From: a virus
Length of the DNA: 64,000 bases
Strand: one strand, 5' to 3'
Virus record (IMG/VR): IMGVR_UViG_3300045988_069061
Shown here: piece after piece, positions 1 to 64,000 of the stretch
Layout: the number at the start of each line of letters is the position of its first letter
Position numbering within the stretch: the first letter of the stretch is position 1
Program-made: the position numbers and the translations under genes
The notes under the pieces: model-generated
The model's input: the letters and a program-made list of their open reading frames with translations, nothing else
Databases searched by the model: none
What the model was told of the DNA's origin: nothing

Positions 1-58
1 CCCAAACTCGTCGTCTTCAAAAATTACATCATCAAAATTTTCCATATTCATATTCATT
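1..58 (-). CDS. hypothetical protein, N-terminal fragment only (MNMNMENFDDVIFEDDEFG...); the gene continues beyond the window start
   Basis: ATG at ~56-58 on the minus strand, reading leftwards out of the window. The AT-rich spacer at 60-130 upstream looks intergenic. Confidence 0.25.
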
Positions 59-132
59 TTTTAGTTAATCATACAATATATAAGCATTGATTAGTTATAC
101 AGCAATTAAAACCTAACTAATTGTTAAATTTT

Positions 133-2493
133 AATAATAAAAAATTATAGTTTCATAATAAATACCAAAGAATAAGAACGTGGTTCTATTTTCAAGGGTT
201 TATTAGGCCATTCAGAATCTGACAAGGTCTACTCTTTGCTAGTAGCAGAAGATAATGAAGTCCCTTCATCTGTCCACAAAGATATAGAATGGGTATGGCT
301 TCCACCCGTAGCAGTACCTCCCTACGTCTTTATATTAGATACTCCATCTACTGTCCCAGTTTCAGTAGTGATACCTTCTCCGGTTACGGAAGTAACAAAA
401 GTCTTAGAAACTGATTTTATACCCCAGTTATAATCAGAATATTTCAAAGATACAGATAGATCTCCAGAACTTCCCGTAGTTCCAGATAAATTCCCACTTA
501 AGCTGTGAGTATGGGCTTTATGAGGATGACTATGTTTTGGTAAGTAATCCTATGAAAGAATTAATTCATTATTTTCGTCAAGTATGGAGTCATTGTCTCC
601 GACTTCATCTGCTGAGGCAACTGCTTTAATAAATTTTCCCACTAAATTGGGAGTTCCGTTAGTTCCGTCACATATTGCCCATCCGTAAGGAATTTCTGTC
701 CCACTCCACATTAAAATAACTCCAGAAGGAATGAGAAGAGAAGAGTTAGACATTACCCTTAATTTTCTCACTCCTGCTTCACTATATACGTTAACCTATG
801 TAGTCTCATCTGAAGCTAACAAACTTCTAATAATTTCGTCAGGAGTCTGAATCTCTCCAGTCATTGTAGACTAAAATTGGCAATTTTTAAATGTTAAAGA
901 GGAATCCTAGAATAGAGAGGCATTATTTACTACATAATTGAATGTGCAGTTATCCAACATAGAATTAAAAGTAGTATTTGATACATCTTCTTTAAATGTG
1001 CAGTTATCCAACATAGAATTAAAAGTAGTATTTGATACATCTTCTTTAAATGTGCATTCCTATATAACCCCACTACAGACAACCTAATCAAAACTTCCAA
1101 ACATAGTATTATTATTGAAAGTACTATTAATAAATAGAGGATGCCTCTAATCGTAGAAACTATTACCATAACAAGGTGTTTCTAGTATAGCATAGTTAGG
1201 TAAATCCTCTAAGGTCAATACTGTTCCATTATGATTAATTTCTACTCTTATATTAGACAAGTTAATAGTATTATTATAGAAAACATTAGAATTAGTATTG
1301 TCAGACCCTCCGAAAGTATAATTCCAAATCCCATCACGTAGGAACTTTAGGTGTTTAAAGTTATAATTACAAGAATTACCATACTTATCTGTCATTTTTG
1401 TTATTAACCCCAGCGCCTGTACGTTGGTTTCATCAATAGTGTAAGTTTTATCATAAGAAATGTCGTAACTAATAATATAATCTGTGTCTTCCTCCAAAAT
1501 GCATTTATCCTAATAGTATTCATAATTGTTCTTTGCAGTTACTATGAGCGGATGGACATTAGAGGGATTTGATTCTGTTGCATCTTCTGGAAGAATTTCA
1601 GGCTCTGCTAACTCCCAGAAATTTCTGAAATTATAAAGTCTATACTATACGTTAGCATCCATCTTAGCGCTTTGTACTAGACTCCTAAAATCCTCAACGG
1701 ATATATTGATATAGTTTGATGGTAAAGAAGCATCTTCTCTTACTATAATCTTATCTACTTCTAAGACAGACTTATTATCCTAGTTATATAATCTATATCC
1801 AGTATTAGATGTGGCTCCGTAGGAATATAAAGATGTAGAATTCATAACTAAATCACCGTTTACCTATATCTTACCATCCTATAAAGCCAAATAAGACGTA
1901 TTGCCAACCTATAAATCTAAAGAATTAACAGCACGAATAATACTCTCAAACAATTCTATCTCTCCTACAGTGAGTTTCGTAAATTTATCTGTAGAGTCAT
2001 TATTTGACTATATCTTAAATTCGGAAATAGTTCCGTCTTTTATTAAAAATAACTGTCCTGAATCCTTAATAAATACTAGACCAGTTGTAATGTTAGCATT
2101 TTTTGCGTCCTCTAAAGTGTTATAATTAAAGCCTATGTTTATTAGAGCCTGATCCTTCTATTCAGAAGTTAACATCTGTTTTTCTAGAAAAGAAATATAT
2201 TGTTCTCCAGAGCTATTTAATGGTATTTTAGTTCCATCTATAGAAATCCATACTTCGTTGCCTTCTTCAGTAGGTATTAAGTATATTCCATTATCTGAAA
2301 TATCATCGGAACTAGATGCAGTTTTTAATATATTAGTGCTAGAAGAGGCAATTTTACCATTCTTTATAATATCAATAAACTTGCCACCCCACTAAACTTT
2401 TAAATCTCCTTTTGTTTTTATAATAAAATTAGAATCGGTAGAACCAATAGTATTATAGGTTTTACCGAACATATTGGTTTTACCTTCTCCCAT
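133..2493 (-). CDS. tail fibre protein with a phage tail-collar domain; read-through of several in-frame TAG codons
   Basis: Translation from ATG ~2491-2493 (MGEGKTNMFGKTYNTIGS...) runs in one frame through ORF-track fragments 1147..1497 and 550..771. The stops at 1147 and 550 are TAG. The collar-domain motif IPYGWAICDGTNGTPNL is present, followed by a His-rich HSHPHKAHTHS / GGSHTHS segment. The gene ends at TAA near 133. Confidence 0.5.
941..1056 (-). repeat. 54-bp perfect tandem direct repeat, 2.1 copies, in frame inside the tail fibre gene; duplicates an 18-aa segment (CTFKEDVSNTTFNSMLDN)
   Basis: Unit aatgtgcagttatccaacatagaattaaaagtagtatttgatacatcttcttta occurs at 941-994 and 995-1048, with a partial third copy at 1049-1056. 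Confidence 0.85.
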
Positions 2494-2496
2494 ATT

Positions 2497-2898
2497 ATTT
2501 TATAGTCAGTACTTGTCTTCTGTTTCTATTAGAATAACTTATGTGAATCCAATCTAAGTTATGTTCATCTATTAACTAATCGAATGGTAATTTCAATTTT
2601 TGAGCTAAATCAAATAACTTTTTATTTTCCGATTTAGTATCTAAAACTGTACGTATATCGGCAGCCTATCCAGTCATGTGTTGGCTAGTACTAGCTCCTC
2701 CTACAGCCCTATTCAGAGCTGGGCATCTATAACCACTAGTAACAATAATTGGCTTGCCATATGCCTCTCTAAGAGGGTCTAGAACATTTTCTATAAGAGC
2801 TATCAAATTTTGCTCTTCCTCTTTAGAAGGAACATTCTTGATTCCCTTCTACTAAGCAGTAGTGCTTTTCGTTAATTCTTCAATAGTAAAAAATTTCA
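2497..2898 (-). CDS. endolysin, peptidase M15 (VanY / L-Ala-D-Glu peptidase-like); one in-frame TAG
   Basis: Translation MKFFTIEELTKST...PIIVTSGYRCPALNRAVGGASTSQHMTGQAADI... matches the SxHxxGxAxD zinc-peptidase motif of the Peptidase_M15 / DUF882 family. Its stop overlaps the ATG of the downstream fibre gene. Confidence 0.55.
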
Positions 2899-3009
2899 TA
2901 AGATTATATGTTTATGTGTTCACAGTAATATATAATCATAATTACAGATTTATCAAAACAAAAATAGGAGAACTTCCCAACTTAGGGAAATCCTCCTACT
3001 AATTATATA

Positions 3010-3405
3010 TAGTTATCTAATCCAGTTTCTCAACTATGCTTTAAATAACTTTTTTGCTAATTGACCACTTAGATAAGCAGCTTTCTCGGAATATGGGTCA
3101 ATACCAAACTCTTTACATATATGCATTTCAACATGATTCTTTTCATGGTTATAAGTATCTATAAATTCCTCAGCGGAATCAGGTCTATTTATAACTATGA
3201 TGCTTTTGTGTTCTTCTTGGTTAGTAAACGTAAAACCTGAATTTTCGTAATCCTCTATCCTAGAAGCTGCCCTATGTAAAACATCGTCTGGACATCCCAA
3301 ATCCTCTAATCTACTCAAAATGTATTGAACATTGGGATTTTCTACAATTATGCAAACTTCTATATCCCAATCGTATTTCTCAAACAATACTCTGAAATGT
3401 GTCAT
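3010..3405 (-). CDS. hypothetical protein (MTHFRVLFEKYDWDIEV...); TAG read-through at 3034
   Basis: ORF-track fragment 3034..3405 ends at TAG (cta at 3034-36). The frame continues to TAA at ~3010. Confidence 0.4.
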
Positions 3406-3407
3406 AT

Positions 3408-3815
3408 CACATCCTCCCAGTCTACCATAGTTCCGTTAGCTACCATAGTAGCATACCATCTTCTCATAGTAGTACCATCTCCAGCGTCTTCATCGTCTAT
3501 GGTATCTTTAATGTAAAGAGCAAAATGCCTTTCATCTGTTATACTACTTCCGTAATAATCAGCCTTACACATATTGCCAACAAATACATAATCATAGCCA
3601 ACATTATTTTCTAGTTTAATGTTATTCTACGTTAATACCTTATCAATGTATTCTTTGGATACTGGCTCTAGGGATTTTCCTCCCTTCTTCATAAAAGAAA
3701 TAGCGTATGAACACAAAGCCTTATTGAAATGCCAACCGTAGTTTTGTAAGTACTTACGCATATACTTTGGCATATCGTCATACATATCCAAAGCTGCTCT
3801 CATATCAATAGTATC
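3408..3815 (-). CDS. hypothetical protein (MRAALDMYDDMPKYMRKYLQNYGW...); one in-frame TAG; ATGA overlap with the next gene
   Basis: Hand translation of the minus strand. Missed by the ORF track because of the TAG. Confidence 0.3.
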
Positions 3816-3910
3816 TTGGGTAGTCCTCGTCGTCGTAGTCAGAATCTCTCATTCCTCCACGTTTAACTCCGGCTCTTGGTACATTAGGTTTCTTTCTTCC
3901 CATATTAAGT

Positions 3911-4147
3911 TTATTTATCTTCTGTCTAAAAGAAGTTTAAAACAGTGTCAAATACTGTATCCATATAAGTCATAAAGTCATCTCTATTAAGTTCTGCAAC
4001 GCTAAAGTTAATAGACACATTTGAAGCTCCTTCAGCCATATAATAGTTGGCATCTCCAATATGTTCATCACTTAGTTCTCCTGCAGTAAGGAGATTGAAA
4101 TTAATACTAAGTACTCCGTTAACATCCTTACTCACAGTTCCTATCAT
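3911..4147 (-). CDS. hypothetical small protein; TAG read-through at 3926
   Basis: ORF 3926..4147 ends at TAG. The frame continues to TAA at 3911-13. Confidence 0.4.
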
Positions 4148-4216
4148 GTGTTGCCCATTTTCTCTTGTTTCTGAGATTTGGTAGGATTCATTCTACTTTA
4201 CAATTTCCATAAATTA

Positions 4217-4669
4217 TTATTTTACAAATAAGTCAAATACAATTTCCATTAAGTCTGCAGCCTTAACAGAATTTCCGTTAATTTCTACATCATTTCCGGA
4301 ATTAACATCTAGAATATCTGAATACTCTTCCATGGTGATTACATCATCTGGTGTATCTTTAACTTCCTCTAAGCCCTTCTGAATAAGATATTCTTGGTAT
4401 TCAGAATTAGTTTTATCGTTGAGTTCATTGAATCTTGCTTCTTCTTCCAGAGTCCTTTCGGATTTATTAGCTAATTCTCTAAGTTCATCAGATATAATCT
4501 GATTTGTAAATTCTTGAGTATCATCATCGAATTGCTTCTTAATCTTATTATAAGCCATTCTGATACGCATAATCTTTACTTTTAACTCTTTTGGGAGTTC
4601 TTTGTCACCATCTTTAAGAATAATCTTGGTGATTACATTTTGTTTTGTCAATACATCATTTAACGTCAT
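4217..4669 (-). CDS. hypothetical acidic protein (150 aa), no TAG codon, genuine TAA stop
   Basis: Intact ORF-track entry. The stop at 4217-19 is tta on the plus strand, i.e. TAA. Confidence 0.55.
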   Translation of the reverse strand: MTLNDVLTKQNVITKIILKDGDKELPKELKVKIMRIRMAYNKIKKQFDDDTQEFTNQIISDELRELANKSERTLEEEARFNELNDKTNSEYQEYLIQKGLEEVKDTPDDVITMEEYSDILDVNSGNDVEINGNSVKAADLMEIVFDLFVK

Positions 4670-4738
4670 AAATCATTAATTTTTGGTTTATACTAAACTA
4701 AATAAATATAAACTATTTTAAAAGTTAAAATTTATTAA

Positions 4739-7700
4739 TTATTCTCGAGTATTAGTTATGTATGTAAAAGACACTTTATTTGGTAACTAATTTGCTTGGT
4801 AAGAATAAACATATAACGTTGTTCCAGAAACATAAAAAGCGGCCCATCTAAGGGCTGACCCACCACCTTTAGAAGCAGACTATCCAGTTGTATAAACAGC
4901 TGATGGGAGATTAGTTAAAAGGGTAGTTGTTCCCGTAGACCCGTCCCCAACTGAAGACATATTTATAGATACACATACCACCTAACCATATCTAATTACA
5001 TAAATATATCCGCTTATACCAAAAGCGCTAAAATAACGACCACTATTCACAACTTTATAACTGTTGGCTGCATTAGGAATTCCATTATTAATATATATAG
5101 GAGTCGATGAAGATCCTATAGTATTAGTATAGTCGTCAATAGAGTTAGTACCGCTATAATAAGCTAGTTTGCCAGATGCTCCAGAGTTAACTGTAGCATT
5201 TAAGTAATATGTCATAGCAGTAACAGTTCCATTAGTTACATATACTCCTCTATTTGAGGCACCAGCATTACCCTTGGCGAAGTCCGCTAATGATTTGTAG
5301 GAGCCTCCAGCTAACAATACATAGCTATTACTATTTACTGAATTATGATAAAAACCAGCACCTGCTCTAATATATCCAGAAGACCATGAGTTTCCAGTAA
5401 CATGTGATTTATAAGTACCATTATTCGGAGAAGTAGCTCCTACAGTAATTCCCCCATTAGTAACTAAATATCCATCTGTTCTTATCTATCCAGTATTTTG
5501 ATAAACCGATTTACTCCCAAAGGTTCTAATCCAAGTACTGTCGGACATATACCATCCACCACCATAAGTCTGAGAATACCATCCCGTAGATCCAGTACTT
5601 CTAAACCAATTTGAAGTATAGGCAGTACTAAACTTAGGTGAAGTACTTGTACTAGAAGAAGTAGATACTGCTATGTTAGCCCAATATCTTGTTCCAGTCC
5701 AGAATCCACTATCATTTGTTAAATGACTAGTGTGAGTCGGTATATTTACTGTAACAGCAGCACTACCATTATATGTTTTAGAAGAAAATTTTCCTGCAGA
5801 AAATGTTAGGGTATTAGCAACCTTTGCAGCCGTATTAACTATAGTTATTCCAGTCATAGAAACATACCTATCAGAAGGAAGAGACTGTGCTGTAGTAGTA
5901 TTACCAGTATAAAATGTTCCTAGAGTAGTAGCCTCAGTATCAGTTCTCCATGTCTTAGCTAAAACTCTGTAATTATAAACACTATACTAGCTACTTGGGT
6001 TACACCATAACTGACATAGACCACTACTATTATTGTAATATAATCTAAACCTATCTGTAGGAATATTTCCGACTACTTCAGCCAAGTAAGCACTTATATT
6101 TTTAGCAGTCCCAGTTCCATTCTATCTTAACTTAAAAGATATTATTCCCCACTACTAATTATAGGCTGAATGTACAAGAAGATTAATATCAACATCATTA
6201 TACTAATTATTTAATGTTATATCCCATACCTTTCTCCAGTAAGAGGAAAGTCCGGCACTACTAGTAACATATCCATCTTTTAGTATATAATTTAGATGCC
6301 AACCATCTAGCATATCGGCATTTAAATTAGAAACTACAGTAGTAGAAGAAACCGTAAACGGAGATGTTCCAGTTGCTACAGTAAATTTCTACTAAGTGCT
6401 AAAGGTTTTGATTCCACTAACAGTTTGATTAGTGGTTAAAGTTACATACCTTCCGTCTCCATACCTCTGATAATTATAACTATCTAGAATTAATCTCCAA
6501 CCTCCTGCAAATGTTCCTGTAGCTACCGCCCCATTGACAATCTATCTCATATATAATCCATGAGTAGTTCCCATATTATTAGGTCCAGATAGAATATCTG
6601 TATAGTATGTAGAACCCCAATACATCCTCAAGCACTAACCATTTTTATAGACTGCATCCTAACTATCAGAGGGCATTCCCCACTATCCTCCAGCAGCAGT
6701 TCCTCCTACTACAAAGCTTCCAGAGGAGTAATAAGTTAACCCAGTATTCTAAACCGAAGAAGATGAGTTAATTCTTGAAGATGCAGTAGCGTATGGAACT
6801 GTAAGATTATTAACCGTTCCATTCTTAGTCCAAGTTACATAATTTCCGTTTGTACCTAAAGCAGTAACGAAATTGGCAGGATTTACATAAGAAGTATAAT
6901 TCAACTCGTCTAGTATTCTAACCCACTTTCCATTTGCCAAGGCTCCAGCAGCTACTCTTTTATAATATAAGCTGTTAACATTAAATGGGACAGCTAAATC
7001 AGTATAATATCCAGAGCTATTTGCATGATTAAATCGTAGAATATGCCACCAAGTAGTTGTGGGAGTATTATTGGCTTTAACAGCAGTTCCAGCAGTTCCA
7101 TCTATGTTGAAATAGTTTAATCCATTCCATCCATAATCCATTCTACTATTAGATGCCAAATACTATGCAGTTGTAGCTGTAGCAGCATTACCAGTAATTG
7201 AGATTCCCCAAGTACCACTTGCACCTTCACCAGTTTTAGTCACAGTATAATTAGTATAATTTCTGTGAGTTAATACTCTAGTCCAAGCGGAAGTATAACC
7301 ACTCCCGTTGCTTGTATAGAATAACATTTCGTTAACAGCAGGATTACTTACTCCTGAGTTATTATATGGAGTTATATATAACTACGTCTTGTTTGTATCA
7401 CTAGCTCCCCACTAGAATATAGCTGTTCCTGCCAATGGAATATTTACACCAGTATCTGTAGATACATATCCATTATTAGCATAAACCCAAGAACCTCGTT
7501 CAGCAAATGCTACAAATGCTTTATTAACAAATGTAGAAGAATATGTATCAGCTGTATAAGCCTTTCCAGAAGAGCCATGATTAGCAATTTTATTACCTCC
7601 TACATATCTTCCATCAATAGAGCCAAACTAGTAGGTAGTAGTGATAGTTACATTCTAACTACCATTAACAGAAGCACTACCAGTAACTGCACCAGATAGA

Positions 7701-9007
7701 CTAATAGTTCGTGCAGTACCCCAATAAGCTGTTACTATATTAGTAGTTCCATTAAATGACGTTCCATTGATAGTTCTTTCAGTCTATAGTTTAGTTGCTG
7801 TTGCCGCATTGCCTGTAATAGAAACTCCAAGAGTTGTACTACAAGCTGTTGGTGTACCTGCATTTAGGTATATAGGAAGGGTTGCAGAACCTTTTGTAGC
7901 CGTTCCAATCTTTAAAACTATTCCAGTATAGTTAGCACTATCTACAATAGTTTTCCATGATTTTGTATTCAAAATTGAGTCTGTACTATTTCTCCAATAC
8001 AAACTTCCAGAATACATAGAGTAGAACTACATATATCTGGTACTTCCACTTCCAGTATTAAACTATACTAGGTGTCCAGAAGCTCCTGTATACTTTACAT
8101 TCCAGCTACCACATAAATTATTATTACTTGCTAATTCGGTAGCTGTAGGAACAGAACTTGCTATGAACTAATCTCCTCTAGCTCTAAAGAATGAAGTTTC
8201 ATGTAACCCGTCTAATAAGTCTGAATTAAGGTTAGTAACCACAGTTGTGCTAGTTACCTTTAATGGAGAGGTACCTGTAGCAATAGTAGATATTAACTGA
8301 GTTCCTGTTATAGCAGCTTTTACTATTAGAGGTCCAGTCATAGTATCTCCAGTTACATTCACATATCTCTCATCGGATTCAGTTTTAGTATAGTAATTCT
8401 CAGCTAGTGCGACTGATTTACCATCTAATTTTAAAACCCCTTTACTTATAAACAGACCTACCGTTCCACCCCAAGGACTAGTTGCTGTAGGATACGGAAG
8501 TATGCAGATAGAGCCATTTCCATCTCCTCCAGTATTATGCTGTCCTATAGAAGGGTCGTAGGTATTCCTAGATGCACCATTTTTATACCATTTCAGTATA
8601 GTAGTATAGTCACTAGTATCATTCTAGTTCTATATAATACTAGCATTACTAACAAATCTAACACTAGTAGAAAAAGTCTTTGCTCCTGTAATACTTTGAG
8701 TAGTGTCAAGAGTTACAAACTTATTATCTAAAATTGAATAAAACTAAGTCTTACTCACTCTTCTAATAAAGGTATCAGAAGTATTTCTTACATATACGGA
8801 ACCAATATCTGTTAACGCTTCATCAGAAATAGCTGAGTTAAAATAAGTAGCGTAAATATGCTAGCTGGCGTTTCGTTGAACTAGGGTGCTGGCTTTGCTT
8901 GAAGCAGAGTACTCTAAGTCTCCTCCGTTGCTAAGAAGGACTTGTGTAGCGCTTCCTTGATATGTGGTTCCTATAAGTTTTGCATATCCATCTTTAACTT
9001 TTATCAT
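4739..9007 (-). CDS. very long tail fibre protein (~1420 aa) with phage tail-fibre repeat motifs; many in-frame TAG codons
   Basis: ORF-track fragments 8168..8362, 7784..8017, 6749..7159, 5486..5857 and 4982..5317 are all in one frame, and each ends at TAG. N-terminus from ATG ~9005-9007 reads MIKVKDGYAKLIGTTYQGSATQVLLSNGGDLEYS... Motifs present: GDTMTGPL, ITGNAATATKL, QSITGAKTF. Frame tracing ends at TAA ~4739-41. Confidence 0.5.
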
Positions 9008-10281
9008 ATTATCCTCTTAAATTTAAATGTATAAGTGTAAGCAGCGCCTATGCCAGCACTTGCACCTATCTATAATTTTAAAACTTCAGAACTTTGCATA
9101 ACAGTTCTTAAGTAAATTGTTTTTCCATAAGCATGACCAGAACGGTGAAGGATAATTTCATCGGTGTCTGTATCATTAGTACCATCTCTATACCAACTCA
9201 TTACACCAGAATTATAGCAATGCCACATAGCTCCTGTATTATCGTTAGCACTAACTTGTACCTATACTATATAAGTTCCATTAGCAGGAAGGTTAGTAGA
9301 TGTTATTCCCGTATCCATCCATGCTTGTGTAACATTTAACGATTTAGTAATGGTTGTGAGATTGTTAGATAATTCTTCTGTTTTTAACATAAAGTCGGAT
9401 ACAGCTTTATGTCCTCCTCCACCCAACAATACATAAGAGTCAGAAGAATTAGTCTTTTTATAACCTGCTGCTGTAACATTAACTGTGAATGTCTTAGCCC
9501 CAGTTATAGTTTGTGCAGTATTTAATGTAACGTAATTAGCTAATGATTGATGTTCTGTAAGAACTGGTTTTCCACCTGAGTACAATTTATTAGCCCATAG
9601 ACTACCTGTACTAGGCTGAGCATATATTGTTGTAGTTACATAAACTTGCTAAGTAACACTAGCACCTAAATCAGCAGTGGTACTTGTGTTAGTATAACCT
9701 AAAGCAAGAGGTCTATAATTTGAGGTAGTGGTAGCAGACTACAATACTTTCTAATCAGTATTCATGTCTGTATACCATCTAACCCAAGTTTTCCAAGCAG
9801 AAGAATCATGGTACCTAAACCATATCAGACCATTAGAAGTAATTAACTTCTAATAACGATAACCACTAGCATTTCGACCAACATATAATTCATATGCATC
9901 TACTCCACTAGGTTTGTTCGTTGTGGTATTACCACCGCCAGCATAGTACCATCTCCCTTCGTCTAAGTAATCATCTAGATCTTGATCAGTTAATTGGGTA
10001 TAAATGAATGTCACAGCCGCAGCCGCAGGTATGGACCAGGTGCCATCTTCCCTTAAAAATCTAACATTTGTTGCAGTATATGAAGGGACAGGCACCAATC
10101 CGTTATAACCTCCACTTCCACTAGAAGTATGTTTTTTAAATACTGAGTAAGTAGTATCTGTCCCTTTAAACTTTATCCCTCTAGTAAAGATATTTAAGCC
10201 CTTTAAGTCAAAGGTTACATCATTATTATTGGGAGCAGTCGTTAAAGCTGCTGCCGTAGTAGGATTGTATGCTATCTTCAT
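9004..10281 (-). CDS. tail fibre protein (~425 aa); TAG read-through
   Basis: Fragments 9850..10281 and 9262..9585 are in the same frame and joined through TAG codons. The TITGAKTF fibre motif is present. TGA at 9004-06 overlaps the ATG of the downstream fibre gene (ATGA). Confidence 0.5.
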
Positions 10282-10284
10282 AGA

Positions 10285-11460
10285 TTATGCTATTTCGTAT
10301 TTTTTAGTACTGATATTATACCAGCTTATTCCAAAACTAATATCTTGTATATTGTCCCCGTTAGAGTCTGCTTTTAAATAAACATCTTCAGATGGTACGA
10401 AGTTTAACGTCTTGTCTCCGATTGATACACCTCTAATAGTAATAGGTCTCCATGAATCCTTTGTAGCTGGGTCGTAACCTAAAGCGTTAATAATATTCTG
10501 TTTAGTTAAATAAATGCTTCCAGCGCTAGTAACAGAAATCGTTTTATTCTTAGAGTCTTTGTCTACAATTACTCCTCCTATAGTAGTAGTAGTTGCGGCT
10601 ACTAGAGATATTGTTCTAGCTGCACTACCATTATAAGTAACTCCAGTAGTTCCAAAAGTTAAGCCTACACCAAGTGACAATGCATTACTAACCTTCTTAG
10701 CTTCTCCTACTACTAAAGTAGATTGTGCAGCCCAAGTAGGAGCAGCACTACCATTACTAAGTAGTACCTAACCCTAAGTACCACCAGTTGTTGGAGCATA
10801 AATAGTAAATGTATTAGTACTATTACTATAAACATATATAGAAGTACCGTTGACAGTGTGTTTAACCTATCCGTTAATATTTGCTTCTACAGCTGTCCAA
10901 TAAGCTGCAGTGTTTAATCCGCTTCCTGTTCCGTCTTGTATACATATTAGTAAGTCGCCAGCTGAACACGTCTATCCAGCATAAGTTCCCTGAGAAGTCA
11001 CTCTATAGGTATCCCCAACCTCACATTTAGTAGGGAATCCCTAAACCTCTACTCCAGCAACAGTATGTGTTGTATAGCTTCCATTACTATAAGCAATAGT
11101 ACCCTTATACCGCATTGCATCGTTAGCAGCAAAGCTAGCATTAATTATCTAATGAACCTACTAAGTAGTAAATAGGGTTGTTGTGTTATTTACAGAGGTA
11201 TTTTCAGCCATTGGTAAGTCTGTAGTTGTTATCTCAGCCCAGGTAGCATTTCCTCTAAATATTTCAGTGGATTTACCGCTAGAAATAGGAACTAAACCTC
11301 TTACTGTAGGAGTAAATGTGGGAGTAAAATCCTTTCCATGAGATATAATATGACCGTCTTTAGAAAAGAATAGCTTTACGTATTCCCCAGAAGCAGATTC
11401 CGGCAAAGAAAGATTGCTAGATATTTCAGCATAGGTATTAGCAAAATTTAATAGTGCCAT
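10285..11460 (-). CDS. tail or structural protein (~390 aa); TAG read-through
   Basis: Fragments 11161..11460 and 10285..10680 share a frame. The stop at 11161 is TAG. The terminal stop at 10285-87 is TAA. The region upstream of 11460 is AT-rich and looks intergenic. Confidence 0.5.
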
Positions 11461-11466
11461 ATTATA

Positions 11467-11886
11467 AATAATTCCATTTTAATATAATTTTATTATCTTC
11501 ATCTATTCCAAAATCATTCCCCAGAAGCAGATTCCGGTCTTCTGAACCATTATACTAAAAATAGCCTTCTTGGTCTACAACTACAGTCATTTCACTTGTT
11601 GGGGCTACTTCAACTATATGTCCTCGATTATCGTATTTTACCTTTACTGAAGAAGGAGATTCATTTGCAGTTATGGAATTGGAGTGAGTAAGAATTATAT
11701 TTTTTTCTTGCTTAAATGCCTATAGTCCAGACCCAGCAGGCGTAATAATCTGCTCAATCTTCCTCTCTAGCATATTATCAAGAGTAATTACTTCTTCACC
11801 ATCTTTAACTAAAACAGCTTCAGAAGTAGTCTAAGGAACGAATATCTAACCATGTTGCTTAAGTTGTTTAATAGTTAATTCCATGA
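11467..11886 (-). CDS. hypothetical protein (MELTIKQLKQHGQIFVPQTTSEAVLVKDGEEVITLDNM...); in-frame TAGs
   Basis: Hand translation. Absent from the ORF track because of TAG codons. Confidence 0.35.
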
Positions 11887-11889
11887 TTA

Positions 11890-12573
11890 TCCTCCTATTA
11901 CTTGGTCTGTGCTATCTGTACTGACCATACTGTCATATAAATCTCTAGGAATAGTATAATTAACTACAACCTTAGCACTACCATCTGATGTAGTAACATC
12001 CTATGCTGTTATAGCATTAGCTAGCTAACCATTAATCGTGTTGATAGTCTAGTTAAAGGTTTCTTTAGTTACATATCCAGATAAATCTACATCTGTTTGA
12101 ACTTCCCCAATTTTTTCCCAAATATACTTAGCCTATGTGTTTTCATACACACAAATATATTCGATAAAAATATTTCCTGCAGTACCAGATGTTGCAGGAA
12201 CTAAATATATAGAATTTAAACAGTCTTTTGATGCTGTTGGTAGCTAAGTAACTATCTTGTATAGTTCTATGCTATTAGTAGTACTAATAACTCCATCTGG
12301 AGATATAGTAATACCTACACCAGCAGTAAGTTTGTCCTATTTTCCTTCTAGAGCAGTATTAATTTCTTGGACTGTAGTTTTTAATTTAGCAATATCTGCA
12401 GCATTAGTTCCAACTACTCCCATAGTAGTTCTCAATACTTTATCGAGAGTTGTTATTCCTAATGATGAAAGTCCTGGAATATTAGAGGTGTTTACTACTA
12501 CTGCCTCCGCTAAGGTAATAGGTACAAATTCGGTTTTTGATTGAAATAATCTTTTTATTTGTGTTGTACTCAT
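11890..12573 (-). CDS. structural or fibre-like protein (~227 aa); TAG read-through
   Basis: Fragment 12337..12573 (MSTTQIKRLFQSK...) ends at TAG. The frame continues to TAA at ~11890. Confidence 0.45.
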
Positions 12574-12576
12574 AAT

Positions 12577-13671
12577 TTAAATAAATTATTAGGTATTTGG
12601 TAGTCTACATAAGATTTTAGTGTAGAATCTACAAAATCTAAGTCGGCTATCATATTCTGAACTTCCTTTTTGGTGATAAAATTGTTGTTATTGTTTTCCA
12701 CAATTTGACCTACAATTCTATCTATTTCTTCTTTACTATAAACTCCTAGATTAGTTCTAGCTAGCGTCTTCTCAGATTCTGTTTTAAACTCGCCTAAATA
12801 ATTTTCTTTACATAAATGAGTTTTATATTTTGGTTTTGGACATTCTCTAATAAGCTAATTATCACATCCGAATCCCGTATCTACACTTCCTATAACTGAA
12901 TCTGGATTTTTATGTTTCGGAGTTTTACAGCTAAGGTTGATTTCAGGAGGTGGAGGGACTGGCTTATCGTTATGTTCAAATCCCGTACTTATGGTAGTCA
13001 TCACAGAATCCCCTTCTATAAAATCAATATGATTTTCAGGAGGTGGAGGAACTGGCTTAGTATCATAGCCAAGCTTTATAGTATTAAGTAATGATTTAGA
13101 AGGAAGTAGCTAGGGCTTTTCATTCCCTAGCTATATTTTATCCTTTTCTAAATTCTCATTCATTTAACGTAATCTTATCTGGATACCCAGAAGTATAATC
13201 ATATTTTATAACATCTTCAACTGTCTTAAGCTCTTTTATAGCTAATAGATGTTGAGTTGTGTTTACATAACATTTCCCAGCGTACACCTCTAGCTAAGCT
13301 AGAAATTCTTTTACCTTGTCTACTGGTAATTCGATTATTTCACTACCAAGAACCAAAGACATATTACCAGTACTACAATTAGCTAAATTTTGTAGTCCGA
13401 CTCTAGTAGCTTTATCTAACCAATACTCTTTGTCGTTATAATAGAACGAATCAACGTTAGATGATTTATCATATGCTTTAATAGCTGCTTCTAAAACTGG
13501 AAGCATTAATTTAAAATAACATACTCCATCTTTTCGCTCAAATAACTCCTTCCAAACACTCAAGGGGAGCCTTAACAGCTCCTCGTGAGTGAGTAAGGAT
13601 TTCAAAGAGTCATCCTTATTAATTACATAATAACGATTATCGTGACTTATTTGCATGAAATTATCAGCCAT
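12577..13671 (-). CDS. hypothetical protein with two KPVPPPPE proline-rich repeats; TAG read-through
   Basis: Fragment 13294..13671 (MADNFMQISHDNRYYVINKDD...) ends at TAG. The downstream frame is open to ~12577. Confidence 0.4.
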
Positions 13672-16600
13672 TCTTAGAATAATTAAATTTAGTAAACGGT
13701 ACTCCTTGATGTTTAGTTAATCTCCAAGCATTGTTATATTGAACAGTATTCCAGTAAGATGGGTCATTATAACTACCAGTAACCCATTCATTAGAGTATG
13801 TATAACCTCCAGAACCTCCGTCATATTGCTAAGTTCTTTGATAAGAATAGTTGTTAGCAGCTGACGAGTTAATAGAAGTAGTAATATTATTTACTCCAGC
13901 ATTATCTCCAGAACCTACTATATTAGACCATACAGATGGGAACTAATTAGTAGCTCTAGAATAAGCAATAGAGAATATAGGAGTAGTTAATACTCCACCT
14001 CCATTAGAAACTGAGGTACTAATAGGCTATCTTACTGTATCTCCAGTATTGAAATTACTTCCAGAGACACTATAACCTCTATAGTAAATAATTCTAGAGA
14101 ACTCAGCTACTGAAGGAGCATACCAATTACCTTTCTTATAAGCTGAATTTAGAGTTTCTCCATCCTTTACAGACGGTTCATATACCTACATACTATAGAA
14201 GTATGGATATAATAGACAGCTCATAATATCTGTTCCAGAAGCATTGGTCCATACTGTCTGAATAGCTTCACATAGATTATTTAAGTTAGACTTAGATTCT
14301 ATGTAGTATTCCCATGAAGTACTACCTCCTGAAGAAACTTGTTTTCTGCTAATATAAGGCTTACAAGCTGAGTTATTATACAAAATAGGAAGTAACTTAC
14401 TATTTACATGATTAATATATAATTCAGTATCAGACTTACCAGCAAATGCTGTATTTACCTGTATGTTGTAGGTAGATACATTAATATTATTAATTAAGTT
14501 AGGAGTAGCAGTACCAGAAACAGTTTCATAATTAGAAACAGACACGCTAGACAAATAGGCTTGTACCTAATACAGCTGTTGTAATATCTATTCCTGAGAA
14601 CCAGAATTTCCATCTGCACTATATCCTAAGTAGTAAGACTTTTCTTCATCAGTGTATTCCTTACCAATGATGTAAACTACTCCAGACGTATCATCACTTT
14701 CATCCTTTGCATACACTAGACCAACTAAAGTCTTAGTAGCATCAAATGAGCTAGTAAACGTACCATCAGCATATGCAAAGTCTCCAAGCTAAGGAGCCTT
14801 CCAAGCGAAGCTTACTTTAACAGTTTTTCTAATGGGAGTTCCACTATTAGCAACCTTCATACTGATAGTTACTGTAGCAGTACTACTAGATTCTTTCTTT
14901 AAAGTAATAGCACCAGTCTAATCAATTGTAGCTACATCAGTAGATACTCCTGACATAGAGTATGTAATATCTAAGTATCCATTTACAGATGGATTATATG
15001 GGTTAGTTCCCTATTTAATTTCAACATCATTACCAGAATCTACTGTAATATCAAATAGATTTTGACGAACAATAGTTCCGGATTCTCCAGCCTAGTAATA
15101 TACAGAAACTTCTCCAGCGCAACTGAAATCCAAAATTTCTGCACTTTGGAAGTGTATTCTAATCTTAGATTCAGGGTCAGAAATGTCACCAAATGTGTTA
15201 ACAAGTAACTATTTAGTAGCAAAGCTAATTGCTTTAAGAGTTGTACTTCCTGCAGTATTTACAATGTAAATATCTCCAGTTAAGTTACAAGTATTTGTAA
15301 GAATCATCTTTCTTAAAGCATCTTCTGTTATATATAAATTTGCATTTCTAATAGTTACTGACTGAAGGGCATTGCAGTTAATTAACTATTCGCAGAAATT
15401 AGCCACATCAAAACTTCCTACATTATCGCAGTCAATATATACTGTTGATAAATTATTCAATCCTTCAAATGTAATATCAGTCAATCCTGGATTATCATAG
15501 ATTCTAAATGTTTCTATAGTATCTGGAAGAATTACATTCTTTAATCTACCAGTCTGTGGGAATACTACACTCTTAGTAGTAGTCTTAGAGAAGTCTATAG
15601 TCTCTAACTTTAAGAATTTAGACAAGTCCATTTCTGTAGGAAGTGTCATATTTCTAAGAGTTAAGCTCTCTAATACTGGGAATGAAGGAGTAAATAAGCT
15701 GATAGCTAAGTCCGGATAATCGCTTGGGAATAGACTAGTATAATCGTCTAACTAAGCATTATCAATTTGGAACTCAGTAGTTCTAGCAAAATCTGCATCA
15801 ATAGTAGACATCTTTAAACCTAAAATATTTAACTTCTTATATAAAGTAGTTAAGTATATACCTTGGTTAATTGCAGGATCTCCTTGATTGATTTCGGCTG
15901 TATAACTATTTCCTGTCTATGCTAAATTCTTAATTGCATCAAAGTTAGATGTCTAGAAATTAGATAGATAAAGGTTTTTACCGTTGTAATGATAAACAGG
16001 ATAGCAATCCTAATATGGTTCAAACTCCATTCTTAATCTCAGAGTATCACCACTACCTGCAGAACTTGCAGTTCTTAGTGCAATAGCTCCTAAAGAAGTC
16101 TATGCATAAGTAGAAAGGAATGCAAATCTCTTGGTCATGAACTATTTCTCACAAGCTAAGCAAGAGCCGTGGCTTTGTTCGATAGGTTCAATCTCGTTGT
16201 TACTATAATATGAAAGTACCTTAGAATTTTTAATAGCCTAAGCATTTTCATAATATATCTTAGCTGTATGGTTATATGCTACTGCTGGGAACGTTTCTTG
16301 AACATTAAAGAACACTTTATAGAAGTAATTTGATTTATCTTCCATACTGTTACTGTTCTTAAATGCAGTATTTATAACACTTGCTAAATATGTTTTTATT
16401 TCAGATTCGAAACATTGGTCAAACATATAGAAGAATACATTGTTAGCATCTCCCCAATATACTGAGTCAGCTTCTCTATAGGAAGTCTCTAGCAAATTAT
16501 AGGGCTTAGATTGAAGACCGTTGTTATCAGTTACTAAGATAGTATCTAAGTCGTCTCCAATAAGTCTAACTAGATAATCCCCCTTACCACTCTCAACAAA

Positions 16601-19600
16601 TTCTCCTTCTTCGTTTTCTTCTCTTAGTTTTCCAATAATTTGGAAATATGTATTTTTAGCTCTATTGTCAGTTCCAGATACAAACTTAATAAAAGCCTAG
16701 TGGAAAGCAATATCATTTACATCTATGTAGTTCTTAATTCCTGTAATGAAATTAGCTTTCATTGCATCTAATGCAGCAGGAATACCTAAAGCGCTACTTG
16801 TTCCAGCTAACTCGTAGATATTAGCTCTAGCCCATCCAGTAGCAGATTCATAACTTACTCCCGCACATACCCAAGTTCCGTTAATATCATCATAACGATA
16901 AATATCTCCGGACTTATGACTAGTTGGATTTAGCGTACAAGTACTAGCTGTTACAATGTACTTTTTAGTTACATCCCATCCAGAAGGACTAGTAGCACTT
17001 GTCTGAACCATGTTGTAATCATGTGTATAAACGAAGTCGTAGAACTCTCTAAACTTCTTTAAAGATTCATGTACTGATTCAGCAAATTGGAAGTATGTCT
17101 TTCCACTATCATTTTCTACTTCTTCACAACCATAATCAATATCCCAAGCTCCTCTCTAATCGTATACAACAGATTCATCTTCGATTAAAAGATTATCCCA
17201 AGGACGAAGTAAAGAATTAGTATAAGTTATAGTTGGTTGATTAGTTAGTCCATAAGTATCTTCTCCAAGTACACCAGAGGCTCTTTGAAGCGCCTACCAA
17301 GGACGTCTAAAGTTTACAGATGGGTCAGTGTTTTCACCACCTTCTAGCATTAGATATTCCGGAGTTATATCTTCGTCATATCCGCTGGAAGCATCGTCTC
17401 CTTTACCTGCTCCCCAAGTTTGGAATCCCATAAATTTGATAGACTCATCATTATCTAACAAATCTGCTAGTTCTACAGTAGAAACATCTTCTAAATCAGT
17501 TTCCCAGTAGAAGTATAGGAATGGTTCTTCATGTACAGCTTTCTATCCTCCTGAAATTAAATTTCCTCTAGATTCCTTATATGCATCATCAAATAATTTA
17601 CAAGAACCAATCTTATGAGACTGCATAGAAGAAGCAAAGTTTACTTTACCTACTAATTTAGTTATCTTATATGCAGTGGTATCTTGCTATCCATCATAAG
17701 GAGGCATTACATAGTAACCCTTCGTAGAAGAAGCATCTTCTCTAAACGTATTAGTATCTGTATCTAACTAGGAGTATGGAGTAAATGGACTCTTTATTTT
17801 TAGTCCTCCCTAATCCTTTAATTTATTCAAAGCATAGGTAACATTCCAAATTAAATATCTCATTGCAGATGAACCTTGCCCTTTTACTCGACCATGAGTT
17901 AATCTACCTCCGTATAAGTTATTAACAGCAGGGTTAGCATAGTTAACAAATAAAGTTACTGGAGATTTTTTCTATGCTGTTTCTTGCGGAGGAGTTTCAT
18001 TATCTTCACCTCCCCAAGCTCTATGTGGGAATTTAGCTCCAGTCGGGAATACATATACTAAAGTATTATATTTACTATTAGCTCTACTAAAAGAGATTTC
18101 TCCATTAGTTCCAAGAATATCATTCTTGTCGAAGAACTCTTCTTTAGAGGTCTTTTCTTTCAAGAAAGAAAGATAATTTTTCTAAACCTGATTGAAAGTA
18201 AGAACAGTACTATTATATACTCTGAATAGATAAAAATCAATATCAGCAGTTGTAGGATTAATCTACAGTGCTGCAGAAGTGAACGTATTAAGTTCTGAAT
18301 CTGTTAAAGAAATTTCTCTATCTATTACTCCATTTACATATATTCTAACTAAGTTAATGCTAGTGGTAGGAGCTACCTAATCAAAAGCACTCTAGAAGCT
18401 AGCTAGGAAGTTCGGATAATAAATATCACTCTTAGAGATAACAAAGCCTTTCTATACAGTTACTAATACATGAGTCTCTACTCCTTCTTGGAATTGAGCA
18501 TTTCTAGCATTAAATAAATCAGTATCCTCAGTATTCCAACAGAATTGAGTAGGTCTCAACTAGAAGTTTCCTATTGTAGCTATTGGTTTGCTCTCATCAC
18601 TAATGTTATAAGTTTTAAATCCTAATTCAATAGTGAAATTATTTCCTAATCCTAAACTTAGAGGTGATTTTAGTATAGGATTATCCTGTGCAGATACTTT
18701 AAATATTGTACGCCCATCTTCTTCCTACCATCCGTCTGACGATTCCAAATCTGATATTACCGTAGCCGGATTTGAACCAGTGGCATATTCGTCAGTAACA
18801 AAAATATCATTTAAGTAGCCTTCAATCTAGTCAAAGTTCTTAGAAGGAGCTATATCCTACGAATATATAAATTCTGGATTCACTGCCTCTACTCTCATAG
18901 TTTTGAAGTTGCTTGTATAGGCGGTAGTCTATCCTAAACTATTAGTAAATACAGTATAGAACTTATAGTAAGTATCATCTACTTTAATTACTAAATATTT
19001 TTCAGAATCGCTACTATTTATCTCTATATATTTTTTATACGAAGTGTCGTAGACTCCCTATTCATTGTAAGATGAAGCGCTAATAACTTCATACTTCATG
19101 ATTTCAGTAGGATTCATACTTTCAGAGTCTGGCATTTCATTCTCTAGATAAGTAGTTATAGCCATAGAGCTATTATCTGGGCTAAATACAGTTAACTCAT
19201 ATAGAGTAGCTACGCCATTGTTCGCAATACCATTACTTACTCCATTAATAGCAACGATTGTTTCTGCGCAATTATATGTATAAATAATATCTACATAAAT
19301 ATAGTCTGTATAAATAGAACTCTCAGTATTATGGACTGCCTTTACAGCTAATTGATTAAGTCCTGAGGTTAAACTAGAATAATTCAATACCCCTCCACTT
19401 GTAGAAAGTGCAGAGCCGTTATTAAATCCCTCTAAGTGATAATTGCTAGTTGTTCCTCCAGTTAAAGAGAAATTAACTAGGTTGTTACTTAAGACAACTT
19501 CCCCATTGTAATTAAGAGTGATTACTTCTGTAGTAATTGGAAGGTCTAAAGTATCTTCTACTTCAGGGTCATCTATTACCTGAGCAGTAATTTTCTTAGC

Positions 19601-20179
19601 AGACTAAGTTTTAGTAAATAACTCAGTAATATCTATCCAAGCTAGAGTATCAATTAATTCCTCTGATGATACATTAACTCCAGTAATTGCTCCAGTAGAA
19701 GAATCAATAATACACTAGTTATATTTAATATTGTTTACTCTAAATGTTCCAGATTGAGTTCCATAACTAATCTTAACATTGAAAGGTCCAATTCTATCTG
19801 TTGTTACAGAAGTAGTAGCAACGGCGTACATTGCAATACCAACCTTAACATTTCTATCAGAGTTATATTGCATCAAAAGAGAACTATTAGCCTCGGTATA
19901 GATTTTGTCAGTCTTATTGTCTAACATTACTCCATACACCATAATACCATAAGAGTACGTGGGAGGAATAACTGATACTTCAGTTTCTACCTTATCTCCA
20001 TTACTCTTAAGAAGAGTAAGGATGCTAGTAGAAGAATCATACGATGCATCTACTATATCCTATCCCTCTGTCTTCTCTATTTTTCGGCTTATGAAATCCT
20101 CAACCTCCATTCCAGAATGTCCATCCCATTCTGTTGCTAAATCTGTAATCTGATTAGGTAAATTTTCAAATTTTGCCAT
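13664..20179 (-). CDS. giant virion or tail protein (~2170 codons) with an LRR-like segment; many in-frame TAGs
   Basis: ORF-track fragments 19715..19942, 19058..19387, 17972..18163, 16697..17011, 16238..16495, 15386..15649 and 14186..14554 all share one frame (end coordinate mod 3 = 1). Hand translation from ATG ~20177-20179 (MAKFENLPNQITDLATEWDGHSGMEVEDF...) met only TAG stops until TGA at 13664-66. 15386..15649 contains an LRR-like stretch (LTDITFEGLNNLSTVYIDCDNV). An undetected TAA or TGA that would split this gene cannot be excluded by eye. Confidence 0.4.
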
Positions 20180-20409
20180 TTTTTACAAATCAATTATTTT
20201 TCCATGAATCATCTTTTAACCAAGGTCTGTCTTGTAGCCAAGTTCCGCTACCAAAACAGCTTCTAACAGCATCGTATACGGTAAGCCAGACTAACTACGA
20301 CCCTTTATATATAGCTCCAATGTTCTTTTGTACTCTTTGCTAAACTTGTTCTACAAGTTCTAGAATATCTTTTTGGACCTGTAATATTAACTTACCATTT
20401 CTATATATC

Positions 20410-20758
20410 ATAATTTAGCAAAATCTTCCTTGACTTTAGCTTTTATCTATTTTAATATGTTAAGATATTCCTTATATTCATTAATAACTTCAGAATCAGA
20501 AGTAAGATTTTCTGAATAGCTATTATATGAATTGATTAAATCAAATTCTTCATCGACTGTAAGGAATCTTCTAACTATAGCTTTTACACAATCTTTGTAA
20601 TTAGGCTGTCCATTTAATAATACCTAGATAAAACTATAGTAAGTTTTTTCTTTTATGGTATTGTCTAAATCAAGTACTTCAACACTAATTTCTTTTATAT
20701 CATAGTTATAGTAATAAGTACCGTTCCCAAGTTTTTGGATTGTCTAAGGATAAACGTC
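20410..20758 (-). CDS. small hypothetical protein overlapping the 3' end of the RT gene in another frame; candidate DGR accessory gene
   Basis: ATG ~20756-58 (MDVYPQTIQKLGNGTYYYNYDIKEISVEVLDLD...), two in-frame TAGs, ends at TGA ~20410. Its position directly after the RT gene is suggestive only. Confidence 0.3.
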
Positions 20759-21980
20759 CATTTGTATTCTATTCGGCTCTAACATAAGGTGTTATTTTAA
20801 AATTTATAGGAAATTTGTATCTAAGCAAAGAATAGTGTAATCTCCTATTCTTACTTTTAAAATAGTAGGGTTTATTGTTATACATGAAATGCACTCGAAA
20901 ATGATTGTCATAATCAATAACCTCTACAATGTGAATATATTTATTATAAAACTTAGATATGTTAACTTCTTTTCCATTCCAGTTAGAGAATTTCAATCCA
21001 GTTAACTCCTCTACCTTTCTCAGCAAGTTCTTAGAGTTGCAAAATTTCATCCATCCAAAATAAGACCTCATTCTTCTATTCAATTCATCTTTATCAATCT
21101 TATTCTATTTATATAGATTTATAAGCCTAAACATCCTCATTTTTATAGATTTTCTCAGTAGAACATGAGTATGATAGAATTTATAGCCTACGAAATCAAT
21201 ACCTCTGCTTTCTACAGGGAATATTCGATAATTAGGCTTCAACTCTAGGTTAAGAACCTGTTTCAAATATAGTTTTATAGATACTAATACATTTCTCAAA
21301 TAATTCTTGTCATTACCAAGAATCACAATATCGTCAGCATATCGAAAGTAGTACTTACATTTTAACTCCTCTTTTACCCAGTGGTCAAAATATGTCAGAT
21401 ATAAATTTGCAAAGAATTGTGATAGATAATTTCCAATAGGAACTCCCTTCGCTGAATAAATTATTTCTTTCAACAGTTTTAATAGTTTTTTATCCTTTAT
21501 CTTTCTCTATAACATTTCGTATAAAATGTCGTGAGTTATAGAAGGATAGAATTTTTTTATATCCATTTTCAAGCAATACTTTGTTTCTTCTGGATGTTTC
21601 TATAACACCTTAAACAAATCATACTCTACTTTATGAATACCTCTATTTCGTATAGAGGAATATGTTTGGTCTATAAATATACTAGTCCAAATAGGCTCCA
21701 TAATATTCATTATAGCATGGTGAGTTATTCTATCTGGATAGTATGGAAGTCTAAAGATTAATCTTTCTTTAGGTTCGTATATTATAAAGGTACTATATTC
21801 AGAGGTTTGATAAATCAAATCCCTTAACTTATCGGATAATTCCTTATTTTCTTTTAATCTATTCTTATCATGCTGCTTGATTCCACATCTAATAGACTTA
21901 TTTCTTCTGGCTTTATCGTCAGCTAGTTCGATGTTATCTTCAGCGTATACTTTCTCGTGCAAATATCCTACACGTTTCAA
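20706..21980 (-). CDS. DGR-type reverse transcriptase (~424 aa) with in-frame TAG codons
   Basis: ORF-track fragments 21600..21980, 21105..21473 and 20769..21083 are in one frame and separated only by TAG codons (cta at 21600, 21105, 20769). Motifs: ITHHAIMNIMEPIW...SSIRNRGIH (RT motifs 1-2), GVPIGNYLSQFFANLYL (QG motif), YFRYADDIVILG (YxDD). The frame ends at TAA 20706-08. Confidence 0.8.
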
Positions 21981-22120
21981 TTTTTTATATATTTCATCGG
22001 AAGCGTTCGAGAATTAACCTACTAACACCCTTCATTCAACACTACGTTATCTTTTGCCTAGAGGCAAGGATATTACTTAGCAAACTAAAAAAAAATAATA
22101 AAATGTTTCTAAATATATAA

Positions 22121-22219
22121 TAACTCGACATTGGAATTGGCATTGCTGACGTCATTGTTAGAATTGAAATAGCTGAGACCTGCATTGCTGCCATTATTCG
22201 CGTTGCTGCCTACTAGCAG
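22121..22219 (-). repeat. DGR template repeat (TR), non-coding, between the target gene and the RT gene
   Basis: A ~99-bp AT-rich copy of the GC-rich 22322-22420 segment. About 30 mismatches, all but one at plus-strand T positions, i.e. adenines in the gene-sense (minus) strand. Confidence 0.75.
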
Positions 22220-22297
22220 TACTTTTTTGCCAATCAACGGTTTTTAGAAGTAATATCCTACGATTTATCATCTAAATCGATTTTTATATTGTATATC

Positions 22298-24115
22298 TTA
22301 AGATACTCTATTCAGAGTCCTGAACCCGATAATGGAACTGGCAACGCCGACGACATTGCTAGAAGCGAAATAGCCGAGACCCGCACCGCTGCCACCATAC
22401 GCGTCGCCGCCCACCAGCAGCGTGCGAAGCGCTGTGCTGCTTGCGTTGCAGTAATGGGAATCGCAAATATAAGTAGTAGTACTTCCTCCAACAGCGGATG
22501 GAATTATTTCAGCGGTTTTACCTAAGTCAAATGCCTTAATATAACCATCCGATGCTACTTCGTATCCTGCAACGGTTTTCTCTCCAACTACGTCTGTAAA
22601 TTCCGATATGTTAGTAGTTGTATAGACAGTGTTAATCTCATTAGCAGCTGCTCTCACTATAACTACTCCGTCCAGGTTAGTCCAAATGTCTCCAAACGGA
22701 TTATCGAACCCTCTCCAGCGAGGTACTTTAAATGTATGAGTTGCTACTGTATTTGTGCCATCTTGAGCTGTACATTCTGGAATAACTAAATCTTTTACTC
22801 CAGTGAAGTTACCAAATTCATTGCAGTAACCACAAGGCGTAAGTGGATATGTTGCATTATATCCTGACCAACTTGTAGCTGCGTTAGCCCAATCTGTAAC
22901 TCCAGGTCCCAAACCCCCTTGATGATATCCATCCGCAGTTAACTCTGCATTATATGCAGCCTAAGAATTAAAATTAGCATATTCAATAACATAATTCCAG
23001 TAGAATATCCATTTGTAATATTCATAGCATAGCAATTCTGAACCAGCATTTGTTGCATATGTTCTCATAGTAGCTCTAGAAATATTAGTTCTAGGCTTTC
23101 CTAAATCACTTCTGAATATATCCTTAGTTTTTACTTCTGTAGTTAGATAATCATCGTAGTTAGCTCTATTTCCTCCACCTCTAAATGCAGTAGTAGTATT
23201 AACTACTGATACAGCTTTTGGAGTTGCAGAGACTGTGGTATCAACTGTACTTCTGTATGCATCTATTAATAGTTCAGGAATTTCTACCCATGAATCATCA
23301 ATTTTGACAGTAGAAGTTCTAACCCATCTTTTGTTTCCATCGCTGCCAGATTTTCCATAAAATTTAGGAGTATTAACTCTTACTGTTCCATCAGTTCCAT
23401 CTAAGACAGATGGAGTTTTGCCGTCTTCTTTATAAGACCAGTCATCTGGAAACAGATAGTAATTTACTACATCATTGTTTGCTACACAACCTCTATACGC
23501 TGACTGAATAGGAAGAGATTTATGCAACAAAGGATTACCTATTCTAGTAAGTTCCGGAGATGCTACTGTAACATTCCATTCTACTCCATAGGAATATAAA
23601 TCCATATTACTATTTAGCTCAGTAACCTACTTATCAAGCTTTTGTTGTGCCTTCTACAATTCTTCCCAAGCCTCATTTAGTGCTGTAAATTGCTCTTCTA
23701 GCTTAGAACTTGAATCTGCCCATTCAGCAGTACCATCTGCTGAGAAAACTAGCATCTATCCAGACGCTCCTCCAGATGGAATATGTTTATTTCCAGAAGT
23801 AGTTGGGTGTACATAATCATTAGCATTATTAGCTATAGTACTTAACTTTTCCTTCTCAGTTTTAGTATAATTGGCTTCAGAAAGTCCCTTTCCTAACTCC
23901 TTATCTACTTTGCCTTCAAGCTCACCCTTAGTAGCTAATTCACTAATATCCTAATGCTCAGTCAAATATCCACTATCATTCTGTAACTAAGAAGTTTTAG
24001 TTGGAATTGCATTAGCTTTGGCATATGTCGTATCTATAACATTTCCAGCACCATCGTAAGTAGCTTTTAAATCGTATGTGGTTTCCCCAACCTTTATAGA
24101 TTTGATTGCTGCCAT
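22298..24115 (-). CDS. DGR target gene 1: fibre or receptor-binding-like protein (~605 aa) with a C-terminal variable region; TAG read-through
   Basis: Fragments 22961..23605 and 22298..22912 are in frame and separated by TAG. Upstream translation stays open to ATG ~24113-15 (MAAIKSIKVGETTYDLKATYDGAGNVIDTTYAKANAIP...). The C-terminus (...LLVGGDAYGGSGAGLGYFASSNVVGVASSIIGFRTLNRVS) is encoded by a GC-rich island. The stop at 22298-300 is TAA. Confidence 0.6.
22322..22420 (-). repeat. DGR variable repeat VR1 at the 3' end of target gene 1
   Basis: Pairs with the TR at 22121-22219. Differences are confined to TR adenines (gene sense), the hallmark of adenine-specific mutagenic retrohoming. Confidence 0.75.
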
Positions 24116-24120
24116 ATCAT

Positions 24121-24317
24121 TGTATTATTAAAGTTTCACCAACTACATCGTGATCTATTCCCTCTATGGAAGCAGTTAGGTCCTCAACAGCCTTCTACAA
24201 TTCTGCTTTAGTAGCATAGTTCTTGAGAACTTCCTAGTCTACTCCAGAGCCTCCTCCAACAACTTTTACTGGTTTGGCAGAACTCTTAAACTGTCCTTCA
24301 ATATAAATTGTTCCCAT
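24121..24317 (-). CDS. small hypothetical protein (MGTIYIEGQFKSSAKPVKVVGGGSGVDQEVL...); in-frame TAGs
   Basis: Hand translation. Ends at TGA ~24121. Confidence 0.3.
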
Positions 24318-24329
24318 ATTGTTTAAAAT

Positions 24330-26161
24330 ATTAATTGTTCATTTTCTCCATCTACCTCTACACTAGAACCTGGCTATAAAGCGTCTATCTTTTTCTACAA
24401 TTCGGCTACGGCCTAGCTAATTAGTTCTTCTACCTCAGCTTTGGTGTAGTATCTCTCTATAAGATATTCGCTTCTAACATATCCAGTATCTTGTAAATCT
24501 TTTTCTCCATAGGTGCAATAATAAGTATCTTCTTCAGTCTTACTATTCTCAACTAGGTCATCATAATCAGCTTGTGGTAAGCATACAAGTTTTGGTACTT
24601 CTTCAGTAATAGCAACTTGCTTGCCTCCAGCAAATAGCCTGTTATCTTCTGTGGTAAGTTTAACAGAACTCTCAATAACTTGCTCAGTTCCTGTTTCCTC
24701 AGAAGGTTCTCCAGTTGTTCCCTATTGTACTTCTTTTTCTCCAATTTTCTAAATAGTAATATCAGAAGTTTCTACTGATGTAGATTTCAAAAGCTCAGTG
24801 CTAAATTCTTTAGCAGCAGCAGCCTAATCATCCTGATATTTTTTCTAGGTAACAAATATGAAATCATCATCTCCGGTTTCAGGAGAGTCTCCCCTTAAAC
24901 TTTCTTTTGTTACGTAATCTTCGGCTATCTAATCTGATAAATCAGATAATGACTATTGAGTAGCATAAGTAGACTGAGCATTTTCCTTAGTAAGAAATTT
25001 GTCATCAACCTGCTAAATAGTATAATAAGCCTTAATATCTTCTGTAGTAACGTAGTTTCCAAGTTTTTGCAAACCTTGAACTATTTCATCAATCTACTTC
25101 TTGGAGTAATAATTTGTAGCAACCCAGGACTGATATTGATTGGTAGTATGATAATTCTAATCCAAATATTCCTTAGTAATATAAACCTTTGCATCATTTG
25201 TGACGTCATATACATAGTAATATGTATCAGGCTCTACCGTCCCTTCCTCTACTAACTTTAGATACTCTTCTTCAGTTAATGTTACTAAGTTCGGAATATC
25301 CGATTCAGTAGCAATCTAATCTTCACCTATAAATAATCCTTCAGACTTAACGTCTACTACTAACTAGCCCTCTCCCTCCACTACAGGAGATTTTATCTAC
25401 CCAACAGTGATGCTTTCTAAGGAGCCATCTCCATCTACCTTAAGAGTTTTATCTAACTCGTCTTGGATAGCCTACTAATCTTCCTCATATTCTTTCTTTG
25501 TAACGAAGACAAAATCATCTCCTTCCATTCCCTCTCCTCTAAGGCTTTCTTTAGTAACGAAAATATCGTTTGTTTCTTCCTTAGTATAATACTTAGTCAG
25601 TGATAGAGCTAAAGAATCGTTAGAGACATAATTAGTAGTTAATTCTTCCAGTGTAGCATAATCTGATAGGCTAGCAATAGTGTTATCTAAGTCTGTTCTA
25701 ATCTATACTACAGTAGTATTAAGAGCCTTCTATTTTAATTGCTCTTCTATCTTTTTCCCCCATTCCGCGGATAGGTAAAACTAGTTATCGTCTAAGCTAT
25801 CCTCATATATATAATAATATGTCTCAGCATGAAGATATGGTTTACTTTCATCTATGGGCCTAAAATCGTCTGTAGTATTCTCAGACCATTCTTTATATTC
25901 AGCCTCTGTACAGGTGATTATCTAGATAGATTCATAGGATGCTTTCCATCCTTCCTTGTATTTAATCTTAGACTTATCAATCAGCATATAAATATTTCCG
26001 TTATCTATGTTAGCAACGGTCATACCTTGATAAGCATACTTCTCTGGAATAGAATAAAGTTCGTCTAAGTTATTAACGACTGTTCTATTATCGAGAGGCT
26101 TCGGAGTTTCTACGGTTAAAGCGACACCTAAGGTAGCATCACCTGTATATTTAAATGCCAT
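24330..26161 (-). CDS. repeat-containing structural protein (~610 aa) with an internal ~150-aa duplicated segment; TAG read-through
   Basis: Fragment 25922..26161 (MAFKYTGDATLGVALTVETPKPL...) ends at TAG. The downstream frame is open. Segments such as YVTKESLRGE..DDF.FVT.KEY.DDQ recur, matched by DNA-level repeats near 24810-24920 and 25440-25560. Confidence 0.4.
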
Positions 26162-26164
26162 TAT

Positions 26165-27735
26165 TGTGATAGAATAAAGTTAATTTGATGTGGCAATGCT
26201 GAGGAGTAAGTATCTTTCTTAGTCCATACCTTGTAAGTAAATCCATTTATCTACTCGGTAGACGTTTCCCAACCACTTAGGTCTACATTTAAATATCCAA
26301 GTCCTCCATCTACGGTAAATGAATTTAACTATGTGTTACTTCCTGGCAATTTTATAATAGCCTTACCACTTAGTGAAAATGTGATAGTTCCAGACGATTG
26401 TCCAAAAGGAACTAGCGCCTATTTAATCACACCATCAGTATTACCAGAATACCAAGGATATGTGGCTACTACCTAAGCGGTAGCGGAAATAGAACCAGCT
26501 TCTACTCTCTTATCTGTAACTTCTCCTTTATTATTTATCAAATATTCTCCAGCGGCATAACTCACTGTACCAGAGTGAGTATAAGTACCAATAGAATTAT
26601 ATGTATCAGACTCTACAGGAGAACTGTTATAAGTAATAGTTTCTCGTCTGTCAGTTTCTTCTCCAGCATCATTCTTTATAAATGTAAGTGTAGGAGTTAA
26701 TAAAGCAGTTCCCACTTCTACTATTTGAGAAGTAAAACTATAATAAAGCTATGGGTATACTAAATCTCTAACTACTGTTGGAAACAGTAAAGTATCAATA
26801 ATTTCATTAAAGGGCTTGCCCTTAAGTTTCTCTACTGTAGTCCCTTCAATTACTGTTGAAGTAGTATCATCTGGGAGTTCCGTCTAATAAGTAGCTATAG
26901 TTTCTAAGTTAGTTTGTATATTAGTAATACTTTCAGTATTAGCTTCTACTTTAGTATTTGTCTCTTGTTGTGCTTCCTAAGTTTTCTATACTTCTTTCTT
27001 TGTTTCTTCTAGAGCAGGTTCAAGATTCTTAACATAGATACCTGGAAGGATAATAGAAGAGGTTTCCTCTCCAATCTCCTATTCTATTAAATGAATAGCA
27101 TTATCTTCCTAAGTAGATAAAATCACCTCTAAGGAATTATTTTCCTTTAGTTCTATAGTTTTGGAATTTTGGAGACTATTCTTAATCCAATTAAGAATGT
27201 TTTTATCAACATCTATATTCTCAATAGCATTGTTCAACTCAACTATAGCTTCATTGATTTTTACTATTTCTTCAGATAGATTATTAATTCCTTTTCTATT
27301 AGTATCAATTTCTCGCTGTAAATCCTCCTTCAATACAGATATAGAAGTTCTAATATTGCTTATATCGACTTTCAGTTCTTCTATTGCTTCTGTATTAGAT
27401 TCATATTCGCTAATAAAGTATAGGGCATAGTCTAGGGCATCCTTCACAGTATTAATGCCTTCTGCAACGTCACTAGTATAGGTCCATTTTTGTTCTATAT
27501 ACTATACTAGGTCTTTTTGCAGTTCTATGGTTCCACTAATGTTTCCCCACAATAGACTCTACTCATCAGCAATACCTAAGTTCTTTCTTACTTTAGCTTT
27601 TTCTAGTTCTGTCCTATATTCTCCTAAATAGTTATTTCTTAAGAGAGGTATAGGCTCACATTTTATAGGCTTACCCTTTTTACCACAAGGCACTATATCT
27701 GCGTTACTTACCGAAGTGTAAATAGACTGTATCAT
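26165..27735 (-). CDS. structural protein (~523 aa): N-terminal coiled coil plus C-terminal beta-rich domain; TAG read-through
   Basis: Fragments 27109..27447 and 26473..26715 are in the same frame. Upstream translation reaches ATG ~27733-35 (MIQSIYTSVSNADIVPCGKKGKPIKCEP...). TAA at ~26165 overlaps the ATG of the next gene (TAATG). Confidence 0.45.
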
Positions 27736-27892
27736 TCTAGTTTAATAATTGCTATTTAATAAATTCGTGATTATCTAGTCTTACAGGTAGGTTAATAAAA
27801 CAAATTAGATTAAGAATATCTTGATAATCTGGTTTATATCCCTTTTTGAGTTTTCTTAGAAAATCCTCATACCTTTTAATAGCCTTTCTCTT

Positions 27893-28478
27893 AAGAGCAT
27901 CCACAACCTATACGTTTATGTCCATGGTGGTGATTGTCACAGAATCCTCCACAGGTACGGAACATCGCTAGTAATCTTTCAGCCTCCATGAATTGTTTAA
28001 AGCATATTAAATAATCTATAATGTTAAGAGTCATCCATATGAAATCTCGAGCAAATATATCTGCTTCCTAATCTCTAGTTAGACACTTATTTAGTAAAGC
28101 ATCAAAGAGTTTCTTACAATAATTAATGTAACACTACTACAAGTTTCCTGTAAAGAAAACATCTACCTTACATTTTTTTATAGTAGTTCCTTCTATGTTT
28201 CGTTCAAGAACTTCTTTAACTGTACACTCTTCTAGCTTACCTTCTACTTCTTTATATAATTTTTCTCCATCAGTAACATAGATAGTCTCATAGTATTCCT
28301 TGTATTCGTCCGATGAATTTTCATACCATTTCATATTAGGAATAATGATATGGTCTACTACGTAATAACCATCATCCTTGACCTTAAACATACACGAGTC
28401 TAAGTCTTCTGTATGGTCATTAAGTAGGACATCTATCAGAGTAGCATCGCTTATACTAACTTTGATGATAGTATTCAA
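27893..28478 (-). CDS. hypothetical protein with a C-terminal Cys/His cluster (CGGFCDNHHHGHKRIGCGCS); TAG read-through
   Basis: Fragment 28137..28478 ends at two consecutive TAG codons. The frame then continues to TAA at ~27893. Confidence 0.4.
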
Positions 28479-28646
28479 GGTAGCACTCTCACTATACTTA
28501 TAGGAGTCGTAAGAAGTTACTACCTCTACATCTTCATCAATATACTAGCCATATTCTTTTGAGAAATCTTCTATCAGTATTTCCCCATTAATTTGGGTAT
28601 GTATATCAATACTAAATTCCATATTGCAATAATATTAAGTGTTAGG

Positions 28647-29343
28647 CCATTGACCGTATTGAGCTGGTGTAGAAAAAGGTCCCCACTTTCCAGATTGCTT
28701 TATACGTCTAGACATAAAAACAGAAGTAAAAGATAAACTAATATCTTGTGGATAGTCAGTCCAGGTATAAGACTATCCATCTGGAGTAGGAGGTAATTTA
28801 TCAATCCTAGAGGAGGGCTGTCCATTCCAGTAGTAGTTATAGTCATAGGCTTTAATAGAGGTTACTTCTGTGGTTTCTCTCCCGTCAGAATCTATATAGA
28901 GAGGATCTCCTTTTTCATTCGTTTTTTGTTTATACTCTATAACTGGTGTTATTCCCTCGGTTCTAGTATATATAGTCTATATAATAGTAGAGACATCACT
29001 CGCTACTATTTCATAGATAGTAGTTCCCTATGATTCATTAGCTCCCTAAAAAGTAAATTTAGTTCTTTTCCATATATATGGATTCTCTTCTGTTGGAAGC
29101 TCAAAAGTATCAGACCACTACTTACTTGATAGTTTTATTTCAGATTCATCGGCAGTATTAGCAGGGAGATAATGTATTTTAATAATAATACTATTAACTG
29201 CTTCACTTGAACCGGATAAATCTGATACCTACTTAAATAATTTTTTTAAGTCGTCTTCTACATTTGATTTAGAACCGGAAGCATTACTTATAATTACTGT
29301 CCCATCAGAGATAGGATAAATCTACTACTAATCTTTGTTGTAT
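28647..29343 (-). CDS. hypothetical virion protein (MATGTIVYNKDQQQIYPISDGTVIISNASGS...); in-frame TAGs
   Basis: Hand translation downstream of the portal stop. Not in the ORF track. Confidence 0.35.
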
Positions 29344-29364
29344 ACAATTGTTCCAGTTGCCATA

Positions 29365-31536
29365 TTAATGTATTTGTCTTATTTTGTCATTATATGGATT
29401 TCCATCATGAAGCTAAGCCAACTCTATTTCAGTTCTTTTTTCTTCAATATCCATTTGTCTATCTTTATAAGTAGAATCAGACTGAGCTTTAAGCCAGTTA
29501 ACTTTATATTCTAACTGCATCTTCTACTATTCTAATCCCAGTCTCTATTCATCTAAGCTTTCAATCTTTTGCTGAGCTTTCTATAATTCTTGCTATAACT
29601 ACTGAGCCTATTGAGAAGTTTCTTCTAATTTTTCTTGTAGTTGCTGAAGCTGATTATTTTCCTCTTTGCGAACTTGAACAGCTTTCTTAACCTTATATTT
29701 AAGGTCTGTCAGACTCTTAGATGTAAGAGCCTCAAAAATAATATCTGGATCCATCTGTTGACTTTTTACGAACTCTGGAATGATTGCTTTTATAGTCTAT
29801 AAATCTTCCATCACTTCTGAACTAGCAGTAATATGAATATCGTAGTCAGTAACAGTAAAATACTCAGGAAGTGCGGTGAATATCTGTTGATATTTATCCC
29901 CAAGTATAATAGTTCCAGTTAATCCTTTCTTATAAGTAACTTTAGCCTAATTAAGACTATCTAGTAGTATCTCGCAGGTTATTAAATCCATCTGCTAAAA
30001 ATAGTGCTTAGTTACTATATACGAGTTAGCTACTCCCTACTTAATATTAGTAACTGCATCTCTAGTTTCTATACCGTTAAGTCGTTCCCTAAATACTCCA
30101 GTTATTGATGATGTAGTTTGTTCTACTGATTGAATAGCTAGTTCAATAGCCTATACAGCCTATGCTTTTAAGGTATCATCAAATCCGTTATATATCTAGT
30201 TTGGAGCTTGCTGTCCGTCATTCCTACCTTCTTGGCTTGAGTCTATCCACATGATACCACCTTTTTTATAAGCTAACCATTTTTGTACTCGTTCTGGCCA
30301 TTTAACTCCTAAGTTGGTAGGCAACAGAGACATATCCATAATAACTCCAGCAGTACCACTATTAGCTATTAGATTATCTCTATAATAGTTTAATAAGTCG
30401 TATCTATCCTACAGATGTGCACATTTTAATATAAGAGAATAAGGCTACTAAGAGCGATTTAAGAAATATACTCCATTTACCGATAAAGAACAGAAGTTGG
30501 GATTATCTTTAGACCTCATAACAGTCTTGTCTAATCCTCTAAGAATATATATCTCTTCTCCTATTCTGATAGTATTGTATCTCTACATCACAAAATCATC
30601 ATCTGTTTCAATCCATTCAACATCATAGACTGGGATTAACTAGAACCTATGAGCACTATATTCATTGTCTGGATAGCCGGGAATGGTTTCATGATTCTAA
30701 TCTTCATTTACTACTGTACAAGTATCTCCATATACTCTTCTATAAACAGCAGCTGAATCATCAGCTCGCCATTCATCTTTTAGTCTTCTTAAATCTTCTC
30801 TAGATATTTCTTTGCCATATTTAGCTAAAATCTAACTCTTACTCATCCACTTTCTTACTACAACTCTATATGAGTTCCTTACATATGGAGATTCTGGATT
30901 TCTATCAACAAATGTATTAAGTGGGTTTAATACCTCTATTTCAATATTAGTTCCAGAAGCCGATGATTTCACTCTAAAGAATGTATAACCAGTAATTAAT
31001 AAGTCTGTTAGTAACTAACGTAACTTAGTAATTAAATCGGTTTCTCTGGATTGCATAATATAATGTACTATATTCTAAGCTGCAATTTCATATTGAGAAA
31101 TAAAGGATTGGTCAATATCCTATATAATTTTATCTAACTAAGTCTTTACAGCTTTATCAGTAATATCCTTGCCATCAATAAACTTAAGAATTGAATTACT
31201 TAAATGGTCTTTCAAAAACTTTACTATTCCCTTGGTTATTTCTAGCTATTTTTCTCTTGTTATATTACTGATAGTATCTGAATCTTTGCAAGAAATTTTC
31301 GGAAGTATAGGAGTTCCTAAATATTCTCCAACTAGAGCATCTACGTGTTTCTTTAATAAAGGCGTAAACTCTACCGAAGTGGGGCTACCTATTCCGAAGT
31401 TTTCTTCCAGATAACGGAACTATTCAGGATCTCTTTTACCATTATAATAATTATAAGCTTTCTGTAACTCATACTTATCATATACAAGTTCCGCAATAGC
31501 CTCGTTTGTCTTGTCTATCAATTCCTTCTCTTTCAT
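29365..31536 (-). CDS. putative portal protein (~724 aa); many in-frame TAGs
   Basis: Continuous minus-strand frame from ATG ~31534-36 (MKEKELIDKTNEAIAELVYDKYELQKAYNYYNGKRDPEQFRYLEENFG...) to TAA ~29365. Its size and its position directly after the terminase genes suggest a portal. No single motif was confirmed. Confidence 0.45.
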
Positions 31537-31939
31537 AACATAAATTATGTTGTTCTGGAGGAAGTTTAGTAGCGTTATAATACTTAACTCTTTGTAACTT
31601 CCTACTTCTTAATTCTTCCTTAATAAATGGCAGAAATTCTTCGTCTGGTAAATCTGCTATTATTACTAATGGCATTTCTGACCTATCAAAGTTAAAAGAG
31701 ACTTTATACCCAACTGGGTCTAAACTCTCAATATCTAGTCCGCCTATATACTCCATTTTGTACAAGTCCCTCATATATTCTAGGATCACTTGTTTCAACT
31801 CTGTATGGGTCATCATATTCGTTTCTTTGCATATTAAGTTCAGGAGTTTTCTTAGTTGGAATAACTCCAAATCTTTTAATTCCTCTCTCGTCGTAATAGT
31901 AACCAAGATCTTGGAACTATTCAACTTCTTTCTCCACAA
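31478..31939 (-). CDS. ORF overlapping the 3' end of TerL and the 5' end of the portal gene: either a separate small gene from an internal Met, or a +1 frameshift extension of TerL
   Basis: ORF-track entry, 153 aa, genuine TGA stop at 31478-80. It is +1 relative to the TerL frame and overlaps TerL by ~210 nt. Confidence 0.3.
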   Translation of the reverse strand: MWRKKLNSSKILVTITTREELKDLELFQLRKLLNLICKETNMMTHTELKQVILEYMRDLYKMEYIGGLDIESLDPVGYKVSFNFDRSEMPLVIIADLPDEEFLPFIKEELRSRKLQRVKYYNATKLPPEQHNLCYEREGIDRQDKRGYCGTCI

Positions 31940-34093
31940 GTACGGGCTGTCTTCCTGATAGCTCTTGGTCTGCTAACTCAGTCATACCTACAGCGGCTAC
32001 AATATCATACTTACCCTTATTTTCATCATTATATGCAGTGAACTATTCTAGCATTTCTTCGAACCATATAGTATGGCAATAGTCTTCTATAAAGGCGGCT
32101 GTTAAATCAGTATGCTATTCGATTATAGTTTTTGTAGCAGGAGTTCCATACTATTTAGTAGTTCCATTTCTAACGTCAGTTAGAGTAGCTCTTGGGCGCT
32201 TCATAAAATAGTTAAGGCATCCTTTTTCTCTAGCCCAAGTAACCATACCCATACGAGTAGCTTCTATATTTATTTTACAATTATAATAGCGAGCTAAACA
32301 CATAGCTATTTTATAGGCTTCTCTGATGTCTCCAGGTCTATCCTTGTACATAGCAACATACTGAGGGTCATTCATACCAAACGCACGTTTCTTAATCATT
32401 ATGCAGAAATCAGACGGGTCTCTGGTTTCCTTAGAAGTCTAATTCGCTCCAATATCAATACCGTCTATACCTGCTACGTATAAGTCTCGCATCTCTTTAT
32501 AAACTGGAACTTCAAAATCCTAGCCGTTATCTTCTGCCTCCTATCTAAGCTTTTCCATTTGTTCTTTATATAAGTCAGACCATATTGGATGCTCTAGAAT
32601 TTTTACTTTACCATTGCTATTAGGAATCCATTTAAAACCATCAATGTTATCCTAAGTATGTTTATTATTTTTGTAAAAATAATCAATATAACCACATTCG
32701 GGTCTTGGACCAATTTGTTTAAGTCTTATATTAGCTATCTATTCGGCAACTAAAATTTTATTAAACTTATTAACACCTTCTAGATTAAATGCTTCTTCTG
32801 CATTCCAACAACGTTCAGCACATTTCTTTAGGTAGTCTTCTGGTACAGCTAACAGATTATCTCGCTCCTCCTATAAGAATTTCTTATATTCCACAGTATT
32901 ACATACTCCTCTGTGGTCCATAAATTCTGGATTCAAAGATTGTGTAAAGTATGGAATAAAGAATCCACTCTCTATAGTAGTCCCATCCTAAGTCCAATTA
33001 TGTCTAAATGGAAGAATCTTATATGCTCTTGGATTATAGTAAATCTTTTTTAAGCCCTCTAGAGGAGCACCCATATCACCGCCAGTACCTCCAAACAACA
33101 TTGTTCCACGAGGCATACCTTGAACTTCACAAAGTTCTTGACCTTGTACCACAGCGGTATCAAGTCCAGGCCAGGAACCAGCTTCATCATATATTAATAA
33201 ATCTACACGGTCTCCACGAATGTTAGATGGTTTAGCTCCGTTAATTGCTACAACCTCAGATTTAAATCCTACGTCTTCAAACTAACCATTTATTTTGATT
33301 TGTTTACCTGATTTCTTTCTCAAATCCTGGTCAATAAGTCGCAATTTAAAAAATCCTCCTCCAGTACAGGTATTTAAGAATGTAAGAGCATTATCAAACT
33401 TACTAAAGGTACCCTTAAGGAAGGTATCATTAAAGCAAGTAATCATAACCCTACTTCTTCTAATAACAGAGTACATACGAGCAGAAAGAGAGGCGTTTAT
33501 TTCAGAGAATCCAATAGAACGAGCTTTCATTAAAGCTGCGTGCTTGTGTAGCACTCTAGCCATCTATAGATAATGAAAGAACATATAATGTGATGCAAAG
33601 AATATTGGGAAGTCATTATTAGTACCCTCACCAGAGGCTTTCTGCTAGTCAATAGTAGGTAACTAATAGAAATTTAAGAAGAAGTAATTATCTCCAGTAA
33701 TGGTGTATCCATTAACTGTCATTCCATACTTACATCTTCTATATTGCTCTTTCCAAAATTCGTTGTACCGCTTACTATCTCTAAGGTAGGGACAGTATTG
33801 ACCAGTTCGTTTATATACTTCCCTAGTCTCGGTAAACCAATCTGGATTAAAGTCCAATCCATGAGTTTCGTCAATAGGTCTGTATCCAGTTATTTCATAA
33901 GATAAGGTAGGGTCAAATACTTCTATTTTATCTCCTATTTTAACATCCCAATAGTCAGAATTTCTGACCCTTTCCTCTCTTATTTTCTATACTAATTCTC
34001 TAGCTTCTTTAGCATCCTCTTTCTATTCTTTTTCTCTTACCTAATCTACAATATTCTATATTTCTTCAGGTAATATCTTTTTTCTTGGCATAA
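31728..34093 (-). CDS. terL: terminase large subunit (TerL); TAG read-through
   Basis: Fragments 33663..33857, 33282..33563 and 32151..32399 are all in one frame, each ending in TAG. Coordinate-checked translation includes VDLLIYDEAGSWPGL (Walker B, DEAG) and MLFGGTGGDMGAPLEGL. N-terminus at ATG ~34091-93 (MPRKKILPEEI...). The frame ends at TGA 31728-30. Confidence 0.7.
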
Positions 34094-34095
34094 TT

Positions 34096-34647
34096 AAAAG
34101 TCTCCTGGGTCAAAACCATCCACAGCTCCAGCTCTAACAGTAGATTGTTCAGTAAGTTCTTTCTTAACCTAGTCTTCTAGTGTTATGAGTTCTTCATGAA
34201 CTTTGTGAAGAGTAGCCATTTCCTTCATTACTTTTTCAGCCTGGAATACTGGCTTGCCGTTATTATCACGCTCATTTAAATCTACAATAGTTTCGAAATA
34301 ATCAATAAACTAGTCTGCAGCTCTTTTAGCTGCTTCTAGTAATTTTATTGACTTGTTTGAATCTTGTAACGCTCTGTATTTCCTACAAGCTTCTCTAAAT
34401 ATAGGGTCATTAAATTCTGACTCTGTCAATCCAGAATCACTAATAGCTTCGTCATGTCGTTCATGTTCCGAATACTAACTGTACGGACTTTTCCAGTCTA
34501 TAGCTAAATAAATGTAAGATAGTTCTCTAGTAGCTCTATCCTTTTCTGCAGATTTATCCCTCTAGATTAAAGCCTTAAATTCCTTAACTAGTAATATCTC
34601 TGGTTCATTTATTTCTAGCTATTTAGTTAAAGTGTTATAGTTAAATA
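34096..34647 (-). CDS. candidate terminase small subunit or other small DNA-packaging protein (~183 aa); in-frame TAGs
   Basis: Sits immediately upstream of TerL with TAA and ATG nearly abutting (MIMNVFNYNTLTKQLEINEPEILLVKEFKALIQRDKSAEKDRATREL...). Assigned by position only. Confidence 0.3.
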
Positions 34648-34688
34648 CATTCATAATCATTAATCATTATCATACACATTAGATAATC

Positions 34689-36005
34689 TTATTATTTCTT
34701 TTTCATTTTGGAACCGCACTTATTGACTTTCATTTTTGAGCCACAAGCGTCTTTCTTAGCATATTGTTTTCTGTCAGGAACCCATTTTCCTCCCTGGAAA
34801 TTACCCTTATGTCCTTTATTGGCCATAGTTTCCTAATCATTGTATTTATTGATTGATATAGAATCTCTTGAGGCTTCGTCTCTAGCAGATTTCATATCTT
34901 TCTTATACTAAGCTCTTCCTGCCTTAAATTTATCAACTTCATTAGCTTTCTTAGTAACTTTAGTTCCTTTTTGTGCTTTCTGGCAAGCTTTACAGATTCT
35001 ACCGCCTTGCTTAAAATATACAAGCTCTTCTCCTTCTGGACATACTCCTTTTAGCTTCTTATAATACTCAAGCTTAGCTCCAAGCCTAGCCATTACTCCT
35101 CCTTGCATTTTCTGCATAAATTCCTGATACTTAGCTTTAATGCCGTCTTCACCTAATTGTTCAGCATAAGCTTGTAAATCCTGTTCAGACTATATCTGAA
35201 CTCCCTATGACTGCGCATCCTATATTAAATATGCCACAAACGCTTTTTGTAATTCTTGTTGATTATTCATTGTTCCTCCTTGTTGAAATTTAGTTGTATG
35301 TCCCGGAGATAATGTTAATGGTTTAGCTTCTGATTTTCTAGAATTCCATACATCTCCAAGATAATTAAATAATCTCTATAACCCCCTATGTATCCCAAAA
35401 TCTCCTCCTTGTACTGTCTTTCCCATAGTATATCTACTGATAGTGGCCTGTACAGGATTTACTTTAGGCTTACTTGAAGGCTACTCGGCTCTTGTCTATT
35501 CACTAGCTGGCTAACTGCCTCCTGTAATAGTTGGTATTCCTCTACCCCAAGTAGTTCCTTTTGTTGTAGCAATTAGGTCTGGAGCTTCTATACTAATCTA
35601 AGTATCTGACTAAGGAATCTGAATGGTAGAAGGTTGTTTAGGCTTACTTGAAGGCTGTCCTAAGTCTGTAGTATATACAGAATTTCCCCACATAAACTGT
35701 TTTAGTCCTCTCTCTCTAGCAGCCCTAAAAGCTGTCTTAAAATCTTTAACACCTCTTAAATCATCCTAAGCTATTTCAGCAGTAGGAAGAGGTTCTAATC
35801 TTGTGGGTAATGAAGGCATTTCTGGAGCATCAAAATATGCCTCTTGTAACTTAGGCATTTTCTATTGTGCGGTTCTTCTAATAATGTCTGGATTAGTTGC
35901 CCAAGTCTAATGCAACTACCTCAAGGTTCTCTCATCTAAGTCCGCATCTCCGTAAATAATTTTGATATTACGCATCAATTCAGGGTCAAACTACACTTTA
36001 GCCAT
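34689..36005 (-). CDS. Lys/Gln-rich hypothetical protein with PSSKPK repeats and two C-terminal CxxC pairs; several in-frame TAGs
   Basis: Fragment 34908..35117 shares a frame with ATG ~36003-05 (MAKVQFDPELMRNIKIIYGDADLDER...). TAG codons fall in a Gln-rich context (QDAQSQGVQIQSEQDLQAYAEQ), consistent with TAG decoded as Gln. Ends MKVNKCGSKMKKK then TAA ~34689. Confidence 0.35.
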
Positions 36006-36007
36006 TA

Positions 36008-36229
36008 CTCTTCTATTTTAATTAAATCCTTAGTATTAAACACTGCTTCCTACATAAGTCCGGAATCAGTAAACCATCTACATCTTAATCCTCGTAATCC
36101 TTGGTTATCTTTAAATAAAGCTGCTTCTCTTCTTAGAACAAGCATAACTGGAGAATGCATTACTTTACACTACCGTAAAGTAACACAATCCCCAGGCTTA
36201 AAATAAACTTTTTCATCAATTGTTTCCAT
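36008..36229 (-). CDS. small hypothetical protein (METIDEKVYFKPGDCVTLRQCKVMHSPV...); two in-frame TAGs
   Basis: Hand translation. TAATG overlap with the downstream gene. Confidence 0.3.
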
Positions 36230-36818
36230 ACTTCAATTCGTTTCTTCTTTCAGTTAGATTTTCGTTAACTACAGCCATAATTCTGTTCTCATTAACTACA
36301 ACAAATCCAAACTTGTAGAACGGAACCATGCACTCGCTAGCTATTGTATAGAATACTATATCTCCAGGTTTTAGGAACTCACACTTGTGCCCGACCTCAA
36401 TAACAGTACCCACTTTAATAAATTGTTGTTCTTCGTCTATTTCTCCTGTTTCATTAGATTTATATGTTGGAGCAAATCCACCTAAGTCTGTAATTAATCC
36501 ACTCTTAGTAGTTTTAATTTTTTGAAACGGATTTTGTTCGAAAGGTTTAATTAATGCATACCCATACATAGGCATAATTTCTACACCATTCATATCCTCA
36601 GATAATGATTTGGCGTAAGATTCTAAAGCTGCATTATGTTTAGAGAATTTATCTTCTAATTCATCTACTGCTGTATTGAATCTTTCCTGTTTTTCTCTTA
36701 ATAAAGTTTTATCTGCAGCTTCTCCATTTACTATAAGGTGCTGTCCTGTACCTTCCATACCAGTTATAGCTAGTGCTAGTTTCTCATTACTGTTCAATTC
36801 TGTTCTTAAAGTTTCCAT
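36216..36818 (-). CDS. hypothetical protein (200 aa), no TAG codon
   Basis: Intact ORF-track entry. The stop is TGA. Confidence 0.5.
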   Translation of the reverse strand: METLRTELNSNEKLALAITGMEGTGQHLIVNGEAADKTLLREKQERFNTAVDELEDKFSKHNAALESYAKSLSEDMNGVEIMPMYGYALIKPFEQNPFQKIKTTKSGLITDLGGFAPTYKSNETGEIDEEQQFIKVGTVIEVGHKCEFLKPGDIVFYTIASECMVPFYKFGFVVVNENRIMAVVNENLTERRNELKYGNN

Positions 36819-36826
36819 AATTCATT

Positions 36827-37084
36827 TTACCATTTACATAAATCACAATGTTCATCTTCTATTCTAGTTTTGTTCTCTAGTATACAACCACACTCCTCAC
36901 ATACTTCTCCAAATGAAGTCTGTAATTTATGAGGACAAGTATTACAAATATTTAATCTTGTGGTTGCTAAATCTTGATTAATTCCAAATATATGGAAATA
37001 TATACCCTTCAATATTACTAAAGGTTTAGTAAATATTGCTTTAATCCATTTCTTTGACATCTTTTCAGTAGGTTCTTGAGTCAT
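36827..37084 (-). CDS. Cys-rich small protein (zinc-ribbon-like), paralogue of 37136..37351
   Basis: Shared C-terminal pattern: CGCILENKTRIEDEHCDLCKW here, CGCLLELKIPNEKKHCPAKKW in the neighbour. Confidence 0.45.
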   Translation of the reverse strand: MTQEPTEKMSKKWIKAIFTKPLVILKGIYFHIFGINQDLATTRLNICNTCPHKLQTSFGEVCEECGCILENKTRIEDEHCDLCKW

Positions 37085-37135
37085 AAGCCTTAGTAGGGTT
37101 AGCCATTACTGGAGTCCCATATAGTAATAAATTAT

Positions 37136-37351
37136 TTACCATTTCTTCGCAGGACAATGCTTCTTCTCATTAGGTATCTTTAATTCCAGTAGACATCCGC
37201 ATCCTTTTATATATCCTTCTTTTGGACCAATACTTATGTCATTGTTTTCTGGATTTAAATACAACTGTCCATTACATATTGCATCTTCTTGATTACATAT
37301 TGGACAGCGTCTACATATTTTCCATCTTTCTTCTATTTCCTCTAGTGTCAT
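37136..37351 (-). CDS. Cys-rich small protein (zinc-ribbon-like), paralogue of 36827..37084
   Basis: CRRCPICNQ...CNGQ...CGCLLE...HCPAKKW. Confidence 0.45.
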   Translation of the reverse strand: MTLEEIEERWKICRRCPICNQEDAICNGQLYLNPENNDISIGPKEGYIKGCGCLLELKIPNEKKHCPAKKW

Positions 37352-37353
37352 AA

Positions 37354-38268
37354 TTAATATTCAATACGTTGACGTTTCTTTTTATTTTCTGCCAATATAG
37401 ATTCTTTCTTGTAAAAAGAAAGCATTCTTATTACTTCATCTTTTAAATATGGTAAGTGATATACTGTCATGTTGTCACTGTGGTCGAAGTGTACTAAAAC
37501 TAAGTCTTCAATTTCAAATTCTGGGTTTTTCTTCTGAATCATCCAGGCGTAAGTACTTAGCTGAAGGGTATAATGCCAATAATTAACATCATCTAAATTA
37601 TTTAGAGGATACTTCATCTTAACTGATGTCTTAGTTTTAGAATTAAAGAAGCTCTTTGTTTCTATTTTTTTATTAGTCTTCCAGTCACCAATAATTATCT
37701 TATTACCTCTTTTAACTAATAAGTCAATTTGTCCAGCTATTCTTAGTTTTCCGTCCTCAGATACTCTAGAGATTAGATACTCAGGATATACCCCATTCTC
37801 CAAATCTAGATTGTTATAGTCTTTTATACACTCAAACTTACCACCTATTTGATATTTACTTAGGTCTATATCCTTCTTCTTTTTGTAAAAAGAGTTTTCC
37901 AAATCTGCATGGATTCTAGTTCCTCTCTCGCAAGAGTTTCTGTTCTCCATATCCCATGCATCTAAGATAGCTTGTTGTTCTTTATTAAACTCGTCTTCTG
38001 TAATGTTATGAAGTTCAAGTAGAACTTTGTCAAATTTCTTAGTATTCAGCAGAGATTTTTTCTCGATAGCCCAATCTTCTTTAGGTAGAAGTTTCTCTAG
38101 TGCTTTATAAGCTGACCAGAACTCTTTATCAAAGGGTTGGGTGAAAGAATGAATTAAAGTCGTTACAGATATAAATTTCTGTTCTGGCTTTGTAACATCA
38201 TAATAAATATGAGCTTCCTCTTCGAAAGCTATGTTCCCATTTTGTTTTGTAATTTTACTTTTGTCCAT
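37354..38268 (-). CDS. PD-(D/E)xK family nuclease (lambda-Exo / YqaJ / Cas4-like recombination exonuclease)
   Basis: Motifs IAGQIDLLV (D), IIIGDWKT (E/D-x-K) and YTLQLSTYAWM (QxxxY), in the arrangement typical of RecB-family nucleases. Confidence 0.55.
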   Translation of the reverse strand: MDKSKITKQNGNIAFEEEAHIYYDVTKPEQKFISVTTLIHSFTQPFDKEFWSAYKALEKLLPKEDWAIEKKSLLNTKKFDKVLLELHNITEDEFNKEQQAILDAWDMENRNSCERGTRIHADLENSFYKKKKDIDLSKYQIGGKFECIKDYNNLDLENGVYPEYLISRVSEDGKLRIAGQIDLLVKRGNKIIIGDWKTNKKIETKSFFNSKTKTSVKMKYPLNNLDDVNYWHYTLQLSTYAWMIQKKNPEFEIEDLVLVHFDHSDNMTVYHLPYLKDEVIRMLSFYKKESILAENKKKRQRIEY

Positions 38269-38382
38269 TAGTCATAATTCATTTAATCATTTATCACATT
38301 TATCTATATTTATTTGATACTTTTCAAGTATATTAATATTCTTTGTAAGATACAAATCAATAAATAATACATTATATTAAAA

Positions 38383-38724
38383 ATGTCTAATATGACAAAA
38401 ATGGTAACATTTGGATGTCCAATTTTTAAAAACGGGTCAGGTATTCATATTAAAGAGAAAAACAAAGGTAAATTTACTGCCTCTGCTAAGGCTGCAGGAT
38501 AGTCTGTACAGGAACATGCTAAATCTGTACTAAACAATCCTAATGCTACTCCTCTTCAGAAGAAGCGTGCTAACTTTGCTAGAAACGCGGCTAAATGGAA
38601 ACACGAAGATGGAGCTAAGATACATAAACCAAGTGGACATAGATCTATTCTAGATAATGGATGGATTCCTACTACTAGATTAAAGAAAGGAAATTATGGA
38701 TTAATTAAAACAAGAAAGCAATGA
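38383..38724 (+). CDS. small basic protein with one in-frame TAG at 38500-38502
   Basis: ATG 38383 (MSNMTKMVTFGCPIFKNGSGIHIKEKNKGKFTASAKAAG-Q-SVQEHAKSVLNNPNATPLQKKRANFARNAAKW...). Frame verified by coordinates. Absent from the ORF track. Confidence 0.5.
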
Positions 38725-38791
38725 ACGCTGTAGTTAAATTAATTAAAGAATTTATACTTAAGATATATCTTTATTTACTATTTATATTTAA

Positions 38792-38983
38792 TAAGTAATA
38801 TGGACTATAATAGAGCAACTCTTTATGCGGCTACTGGTCGTACTTTATTACTCCCTGGCTGGAAAGGGTATTTTTATTGGGACTATACTAAGAATGAATT
38901 AAATTTTAGAAATGGAGACTATCATTTAGATAACAAATAGCTCAAGGAGAAAGGAGTTATGGAACGTAATGATTGGTATTATA
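38792..38983 (+). CDS. small hypothetical protein with an in-frame TAG (MDYNRATLYAATGRTLLLPGWKGYFYWDY...)
   Basis: 64 codons, verified by coordinates. TGA overlaps the next ATG (ATGA). Confidence 0.45.
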
Positions 38984-39372
38984 TAATATGATAATTAAAA
39001 ATAATATTATACCGTTTGGAGGTTATAAAGTAATTAATCTGTTTGGATTAATATTTACTAAGTCGGATTTGACTGATGAGGATAAGAATCACGAGAATAT
39101 CCATTCAGTATAGATTTTAGAATGTGCAATAGCGTTTGCAATACTTATATCTATATTATTTGGATTAGAATGGGTATGGTTAGCTATTCCATCTTTCTAT
39201 ATCTGGTATGGATTAGAGTATTTAATTATACGACTATTAAGACTTAAAGATTCTCAAAATGATTGCTACAGAGATGTAAGCTTTGAAGAAGAAGCTTATA
39301 TGAATGAAGACAATTTACAGTATCTAGAAGGATAGAGAAAGATGTTTTCATGGATAAAATATCTAAAAGTTA
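38980..39372 (+). CDS. small membrane protein with two in-frame TAGs (39103, 39325)
   Basis: ATG 38980, TAA 39370-72. Hydrophobic core ILECAIAFAILISILFGLEWVWLAIPSFYIWYGLEYLIIRLL. Confidence 0.45.
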
Positions 39373-39424
39373 ATGCATAACAAAATAGGCGAACTTAGAC
39401 AATTAAGTCTAGGCTCGCCTATTT

Positions 39425-39625
39425 TTATTTACTATTATACGTACAAGTGATTCTGTTTGGCTCTTCCCACCAAGGTTTATCTGAAAGTGGAGTTCTGATG
39501 CTATTGGGCCAATTTATAATTGGAGTAGTTTCCTCTACTATAGCCTCCATTATTTTAAATAATGTATCCAAGTCTAGCTCATGAATATTAGTTATTGTTT
39601 TCTTATAATTTATCATACCCTTCAA
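39425..39625 (-). CDS. small hypothetical protein
   Basis: ORF-track entry. Confidence 0.35.
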   Translation of the reverse strand: MKGMINYKKTITNIHELDLDTLFKIMEAIVEETTPIINWPNSIRTPLSDKPWWEEPNRITCTYNSK

Positions 39626-40094
39626 AAGTGTCGTTAATAATTGCTTTCTCTATTGTAGTATCTTTATATAAACCATGTTGTAGTATATTTCTTACTTGAT
39701 TCCATATATCTAATAATATAGAAGAATCATCTGAAAGACTATATTGTGGATAGCTAGCCCTTAAACTGCTAAGTACTTTGCCATTAATGTCAAATACGAA
39801 ATTTTTTATATCATCTGTAGTTTCTCCAGAAATTCCTGCAGCTCTTTGTAAAAGTTTAAGAGCCTTTTCATATACTTCCCTTTCTTCACGCTCAATTCTT
39901 GAAGATCATCATATTTGCGGCTACTGACATATTAGTACGATACACTTAGCTTATTTAAGTTGTCTAGATAATCTAAGAACCATTGTTCGTTTTGTTTTCC
40001 TTCTTCTACAATAGTATTAATTAAAGATTCTGTAGCTAATAGTGTTATTTCTGCTAGCTCCTCTAATTCCGATTTAGTAAGTTCGTTATATTTT

Positions 40095-40409
40095 TCAATC
40101 AAGTTTAACATAATCCATCCAGTCTTTTATATATGATTTACATTCTTCCAAATCTGGATAGATACTTGTTATAGAGCATCCAGTTTTCGGATTTTTAAAG
40201 TGATGCATCTTAGTCTCTTCTTTTTTCTCCTCTTCTGTATTTCTATTTAATGTTCTATTCCAATAGTTGTACTTTTCATCTAACATTTCCATATCACATT
40301 CCTCTAATATTTTCATATTAGGGTTATTCATTATCTTGTCGTATTTTCTCTTTAAATTAGAGACTTTGACAACATCATTTCCATTTAATACAACTGCACA
40401 CTGTTTCAT
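40095..40409 (-). CDS. hypothetical protein (104 aa)
   Basis: ORF-track entry. Confidence 0.4.
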   Translation of the reverse strand: MKQCAVVLNGNDVVKVSNLKRKYDKIMNNPNMKILEECDMEMLDEKYNYWNRTLNRNTEEEKKEETKMHHFKNPKTGCSITSIYPDLEECKSYIKDWMDYVKLD

Positions 40410-40633
40410 TTCAATACCTTATAAGTACATATCTTGCCTATCTGTTTTCCTTGAATTGTTATTTGCGGAAGAAAATAGCAGGCTTGATTCTCAAATTCTT
40501 GAGGTACAAAGATATAATCAAACTTACTTCCAACTACCTTCTCACAAACTTTATTCCAATCGTCTCCCTCTTCTATAATAAGAGTTTTAGCTCCTGTTGG
40601 AGTTACTACATAATTCTCATTTAATTTTATCAT
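40406..40633 (-). CDS. small hypothetical protein; the true start is probably internal (MIKLNENYVV...), because the annotated N-terminus is a translation of the suppressor tRNA gene
   Basis: ORF 40406..40708 overlaps tRNA 40651..40722 on the same strand. Confidence 0.35.
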   Translation of the reverse strand: MIKLNENYVVTPTGAKTLIIEEGDDWNKVCEKVVGSKFDYIFVPQEFENQACYFLPQITIQGKQIGKICTYKVLK

Positions 40634-40650
40634 AACTATTAATTTTGGCG

Positions 40651-40722
40651 TTGCCCTACTAGGATTCGAACCCAGACTAAATGATTTAGAGTCATCTGTG
40701 CTGACCATTACACCATAGGGCA
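40651..40722 (-). tRNA. amber suppressor tRNA, anticodon CTA, Gln-tRNA-like (U1-A72)
   Basis: Minus-strand sense tgcccta-tg-gtgt-aatggtca-gcac-a-gatga-CTCTAAA-tcatt-tagt-ctggg-ttcgaat-cctag-tagggca-a: a full 72-nt cloverleaf. The anticodon loop c-t-CTA-a-a reads UAG. Confidence 0.85.
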
Positions 40723-40860
40723 GTAACTTATTTCTCTTTTAGAGATTTATTTTCTGCTGCCAATTTCTCTAGTTCTTTTCTTAATTGTTCATTTTCGTGA
40801 AATAAAGCCTGCATAGTAGCGTTGATATTAGCTAATAGTATTCTCATTTGAGCAACCTAT

Positions 40861-41261
40861 TCATACATAAGCTTTCAGTTGTTCAATTCTCTTTTTAGCT
40901 ATATCTGACAATGCCATTTTGAATTTAGCAATACCAGCTCTTACTGTTTCTAACTTGCCGCTTTCTAAGCATTCTTGTATTTTATGAACTTCAAGCTCTC
41001 CTAGATATTCGCATACATCTATAAATAAATCATCATCTAGAGATTCTAAATATTTCTGGAATTGGTCTACCTCTTCATTAGCTAGACAGCTTTCTTCCTT
41101 CTATCTTTCATAAGATATTAATAAGAACAAAGAATCGTCGGTAGATTCGGACTTAATAGTTAGCCCATTACCAGACATATAATATTCTTGATTCGTATTA
41201 ATTGCCTCAACTAGCTATTTAAACTAGTCCTAATTTAACAATGTTTCTAAGTCTGTAATCA
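40861..41261 (-). CDS. hypothetical protein (~130 aa, MITDLETLLNQDQFKQLVEAINTNQEYYMSGNG...) with in-frame TAGs; coordinates approximate
   Basis: Hand translation. First minus-strand gene next to the divergent intergenic region. Confidence 0.25.
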
Positions 41262-41289
41262 TAATTGTTTTCTTTTTAGTTATATACAA

Positions 41290-41586
41290 CAATAACCTCC
41301 GAAAAGTTAAACGCAAAGTTAAAAAATTCTAATTCAAATATTATACATATTTTATATATTAAGGGGAAAGCCGGTACAGGTACTTTATATAAATAGCCCC
41401 CTGGGGTTATTATAAATTCCGACTTTTATATTTGGAGGGCAATTACCTAGATTCCAAAAATTCATAGAGTGAGTGTAGTGGCGGTCCACCACTACGTTAG
41501 ACCCCCCTGGGGTTCGTAGTGGAAAATAAATATCCATATATATAATCCCTAACCATATAAGAGTAATAATTATAAATTTTATAACA
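41290..41586. promoter_or_regulatory. strand-switch (divergent) intergenic region with two copies of the GC palindrome CCCCCTGGGG and an inverted repeat GTAGTGG..CCACTAC
   Basis: ccccctgggg at 41397-41406 and cccccctgggg at 41503-41513. Inverted repeat at 41476-41496. An AT-rich ttataaattttataacaATG leader follows. Confidence 0.4.
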
Positions 41587-42033
41587 ATGGCAACAGAAAG
41601 AAACAGCCGAGAAAAGGGTGAAGCACTCGCAGCGGCACAGGGTACACAAATCAAGGATTTTGCAGCGGCAGGAAAAACTAATTTACCACCTACGGAACTT
41701 GCAAACGTGGAAGTAGGGGAAGAGTTCACAATTCCCAATGACTACAAAATCTATGAACGTGAATTTAACGGTAACAAATATCAGTTTGTTGTTACCGAAG
41801 AAGGAAAATTCTTTTACGTTTCATGGCTCACACGTGGAGCAAAGCCCAAAGACGGGGGAGATTTTGTAAGACCTAAAGGTACAGTAATCGAAAAGTTTTA
41901 CAAAAATCCTAATGCCTCTTACGATGAGGCATTTAAAGGCATCACTGGGAAACCTATGATAGTAAAAGAATTTACCAAAGTTGAAGGTGAAAACTTTACC
42001 ACAAAGGTGGCAACCATCGACTTTGTAAAATAG
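41587..42033 (+). CDS. small abundant-type protein, paralogue A (148 aa), function unknown
   Basis: ORF-track entry. Paralogous to 42249..42707 (shared MATE.N.R...AAAQG, WLTRGA.P.DG.DFVRP.GTV, DEAFK). Confidence 0.55.
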   Translation: MATERNSREKGEALAAAQGTQIKDFAAAGKTNLPPTELANVEVGEEFTIPNDYKIYEREFNGNKYQFVVTEEGKFFYVSWLTRGAKPKDGGDFVRPKGTVIEKFYKNPNASYDEAFKGITGKPMIVKEFTKVEGENFTTKVATIDFVK

Positions 42034-42110
42034 TTTAACATTGGGTAGGGGTGATGGCACACCTAAAACTATTGAGCAAATCAGCTATAAAGAATATGCC
42101 GTTATCAAAC

Positions 42111-42135
42111 CATATTTAATTAAAGAGGGAGAATA
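42111..42135 (+). terminator. hairpin agagggaga-ataat-ctccctct
   Basis: 9-bp stem downstream of 41587..42033. Confidence 0.35.
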
Positions 42136-42248
42136 ATCTCCCTCTATTCATAATTAATATAAAGGTATAAATAGCCTGTATACAGGCCCCAACATTACCC
42201 GAGTGAACAATAAATGTATAATTACTAACAAAAAAAAATTATTAGATT

Positions 42249-42707
42249 ATGGCAACTGAAAAGAATGCTAGACGGATTAGTGAAGAAAGAGCTGCTGCTC
42301 AAGGTGAAATATTCAACTCTTTCAAAGATGCAGGTGTAGGGGCTGTTCGCTCTCTTGAATTGAACAATATCAATGAAGGAGAAACGGTGACGATTCCTAA
42401 AGACTTTAAAATCTTCTTAATGCCTATTAGCGGAACAACCAACAAAGCTGCCAAAGTTATTACTGAAGAAGGTAAGGACTTCTGGATTGGCTGCTTGACT
42501 CGTGGCGCTCGTCCTGCTGACGGTAGTGATTTTGTACGTCCAACTGGTACTGTTGTTGATGCTGTTCAGAAGCACGCTACAATGGATGAAGCTTTCAAGG
42601 AAGAGCTTGCCGGTAAGAAGATTAAGTTTGAAAAGAAAACCGTTGTGGTAGCCGAGTTCAATGGCGAAACAAGAAACGTCAACGTGTGGACGCTTAACTT
42701 CGCTTAA
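42249..42707 (+). CDS. small abundant-type protein, paralogue B (152 aa)
   Basis: ORF-track entry. A 14-bp perfect palindrome gcctgtatacaggc lies at ~42175-42188 upstream. Confidence 0.55.
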   Translation: MATEKNARRISEERAAAQGEIFNSFKDAGVGAVRSLELNNINEGETVTIPKDFKIFLMPISGTTNKAAKVITEEGKDFWIGCLTRGARPADGSDFVRPTGTVVDAVQKHATMDEAFKEELAGKKIKFEKKTVVVAEFNGETRNVNVWTLNFA

Positions 42708-42837
42708 ACGAAGTTTTGTAACTCTTAAAGGCAAAATGTATAAGGATTGGTTAGTCACCGGTCCTTATACTCGATACAAAGTGAAAAACGGTGAGAATTA
42801 TCACTTAAAAAGTGGATATTTTCTTATCAGAAATCAC

Positions 42838-42941
42838 TTAGTATTGAGATATATTCCTGGATAGAAGTTTACACTGTAACTGTTATTAGTATTGAGATAT
42901 ATTCCTGGATAGAAGTTTACACTGTAACTGTTATTAGTATT
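42838..42941 (+). repeat. 48-bp tandem direct repeat, 2.2 copies (ttagtattgagatatattcctggatagaagtttacactgtaactgtta)
   Basis: Copies start at 42838, 42886 and 42934 (partial). Non-coding, at the start of a ~0.9 kb ORF-free region. Confidence 0.85.
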
Positions 42942-43751
42942 TCCAATGTTCAACGCGACCATTCGGCAAAGGAAAGAGGGCAATTATCACTAAAAAGACC
43001 CCTCAATTTCCGGACTTTTTCCGATTTTCAAAAAATCCGCCAGAGTAGGAGTTATATAGCTCACACTCTCTATGGACATTATTTAGTATTTAGCCTATAA
43101 AAAGGCAACAAAAAGCGAGGCTACGCAGAAGAGCCTAACACCAAAAATAACTGTTACAAATTCTATGTGCATATTCGCAAACTTGAGCACTATAGGATTT
43201 AGGTTGAGGATTGGTCACTTATAGCAATATTATGAGTACTGCTGATACAATTATGTTAGAAGTTGCCAGGTCTAAGAAGCCTGATTAAAATCTCTAGATA
43301 GTAAGACTCATCTCGAACCTATTCGCAAGTTTATAGACTAGCTATCTATAAATTTAGTGATGGAATACCAACGAAGTTGGTGTTCCCGCTTTGCGAACGT
43401 CCTCAGCATGGAAAACTGAGAAATAATCTCCTATCTTATTCTAGATAGGATTTCCCTACTAGTTCCCTTTAAAGGAGAAGATTCTGGTTCAGAGTAGGGA
43501 TCTTCATAGTTATATTATTTGTGATTATTACTTTTCAGCTACAGTTCGTGAGAATAGTAGCTTTAACTAGAATATTAATTTAAAACTATATAAATATGAT
43601 AATCATAATCATTTTATACATAATAGCTATCATAGGCTATAAATGTAAGAGTGTAGGAGTATGCCTGTTTTTCGGACTTTTAGCTACAATGCTACTTTGT
43701 TTGAGAATAGGCTCAGAAATAGGACATGCAATATATTAAAATAAAGTAAAA

Positions 43752-44201
43752 ATGAAAAAGATTAAAACTTATCCAAATCATTTAGAGATTATAACCTCAG
43801 TCTTTATTCCTTATAAAGATTTTGATTTAGAAGATTTCCCAACCGTTACAATCCAAGACATTATGAATGCCTGGGCTCCTGTATGCATTGAAGCATTGAA
43901 AATGAGAATGGACGCATGTGTCCAAATGCTAGAACGCCATAGAAAGGACATTATTAGTGTAAATGAGGATGCCGTAGAATTCAAAAAGGATAATGGAAGT
44001 ATCCATCGTTTCCATATTCGTAGTTATAATTTGATGGAACAAACAATCACTAATTTCCAAAATGGAGATTTGAGTCTGAACAGAGATACAGCTTACCAGC
44101 TTGTAAAGGCTCTCTATTGGATTCCAGAAAAACTAAAAGCTGAACGGAAAGGTGTAGGATTTGAACTCTTCATATCCTTTGTTCTAAGTCATCTCCGATG
44201 A
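43752..44201 (+). CDS. hypothetical protein (149 aa)
   Basis: ORF-track entry. Confidence 0.45.
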   Translation: MKKIKTYPNHLEIITSVFIPYKDFDLEDFPTVTIQDIMNAWAPVCIEALKMRMDACVQMLERHRKDIISVNEDAVEFKKDNGSIHRFHIRSYNLMEQTITNFQNGDLSLNRDTAYQLVKALYWIPEKLKAERKGVGFELFISFVLSHLR

Positions 44202-44427
44202 CTAAAATAAAAAACTCAATAACTTCCCAAGACACCAGTTTCTTATGAATAAATACTCTGAAAAGCCTATATGGGCAGCCTCGAAAGTCTTAGACCAGAG
44301 AGATAGTAAGTTTTAGGTGTAAAATGCGATTAATAAAAGATTATGGAACAGTATTTAGATGTTAAGAGATTTACTCAAAAGCAATTATTCAAGAAAATAA
44401 CTAAAGTTAAAACTATGCTAGGGAGGA

Positions 44428-44766
44428 TTGCATCCTGAGAAATACCTAGAAGTTGTACCCGAACATAAAAATTGTGTCCTAGTTGACTTCAATCCAGCAG
44501 ATGCATTAGTAAGAAGAAATTCTCTTATTAGGGAGTTTGATTTACTTACTAATTCTCCAGCGGAGAGAAGTCCGCTCAACTTCGTTGATTGTGATTTCTG
44601 CAAGTCTATTATAAATAATGGAGCAGATTTACTATATACGAAGATGCAGCTTTCTCCAATTAGAAACAAGTATATCACTTTTAGTTGTAGAACTGCGGGA
44701 GAACAATTGAGTGGTTGGCAAAGAATTTCCCAGAACTTGATATTCCAAGAAATTACGTGTTTATAA
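44428..44766 (+). CDS. hypothetical protein (TTG start); uncertain
   Basis: ORF-track entry, overlapped by an antisense ORF. The coding strand is unresolved. Confidence 0.25.
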   Translation: MHPEKYLEVVPEHKNCVLVDFNPADALVRRNSLIREFDLLTNSPAERSPLNFVDCDFCKSIINNGADLLYTKMQLSPIRNKYITFSCRTAGEQLSGWQRISQNLIFQEITCL

Positions 44767-44937
44767 ATGATACAAGATGTAAGGAGATCGTCAGTATGTA
44801 TGCCAACTAGAGACAGATTCTTAGACATATACAGAGATTCTGGAGATAACCGGACTAATTAAAATCCTCTGATGAGTCTTTGAAAATTAAGACGAAACTA
44901 CCCATCTTTGGGTAGTCAGGATTAAAAAGAAAAAGAA

Positions 44938-45138
44938 ATGAGAAAGTACAACAGATTAAATTGCGATTCAACTGTTCGCGCAAGATTTATAGATACTTGG
45001 GGACGAGTAATAACTTTAGTCGGAACCCATGCCTTCGAATATGCCATTCACATAGAAGGAGTAAGAACAGTTACTGAAACATTTGAGAATGGAACATTAG
45101 CAAGAAAAAGATTTAACGAATTAAAAAGAAAACCATGA
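44938..45138 (+). CDS. small hypothetical protein
   Basis: ORF-track entry. Confidence 0.4.
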   Translation: MRKYNRLNCDSTVRARFIDTWGRVITLVGTHAFEYAIHIEGVRTVTETFENGTLARKRFNELKRKP

Positions 45139-45368
45139 GAAAAAGATTCAAAGCTGCGAGAATAGCATCTTCAGACAACTACGAATTGTCTAGAAGAATA
45201 CATTCTCAGTATTTAAAGAGATGGCACAATGCTAACATCGAGGTAATCACTGAAATTACCACATCATTAGTAATCAAAGAACAAAAATACATAAGAGTAT
45301 TTGGAGAATTAATTCCGATTTCGGAAGAGGAATTGAGAATCCATAACACTCTGATAGTTGAGAACTAA
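45135..45368 (+). CDS. small hypothetical protein
   Basis: ORF-track entry. Four-nt overlap with the neighbouring gene. Confidence 0.4.
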   Translation: MRKRFKAARIASSDNYELSRRIHSQYLKRWHNANIEVITEITTSLVIKEQKYIRVFGELIPISEEELRIHNTLIVEN

Positions 45369-45609
45369 TATGGAAGATTTATTAGCAATTGTTAGATGGG
45401 GCATTACTTTACCCGTTTGGTTGCTAGAACATATACTTAAGGCTATGACCTTAATAGTTCTGGTATTGGTAATCATCGTCATGGCGGTATTATATCCGCT
45501 ATTTCGGTCTATCTGGCGTAAGACAGGACAGTCTGTGATTTTTAAGTATGCAACAAAATGGAGAGGAAACTATCCACTAACAAAAAAAGTATTTAGTTTA
45601 TGGCAATAA
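45358..45609 (+). CDS. small membrane protein
   Basis: Hydrophobic stretch LKAMTLIVLVLVIIVMAVLYPLF. Confidence 0.4.
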   Translation: MRTNMEDLLAIVRWGITLPVWLLEHILKAMTLIVLVLVIIVMAVLYPLFRSIWRKTGQSVIFKYATKWRGNYPLTKKVFSLWQ

Positions 45610-45887
45610 TGAGAAGAATCACCGAAATAAACGGTGAGATAATTGTGGTAGAAACTATGATTATCGTAGGAGAGATAGTATTGATTACAGTACAAATAAA
45701 TGGAGAACTAGTTCGCTATGAAATATTATCTGTTGGACAGTTATGGGAAGGTCGTTAGGGCCTTCTCAAGCTGGTCTGAGGCTAACAAATTTCGTATAAC
45801 TAGAAATAGACCAGATTGGAGGATTGTATGACATACATCGTTGTATTTATAATATTAATCATCATGTGGAAAATGATTGAAGACGAA

Positions 45888-54250: not shown

Positions 54251-54490
54251 ATGGAAGAAAGAATTGAAATCTTTAAGTCTCTTCATAAGTCATTTCTTGA
54301 TATGCTTATGGATGATACTTGGTTAATGGAAGAGCCTATTGACGTAGCTGAAACAGAAGCTTGCTGGAGATGGGCAATAGAATTAGGAGATGAAACTGTT
54401 CCGGTAGAAAAATTTGAGGAAGAATTTAAGTTTTCCTTACAAGATTTAACTAACTGGTGGAACAAAAAAGTATTAGATTTGAGTATCTAA
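54251..54490 (+). CDS. small acidic hypothetical protein
   Basis: ORF-track entry. Confidence 0.4.
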   Translation: MEERIEIFKSLHKSFLDMLMDDTWLMEEPIDVAETEACWRWAIELGDETVPVEKFEEEFKFSLQDLTNWWNKKVLDLSI

Positions 54491-54496
54491 TTACAT

Positions 54497-54573
54497 GGGA
54501 CGATAGCTCAGTAGGTAGAGCGCTGGACTGAAAATCCAGGACGATAGCGGCAGTTCGATCCTGCCTCGTCCCA
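54497..54573 (+). tRNA. tRNA-Phe (anticodon GAA)
   Basis: Acceptor gggacga/tcgtccc. D arm gctc/gagc. Anticodon arm ctgga-CTGAAAA-tccag. T arm ggcag-ttcgatc-ctgcc. 9-nt variable loop. Confidence 0.8.
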
Positions 54574-54636
54574 CGCATTGTGTGTTTTTCATGGTAAATA
54601 TGGGCTTAACGGTTCGAGAGAATAGTTAAGCTAAAC

Positions 54637-54700
54637 TGGGCTATGGTAGTCACATCAGATTTTGGTTCTGAGAGTCCAGGTTCGAGTCCTGGTAGCCCAA
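54637..54700 (+). tRNA. tRNA-Gln-like (anticodon TTG) with a truncated D-arm region; preceded by a T-loop-like hairpin and a duplicated 5'-acceptor sequence at 54601-54636
   Basis: Perfect acceptor tgggcta/tagccca. Anticodon arm tcaga-TTTTGGT-tctga. T arm ccagg-ttcgagt-cctgg. Only 11 nt lie between the acceptor and the anticodon stem. Upstream: tgggctt plus hairpin gcttaac-ggttcgagagaata-gttaagc. Confidence 0.4.
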
Positions 54701-55536
54701 CTAAATACAGCTTCGCTAGGGAGACCTAGCCTTGCATACCAAGAGGCGGTAAAGTCAGCTGAATAAATCCGTTGCGGTATTACCTAGTAATAATCTAAAG
54801 CTAGCTAAAGAATAACTAGGAACATAGGGGTAGTAAGGCTGTATTTCTAAATTATGGATAAGGAGAATTACAGAAAAGTAGTTAAAATCTGTGAGAAAGG
54901 CAGATGTAAAGTGAGAGAAAATTCATTTGGAGTTTGTTGGTGTGTAAGATGTGGTAAATTACACTCTGATGCTCCAGCTAAGTTAAAACCTGAAGAGCAA
55001 ATCATAGTAAAATGAAAGTGATAATTAATAGCTGTTTACTTACAGAACTACTAAAGAATTTCCAAACTTCTCTAGATAATATGAGAGTTATTGGAGAAAC
55101 GTATTCTGTAGAAGATATGAATGAGGAGTTTGCTAAGTTTAACATAAAGCCTGATGATATTATTGGTAAAACTATAATATTTAAATGTCAATCAATAAGT
55201 GCTTAACGTAACTTCTTTCAATATTGGGGAGATAACTAGTAAAGTATCTCTAAATACTCCCAGTAGCGGAATAATCCAGAGGTCTCATCCTAGAAGTAAA
55301 TTCGTAAGGTTTCATTCTAGGTCTTCTATGTCAGAATACGCATTCTCTAGTAGACTAAGTAAGGATGGGCCGGAAATTGTGGTATTGCAGATTATGGTAT
55401 TTGGTAATGATGAATTGCTAGTTGAATATGTCTGCGAACAGGAACTAATAGTAGAATAGGTTATTAGACCGGTAAATAACCTTCCGTAGCCAGTCGGACG
55501 TTGGGAGCTTATAGTCCTACGATAGTGAGACTAAAT

Positions 55537-55660
55537 CGGACCTATAGCTCAGCCAGGTCAGAGCAACTAATTATGAGTCAGATAGGGACGTATCCCCTCA
55601 AGCTTATACCTTGTAGAAAGGGTAGTTGGTCGCACGTGGGTTCAAACCCCACCGTCCCTA
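55537..55660 (+). other. pair of tRNA-half-like elements: a 5' half (acceptor ggaccta plus D arm gctc-agccaggtca-gagc) and a 3' half (agggacg...gtggg-ttcaaac-cccac-cgtccct) that do not assemble into one canonical cloverleaf
   Basis: D-arm and T-arm consensus elements and a perfect 7-bp acceptor (agggacg/cgtccct) are present, but no 5+7+5 anticodon arm. Lies directly upstream of the HNH endonuclease gene. Confidence 0.3.
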
Positions 55661-55678
55661 CAACTTCTGGATTGAATT

Positions 55679-56029
55679 TTGCACCAAAACATTTGGTATT
55701 ATGATTATTTTCATATATATTTGTATATGAATTACAATACACAAAAGTTAAGAGGTTTAAAGCGCAAATTAGAGCTAATAAAATCTCGTGGTGGTAAATG
55801 TGAACTATGTAGCTATGATAGAAACATAGCTGTTCTAGAATTTCACCATATCAATCCAGATGAGAAAGAGTTTCAGTTAGATATGAGACATTTATCTAAT
55901 ACAAGTCTAGAAAGGCTTAAAGAAGATTTCTATGAGGTCTTCATAGACAGCAATACAACTAGAATAGGTCTTGAAAAGAAGAGAATGATAAATCGTCAAT
56001 GGCTTCCTGGGCAGGGAAGTGTGCAATAG
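55679..56029 (+). CDS. HNH homing-endonuclease-like protein (probable start at internal Met ~55727)
   Basis: GGKCELCSYDRNIAVLEFHHINP: the C-x2-C ... HH ... N/P motif of HNH nucleases. Confidence 0.55.
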   Translation: MHQNIWYYDYFHIYLYMNYNTQKLRGLKRKLELIKSRGGKCELCSYDRNIAVLEFHHINPDEKEFQLDMRHLSNTSLERLKEDFYEVFIDSNTTRIGLEKKRMINRQWLPGQGSVQ

Positions 56030-56119
56030 TTCCTGAAGAATTGTTCAATAAAGTAGTCAAGTATTATCAAGAAATGTGTGCTATGGCTGAGAAAATAAGA
56101 GACAGGGAATTGTAACCTT

Positions 56120-56181
56120 GGGGTAGTGCTGGAACTGGTAGACAGGCATGTGCCGTGAGGGTTCGAGTCCCTCCTACCCTA
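56120..56181 (+). other. tRNA-Leu-like element with acceptor, class-II D arm and T arm but no anticodon or variable arm (62 nt)
   Basis: Acceptor ggggtag/ctaccct. D arm ctg-gaactggtaga-cag (the tRNA-Leu GGAATTGGTAGAC signature). T arm gaggg-ttcgagt-ccctc. Only 11 nt (gcatgtgccgt, a mini-hairpin) lie between the D arm and the T arm. Confidence 0.4.
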
Positions 56182-56405
56182 CAACTTTTATTCGATTATG
56201 AAAGAGTTAAGTGAAATTATTCAAGAATTGGTAGAAAATAGCAACTCCATGAATCAGATTGATTCAAAAACTGCTATACAGTACGTTGTGGAGGCTTACG
56301 AAGCTGGAATGGATAAGGCTAAAGAACTTATCAAAGACAGTGGAGAACTTTAATTAACTGAATGTTCTGAAACATTCATATTAAATAACAATTAAAAATA
56401 AAGAA

Positions 56406-57590
56406 ATGAACAAAGTTTGGATGTGTTCCGGGTCTACATACACCCAAGTAGGCTCAGGTTACAAGGTTTCGGAATCTCTTCCGGTCGGTATTTACGGTAT
56501 TAGTCTGACAATGACAGGTTATCACCTGGATAAGTATGCAGACAAGTTCGTATTTCCGTACAAGATGTATGGACTGCAGGAAGATTTCATAGACTATGTA
56601 ATCAAAACTTATAGTAACACGGAAGGAAACTTGGGAATCATGCTTACTGGTACAAAAGGTACTGGAAAGACTGTCACAGCTAAAGAATTAGCTAACAAAT
56701 TGAACCTTCCTGTTATTATAGTAAAGGATATGGGAGACCATAATCAATCTATGATTGAGTTTCTCTCTGGCATTGAGGGAGACTGTGTTCTCTTCCTAGA
56801 CGAGTTTGAAAAGAACTTCAGCGAGTCGGATTCTACAATCCTCCAAATTATGGATGGAGTTTATAACTCTAAGTATCGTAAGGTATTCTTGTTGACTACT
56901 AATGCAATGTCTATCAACGATAATATGGTAGGACGTCCGTCTAGAATCCGCTACGTCAAGAAGTTTGAAAATCTTGATTTGAAGGTTGTAAACGAATATC
57001 TAGACGATGCCTTGGAAGTTCCAGAAGCACGTCAAGATTTGCTTGACTTCATTGATTCTTTGACCATATCAACTATTGATATTCTCAAAACTATAGTTAA
57101 TGAAGTTAACATTCATGGAATTGAAGGTTTGAGAAAGGCTAAGAGTTTCTTCAATGTAGTAACTAATGAGTATGAGTATTCCTGTATCAGAGGTTATGCT
57201 TACACTGAAGAAATTGAGCAAGACAAGAATAAGTTCTCTATTGAGAACTTCTCCAAGGCTGTTGAGAGATTTAATAATCCTATACCTAAGCCTATTGTTA
57301 ACGATGAGGATAACTGTACTATGGAGGAAAGAAAAGCTCTCAACGAATACTATGAGTATCGTCGCCATAACTTCCACAACCTGTCGTATTACTTTATCTA
57401 CTCTTCTACCAAGTTCAGCAATCTTAAGGTGGGAGACGGCTTCTACAGTGACGAGATTATCGCTATTGACAAGAAGTTGAATGTTATTGTTACTAAGAAC
57501 GGTAACGAAATTAACTACTACTGGATTAAAGATCCTAACAGTAAGCCATCTCTGTATCGTACGGGAAGATACGATTCTTTGGTACTTTAA
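56406..57590 (+). CDS. AAA+ ATPase (394 aa)
   Basis: Walker A LTGTKGTGKTV. Walker B CVLFLDEFEK. Confidence 0.55.
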   Translation: MNKVWMCSGSTYTQVGSGYKVSESLPVGIYGISLTMTGYHLDKYADKFVFPYKMYGLQEDFIDYVIKTYSNTEGNLGIMLTGTKGTGKTVTAKELANKLNLPVIIVKDMGDHNQSMIEFLSGIEGDCVLFLDEFEKNFSESDSTILQIMDGVYNSKYRKVFLLTTNAMSINDNMVGRPSRIRYVKKFENLDLKVVNEYLDDALEVPEARQDLLDFIDSLTISTIDILKTIVNEVNIHGIEGLRKAKSFFNVVTNEYEYSCIRGYAYTEEIEQDKNKFSIENFSKAVERFNNPIPKPIVNDEDNCTMEERKALNEYYEYRRHNFHNLSYYFIYSSTKFSNLKVGDGFYSDEIIAIDKKLNVIVTKNGNEINYYWIKDPNSKPSLYRTGRYDSLVL

Positions 57591-57595
57591 AAACT

Positions 57596-57612
57596 GGGGA
57601 GCTAGTCTCCCC
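57596..57612 (+). terminator. hairpin gggga-gctagtc-tcccc followed by tttat
   Basis: Directly after the stop of the ATPase gene. Confidence 0.45.
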
Positions 57613-57613
57613 T

Positions 57614-57672
57614 TTATGTCTGAGTGGTCAACGGTCTGCAAAACCGTGGGTTCGAATCCTACTCCAGATTCT
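57614..57672 (+). other. tRNA-Cys-like element (anticodon GCA) with a compressed, non-canonical T-arm and acceptor region
   Basis: acggt-CTGCAAA-accgt plus a ttcgaat loop, but only 3 nt between the anticodon stem and the T loop, and no clean acceptor pairing. Confidence 0.3.
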
Positions 57673-57690
57673 ACACTAATTTATTTGCCT

Positions 57691-58113
57691 ATGGACAGAA
57701 AATTAAGAAGAGAGCTTTCTAAAAGAAAGTGGATTTCTAGAGCTAAAAAAGTTTATAACTCTTGCGGGAAGTTCTATATCCCGGTAAACGGAATTAAAGC
57801 CAGTGTTCATGTTCCTATTTTCAGAAATAGAGCACTGAGAATTTGTGAATCAATTACGGATTTTCTTAATGATTCCAAGTATGCCAAAATGCTTAAGAAT
57901 TGCACTTCTCCCTACAGAAGTAAGATGATGCAGTACGAATATAAGAAAGAGAATAGAAAAGATAGATATAAGGCTAAGAAAGATATCCAGGAAGGTATTC
58001 AGGAATATGAGTCCAGGGACAATCTTTCATGCTCATCATGTATATTCTATGATGGAGGTCTATGCGAGAAAGGATTATTAACGACAGATGATTGTCCAGA
58101 ATATTGGGATTAA
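57691..58113 (+). CDS. hypothetical basic protein (start taken at MDRKLRRELSK...). The ORF-track N-terminus at 57481 is a translation of the tRNA-like element.
   Basis: ORF 57481..58113 with the region overlapping the tRNA-like sequence trimmed. Confidence 0.4.
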   Translation: MDRKLRRELSKRKWISRAKKVYNSCGKFYIPVNGIKASVHVPIFRNRALRICESITDFLNDSKYAKMLKNCTSPYRSKMMQYEYKKENRKDRYKAKKDIQEGIQEYESRDNLSCSSCIFYDGGLCEKGLLTTDDCPEYWD

Positions 58114-58475
58114 TTATGGATAAATATATTAATGGAAATCTAATAAAGAGGATACTAGTTTTTAAAACTAGAAAACATCCAGAATGGAAGCATAGAATAG
58201 CAGATACTAAATTCTTATTCTGGAAAAAACATATTGACTATTGGTATCTTCTAGACCCATGCTTTGGGACTTACTCTGAGAAAGGGATGCTCGAATCAAT
58301 TAGTAAGAGAACGTCCTTCTACAAGGATGGAATAGTATACCAGAAGCCGCATATTATTCTAGAGTTCTCTGAGAGACATGATGAGTCTATCTATTTTGAT
58401 AGTGATGAGGAAATGGAAGGCTGGCTTGAGTCTTTCAGGCAAGAATTTGGAAAACCATTTATTTATATAGAATAA
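58092..58475 (+). CDS. hypothetical protein (127 aa)
   Basis: ORF-track entry. Confidence 0.45.
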   Translation: MSRILGLIMDKYINGNLIKRILVFKTRKHPEWKHRIADTKFLFWKKHIDYWYLLDPCFGTYSEKGMLESISKRTSFYKDGIVYQKPHIILEFSERHDESIYFDSDEEMEGWLESFRQEFGKPFIYIE

Positions 58476-58596
58476 TACCTTTATCCCAGTTTAGAGCTTA
58501 GCTCAAGTAGTGAAGAACAGTAGCTATTGGTTAAAACGAGGTGGAGTGCCAGACGAAAGACTGGAATTAACATAGTTTAACTTTGAATCTCCGACT

Positions 58597-58938
58597 ATGC
58601 GGAGTATCATTATGGCAGAATTGATTTTCTTACCTAACGGAAAATGCGATTTGAAATTTCATGCTAACATCAAAAACTTTAAAAGAGTTGAGATTGTGAA
58701 GCATAAGAAGAACTTCTTCAGGGTCTATGTAGACCGCAACGATAGCGTTTATGACGTGAAACGGTGCGAAGTCATCACTTGGAAGATCATAGAGAGAGGG
58801 AAAAGAAAGGTGAATGTTCCTGACAAGGTTGACGAGGTACGTGATGTACATCTGTTTGACAAGACTAAGGGAAATCCGTTCAAGATTGCGGTTACTAAAA
58901 TAATCGGCGAGATTGAGGCACAGGAATTACTATCTTAA
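58597..58938 (+). CDS. hypothetical protein (113 aa)
   Basis: ORF-track entry. Confidence 0.45.
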   Translation: MRSIIMAELIFLPNGKCDLKFHANIKNFKRVEIVKHKKNFFRVYVDRNDSVYDVKRCEVITWKIIERGKRKVNVPDKVDEVRDVHLFDKTKGNPFKIAVTKIIGEIEAQELLS

Positions 58939-58949
58939 GATAGCGTTTA

Positions 58950-58971
58950 GGAGAGTATCGTATAACTCTCC
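58950..58971 (+). terminator. hairpin ggagagt-atcgtata-actctcc
   Basis: 7-bp stem directly after the gene's stop. Confidence 0.4.
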
Positions 58972-58975
58972 TTAT

Positions 58976-59050
58976 GCAGATGTGGTGTTAATGGTTTGAG
59001 CACGTCAGACTTCCAATCTGAAGGGGAGAGTTCGAGTCTCTCTATCTGCA
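58976..59050 (+). tRNA. tRNA-Gly (anticodon TCC)
   Basis: Acceptor gcagatg/tatctgc. D arm gtgt/gcac. Anticodon arm tcaga-CTTCCAA-tctga. T arm gagag-ttcgagt-ctctc. Confidence 0.8.
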
Positions 59051-59056
59051 CATTTG

Positions 59057-59127
59057 TAGGTATAGCACAACGGTTAGTGCATCGGCTTGCCATGCCGAGG
59101 ATGTGAGTTCGATTCTCATTACCTACT
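59057..59127 (+). tRNA. tRNA-Gly (anticodon GCC)
   Basis: Acceptor gtaggta/tacctac. D arm gcac/gtgc. Anticodon arm tcggc-TTGCCAT-gccga. T arm gtgag-ttcgatt-ctcat. Confidence 0.8.
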
Positions 59128-59142
59128 CAAAATTTAAGTTTT

Positions 59143-59367
59143 ATGAAAATAAAGTGTACAGTATGTAATAAAGAATTTTATTATGGAGACCATAACTCTC
59201 CAATGTTTATTGATGAGGTTTGGAACAAGATAATAAATTACTTTAAGCTAACCAATTTTGAAAAAGAAGCTGCAAAGAAATTCTCCTCTTATTACAAAGG
59301 GGAGGTAAAGATTATTATCCAGACCACCATGTGTTTATCTGTAGCGAATGTGCGGAGAAGGCTCTAG
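59143..59367 (+). CDS. small Cys-containing hypothetical protein
   Basis: ORF-track entry. Confidence 0.4.
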   Translation: MKIKCTVCNKEFYYGDHNSPMFIDEVWNKIINYFKLTNFEKEAAKKFSSYYKGEVKIIIQTTMCLSVANVRRRL

Positions 59368-59445
59368 GTAGGGAAATAACTGATAAGGATATTAATGATT
59401 CATTATTTAATATCCCATTTAGAGAGAAGTACTTTAAATCTTAAT

Positions 59446-59530
59446 ATCCGTGTGGGTGAATGGTTTAGCCATCAGTCTGCAAAACTGAAAAGAGAAATCT
59501 TTAATGAGGGTTCGAATCCCTCCACGGATT
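59446..59530 (+). tRNA. class-II-shaped tRNA (long variable arm, Ser-like scaffold) carrying anticodon GCA (Cys)
   Basis: Perfect acceptor atccgtg/cacggat. D arm ggt-gaatggttta-gcc. Anticodon arm tcagt-CTGCAAA-actga. Variable hairpin aaaga-gaaa-tcttt. T arm gaggg-ttcgaat-ccctc. 85 nt. Confidence 0.55.
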
Positions 59531-60307
59531 CTAATTTTAAATTTAAAAATATGGCATATATTTATTGCATTACAAATTTAATTAATAGAAGCGATACGTA
59601 GGAAAAACTACTACTTCTATAGAAGAGCGCTGGAAGGAACATTGTTATGACTTTTAGAAAGAAAGATGCAACAAAAGACCTTTATATGATACCATGAATA
59701 AGTATGGTGTTGAGAACTTTATGATAGAGGAATTGGAATATGTAGATAGTAACTCTGAATTATCTGAAAGAGAAATCTATTGGATAAAAGAGCTAGGAAC
59801 TTATGGTACAATGCCTCTAAAGGAGGAGATGGCACTATTCTATACAATCATAGTGAAATTGTAGAATTAGCTAGATTGGGATATACTAGTTCTTAGATAC
59901 AAGAAAAAATAGGGTGCTGTAAAGACACTATTTACAAAGTTTTGAAGGCAAATAATATAAAAATTAGAAAAAGTAACGCAAAGTTAATTGCTTAGTATGA
60001 CTTAGCAGGTATTCTTTGGTTCCAGAGAAGCTTAGGAATGGTTAATTAATAACGGAATTACTGACAATAAATCTGCATAGAGTCATATTATAGGATGCTG
60101 TAAGAATAAAACCAAATCATAGTATGGCTACATTTGGAAATATCTTCCAGAGCCTATTTAATCTTTAAATCACTGTTTCGACATTTTCAGTCTAAATGCC
60201 GTGTCTGGAGACGTTACCAACCAGTCGTGCTATACGGTTAGAATAGTCCGTGCCTCACTGGTGATAGAGGCATCCCTGGGTAGCGGATGTAAAGTAGCTG
60301 CCAATAT

Positions 60308-60386
60308 CGTGGAGTAGAGAAGTGGTCATCTCGCTAGGCTCATAACCTAGAAATCGTCATAAACGGTTCGAATCCTACCTCCGCAA
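60308..60386 (+). tRNA. initiator-like tRNA-Met (anticodon CAT) with a C1-A72 mismatch; ~6 extra nt in the variable/T-arm region
   Basis: Acceptor cgtggag/ctccgca: 6 of 7 positions pair (one G-U) with a C1.A72 mismatch as in bacterial tRNA-fMet. D arm gaga-agtggtca-tctc. Anticodon arm ctagg-CTCATAA-cctag. The T stem flanking the ttcgaat loop is poor. Confidence 0.45.
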
Positions 60387-60630
60387 CGAAACTCCTTTTG
60401 TGGCTCTGAATTAGATTAATTATTAACAATTTTAAACTTTGATGTTATGAAGAAAGTAATTAATGTTGTGAAGAAAGCTGCTAAGTGGTATTTTGAACAG
60501 AGTTCTAAGAGCTATACATGGTTAGTTTCTGGAACTATTCCGCCTCCTTATAGAGGTCTAGAGTAAAGATACTACTAAAAGGTAAGTACCAAAGGGGTAC
60601 TTATCTACACCCGTGGAGAAAATTAACTAT

Positions 60631-60702
60631 TGGGGTATAGTTCAAAGGTCAGAACTTTTGACTGTTAATCAAAGAATCATGGTTCGAGTCCATGTGCCCC
60701 AG
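60631..60702 (+). tRNA. tRNA-Asn (anticodon GTT)
   Basis: Acceptor tggggta/tgcccca. D arm gttc/gaac. Anticodon arm tttga-CTGTTAA-tcaaa. T arm ccatg-ttcgagt-ccatg. Confidence 0.85.
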
Positions 60703-60823
60703 CTATTGACCTTATATTAGATTATGCATCAGTGTGATTATTGTTGTTGGTACTACAGTGGTGATTGTCCATATGTAATGAAGAAACAAGCGTGTGAAAA
60801 TGCTTTGAAAACTAAAGAGAGAA

Positions 60824-61084
60824 ATGAAAGACCTATTAGAAAAGTACAAAATGTTTCAAACTCCAAAACTAGCTAATGAGATTTCATGGAAAGACATGAA
60901 GGAATTTAACTCTTATATGAAAGAAGTAGTTCGTGATTATAAGATTAAACAGGCTAAATCAATTCAGAGTGCTAGAAACGTAATAATATCCTGGCAAGGT
61001 AAAAATCCATTCGGGGTTGAAGCCAGTCCCTGCGGAATCATAAAGACCTTTTCTGATACGATAGTCGATGAACTGAGAGAGTAG
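60824..61084 (+). CDS. small hypothetical protein
   Basis: ORF-track entry. Confidence 0.4.
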   Translation: MKDLLEKYKMFQTPKLANEISWKDMKEFNSYMKEVVRDYKIKQAKSIQSARNVIISWQGKNPFGVEASPCGIIKTFSDTIVDELRE

Positions 61085-61205
61085 CATGGTTGCGGACTTA
61101 TGCTACTAGAACATGATTCAAACAAAAAAAACTTATCTGGTGTTGTGGAATCTTAACAGTGGAAATTTATGGGTATGTCACCAATTAAAAAGAAAATCCC
61201 AAAAA

Positions 61206-61278
61206 TGGGCCGTTAGCTCAAATGGCTAGAGCGCTGGTTTTGCACACCGGAAGATAGGGTTCGAGTCCCTGCGTGTCC
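61206..61278 (+). tRNA. tRNA-Ala-like (anticodon TGC) with a poorly paired acceptor stem
   Basis: D arm gctc/gagc. Anticodon arm ctggt-TTTGCAC-accgg. T arm taggg-ttcgagt-ccctg. Acceptor gggccgt vs cgtgtcc pairs at only 4 of 7 positions. Confidence 0.45.
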
Positions 61279-61473
61279 ACAAACTTTATTTAAAAAATTA
61301 TGAAAGTATATGTAGTAAATTATCACCCAGCTAATGCTCCTCAAAATTATGAAACTGATTGCCAAATCTTCTTAGACAAGAAACAGGCAGAGAAGTATAA
61401 AGAGGCTAAGGAAAAAGAGTTTCCTATTAGCTGGGGAGGAGAGTATAATCATTGTAAACTAATTAAAAAGCAT

Positions 61474-61546
61474 TTGTAATATCGCGGGATGATAGCAGGG
61501 CAGGCTCATAACCTGAAGGTCGTCGGTTCGACTCCCGTTATTTTTA
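61474..61546 (+). tRNA. tRNA-Met/Ile2-like (anticodon CAT), structure imperfect
   Basis: cagg-CTCATAA-cctg anticodon arm and ggttcgact T-loop region. Acceptor and T-stem pairing are weak. Confidence 0.35.
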
Positions 61547-61563
61547 ACAATTAAAATTAGATT

Positions 61564-61989
61564 ATGGATTTCAAGAATCTTACAAAGGAATCTCTTCCGA
61601 AAGAATTTCAGGAGAGAATCGAACGTTTCAATCGTTTGTTCGTTGAAGCTGGTGATGGTACATTTGAAGAAAATGACCTATTTGGTTATGAAATGGCTTG
61701 TATAAAGCAAGCCCTATCATTCTCTGAGTTTTTCAAAGAAATGAGTCTAGAGGAATGTAAAGCCTTCTATGAGAAATATCCTAGCTTATTTGAGCTGATT
61801 GAGGCTATCAAAGACAAACTTCCGTACTTTGATAATGGTCATAGTGGAAACTCTATGAGCATGAGTTGGATGCTATACAGGTGTTATAAGGAGAAACCCG
61901 AACTTGTTCCTTATATGCACGGTTGTTTAGCCCAACTTGTTGGGGACGAGGGCTATCATGATAACCGTTCTGATGTTCCAAAACTATGA
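61564..61989 (+). CDS. hypothetical protein (141 aa)
   Basis: ORF-track entry. Confidence 0.45.
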   Translation: MDFKNLTKESLPKEFQERIERFNRLFVEAGDGTFEENDLFGYEMACIKQALSFSEFFKEMSLEECKAFYEKYPSLFELIEAIKDKLPYFDNGHSGNSMSMSWMLYRCYKEKPELVPYMHGCLAQLVGDEGYHDNRSDVPKL

Positions 61990-62276
61990 GTGTAATACAA
62001 CAAGTTTATTTAGCTGAAGCTGGTTATTCTATTTACATAAAGGGAATTAAACCAGATAATGAATGTTCTGGTGAGATTACTATAAATGGTAATCCCACTA
62101 GATTAGAGAGAAAAGAACGCTATCATATTGATGGCAGTATGCTTGTAACTGACAATTACCACATTCCTATGGACTTCATAATTAATTTTCTACAGGCCAA
62201 TGGTTGTATAGAACAGAAGGAAGACGGTAAGAGATACGTTGTATTAAAGGAAGTAGAATTTAAGCTTAATAAATAA
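61986..62276 (+). CDS. hypothetical protein (96 aa)
   Basis: ORF-track entry. ATGA overlap with the neighbouring gene. Confidence 0.45.
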   Translation: MSVIQQVYLAEAGYSIYIKGIKPDNECSGEITINGNPTRLERKERYHIDGSMLVTDNYHIPMDFIINFLQANGCIEQKEDGKRYVVLKEVEFKLNK

Positions 62277-62854
62277 TGTTGTCAATTCTATACAACGAAT
62301 ACAAAGAATGGGGATGCCCAAACTGTGGCTGTGATTCGGCTATTAGTGGTTGTTTCTCTGGTGGAGGAGTTACTACTGGGACTTGCAGGCATTGTAAGTT
62401 AACCTTTGAAATAAGGAGCGACAATGGAATAGGCACAGTACGATATGGCTCTCATCCAGAAAATCCATCAGACCCTAAATCTGAATACGTAATGGAATAT
62501 GCTCGTCGGATTCCTCATCCAAGGTCTGGTATTCCAGCCTGGCATTGGGAACCAAAGGATGTTCGTCCAGAGGAAGGAGAATACTGGAGTTCTAGAGGTG
62601 TTGGATATGATTTATCTGGATTCGTAAAAACTAAAGCTGCTGGTGAACGTATATTAGCTATGGTGCATGAGGTTTTGGGAACTGATAAGTGTGAGACTTA
62701 TTTAGACTATAGACCTAGTGAACCAACTTGGATTCAATTTAAGTTCCAGTCTAGCGAGTTTGACTTAGAAAAGTTGGATAAGCTATCTAGAGAAGCTGAT
62801 AGAGTAGTTACTAAGGAAATATTAAAACAGTGTTTACATGGCAAAAGTAATTAA
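62276..62854 (+). CDS. hypothetical protein with an N-terminal Cys cluster (192 aa)
   Basis: GCPNCGCDSAISGCFSGGGVTTGTCRHCK. Confidence 0.45.
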   Translation: MLSILYNEYKEWGCPNCGCDSAISGCFSGGGVTTGTCRHCKLTFEIRSDNGIGTVRYGSHPENPSDPKSEYVMEYARRIPHPRSGIPAWHWEPKDVRPEEGEYWSSRGVGYDLSGFVKTKAAGERILAMVHEVLGTDKCETYLDYRPSEPTWIQFKFQSSEFDLEKLDKLSREADRVVTKEILKQCLHGKSN

Positions 62855-63089
62855 TAAGACAATCACAACACATCTTACAAATATGAAAGATGTAGCTGAG
62901 ATTGTAAATTGGTTCTGTGACGAGGAAATGGAGCCTGGAACTATAGTTCAGAGGTACGGAGATGCTTTAATTATCATTGGTGGGCGTAGCGGTCTATGCT
63001 ATCCTAAGCTGTTTACTGTTGAGGATACGCGTCGTTTGCTTACTTGTAAGGTCACAATTTTGCCTCCTGGCTCAACTATAATGCTATAA
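62838..63089 (+). CDS. small hypothetical protein
   Basis: ORF-track entry. Confidence 0.4.
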   Translation: MAKVINKTITTHLTNMKDVAEIVNWFCDEEMEPGTIVQRYGDALIIIGGRSGLCYPKLFTVEDTRRLLTCKVTILPPGSTIML

Positions 63090-63131
63090 TTTCTTTTCTC
63101 CAGTTTTCTAATCAGAGATAAACTGGAACAT

Positions 63132-63677
63132 GGGCCTACTTGGATTTGACAGGCGATTACGAATTATAAGGACGTGTAGAGCGCAATCTCTTTAAACGAA
63201 GAAAACAAATAACTGCAGAAATTGCACCTGTAAGAATGGCAGCCTAAGCTGCTGACTTATTAATAGACAATATTAATCAAGTCGGGTTACTGGAGAGACC
63301 TAGAAACAGAAGAGGTTAGGTATACCGCTAATGGCGTGCGGACGATAATCCGTGGTATATCTTTAATCAGAACACTCTAAGAGTTAGTAAGACTGAATCT
63401 CCGCTGTCTTTAAACAGAAGGGATCTGCGTGGTTGACTCACCACAAACACTCGTTTTCCTATTTTAGCGTTAAAAAGTAGGTGGTGGAGAGTTGACTTTG
63501 GTCAGCCCAGTTTGGTGGTTTGTAAACTAGTTTCTAAAACTCGATAGTGTAGTTTAGAGTAAATCTAGTAAAACTATCTAAATGCTAGAACTCACTAGCT
63601 GATGTAATAAAAATGAGACGCACGTTATCCTTGTAATAAGGGTTGTTTGGACACGGGTTCGACTCCCGTTAGGTCCA
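63132..63677 (+). ncRNA. ssrA: tmRNA (ssrA)-like gene
   Basis: 5' end gggcctacttggatttgacaggcgattacg resembles the tmRNA 5' consensus GGGGCTGATTCTGGATTCGACGGG. 3' end acggg-ttcgact-cccgt plus taggtcc pairs with the 5' gggccta as a tRNA-like acceptor/T-arm domain. An internal short ORF ...AEIAPVRMAA then TAA at 63215-63247 could be the tag peptide. About 546 nt, longer than typical; the internal pseudoknots were not verified. Confidence 0.5.
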
Positions 63678-64000
63678 CATGACAGGGCTATAGCTCAACC
63701 GATTGGGATGTAGTTTAACGGTTAGAACAAGAAACTGATAATTTCTAGACGGCAGTTCAACTCTTCCCAACTAACACTGTAAATAATATGTAGAAAATTT
63801 CTGAACAAATCAAACAACAAGTAAAAATCCTCAGAGAAATATGGTACTGGGATTAAATATCGAGGCTGTGGTGTAATGGCTTGCATATCACACTGTCATT
63901 AAAATTAATTAAACTTATCTGTGAATCGAGAACAATCTCTTAAATTGTATTATGAGAATCCTAACCACTGTAAGGAATGTGGTAAGGTAATCGAAGTACT

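Follow-up and report, generated by a model that had tools for sequence, protein, structure and literature searches.

Recoding of TAG as glutamine in the late module of a probable Zeta-like crAss-like phage carrying an amber suppressor tRNA

The late module of the phage DNA analysed here very probably reads TAG as an ordinary glutamine (Gln) codon by means of the phage's own suppressor tRNA. The window, that is, the whole 64,000-nucleotide stretch of IMG/VR record IMGVR_UViG_3300045988_069061, would under the same explanation represent about one third of a ~185-kb tailed gut phage from a deep crAss-like lineage that is most like the 'Zeta' group. Long contigs of close relatives are mostly 178–193 kb, and the window holds 18 tRNA genes (ARAGORN, Rfam). 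The TAG-to-Gln recoding in the window is real, had been correctly read in an earlier note made from the sequence, and is already known; this example adds no new principle. The host is probably a member of the Bacteroidales. A near-identical contig of 186,052 bp that was binned with a 'Bacteroides sp.' MAG and the Bacteroidales-like tRNA-Gln body of the suppressor tRNA both point to this order, each being only a hint.

On the minus strand, positions 145–36229 contain 30 tightly packed genes (11,843 codons) that are open only when TAG is taken as a sense codon. These genes are interrupted by 263 in-frame TAG codons and by no TAA or TGA, and they terminate with 20 TAA and 10 TGA codons. At least one TAG is present in 29 of the 30, the exception being the gene at 4217–4669. 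Consistent with the earlier note, which had described the fragment-ending stops as TAG on the coding strand and the true terminators as TAA or TGA, CTA is found on the plus strand at all 20 of the fragment ends it listed, and TTA or TCA at all seven of its gene ends, each of which is the end of a merged ORF. Reading through TAG raises minus-strand coverage of this region, counted from ORFs of at least 50 aa, from 39.3% to 98.7%, against 41% for TGA and 55% for TAA. Over positions 1–39372, coding density counted from ORFs of at least 100 aa is 25% with the standard code, 94% with TAG, 27% with TGA and 52% with TAA read through. In 30 composition-matched first-order Markov simulations with TAG read through, coverage averages 22% and reaches at most 29%, and the longest ORF does not exceed 157 codons, compared with 2171 codons in the real sequence. 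TAG behaves as a plain sense codon in the late genes, with no bias in the preceding or following base and an even spread along genes. Occurrence of TAG in Gln-rich contexts, also described earlier, is seen in the gene at 34692–36005 (LIXDAQSXGVQIXSEQ). The principal recoded genes are as follows.

145..36229, minus strand: late gene block (virion, tail, lysis), 30 genes, 263 TAG
145..2493, minus strand: tail fibre, 782 aa, 18 TAG (phrog_1800 and phrog_2097)
2495..2899, minus strand: endolysin, 134 aa, 4 TAG (phrog_894, E 2.2e-38, one stretch, residues 2–129)
4739..9007, minus strand: protein with fibre-like repeats, 1422 aa, 29 TAG
13664..20179, minus strand: giant tail-associated protein, 2171 aa, 41 TAG, the most demanding ORF for suppression
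20706..21980, minus strand: reverse transcriptase of the diversity-generating retroelement (DGR) type, 424 aa, 4 TAG (phrog_1423, E 8.9e-112)
22298..24115, minus strand: tail protein, 605 aa, 6 TAG (phrog_5302, E 1e-79), with the DGR variable region at its C-terminus
29365..31536, minus strand: portal protein, 723 aa, 28 TAG (phrog_6547, E 9.1e-42)
31728..34091, minus strand: large terminase (TerL), 787 aa, 19 TAG (phrog_6681, E 2.3e-60, one stretch, residues 92–711)
38383–38724, 38800–38991 and 38973–39380, plus strand: three genes with 1, 1 and 2 TAG, the third in the PHROG 'protease' family phrog_15610 (E 9.5e-32)
40728..41337, minus strand: two genes with 1 and 5 TAG, upstream of the suppressor tRNA

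Homology continues across the TAG sites: profile matches of TerL, the portal, the endolysin and the reverse transcriptase span them, and full-length homologues exist. The recoding is also maintained among relatives, with TAG present in these genes in dozens of independent IMG/VR contigs. Portal orthologues (35 distinct) contain 19–40 TAG each, and 45 of the 47 TerL relatives with an uninterrupted frame contain 12–31; TAG-less TerL is found in two relatives at 49–50% identity. The three plus-strand genes near 39 kb and their TAG codons, which the earlier note had pointed out, are borne out and have TAG-containing orthologues in 23–38 related loci, but the last of them ends at 39380 rather than at 39372. 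Annotation of the contig under the standard code loses or fragments ~60% of the late module, including the terminase, portal, fibres, endolysin and DGR, and gene calling on it must therefore treat TAG as Gln. The DGR has its variable region in the tail gene at 22298..24115.

The genome-wide recoding that had been proposed is not borne out: apart from a few adjacent genes, only the late, structural and lysis module is recoded, and about one third of the window is TAG-free and can be read normally with the standard code.

36216..38268, minus strand: four TAG-free genes (200, 85, 71 and 304 aa) directly upstream of the late block (phrog_3188, phrog_298), with a GroES-like protein, two small Cys-rich proteins and an exonuclease as products
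39932..40633, minus strand: three TAG-free genes that directly follow the suppressor tRNA on its strand, with all distinct orthologues TAG-free
42249..63089, plus strand: standard-code-compatible block with the tRNA array, 27 ORFs, 4,016 codons, no TAG
52114–54087, plus strand: SPFH/Band-7 protein, 39 CAA/CAG, no TAG
56406–57590, plus strand: AAA ATPase within the TAG-free block

Altogether, the TAG-free ORFs number 34 (4,914 codons) and contain no TAG, whereas the late-gene rate would predict ~109. The division between TAG-free and TAG-containing genes is kept across the clade, where nearly every orthologue of a TAG-free gene likewise has no TAG; in the 36216..38268 cluster, where standard-code coverage is 97%, 84%–100% of the distinct orthologues are TAG-free too. 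A conserved phage tmRNA is present in the plus-strand TAG-free gene set.

These two gene sets would correspond to two coding regimes. The TAG-free set, comprising the plus-strand block with its tRNA array and tmRNA and the two short minus-strand clusters, could be translated by an unmodified standard-code host, whereas the recoded set (terminase, portal, tail and fibre proteins, DGR, endolysin and a few neighbouring genes) would require TAG to mean Gln. Host GlnRS would charge the suppressor tRNA with Gln, as the body of this tRNA suggests, and late mRNAs would become translatable as the suppressor tRNA accumulates. The code switch might thereby serve as a timer that prevents structural and lysis proteins from being made in the early phase of infection. 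If so, the phage would be a clean and strongly conserved case of late genes written in a code that the host cannot read until the phage tRNA is supplied, exemplifying the published idea of recoding as a lysis timer. Two observations complicate this scheme. Position 36, a known identity element for GlnRS, is altered in the CUA tRNA, which counts against charging by GlnRS. Also, the nearest genes upstream of the suppressor tRNA on its strand, at 40728–41337, contain TAG, so this tRNA is not in a purely standard-code transcription unit.

The early/late partition might instead have no regulatory role even though TAG means Gln, a reading that is improbable but carries appreciable weight. Genes translated before the suppressor tRNA is made could not tolerate TAG, and elsewhere TAG would spread by drift through C-to-T changes of CAG in an AT-rich genome. 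The absence of positional and context bias in the late genes agrees with this, as does the free exchange between TAG and CAG or CAA among close relatives. However, TAG is the commonest Gln codon of the late genes (263 TAG, 177 CAA and 72 CAG; TAG is 51%), although an AT-rich genome would favour CAA, and TAG density is among the highest in the endolysin and packaging genes, in accordance with the published lysis-timing hypothesis. Moreover, this alternative leaves the decoding undisputed and contests only its adaptive reading.

The decoding of TAG as Gln (translation table 15), which the earlier note had put forward, passed every test that the note proposed. When genes were aligned by codon with their counterparts in dozens of related phage contigs, Gln was by far the commonest partner of TAG: over 11 genes it occurs in 172 of the 296 variable TAG columns, with CAA found in 150 of these 296 columns and CAG in 96. 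In TerL, Gln codons are present in 44 of 63 TAG columns, and BLOSUM62 scores summed over TAG columns favour Gln (813) over the next candidate, Glu (497). After Gln, the commonest partners are Lys and Glu, whereas Tyr (12 columns) and Trp (5 columns) are rare. Tyr and Trp codons are single-step neighbours of TAG, whereas CAA is a two-step neighbour; Lys and Glu are the usual substitution partners of Gln. Counting TAG as Gln raises the Gln content of the late genes from 2.1% to 4.3%, compared with 2.9–3.2% in the TAG-free genes. The rise from the low starting value speaks for Gln, and the somewhat high final value speaks against it.

The tRNA genes that bear on decoding are as follows.

40650..40722, minus strand: amber suppressor tRNA, anticodon CUA, loop CUCUAAA (ARAGORN; Rfam 66.3 bits)
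43453..43502, plus strand: decayed second suppressor-type tRNA, loop CUUUAAA, with the D arm and part of the T arm deleted
54637..54700, plus strand: ordinary tRNA-Gln(UUG) with a shortened D arm, loop UUUUGGU (Rfam 47.8 bits), in the TAG-free block

The suppressor tRNA at 40650–40722, which had gone unnoticed in the earlier note, has a tRNA-Gln body (U1:A72, G10, A73) and was found in 49 of 55 related loci. The CUA tRNAs in Crassvirales genomes match it at 82–86% identity, and the tRNA-Gln(CUG) encoded by Mycobacterium phage Wildcat at 83%. In bacterial genomes and MAGs, 27 non-suppressor tRNAs with the same 18-nt 5' end were found, and every one is a tRNA-Gln; they are mostly from Bacteroidales and have normal anticodons, and in the acceptor, D and T arms they scarcely differ from the suppressor. 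The suppressor tRNA derives from a Bacteroidales-type tRNA-Gln(CUG) through a G36-to-A change, with the anticodon arm remodelled to CUCUAAA.

Read-through of TAG as another residue (Glu, Lys, Tyr, Trp, Ser, Leu or pyrrolysine) is very unlikely in view of this evidence. ARAGORN calls the tRNA 'Pyl', which is its label for any CUA anticodon, and Glu and Lys rank second and third among the TAG-column partners, but Gln itself gives that partner profile. The TAG columns are dominated by Gln codons, with the two-step neighbour CAA as the top partner; the tRNA lacks the long variable arm of bacterial Ser, Leu and Tyr types, which are thereby excluded; and its body matches tRNA-Gln in every one of the 27 bacterial cases. 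It is similarly unlikely that TAG is already a sense codon in the host, so that the phage mirrors the host code and no switch takes place in infection. TAG is completely absent from a large and conserved part of the phage gene set, the phage brings its own suppressor tRNA, and the closest tRNA bodies are Bacteroidales tRNA-Gln with normal anticodons. In addition, the hosts of recoded crAss-like phages are predicted in published surveys to use the standard code (bioRxiv 10.1101/2021.08.26.457843).

Sequencing or assembly errors, pseudogenes or intron-split genes are refuted as the source of the interruptions, and the likelihood of such an artefact is negligible: insertions and inteins do occur in TerL of relatives, but the 263 interruptions all consist of a single in-frame codon type, the TAG pattern recurs in more than 50 contigs that were assembled independently, and homology is unbroken across the sites.

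'Zeta' crAss-like phages have genomes of 145–192 kb, many tRNAs, TAG-to-Gln recoding of late genes only and a suppressor tRNA, and their core genes frequently contain introns and inteins (Yutin et al., 2021; PMC7886860). The probable likeness of the present phage to this group lies in the distant kinship of its TerL to Crassvirales TerL (25–28% identity over ~80% of the protein for the best annotated matches), the 178–193-kb size of its relatives, its many tRNAs including a suppressor, and recoding of late genes only. TerL is closer (44–45% identity) to two gut phage records that have no annotation, MT835539 and MT835470. TerL loci of some relatives have insertions (L030, L044, L049 and L051), and a TerL homologue of 1131 aa from a relative contains intein and homing-endonuclease Pfam domains, whereas the TerL of the window has no intein. 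The crAss signature genes MCP and IHF were not recognised in PHROG scans of the window's late proteins; they may lie outside the window.

Late-gene-only recoding with suppressor tRNAs has been described in crAss-like phages (Borges et al., bioRxiv 10.1101/2021.08.26.457843), and Gln at TAG has been confirmed in such phages by metaproteomics (Peters et al., 2022; PMC9523058). The present phage resembles those code-15 gut phages in its use of TAG for Gln, its suppressor tRNA, its recoded structural and lysis genes, and the standard-code character of its other gene set. A 'code-change module' of RF2 or an aminoacyl-tRNA synthetase was not found in a Pfam scan of ten window proteins. Theta (HDV-like) ribozymes are attached to phage suppressor tRNAs in other cases (Kienbeck et al., 2024; PMC10879173). 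The tRNA-Sup(CUA) and recoded late genes of those gut phages are shared by the present phage, but no HDV-like ribozyme was detected beside its suppressor tRNA with Rfam at a permissive threshold, and the next ORF begins ~17 nt past the tRNA.

The stringency of suppression sets this system apart from classical amber suppression. E. coli supE (glnV44) is a tRNA-Gln in which the anticodon CUG is changed to CUA; GlnRS aminoacylates it, and Gln is thereby placed at UAG, but it is a weak suppressor and coexists with RF1. The phage tRNA has the identical single anticodon change on a tRNA-Gln body; unlike supE, its anticodon stem and loop are remodelled to CUCUAAA, and it serves ORFs with up to 41 TAG, for which read-through must be nearly complete. 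With an efficiency of 95% at each codon, the 41-TAG ORF would be completed by just 12% of ribosomes. Suppression of ~95–98% per codon is required, a level that a lone supE-like tRNA in competition with RF1 is not expected to reach, so competition from RF1 must be largely removed by means not visible in the window. Tentatively, and with low probability, the clade might encode an unrecognised function for removing RF1 competition among those of its TAG-free genes that have no assigned function, and the conserved tmRNA and the fast-evolving second tRNA may be part of a larger code-switch toolkit. The same Pfam scan of ten proteins, which come from the TAG-free block, found neither a release factor nor an aminoacyl-tRNA synthetase.

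This well-sampled clade could serve for the study of how near-complete suppression arises and of the route from a Gln tRNA to a suppressor, for which close relatives offer coexisting CUG, CUA and UUA versions of one tRNA. The second suppressor-type tRNA, decayed in the window, is intact in many relatives, and in close relatives its anticodon flips between these three forms.

Reading TAG as a sense codon restores continuous genes to the late block, a run of 30 minus-strand genes for virion, tail and lysis proteins at 145-36229. All 20 fragment-ending stops listed in the earlier note are CTA on the plus strand, i.e., TAG on the coding strand, and all seven terminators that it named are TTA or TCA, each of which closes an ORF once stops are limited to TAA and TGA. 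In 1-39372, the share of sequence within ORFs of 100 aa or longer is 25% with the standard code and 94% with TAG read-through, compared with 27% with TGA read-through and 52% with TAA read-through. On the minus strand of 145-36229, coverage by ORFs of at least 50 aa rises from 39.3% (standard code) to 98.7% (TAG read-through). In 30 simulated sequences with the dinucleotide make-up of this region, TAG read-through coverage has a mean of 22% and a maximum of 29%, and the longest ORF is 157 codons as opposed to 2171 in the real sequence. Among the 11,843 codons of the 30 late genes, TAG occurs in frame 263 times and TAA and TGA never; 29 genes contain at least one TAG, and the 30 end with TAA (n = 20) or TGA (n = 10). 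Three plus-strand genes with in-frame TAG, also mentioned in the earlier note, are recovered at 38383-38724, 38800-38991 and 38973-39380 (one, one and two TAG, respectively). They are kept with TAG in 23-38 related loci, and one matches a PHROG family (E 9.5e-32).

The merged ORFs are genuine genes, for which profile searches of the read-through products give the following identities (all minus strand), with weaker tail-related profile matches for other late genes:

31728-34091, large terminase (TerL), a single profile match over residues 92-711, across most of its 19 TAG
29365-31536, portal protein
22298-24115, tail protein
20706-21980, reverse transcriptase of the diversity-generating retroelement (DGR) type
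2495-2899, endolysin
145-2493, tail fibre

TAG acts in these genes as an ordinary sense codon and not as a programmed read-through site, because the bases before and after it do not differ from those flanking CAA, CAG or all codons, and no positional signal is seen: TAG is spread evenly over gene deciles, and in 18 of 29 genes the first TAG comes earlier than a uniform distribution would place it. A TAG-free minus-strand ORF between TerL and portal, at 31478-31939 (start position approximate), is kept in 36 related loci; it shares ~210 nt with the 3' end of TerL, in a different frame, and ~60 nt with the 5' end of the portal gene.

As database proteins may have been pre-translated with table 15, the amino acid at TAG was deduced from codon-level comparison on the DNA of relatives. 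In a TerL codon alignment of 44 distinct sequences, Gln codons are also present in 44 of 63 TAG-containing columns, CAA being the commonest partner. Among these columns, the two relatives that lack TAG in TerL (49-50% identity) carry Gln in 8-10 cases, a share of ~15-17% compared with a background Gln content of ~3%. In a wider comparison (11 genes, 296 variable TAG columns), Gln is the leading partner (172 columns; CAA in 150, CAG in 96), followed by Lys (82) and Glu (76); Tyr (12) and Trp (5), each a single step from TAG, are rare. The BLOSUM62 score summed over TAG columns is highest for Gln (813), ahead of Glu (497) and Lys (338). When TAG is counted, the Gln content of late genes rises from 2.1% to 4.3%, compared with 2.9-3.2% in TAG-free genes, and TAG is then the majority Gln codon of the late genes.

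The window encodes a candidate decoder of TAG:

40650-40722, minus strand, 73-nt tRNA with anticodon CUA, found by both ARAGORN and Rfam

The annotated tRNAs closest to it are the CUA tRNAs of Crassvirales genomes (82-86% identity), and its identity to a true tRNA-Gln(CUG), from Mycobacterium phage Wildcat, is 83%. When its first 18 nt were searched for in ~186,000 genomes of bacteria and archaea, the tRNAs recovered were 17 tRNA-Gln(UUG), 10 tRNA-Gln(CUG), nine CUA tRNAs and nothing else; these tRNAs are mostly from Bacteroidales and are near-identical to the phage tRNA in the acceptor, D and T arms. Because of these matches to tRNA-Gln, the CUA tRNA is, judged from its sequence, a Bacteroidales-type tRNA-Gln with G36 changed to A and a rebuilt anticodon arm whose loop is CUCUAAA. 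The same loop occurs in amber suppressors of E. coli that work efficiently. Of 55 related loci, 49 carry the tRNA. No further suppressor anticodon occurs in the window, and no HDV-like or theta-type ribozyme was detected beside the tRNA by Rfam at a permissive threshold. Four more tRNAs are seen by Rfam and not by ARAGORN:

54637-54700, plus strand, tRNA-Gln(UUG), ordinary, with a 4-nt D region
55584-55660, plus strand, UAU-anticodon tRNA with an 18-nt insertion in the variable region
61207-61279, plus strand, tRNA-Ala(UGC) with a mismatched acceptor stem
63704-63775, plus strand, GAU-anticodon (Ile) tRNA

The TAG-to-Gln reading put forward in the earlier note is thus borne out by the partner columns, the Gln-type CUA tRNA and the restored coding density. 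Its description as genome-wide does not hold, since parts of the window lack any TAG; the finding itself is real and otherwise correctly interpreted. The TAG-free parts are:

36216-38268, minus strand, four genes (GroES-like, two small Cys-rich proteins, exonuclease)
39932-40633, minus strand, three genes directly downstream of the suppressor tRNA
42249-63089, plus strand, 27 ORFs lying between these positions

At the late-gene rate, ~20 TAG would be expected in the minus-strand set and ~89 in the plus-strand set; none is observed. A 657-aa SPFH-domain protein of the TAG-free set uses CAA or CAG 39 times and TAG never. As this set was selected for being open under the standard code, orthologues in related contigs serve as an independent check: nearly all orthologues of TAG-free genes are TAG-free, and no orthologue of the terminase, the portal or the late genes beside them is without TAG. 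The plus-strand block, read with the standard code, has 71% ORF coverage plus ~9% RNA genes and includes a tRNA array and a tmRNA. A Pfam scan of ten window proteins, nine from the TAG-free block, detected an SPFH-domain protein and an AAA ATPase; neither a release factor nor an aminoacyl-tRNA synthetase was among the ten. The window spans about one third of the genome. A greedy read-through ORF at 58234-58938 with six TAG was rejected as over-extended, the region being explained by standard-code ORFs at 58092-58475 and 58597-58938. Five candidate plus-strand ORFs end at TAG under the standard code (47228-47506, 55199-55528, 55679-56098, 59143-59379 and 60824-61156) and have an in-frame TAA or TGA 4-27 codons further on; their products would lengthen once suppression is on.

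The window therefore carries two gene sets under different coding rules, together with a Gln-type CUA tRNA. In the most likely order of events, TAG-free genes would be translated first, host GlnRS would charge the CUA tRNA, and accumulation of this tRNA would make the late genes translatable, such that the code switch would delay virion and lysis proteins. This accumulate-then-translate model is the one published for recoded gut phages (bioRxiv 10.1101/2021.08.26.457843; PMC9523058). The 2171-codon gene has 41 TAG, and with 95% read-through at each of them a computed ~12% of ribosomes would reach the end, falling to ~1% with 90%; with so many TAG in one gene, RF1 competition would have to be almost abolished.

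TerL is 25-28% identical to Crassvirales terminases and shares 44-45% identity with two gut phage records that carry no annotation. Megablast of 20000-44000 against an annotated phage collection gave no nucleotide match, so there is no close annotated relative in that collection; many close relatives are present in a large protein database and IMG/VR, and most long contigs are 178-193 kb. DXLM01000001.1 (186,052 bp; 99% identical to the window in the parts compared) and CALEBD010000406.1 (153,247 bp), deposited in 'Bacteroides sp.' and 'Clostridium sp.' MAGs, respectively, show 96-99.6% identity to the window and are phage genomes binned with bacteria. Several other CUA tRNAs, from MAGs of Segatella copri, Sphaerochaeta and Acholeplasmataceae, probably come from binned phage genomes too.

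Reassignment has been described mostly in putative late genes only, and Zeta-group genomes measure 145-192 kb, encode many tRNAs, suppressors among them, and often contain introns and inteins (Yutin et al., PMC7886860). The clade of the window fits the genome-size, tRNA and late-gene traits, and some relatives have intein or other TerL insertions. As crAss signature structural genes were not found within the window, the phage is best described as 'crAss-like, Zeta-like', not as a proven Zeta member. The TerL of the window is uninterrupted. The 1131-aa homologue P0003 contains intein and homing-endonuclease Pfam domains, and four related TerL loci (L030, L044, L049 and L051) have insertions of 0.3-1.2 kb, some of them frame-breaking, which suggests introns.

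At the level of sequence, the recoding has every feature expected of a code-15 phage. Such recoding is already known from related phages, where experiments have validated it, and in practice it matters here for annotation. More unusual are some side features, namely a conserved phage tmRNA, a DGR in the recoded block and, in relatives, a second tRNA found in CUG, CUA and UUA states. The window coordinates of these features and of two further RNA matches are:

43453-43502, plus strand, 50-nt remnant of the second tRNA, loop CUUUAAA
43258-43432, plus strand, RAGATH-14 RNA match (100.5 bits, E 7e-18; below the gathering score of 149.1)
44843-44922, plus strand, weak hammerhead-ribozyme-like match (RAGATH-1-hammerhead 30.3 bits, E 0.028; Hammerhead_3 E 0.27)
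63132-63680, plus strand, phage tmRNA (Rfam 72.7 bits; gathering score 47)
20706-24115, minus strand, complete DGR (reverse transcriptase 20706-21980, template repeat 22122-22219, variable repeat 22323-22420)

In relatives, the second tRNA is 71 nt and Gln-like (U1:A72, A73), and its anticodon varies between close relatives (e.g., L058 5067-5137, L061 4150-4220, L112 4570-4640 and others). Among 55 loci, the anticodon is CUA in 19, UUA (ochre type) in 10, CUG (Gln) in one and UAA in one; the tRNA is malformed in three and absent in 21. No internal TAA or TGA occurs in TerL of UUA-form contigs (L011, L040 and L021). The RAGATH-14-like RNA lies directly upstream of the tRNA remnant, within a segment (41.5-44.9 kb) that has no alignment with L058, a close relative, and no homologue of this RNA was found in 55 related loci. 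The hammerhead-like match has the core boxes CUGAUGA and GAAA.

The tmRNA, in which one loop is 185 nt compared with 13 in the model, is missed by ARAGORN. At least 30 related loci have the gene (77-99% identity), and its apparent tag, AEIAPVRMAA followed by TAA, is recovered with the same stop in 17. In the DGR, 21 of 22 mismatches between the template and variable repeats are at template adenines; the reverse transcriptase gene has four TAG, and the variable repeat forms codons 566-598 of the 605-aa tail protein.

Follow-up and report, generated by a model that had tools for sequence, protein, structure and literature searches.

The window (the whole 64,000-nt stretch of viral DNA analysed here) carries, with high confidence, a diversity-generating retroelement (DGR) with two targets, belonging to an amber-recoded, crAss-like gut phage of ~180–190 kb that is probably a member of the Zeta group. 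The analysis established the anatomy of the cassette, its adenine specificity, the family of its reverse transcriptase (RT) and, from a structure model of a homologue, the fold of the first target. The element comprises a template repeat (TR), two variable repeats (VR1 and VR2) and the following associated features:

20706..21980, minus strand: DGR RT, 424 aa, with a TTG start, four in-frame TAG codons, and IGNYLSQ and YADD motifs
21981..22120, minus strand: TR–RT spacer, 140 nt, presumably forming the 3′ portion of the DGR RNA
22121-22219, minus strand: TR, the template repeat, non-coding; its 31 adenines lie mostly within AAY and AGC 'codons'
22298..24115, minus strand: target gene 1, a 605-aa tail-fibre/receptor-binding protein with six in-frame TAG (=Gln) codons
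22322-22420, minus strand: VR1, coding for residues ~565–597 of target 1, LLVGGDAYGGSGAGLGYFASSNVVGVASSIIGF, with eight codons remaining before the stop
40650..40722, minus strand: suppressor tRNA with anticodon CUA, found with ARAGORN
49633..50193, plus strand: target gene 2, 186 aa, function not assigned, TAG-free and with no N-terminal hydrophobic stretch
49978-50076, plus strand: VR2, in frame in target gene 2 and coding for ALVGGGAYCGGHAGLGFFNSGHDVGNASSSVGM, with 38 codons before the stop

Following the BPP-1 paradigm, TR would be transcribed together with the conserved 140-nt spacer, the 424-aa RT would copy the TR RNA into cDNA while misreading template adenines, and the cDNA would replace the two homologous variable repeats, VR1 and VR2.

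The repeats and their variation among related genomes

Local alignment recovered TR and VR1 as copies of a 99-bp repeat, aligned without gaps and offset by 201 bp, exactly where a sequence-only reading of this DNA had placed it. TR sits within the 317-nt gap separating target 1 from the RT, and VR1 forms a GC island (GC 0.64 at 22350-22449, about 0.3–0.4 in the surroundings). That reading had claimed ~30 differences, all but one of them at TR adenines; the alignment counted 23. Of these, 22 indeed fell at TR adenines and comprised 16 A>G, 4 A>T, and 2 A>C changes; the remaining one was G>A. Tabulated by TR base, mismatches to VR1 affected 22 of the 31 adenines and 1 of the 68 other bases (Fisher p = 7e-14), in agreement with the proposal that the non-coding copy is the template and the coding copy the variable repeat. 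Between TR and VR2, adenines accounted for 20 of the 21 mismatches within columns 5–98 (p = 5e-12). The 27-nt repeat core with adenines masked was observed three times in the window against a chance expectation of 0, and complete related genomes contained exactly three copies.

Hypervariability at TR-adenine columns, for which a read pile-up had been suggested, was instead seen by comparing related genomes. All 31 VR1 sequences of the relatives were unique, as were 40 of the 41 VR2 sequences, and the entropy at adenine columns was 1.27 bits in VR1 and 1.33 bits in VR2, versus 0.12 and 0.18 bits elsewhere, respectively. In the 69 TR/VR1 pairs available from relatives, 1487 mismatches fell on A and 73 on the remaining bases. 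The TR was identical in 23 of the 31 related genomes, some of which had target proteins only ~80% identical, and the window TR was the same as this majority TR. Rare non-A variants of the TR itself were mirrored in the VRs: T at columns 17, 29, 44, and 92 (L015/L017/L020) and C at column 7 (L023) recurred in each contig's own VR1 and VR2, and genome-specific non-A variants were found in the genome's own VR2 in L102, L105, and L110. Information is thus transferred from TR into both VRs across related genomes, and the unique VRs, the variation at adenine columns and the mirrored TR variants together mean that the element has been active in this lineage. Every core element of the DGR proposed from the sequence was borne out, namely adenine specificity, RT affinity and variation among relatives.

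The same data bear on the possibility that the cassette is a fossil, active in ancestors, dead in this genome and with inherited VR differences, to which we assign a low probability. Several relatives do have broken RTs through frameshift or truncation (L003, 315 aa; L015, 393 aa; L044, 73 aa), and in L079 only RT residues 321–424 remain; moreover, no Avd was found, and the evidence of variation lies between genomes rather than in within-sample reads. However, the window RT is intact under TAG=Gln and 98% identical to many intact relatives, and the window TR is that of the majority. Among genomes with 94–97% identical target proteins, VR1 and VR2 all differed, which indicates very recent turnover, and the single non-A mismatch in each of VR1 and VR2 (columns 5–98 for the latter) implies little decay since the last homing. 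Judged by its sequence, the cassette is apparently an active example of a DGR.

The tail-fibre target and the remote target

The 605-aa ORF of target 1 exists only if its six TAGs are read as sense. Searches of Pfam, NCBIfam and PDB sequences with target 1 returned no match, and its fold was modelled on the homologue P0126, with the window's own fragments included in the alignment. According to this model, the C-terminal ~440 aa adopt the C-type-lectin/FGE-type fold of DGR variable proteins, which supports the C-type-lectin-like fold predicted by the sequence-only reading. The sequence identity to TaqVP, the variable protein of the Thermus aquaticus DGR (PDB 5vf4), was only 17%, and TaqVP is a cellular protein, whereas target 1 is a phage fibre.

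VR2 lies 28 kb from the cassette on the opposite strand, and the gene that contains it is located in a plus-strand, tRNA-rich, TAG-free gene block. Target 2 matched PHROG 11581 (unknown function; E = 6e-17) and is a member of a small phage protein family comprising 323 clusters at 50% identity. No match was obtained in Pfam, NCBIfam and PDB sequence searches, and an AlphaFold model based on a shallow set of aligned sequences, all ≥85% identical, had a pLDDT of 44.5 and no usable fold.

Targets 1 and 2 are alike solely in the VR segment (32–38 residues), and no flanking element common to the 3′ sides of the two VRs was found, as might be expected if VR2 were no real target and had arisen in an unrelated gene through past gene conversion or recombination from VR1. 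We consider this very improbable, as VR2 differs from the VR1 of the same genome and departs from TR at one non-A position (columns 5–98), varies at adenine columns with nearly every copy unique, and follows the non-A TR variants of its own genome; in addition, the VR-like motif is conserved through the 323-cluster family. Regarding the 3′ flanks, no convincing IMH-like element or conserved hairpin was detected downstream of both VR1 and VR2. The sole consistent difference between VR and TR at the 3′ end was at column 94 (GGG in VR, GAG in TR), and a 5-bp stem at VR1 (ACTCT-NNNN-AGAGT) lies inside the coding sequence, while VR2 has no conserved stem.

In natural TR/VR pairs, adenines followed by G had a near-deterministic A>G outcome. 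Protein-level selection for glycine was rejected as the only reason for the excess of A>G at these AG sites, because synonymous third positions were equally biased. A second, separate possibility is that this RT clade reads an adenine followed by G almost always as G, so that some TR adenines would be 'silent'. Possible but unlikely is a reading in which target 2 is a non-virion, hypervariable intracellular binder from the TAG-free, presumably early block; its ligand could, for instance, be a target in host defence or host takeover.

Reverse transcriptase, recoding and the putative DGR RNA

The predicted ~424-aa RT is present at 20706..21980, provided that its four in-frame TAGs are read as sense. 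The near-terminal TAG is replaced by GAA in relatives L016 and L073, in which the frame runs on. The RT matched Pfam RVT_1 (E = 1e-19) and PHROG 1423 (E = 4e-113), and it was far nearer to the BPP-1 Brt (PDB 8ub7, a chain identified as Brt by tblastn; 155.8 bits, E = 1.6e-44) than to group II intron or retron RTs (~1e-15 or weaker), a grouping with which had been named as grounds for abandoning the DGR interpretation. Of the motifs noted from the sequence, YADD is present and 'QG' is not; the sequence reads IGNYLSQ, an instance of the GxxxSQ motif cited as typical of DGRs (PMC12386605, PMC11054128). The match to Brt together with GxxxSQ and YADD places this enzyme with the DGR RTs. That it is instead a group II intron or retron RT beside an unrelated duplication decayed by AT-biased mutation is close to impossible: the best NCBIfam matches were to group II RT/maturase and retron RT models and some homologues are labelled 'retron-type' in GenBank, but these matches were sub-threshold (113.7 bits against a cutoff of 300 for the group II intron model TIGR04416, 69.1 against 235 for the retron St85 RT model) and much weaker than that to Brt, group II intron or retron RNA was absent from 20300-24400 in Rfam searches even at E ≤ 1, and AT-biased decay can neither confine differences to one base of one copy nor give 31 different VRs beside an invariant TR.

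The minus-strand structural block contains 249 TAGs in 11,537 codons, and the long plus-strand ORFs contain none. At conserved target positions, TAG stood opposite Q in 46/46, 29/29, and 57/57 relatives and never opposite a stop. TAG therefore encodes Gln in this stop-codon-recoded phage, with the recoding limited to one gene block and accompanied by tRNA-CUA. The tRNA-CUA presumably has to be present for the TAG codons within the RT and target 1 genes to be translated; because both genes need this phage-encoded suppressor, RT and tail-fibre synthesis probably occurs late in infection, judging from codon usage only. The sequence-only reading mentioned neither the TAG recoding in the two genes, nor the second VR at 49978-50076, nor the absence of Avd. 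A megablast search of a phage collection with the cassette yielded no DNA match of at least 85%. The RT and tail protein were closest to those of crAss-like phages, relatives of the window were contigs of 178–193 kb, and the features agree with Table 1 of PMC12386605, which indirectly makes a Zeta-group crAss-like phage probable.

An Avd (or HRDC) accessory protein is part of BPP-1-type cassettes and is not universal. No Avd was found at the cassette, where the VR1–TR–RT interval has no ORF. The 125-aa ORF downstream of the RT (20408..20785) was rejected as a candidate, being acidic (pI 4.8), lacking a Pfam or NCBIfam match and being kept where the RT is deleted. The RT has a basic C-terminal extension of ~95 aa, residues ~331–424, past the Brt-aligned part, which may take over the role of Avd.

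A conserved hairpin (CCTTGCC-YCTW-GGCAAAAG) and the blocks U(G/A)GUAG and UCGAA lie in the spacer, which is closed by an invariant AU-rich helix; the blocks are kept across lineages whose TRs have diverged. The Rfam model RT-17 (RF03020) aligned over its full length to 21983-22071 with 28.7 bits, below the gathering threshold of 40.4 (E = 0.0014 in a 401-nt search), and RT-18 (RF03021) scored 23.9 bits against a threshold of 41.3. These models share with the spacer a CCUUGCCUC-UGGCAAAA hairpin and GUAG and UCGAA blocks, and the spacer adjoins the RT start upstream; on these scores, the likeness to RT-17 is a resemblance below the curated threshold. A larger search across relatives gave no better RT-17 or RT-18 scores than those of the window, and RNAalifold revealed no compensatory changes or covariation support for the spacer structure.

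Relation to known DGRs and significance

The order target-VR, TR, RT is that of the BPP-1 DGR (mtd-avd-TR-brt), with which the window shares adenine-specific TR-to-VR transfer, a homologous RT and a ~140-nt TR–RT spacer. Unlike BPP-1, it has no Avd, its RT is ~95 aa longer, its genes read TAG as Gln, and one of its two targets is remote. A GC-rich IMH or downstream hairpin common to the VRs is not recognisable, and the adenine error spectrum by sequence context is different (BPP-1 data: PMC12875486). The DGRs of crAssphage LMMB and other alpha/delta crAss-like phages (PMC7290462; cr7_1, cr85_1), whose genomes are about 98–104 kb, have RTs 56–58% identical to that of the window over 93–94% of its length, a span that takes in most of the C-terminal extension, and tail proteins 54–59% identical to target 1 over the receptor-binding region.

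The closest description is that of the DGRs of amber-recoded Zeta crAss-like phages in 2025 (PMC12386605), reported from ~182–189 kb genomes with a CTA suppressor tRNA, amber suppression within RT genes, long RTs (414 aa) with variable C-termini, and no Avd except in Lera and ct1yV3. The window has in common with that group the GxxxSQ motif, the CTA suppressor tRNA, a recoded RT, the lack of Avd (in most members), and a tail-fibre target whose C-terminus carries a C-type lectin domain; it differs in its 424-aa RT and its remote second target. In the text of that study, several TR–VR pairs are mentioned only for Lera and ct1yV3, and the amber group is described without a remote second target. 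The element is thus of a kind already described for such phages, a tail-fibre-tip DGR. Two features appear to lack a previous description: the remote second target, and the nearly deterministic conversion of adenine to G where a G follows.

Such elements escape standard gene callers and DGR finders, since the RT and the target are broken up by TAG codons and since metagenome surveys seek VRs only beside the RT; one such survey stated that it could not detect remote targets (Roux et al. 2021, PMC8144416). The present element is a well-supported addition to the DGRs found in large, recoded gut phages of the crAss-like type. Natural TR/VR pairs provide, at synonymous sites, a selection-free read-out of a strong context bias in adenine mutagenesis, complementing the 2026 BPP-1 reconstitution data. 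A single TR serving both a tail fibre and a small TAG-free family (323 clusters) offers a first clue to the function of that family, whose members would be diversified, ligand-binding proteins. As RT translation depends on a suppressor tRNA that the phage itself encodes, mutagenic homing would seem to be timed to the late phase of infection. If the intracellular-binder reading of target 2 is true, a single late RT gated by TAG would prepare the next infection round by diversifying a non-structural protein as well as the adsorption apparatus.

Genetic code and repeats of the cassette

Under the standard code, the reverse transcriptase (RT) and the "fibre" gene are each broken into several short ORFs, and reading TAG as a sense codon yields long ORFs throughout the minus-strand block (~1-36,000), including those for the portal, large terminase, and tail fibres. 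Genetic code divides the genome in two: the 11,537 codons of the minus-strand structural/late block include 249 in-frame TAGs (summed over the ORF table), whereas the long plus-strand ORFs of the tRNA-rich block (42-64 kb) contain none. The interval between these blocks contains a suppressor tRNA, and 13 more tRNA genes were located at 46.9-60.7 kb. At conserved positions of target 1, Gln was the sole residue of relatives found opposite the TAGs of the window (46/46, 29/29, and 57/57), with no stop at any of them, and the near-terminal TAG of the RT was replaced by GAA in two relatives, the frame running on to the same TAA. Given the Gln alignments, the tRNA, and the GAA replacements, the coordinates proposed for the RT and fibre ORFs in the sequence-only reading are right, but only with TAG read as Gln.

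[quoted passage not shown]
20408-20785, minus strand, 125-aa acidic ORF overlapping the last RT codons
20706-21980, minus strand, RT, 424 aa, 4 in-frame TAGs
22121-22219, minus strand, template repeat (TR)
22322-22420, minus strand, variable repeat of target 1 (VR1)
22298-24115, minus strand, target 1 (tail fibre), 605 aa, 6 in-frame TAGs
40650-40722, suppressor tRNA, anticodon CUA
49633-50193, plus strand, target 2, 186 aa
49978-50076, plus strand, variable repeat of target 2 (VR2)

Local alignment recovered exactly the repeat coordinates that had been read by eye, giving 99 bp without gaps at an offset of 201 bp. The number of mismatches was 23 rather than the ~30 reported initially, and the claim that all but one fall at template adenines held: in the gene sense, 22 of the 23 were at TR adenines (16 A>G, 4 A>T, and 2 A>C), the remaining one being G>A. 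Thus, 22 of 31 TR adenines were mismatched versus 1 of 68 other bases (Fisher p=7e-14). The VR also forms a GC-rich island, as described, with a GC content of 0.64 against ~0.3-0.4 in the surroundings. Overall, the initial interpretation as a DGR is right and well supported.

Although no chance occurrence of the adenine-masked 27-nt repeat core was expected within the window, a third copy was found at 50005-50031 on the plus strand. The corresponding VR2 is in frame within target 2, with 38 codons remaining after it. Within columns 5-98 of the repeat, VR2 and the TR showed 21 differences, 20 of which were at adenines (p=5e-12). The target 2 gene was present at 40 related loci; 40 of 41 VR2 sequences were unique, with an entropy of 1.33 bits at adenine columns versus 0.18 bits elsewhere. 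In three relatives (L102, L105, and L110), VR2 inherited non-A variants of the TR of its own genome, and complete relatives carried exactly three core copies. One TR thus feeds two targets.

The two target proteins have only the VR segment in common. Target 1 matched PHROG 5302 ("tail protein") and had no match in Pfam; the structure of a 440-aa homologue (P0126), modelled from an alignment including the fragments of the window itself, had a pLDDT of 94.5 and a pTM of 0.94. Target 2 belongs to PHROG 11581 (unknown function), a family of 323 clusters at 50% identity with a conserved LVGGxAxxGxxxGLGxF...VG motif. It lacks an N-terminal hydrophobic stretch, Pfam and PDB sequence searches gave no match, and its predicted structure was too poor to use (pLDDT 44.5). 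Target 2 contains no TAG codons, where ~4 would be expected at the density of the late block (P(0) ~0.02, by our own arithmetic).

Reverse transcriptase and non-coding elements

The RT matched Pfam RVT_1 (E=1e-19) and PHROG 1423 (E=4e-113). [quoted passage not shown] By these scores, the RT is far closer to Brt than to group II intron or retron RTs. The YADD motif noted earlier is present; the QG motif is not, motif 4 being IGNYLSQ, which fits the GxxxSQ pattern given as characteristic of DGR RTs (PMC12386605, PMC11054128). Beyond the Brt-aligned region, a basic C-terminal extension of ~95 residues (pI 9.9) is conserved among relatives and other crAss-like phage RTs. In six relatives (L003, L015, L044, L060, L072, and L079), the RT is frameshifted, truncated, or mostly deleted while TR and VR are kept, so the cassette is decaying in part of the population.

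No gene for the accessory protein Avd was found. The 125-aa ORF after the RT (PHROG 11557, unknown function) was rejected as Avd, since it is acidic, has no family match, and is retained where the RT is deleted; among the 71 relatives having an RT match, it kept its synteny with the RT in 69, even where the RT was lost, and it is probably an unrelated structural-module gene rather than an accessory factor. Directly downstream of the cassette lies a 2171-aa ORF (13664-20179, minus strand) with 41 in-frame TAGs, and several tail-fibre-like genes around it include 145-2493 and 9004-10281.

The 140-nt spacer between TR and RT (21981-22120, minus strand) contains blocks conserved across lineages with diverged TRs and aligned over its full length to Rfam RT-17, with a sub-threshold score (28.7 versus 40.4 bits). 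RNAalifold predicted a hairpin together with a closing AU helix that is invariant, with no compensatory changes found. Two invariant sequences, TTATATATTT directly 3' of the TR and AAATATATAA directly 5' of the RT start, were conserved in 15 of 15 diverse sequences and could pair to close the spacer RNA, with no covariation among these 15. No convincing counterpart of IMH, the 3' target-marking element of BPP-1-type cassettes, and no conserved hairpin was found in common between the 3' flanks of VR1 and VR2.

Variation among relatives and adenine context

Target 1 relatives were encoded at 80 IMG/VR loci, mostly on contigs of 180-193 kb, and a comparison between genomes stood in for the read pile-up proposed initially. 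VR1 differed in all 31 genomes with a near-identical TR (23 of them identical), with a mean column entropy of 1.27 bits at TR-adenine columns versus 0.12 bits elsewhere. A wider set of 69 TR/VR1 pairs, which also took in lineages with diverged TRs, gave 1487 mismatches at adenines and 73 at other bases. Rare non-adenine variants of a TR recurred in that genome's own VR (for example, T at columns 17, 29, 44, and 92 in L015, L017, and L020; C at column 7 in L023), a sequence signature of directional TR-to-VR transfer. In a few relatives, TR positions that were formerly adenine bear substitutions like those of a VR (L010, G at columns 5, 8, 12, and 16; L014, G at columns 30 and 38; L073, G/T changes across columns 67-88), which suggests that mutagenised cDNA had at times been copied back into the template.

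Over the TR columns of the window and of loci L001-L118, which VR base stood opposite a given TR adenine varied with the 3' neighbour of that adenine.

VR bases opposite TR adenines, by 3' neighbour
G (VR ~97% G), TR/VR1 pair counts: G 497, A 20, T 3, C 0
G, three independent four-fold-degenerate third positions (GCA, GGA, GTA): G 106, A 3, T 0, C 0
C: G 172, A 101, T 8, C 3
T (second A of AAT): A 443, C 140, G 128, T 125
A (first A of AAY): A 244, G 301, T 296, C 120

The adenines of AAY codons thus vary among all four bases in the VRs. Amino-acid selection as the sole source of G at AG sites was ruled out because synonymous third positions are equally biased. The transfer events that brought in neighbouring non-A markers also included A-to-G conversion, as seen at columns 29/30 and 44/45 of L017, L020, and the VR2s of both. 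These patterns point to a strong sequence-context bias in the mutagenic step. In reconstituted BPP-1 reactions, the error spectrum of Brt is controlled by the base that follows the template adenine on its 3' side, with C misincorporation predominating (PMC12875486). Dependence on context thus has a precedent in principle, which does not account for the near-determinism seen here at AG sites or for the different outcome at AC sites.

Relation to documented DGRs

Published DGRs of crAss-like phages come from the alpha, delta, epsilon, and Zeta groups (PMC7290462, PMC11054128, PMC12386605). The 2025 study of the Zeta group reported them in 18 of 43 genomes, with RTs of up to 414 aa with variable C-termini, C-type-lectin tail fibres, the GxxxSQ motif, Avd only in Lera and ct1yV3, and genomes of 182-189 kb with a CTA suppressor (PMC12386605). 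All of these features match the window, and the cassette therefore belongs to an already described sort. For the amber group, the text of that study makes no mention of a second, remote target such as the window has, and large DGR surveys were unable to pick up remote targets (PMC8144416). What the analysis adds to the initial interpretation is the second target, an RT gated by the genetic code, and the context bias.

Follow-up and report, generated by a model that had tools for sequence, protein, structure and literature searches.

Within the tRNA array of a human-gut virus lies a stretch of DNA that resembles a tmRNA gene at both ends and is longer than such genes usually are. Is it a complete and functional ssrA gene and, if so, where does the additional length come from? 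The window analysed here is the whole 64,000-nucleotide stretch of IMG/VR record IMGVR_UViG_3300045988_069061, and the question stems from a sequence-only reading of it, which proposed a phage-encoded tmRNA and allowed for an insertion or mis-delimitation. The proposal is borne out. We place a probability of roughly 85% on positions 63132-63677 being a functional one-piece ssrA of a ~190-kb human-gut phage, which uses TAG as a sense codon and has a distantly crAss-like TerL:

63132 to 63677, plus strand: complete one-piece tmRNA (ssrA) gene, 546 nt to the discriminator A (Rfam RF00023 and homologues)

The Rfam covariance model RF00023 matches 63132-63680 on the plus strand end to end (model positions 1-374), with 72.7 bits and an E-value of 2.4e-26. 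This is above the gathering score of 47, and all of the sequence features named in the sequence-only reading are present at the coordinates it gave. The Rfam model of permuted tmRNAs, in contrast, stays below its gathering score of 47, at 30.6 bits. ARAGORN, which had been suggested as a second check, called no tmRNA in the window, also when run with -m. Both ends of the gene proved to be right and 546 nt is the correct length, so that mis-delimitation does not account for its size. CCA is not encoded at the 3' end, the next bases being CAU; of the 14 tRNAs in the island, 13 likewise lack an encoded CCA. The region does not read as protein-coding: in no frame does a stop-free stretch exceed 76 codons, even if TAG is counted as sense. 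A scan for promoters and terminators near the gene gave nothing exceeding background; the two "terminators" that it returned are helix 5 and a hairpin of module 1, described below.

The secondary structure was built by hand from the window sequence and scored on 24 distinct full-length sequences obtained from about 34 related contigs with homologues, comprising 23 close homologues and one divergent sequence, L190. A whole-alignment RNAalifold fold, disturbed by the pseudoknots and by misalignment of the modules, was partly implausible and was discarded in favour of the hand-built structure. Across the 24 sequences, 90.5% of cells are paired, a percentage that is inflated because the structure came from the window sequence itself. 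Changes on both sides affect 23 pairs, compared to 10.6 +/- 1.9 in shuffles, none of 500 reaching 23, and to 2-9 in slid controls. Such compensatory pairs are found in the pseudoknot helices and also in the acceptor stem, T arm and P2; those of the latter three come nearly all from L190 alone, and most core helices yield no covariation evidence because they never vary. By nested MFE, the pseudoknot domain does no better than shuffles (z -1.3 (+) and -1.4 (-)), an uninformative result. As the gene recurs in related contigs and the proposed pairs covary, it is not a chance pattern. The combination of a near-invariant core with helices that change by compensation points to purifying selection on structure.

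The tRNA-like domain (TLD) is formed by the two ends of the molecule, which are joined to the remainder by helix P2:

63132 to 63138, plus strand: 5' strand of the acceptor stem, GGGCCUA, with G3 at 63134; pairs with 63670-63676
63670 to 63677, plus strand: 3' strand of the acceptor stem, UAGGUCC, with U70 at 63674, followed by the discriminator A63677
63653 to 63669, plus strand: T arm, ACGGG-UUCGACU-CCCGU, 5 pairs, 100% paired
63150 to 63176, plus strand: 5' strand of helix P2 (P2a 63150-63158, P2b 63164-63171, P2c 63172-63176)
63621 to 63649, plus strand: 3' strand of helix P2, pairing with 63150-63176

Here, the tmRNA-like 5' end, the T arm and the 7-nt 3' strand that pairs with the 5' end, all of which had been noticed at the outset, are present, and they yield an acceptor stem of 7 bp that is 100% paired in the 24 sequences. 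An alanyl-type acceptor feature, which the sequence-only reading had asked for, was found: G3:U70 is invariant (24/24 homologues) and the discriminator is A. These are the recognition keys of AlaRS (PMC3968760). In L190, pair 7 of the acceptor stem changes from A-U to G-C and the T arm has two compensatory pairs. The D-loop analogue, UUGGAUUUGAC, aligns to the element of the Rfam model (UGGAUUYGAC) that replaces the D arm and the anticodon arm. Helix P2 has 22 pairs, 100% paired, three of which, in P2b, are compensatory.

The elements which follow the 5' strand of P2 surround and contain the tag reading frame:

63178 to 63191, plus strand: simple hairpin of 4 bp, AGAG/CUCU, at the position of PK1
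63215 to 63247, plus strand: tag reading frame, resume codon GCA 63215-63217, 10 codons encoding AEIAPVRMAA, stop UAA 63245-63247
63238 to 63253, plus strand: helix 5, GGCAGC/GCUGCU, 6 pairs, all paired, with the stop codon in its loop

A short ORF ending in AEIAPVRMAA and TAA had been proposed, and its exact frame is the one at 63215-63247. The codons are GCA GAA AUU GCA CCU GUA AGA AUG GCA GCC UAA, for a product of (A)AEIAPVRMAA. Upstream of GCA the resume context, AAUAACU|GCA, is of the consensus type and aligns to the AUAAuU|GCa region of the model. Among the close homologues, all 23 have a frame of 10 codons that ends in VRMAA, with UAA or UGA as the stop, and the N-terminal halves of the tag vary (AEIAP, ATYSE, AAYSE). 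In one variant the last codon is GCG instead of GCC, a synonymous change that goes together with a change of the stop from UAA to UGA. The end RMAA is present in the divergent L190 as well. A longer ORF through the tag is excluded because upstream indels break it in homologues. The tag keeps the terminal Ala-Ala, with Met where tags of the LAA type have Leu. In E. coli, ClpX binds the LAA end of the tag (PMC3968760), and since the present tag ends in MAA its putative function as a degron is uncertain.

At the PK1 position, L190 has a longer hairpin of 7-8 bp, and the pairs of PK1 stem 2 are flagged as non-canonical in the Rfam alignment. A search for loop complementarity across the variants found no consistent candidate for a conserved second stem. 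Pairing of the loop with AUUGC was rejected as chance, its sites differing by variant and comprising only 3 bp elsewhere. By these comparisons, PK1 appears to be reduced to a hairpin. PK1 is the most important pseudoknot in E. coli. Nevertheless, a hairpin can replace it there and tagging persists (PMC3968760); pseudoknots are scarce or missing in some classes of tmRNA (PMC3968760, PMC3985003), and PK2-4 vary and can be dispensed with (PMC3985003).

These properties bear on whether the RNA rescues ribosomes at all. A modified tmRNA might instead interfere with host trans-translation or re-route it, either by competing for SmpB or by adding a protease-invisible VRMAA tag that spares or diverts the products. 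The MAA end, in place of the LAA bound by ClpX (PMC3968760), and the degenerate PK1 speak for interference, as does the TLD-only molecule of phage DS6A, which may titrate SmpB (PMC4131195). The present gene has the tRNA-like domain in common with DS6A and with the two-piece permuted tmRNAs; it differs from them in being unpermuted and in keeping the whole mRNA-like domain. A further point in its favour is that the RNA must draw on host SmpB, since no phage smpB was found: the 64-kb window has none (best tblastn E 0.32, with a positive control that worked), and of the best 80 viral SmpB loci none is on a contig of the tmRNA lineage, in a pattern-limited scan of low power. A pure decoy, however, would need neither the mRNA-like domain nor the resume context, helix 5 and stop codon, which are all conserved, as is the terminal Ala-Ala of the tag. 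In addition, E. coli tagging survives the replacement of PK1 by a hairpin (PMC3968760). We consider interference improbable and infer a role in ribosome rescue, which would use the SmpB and AlaRS of the host.

The remainder of the molecule is a pseudoknot ring, and it is here that the additional length is found:

63256 to 63281, plus strand: hairpin after helix 5, first element of the pseudoknot ring, 10 pairs, 98% paired
63284 to 63403, plus strand: expanded PK2-like pseudoknot, stem GGGU/ACCU at 63284-63301, spanning module 1 and a small hairpin
63318 to 63362, plus strand: variable module 1, a stem-loop closed by AGGUAUACC/GGUAUAUCU
63404 to 63481, plus strand: variable module 2 (two hairpins), then a PK3-like H-type pseudoknot with stem 2 CCUAUUUU/AAAGUAGG at 63458-63481
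63493 to 63504, plus strand: small hairpin UGAC/GUCA (GACC/GGUC in other types)
63511 to 63582, plus strand: long stem around variable module 3, 63511-63521 with 63571-63582, 11 pairs, 95% paired
63522 to 63570, plus strand: variable module 3, a PK4-like pseudoknot; 4 of the 5 pairs of its closing helix are compensatory
63584 to 63617, plus strand: last hairpin, GCUAG/CUAGC, 97% paired, with a possible loop pairing CUCA/UGAG

The architecture asked about at the outset is thus one of three pseudoknots downstream of the tag, backed by compensatory changes and by inspection of each sequence type. In the first hairpin two pairs are compensatory, 10 sequences having G-C in place of A-U. In the PK2-like element, the loop UGGAGA (63291-63296) pairs over a long range with UCUCCG (63398-63403), forming 6 bp, and this helix is held in 7 of 7 sequence types by two-sided changes, such as GGAAGG/CCUUUC in L190 and AGGAGA/UCUCCU in L003. 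Elsewhere the PK3-like element reads ACGU-U-CUCCA-ACGU-AAA-UGGAG, and L190 has CUUCA/UGAAG, a change from C-G to U-A. Module 1 occurs in five sequence types of 29-75 nt, each with its own closing helix, in which there are five compensatory pairs. Three types of module 2 span 53-89 nt. The H-type pseudoknots of module 3 are unrelated in sequence (GCUGG/CCAGC in L001, GCUAGAU/AUCUAGC in L002). For the loop pairing CUCA/UGAG in the last hairpin there is zero covariation and the fourth pair is broken in nine sequences.

The homologues are 514-574 nt long and the extra length is in all of them. On this comparison it is evidently real, conserved in the lineage and spread over three variable modules at fixed positions; it is the presence of these modules in the pseudoknot ring that brings the RNA to 1.4-1.5 times the usual size. 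The single insertion that had been considered could have been a self-splicing intron or a similar mobile element in an otherwise ordinary gene. The Zeta group of large crAss-like phages is reportedly rich in introns, and Rfam leaves 185 nt unaligned within one helix, as an insertion might. Against this, Rfam (63050-64000, E <= 10) gave no group I or II intron and no other credible family, and there is no ORF of more than 76 codons in any frame. The other matches from that search, namely wcaG (22.7 bits, gathering 42), the sub-threshold permuted tmRNA and a pestivirus 3'UTR (E 4.2), were set aside as chance or cross-matches. Moreover, the excess is divided among three separate modules of 29-89 nt, with their own closing helices and at the same places in all homologues, and covarying tmRNA helices bracket them. 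A mobile insertion is accordingly very improbable.

The pseudoknot domain is 43-62% identical between genomes that are ~100% identical in the flanks, and the middle part of the gene is exchanged like a cassette between near-identical phages. Mutagenesis by a DGR was rejected as the source of the variable domain, as whole modules are replaced and indels occur and the changes are not adenine-specific substitutions. Selection on the body of the RNA, such as evasion of a host factor by which it is recognised, is a possible driver of the exchange, as opposed to neutral drift.

It is common for phages to integrate into ssrA and to take a portion of it with them. The gene could, in principle, be a captured host copy in decay or the remnant of such an integration site. 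Many small IMG/VR contigs have ordinary bacterial-type tmRNAs, some beside smpB, and resemble prophage ends; the 3' acceptor strand has been lost from one variant of the present gene, namely L117. The distribution of the gene argues against a remnant, as does the near-invariant core with its compensatory helix changes. It was found in 33 IMG/VR contigs, two GenBank human-faecal fragments and one MAG contig, and many of the related IMG/VR contigs are 185-192 kb, with the tmRNA full length, internal and in the tRNA array. The 5' 21-mer is absent from the bacterial genomes among 185,579 species representatives, except where this phage itself had been binned. We regard a decaying copy or a remnant as scarcely credible.

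Within this family, ARAGORN calls only the 515-nt variants (L002, L014, L028), and for these it gives the tag VQQKDDRATVLNLKAKG, which was rejected for being unconserved and located in the variable domain. The Pharokka annotation pipeline uses ARAGORN, and so did earlier surveys of phage tmRNAs (PMC4131195, PMC7162821). As the program misses the present family or mis-assigns its tag, phage tmRNAs in gut viromes are probably under-counted. A tmRNA goes unmentioned in the two papers devoted to the large crAss-like group (PMC7886860, PMC12386605) and in a preprint on recoding (10.1101/2021.08.26.457843).

The phage itself is identified by genes for TerL, portal, tail and a reverse transcriptase (RT; phrog_1423). 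Over ~80% of its length, its TerL shares 25-28% identity with that of Crassvirales. TAG is sense in the late genes: bases 1-40000 are recoded, where long ORFs, the largest of 2172 aa, appear only if TAG is read as an amino acid, and the tRNA array region is in the standard code. The tmRNA is on the same strand as the surrounding array. Two tRNAs of the window are relevant:

40650 to 40722, minus strand: suppressor tRNA, anticodon CUA, reading UAG (ARAGORN and Rfam), outside the tmRNA gene and given as context
63704 to 63775, plus strand: next tRNA, anticodon GAU, Ile-like (Rfam tRNA, 43.8 bits), 26 nt past the tmRNA

The sequence-only reading had counted roughly 20 tRNAs and noted a suppressor tRNA. 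The suppressor is confirmed and the count is 18 by Rfam or 14 by ARAGORN. It had also placed the tmRNA at the end of the island, an impression that arises because the window stops at 64000: the Ile-like tRNA follows, related contigs have tRNA-Ile(gat) in the same place, and the tmRNA is followed there by tRNA-Ile, Asp, Thr, Glu and Leu. For the RlmN-like methylase, a radical-SAM Cys motif is present but in another frame than the ORF at 46040-46840, and without a Pfam or NCBIfam match; the assignment is at best weakly indicated. A phage-borne toolkit for the takeover of translation is plausible.

The published Zeta group has a crAss-like TerL, genomes of 145-192 kb, a tRNA block and often a DGR, together with a suppressor tRNA and stop-codon recoding of late genes (PMC7886860, PMC12386605). 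The present phage is tentatively likened to it from these descriptions, by its relatives of 185-192 kb, TAG recoding, CUA tRNA and RT. The tmRNA and TAG recoding co-occur in one lineage, and a link between them rests on this co-occurrence. The sole match to a bacterial genome, a MAG labelled "uncultured Clostridium sp." into which this phage was binned, is a weak indication of the host; the crAss-like TerL points to Bacteroidota hosts, contrary to that binning.

In the mechanism we propose, the tmRNA would be transcribed together with the tRNA array. Host RNase P would cut the 5' end, the 3' end would be trimmed and the CCA-adding enzyme of the host would finish the molecule, which host AlaRS could then charge with alanine by way of G3:U70 and A73. 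Bound to host SmpB and EF-Tu, it would enter stalled ribosomes, where translation would restart at GCA 63215, append AEIAPVRMAA and end at UAA. The likely benefit is added rescue capacity in the infected cell, where decay of host mRNA and amber suppression may push ribosomes to the 3' ends of messages. Read-through by suppressor tRNAs generates substrates for trans-translation (PMC3985003). The tag stop would not be read by the amber suppressor because it is UAA (or UGA) and not UAG. A more tentative idea, with the odds against it, is that this oversized tmRNA serves the phage as an accessory to its genetic-code switch, being a high-capacity, suppressor-immune rescue RNA with a phage-specific VRMAA tag. 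Once the suppressor is on, UAG stops of host and early messages would be read through to the mRNA 3' ends; alternatively, ribosomes would stall at UAG if release factor 1 were antagonised.

Compared to the bacterial one-piece SsrA of E. coli and Thermus thermophilus, the order of parts is the same, from the TLD to the helix-5 stop to the pseudoknot ring (PMC3968760). Also shared with bacterial SsrA are G3:U70 and A73, the T loop GUUCGAnUC, a long helix 2, a structured element upstream of a single-stranded resume region (AUAAnU|GCN) and a tag of ~10 codons ending in Ala-Ala. In contrast, the present RNA has 546 nt (514-574 in the lineage) against the 374 positions of the Rfam model, a hairpin as PK1, a PK2-like element that spans 120 nt with inserted hairpins, and three variable modules; its tag ends in VRMAA instead of ALAA, CCA is not encoded, and it is a phage gene without an adjacent smpB.

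Phage tmRNAs as a kind are already known, and the present one adds unusual features. Bxz1-group mycobacteriophages and Bacillus phage G (PMC4131195), and huge phages (PMC7162821), have a full tmRNA with many tRNAs, as here, and theirs too are presumed to supplement rescue during infection. The present gene differs in its lineage (distantly crAss-like TerL, TAG-recoded, human gut), in the larger RNA and in being undetected by ARAGORN; huge phages were reported to have SmpB also (PMC7162821), and none was found here. Other tmRNAs in IMG/VR are phage-borne and in part longer than bacterial ones: L140 and L164-L167 have ~490 nt, with the tags EEVELAVAA and EEAEMLLAA, and L073, of 420 nt, has an acceptor of the same type (GGGCCUG...CAGGUCC). 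They differ in having no similarity outside the TLD (nhmmer) and unrelated tags, and all can be called by ARAGORN.

Although known, phage tmRNAs have hardly been studied, and the present one belongs to an abundant human-gut lineage that, in the course of infection, gives a stop codon another meaning. As suppressor tRNAs load trans-translation in laboratory work, a phage with both offers a natural system for the question of rescue and code switching. Likewise, the recombining, modular pseudoknot ring amounts to a natural experiment in how far replacement of the tmRNA body can go.

The gene at 63132-63677 (+) is an oversized, one-piece tmRNA. Rfam family RF00023 matches 63132-63680 (+) over model positions 1-374, which is the entire model, with 72.7 bits and an E-value of 2.4e-26 (gathering score, 47 bits), and the match was reproduced by a local scan. 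All of the features on which a sequence-only reading had based its proposal of a phage tmRNA, including a consensus 5' end and an acceptor domain, are present. The alanyl-type G3-U70 pair is invariant in A2, an alignment of 24 distinct full-length homologues. CCA is not encoded, as the discriminator is followed by CAU; an encoded CCA is also missing from 13 of the 14 island tRNAs called by ARAGORN. That program reports no tmRNA in the window.

Features of the tmRNA gene and its tRNA surroundings
Acceptor stem: GGGCCUA with UAGGUCC, 7 bp joining the gene ends, containing the G3:U70 wobble
A63677: discriminator, directly after the acceptor stem
T arm: ACGGG-UUCGACU-CCCGU
63215-63247 (+): tag frame, GCA GAA AUU GCA CCU GUA AGA AUG GCA GCC UAA, read as AEIAPVRMAA
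63238-63253: helix 5, GGCAGC/GCUGCU, with the tag stop codon in its loop
40650-40722: CUA-anticodon tRNA, from ARAGORN (labeled "Pyl") and Rfam
63704-63775: GAU-anticodon tRNA, next after the tmRNA, from Rfam, with acceptor-stem mismatches

The short ORF that had been read as ending AEIAPVRMAA-TAA is the tag frame listed here, and its resume region (AAUAACU, then GCA) is aligned by the RF00023 model. The 23 close homologues have three tag versions, each of 10 codons: AEIAPVRMAA, ATYSEVRMAA and AAYSEVRMAA. In one homologue group, GCC UAA is replaced by GCG UGA. The A-rich linker upstream of the tag carries 1-2 nt indels that throw any longer ORF out of frame, which leaves the GCN codon as the place where translation must begin, as it does in tmRNAs. 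UAG is never used as the tag stop among the homologues, which suits a cell with an amber suppressor, yet says little, since UAA is the usual tmRNA stop anyway. In L190, the most divergent member of A2 (8282-8795), no obvious GCN resume codon follows AAUAAU in the frame that ends ...YRMAA-UAA.

The exact 31-nt 3' end was found in 33 IMG/VR contigs, and looser patterns brought in L190 and L117, a variant whose 3' acceptor strand is replaced. Related contigs reach 185-192 kb. The only GenBank matches are two unannotated human-faecal fragments. Bacterial species genomes yielded a single match, a copy of this phage at 94-98% identity in an "uncultured Clostridium sp." MAG bin. A decaying host ssrA copy or an att remnant is not supported, as this bacterial-genome search, the spread in IMG/VR and the covariation in A2 all speak against it. 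The 24 distinct full-length sequences span 514-574 nt, so the gene's 546 nt rest on correct ends and are a trait of the lineage, not the mis-delimitation that had been considered possible. Separately, the type-b tmRNA at L117:7390-7949 has unrelated sequence for its 3' acceptor strand and an expanded C-run, which point to chimeric assembly or a dead copy of the gene.

Almost no variation is seen in the opening ~70 nt or the closing ~110 nt of the gene; the middle is variable. A structure drawn up in window numbering from the window sequence was counted on A2, where 90.5% of cells at its 127 pairs are paired, a figure raised by derivation from the window sequence. Changes on both sides occur at 23 pairs; column shuffles give 10.6 +/- 1.9, with none of the 500 getting to 23, and a control with partners slid by 1-3 columns gives 2-9. 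Of the compensatory pairs, 1 falls in the acceptor stem, 2 in the T arm, 3 in P2b, 2 in the hairpin after helix 5, 2 in a long-range helix, and 5 and 4 in the closing helices of modules 1 and 3, with others elsewhere. Most core helices are invariant, and the core compensatory changes stem mostly from L190. The nested minimum free energy is no better than that of shuffles.

As MAFFT columns are unreliable across swapped modules, each sequence type was also inspected directly. In 7 of 7 types, the loop of a GGGU/ACCU stem pairs with the strand after ...CUGAA (UGGAGA/UCUCCG, UGGGGA/UCUCCA, GGAGAA/UUCUCC, AGGAGA/UCUCCU, GGGAGA/UCUCCU or GGAAGG/CCUUUC). The modeled pairing forms a PK2-like pseudoknot spanning ~120 nt and enclosing module 1 and a small hairpin. 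This is followed by a compact H-type pseudoknot, ACGU-U-CUCCA-ACGU-AAA-UGGAG, with CUUCA/UGAAG in L190 and a lengthened stem 2 in the window type. Module 3 is enclosed by an 11-bp stem and holds H-type pseudoknots of unrelated sequence in two loci:

L001: AGUAGGAGG/CCUCUACU with GCUGG/CCAGC
L002: AAGCGGA/UCCGCUU with GCUAGAU/AUCUAGC

The pseudoknots expected of a tmRNA downstream of the tag have support from compensatory changes. The PK1 position is occupied by a hairpin alone, with no second stem conserved there among the variants. In the model, the body is a pseudoknot ring of the ordinary tmRNA type that has gained size through three modules, of 29-75, 53-89 and 46-63 nt. The extra length had raised suspicion of an insertion; an intron or mobile element is not supported, since the Rfam scan, per-type structures and ORF check give it no backing, and the excess consists of the three modules, with all homologues being long.

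These modules behave as cassettes. The contigs L007 and L015 are 95-100% identical to the window in the flanks, but only 43-62% over 63332-63531 and 82% over the following 100 nt; before the 3' end of the gene, identity is back at ~100%. Typing of the 24 sequences by five segments gave 8 combinations. Two tag types and two module-2 types are found in each of their four possible pairings, a sign of recombination inside the gene. Every cassette type was seen in several independent samples. Reviews describe PK2-4 as exchangeable for one another and not required in vitro (PMC3985003, PMC3968760), so a relaxation of constraint together with phage mosaicism is enough to explain the pattern; diversifying selection on the pseudoknot domain is possible. 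A second divergent patch (~62232-62531, 75-82% between genomes otherwise 95-100% identical near the tmRNA) lies in ORF 62276-62854, which has no Pfam or PHROG match. An inverted repeat, CCAGTTT...AAACTGG (63100-63126), has a 7-bp stem and a 13-nt loop; it stops 5 nt short of the tmRNA 5' end and may serve upstream ORF 62838-63089 in processing or termination.

The standard bacterial code gives just four ORFs of at least 250 aa in the window, with a maximum of ~300 aa in bases 1-40000. With TAG as sense, long genes of up to 2172 aa appear on the minus strand of the latter, whose late and structural genes can be read in no other way; TGA as sense brings no improvement there. PHROGs matches among the recoded genes include terminase large subunit, portal, tail protein and reverse transcriptase. 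The last (20706-22013 (-); phrog_1423, E 1.5e-111), intact only with TAG as sense, is probably the DGR-type enzyme described for large crAss-like phages.

The claimed suppressor tRNA is borne out by the CUA-anticodon gene. Bases 40000-64000, which the standard code reads about equally well, hold a tRNA array with 18 Rfam matches. The tmRNA was thought to end this island; instead, it lies inside the same-strand array, which in related contigs continues with Ile, Asp, Thr, Glu and Leu tRNAs. Rfam finds four tRNA-like genes missed by ARAGORN (54637-54700, 55584-55660, 61207-61279 and 63704-63775), and two ARAGORN calls are unusually long (Cys, 86 nt, 59446-59531; Met, 80 nt, 60308-60387). The island also encodes a 657-aa SPFH/Band-7 (flotillin-like) protein with a long Ala/Glu/Lys-rich, coiled-coil-like tail (52114-54087 (+)). 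For the proposed RlmN-like methylase, the radical-SAM CxxxCxxC motif GCPMECKFCDVPKFGF exists near 46087, but its frame ends at a stop and is separate from that of the 266-aa ORF (46040-46840), whose match is limited to positions 103-324 of phrog_24834 (unknown function), with nothing in Pfam or NCBIfam. The gene looks split, which could be due to a frameshift, sequencing error or pseudogene.

The terminase shares 25-28% identity with Crassvirales terminases and 43-44% with two unannotated human-faecal phage contigs. By traits and terminase identity, the phage provisionally fits the large "Zeta" crAss-like group (145-192 kb, suppressor tRNAs, late-gene recoding, tRNA blocks, DGRs; PMC7886860, PMC12386605). 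The record of phage tmRNAs goes back to 2014 or earlier (Bxz1-like mycobacteriophages and phage G; PMC4131195), and in huge phages they are reported with SmpB (PMC7162821); ARAGORN made 86 tmRNA calls on fetched IMG/VR loci, some of ~490 nt. Neither a phage-borne nor a long tmRNA is therefore new in kind. The ~490-nt tmRNAs sit on 248-296 kb viral contigs (tags EEVELAVAA, EEAEMLLAA); a 420-nt tmRNA on a 251-kb contig (L073:317-736) has the acceptor GGGCCUG/CAGGUCC in common with L190; and on several small contigs of prophage-end appearance, smpB adjoins ssrA. We found no earlier report of a tmRNA in a crAss-like, TAG-recoded human-gut lineage, and the word is absent from PMC7886860, PMC12386605 and a stop-codon recoding preprint (10.1101/2021.08.26.457843). 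Also particular to this gene are its size, the hairpin for PK1, cassette-like module exchange and ARAGORN failure. Within the lineage, ARAGORN calls only the shortest, 515-nt variants (L002, L014, L028), and the tag it gives, VQQKDDRATVLNLKAKG, was rejected, being drawn from the variable pseudoknot domain and at odds with the conserved frame ATYSEVRMAA. Such mis-tagging is a likely origin of wrong database annotations. ARAGORN is relied on by the huge-phage survey (PMC7162821) and Pharokka-based studies (PMC12291355, PMC13503771).

Following established tmRNA biology (PMC3968760, PMC3985003), the transcript would be processed like a tRNA, and host enzymes would add CCA and alanylate it. The charged tmRNA would bind host SmpB and EF-Tu (smpB is absent from the 64-kb window in a search with a positive control) and enter stalled ribosomes, where translation would resume at GCA, append the tag and terminate at UAA. 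It is possible that the RNA is instead a decoy or re-routes host trans-translation, as PK1 is missing and the tag ends in MAA, whereas in E. coli ClpX binds LAA (PMC3968760); conservation of the entire mRNA-like domain argues against this. Suppressor tRNAs generate trans-translation substrates (Ueda et al. 2002, as cited in PMC3985003). For the phage, the benefit of its tmRNA may be added rescue capacity amid host mRNA degradation and amber-suppression read-through of UAG stops.
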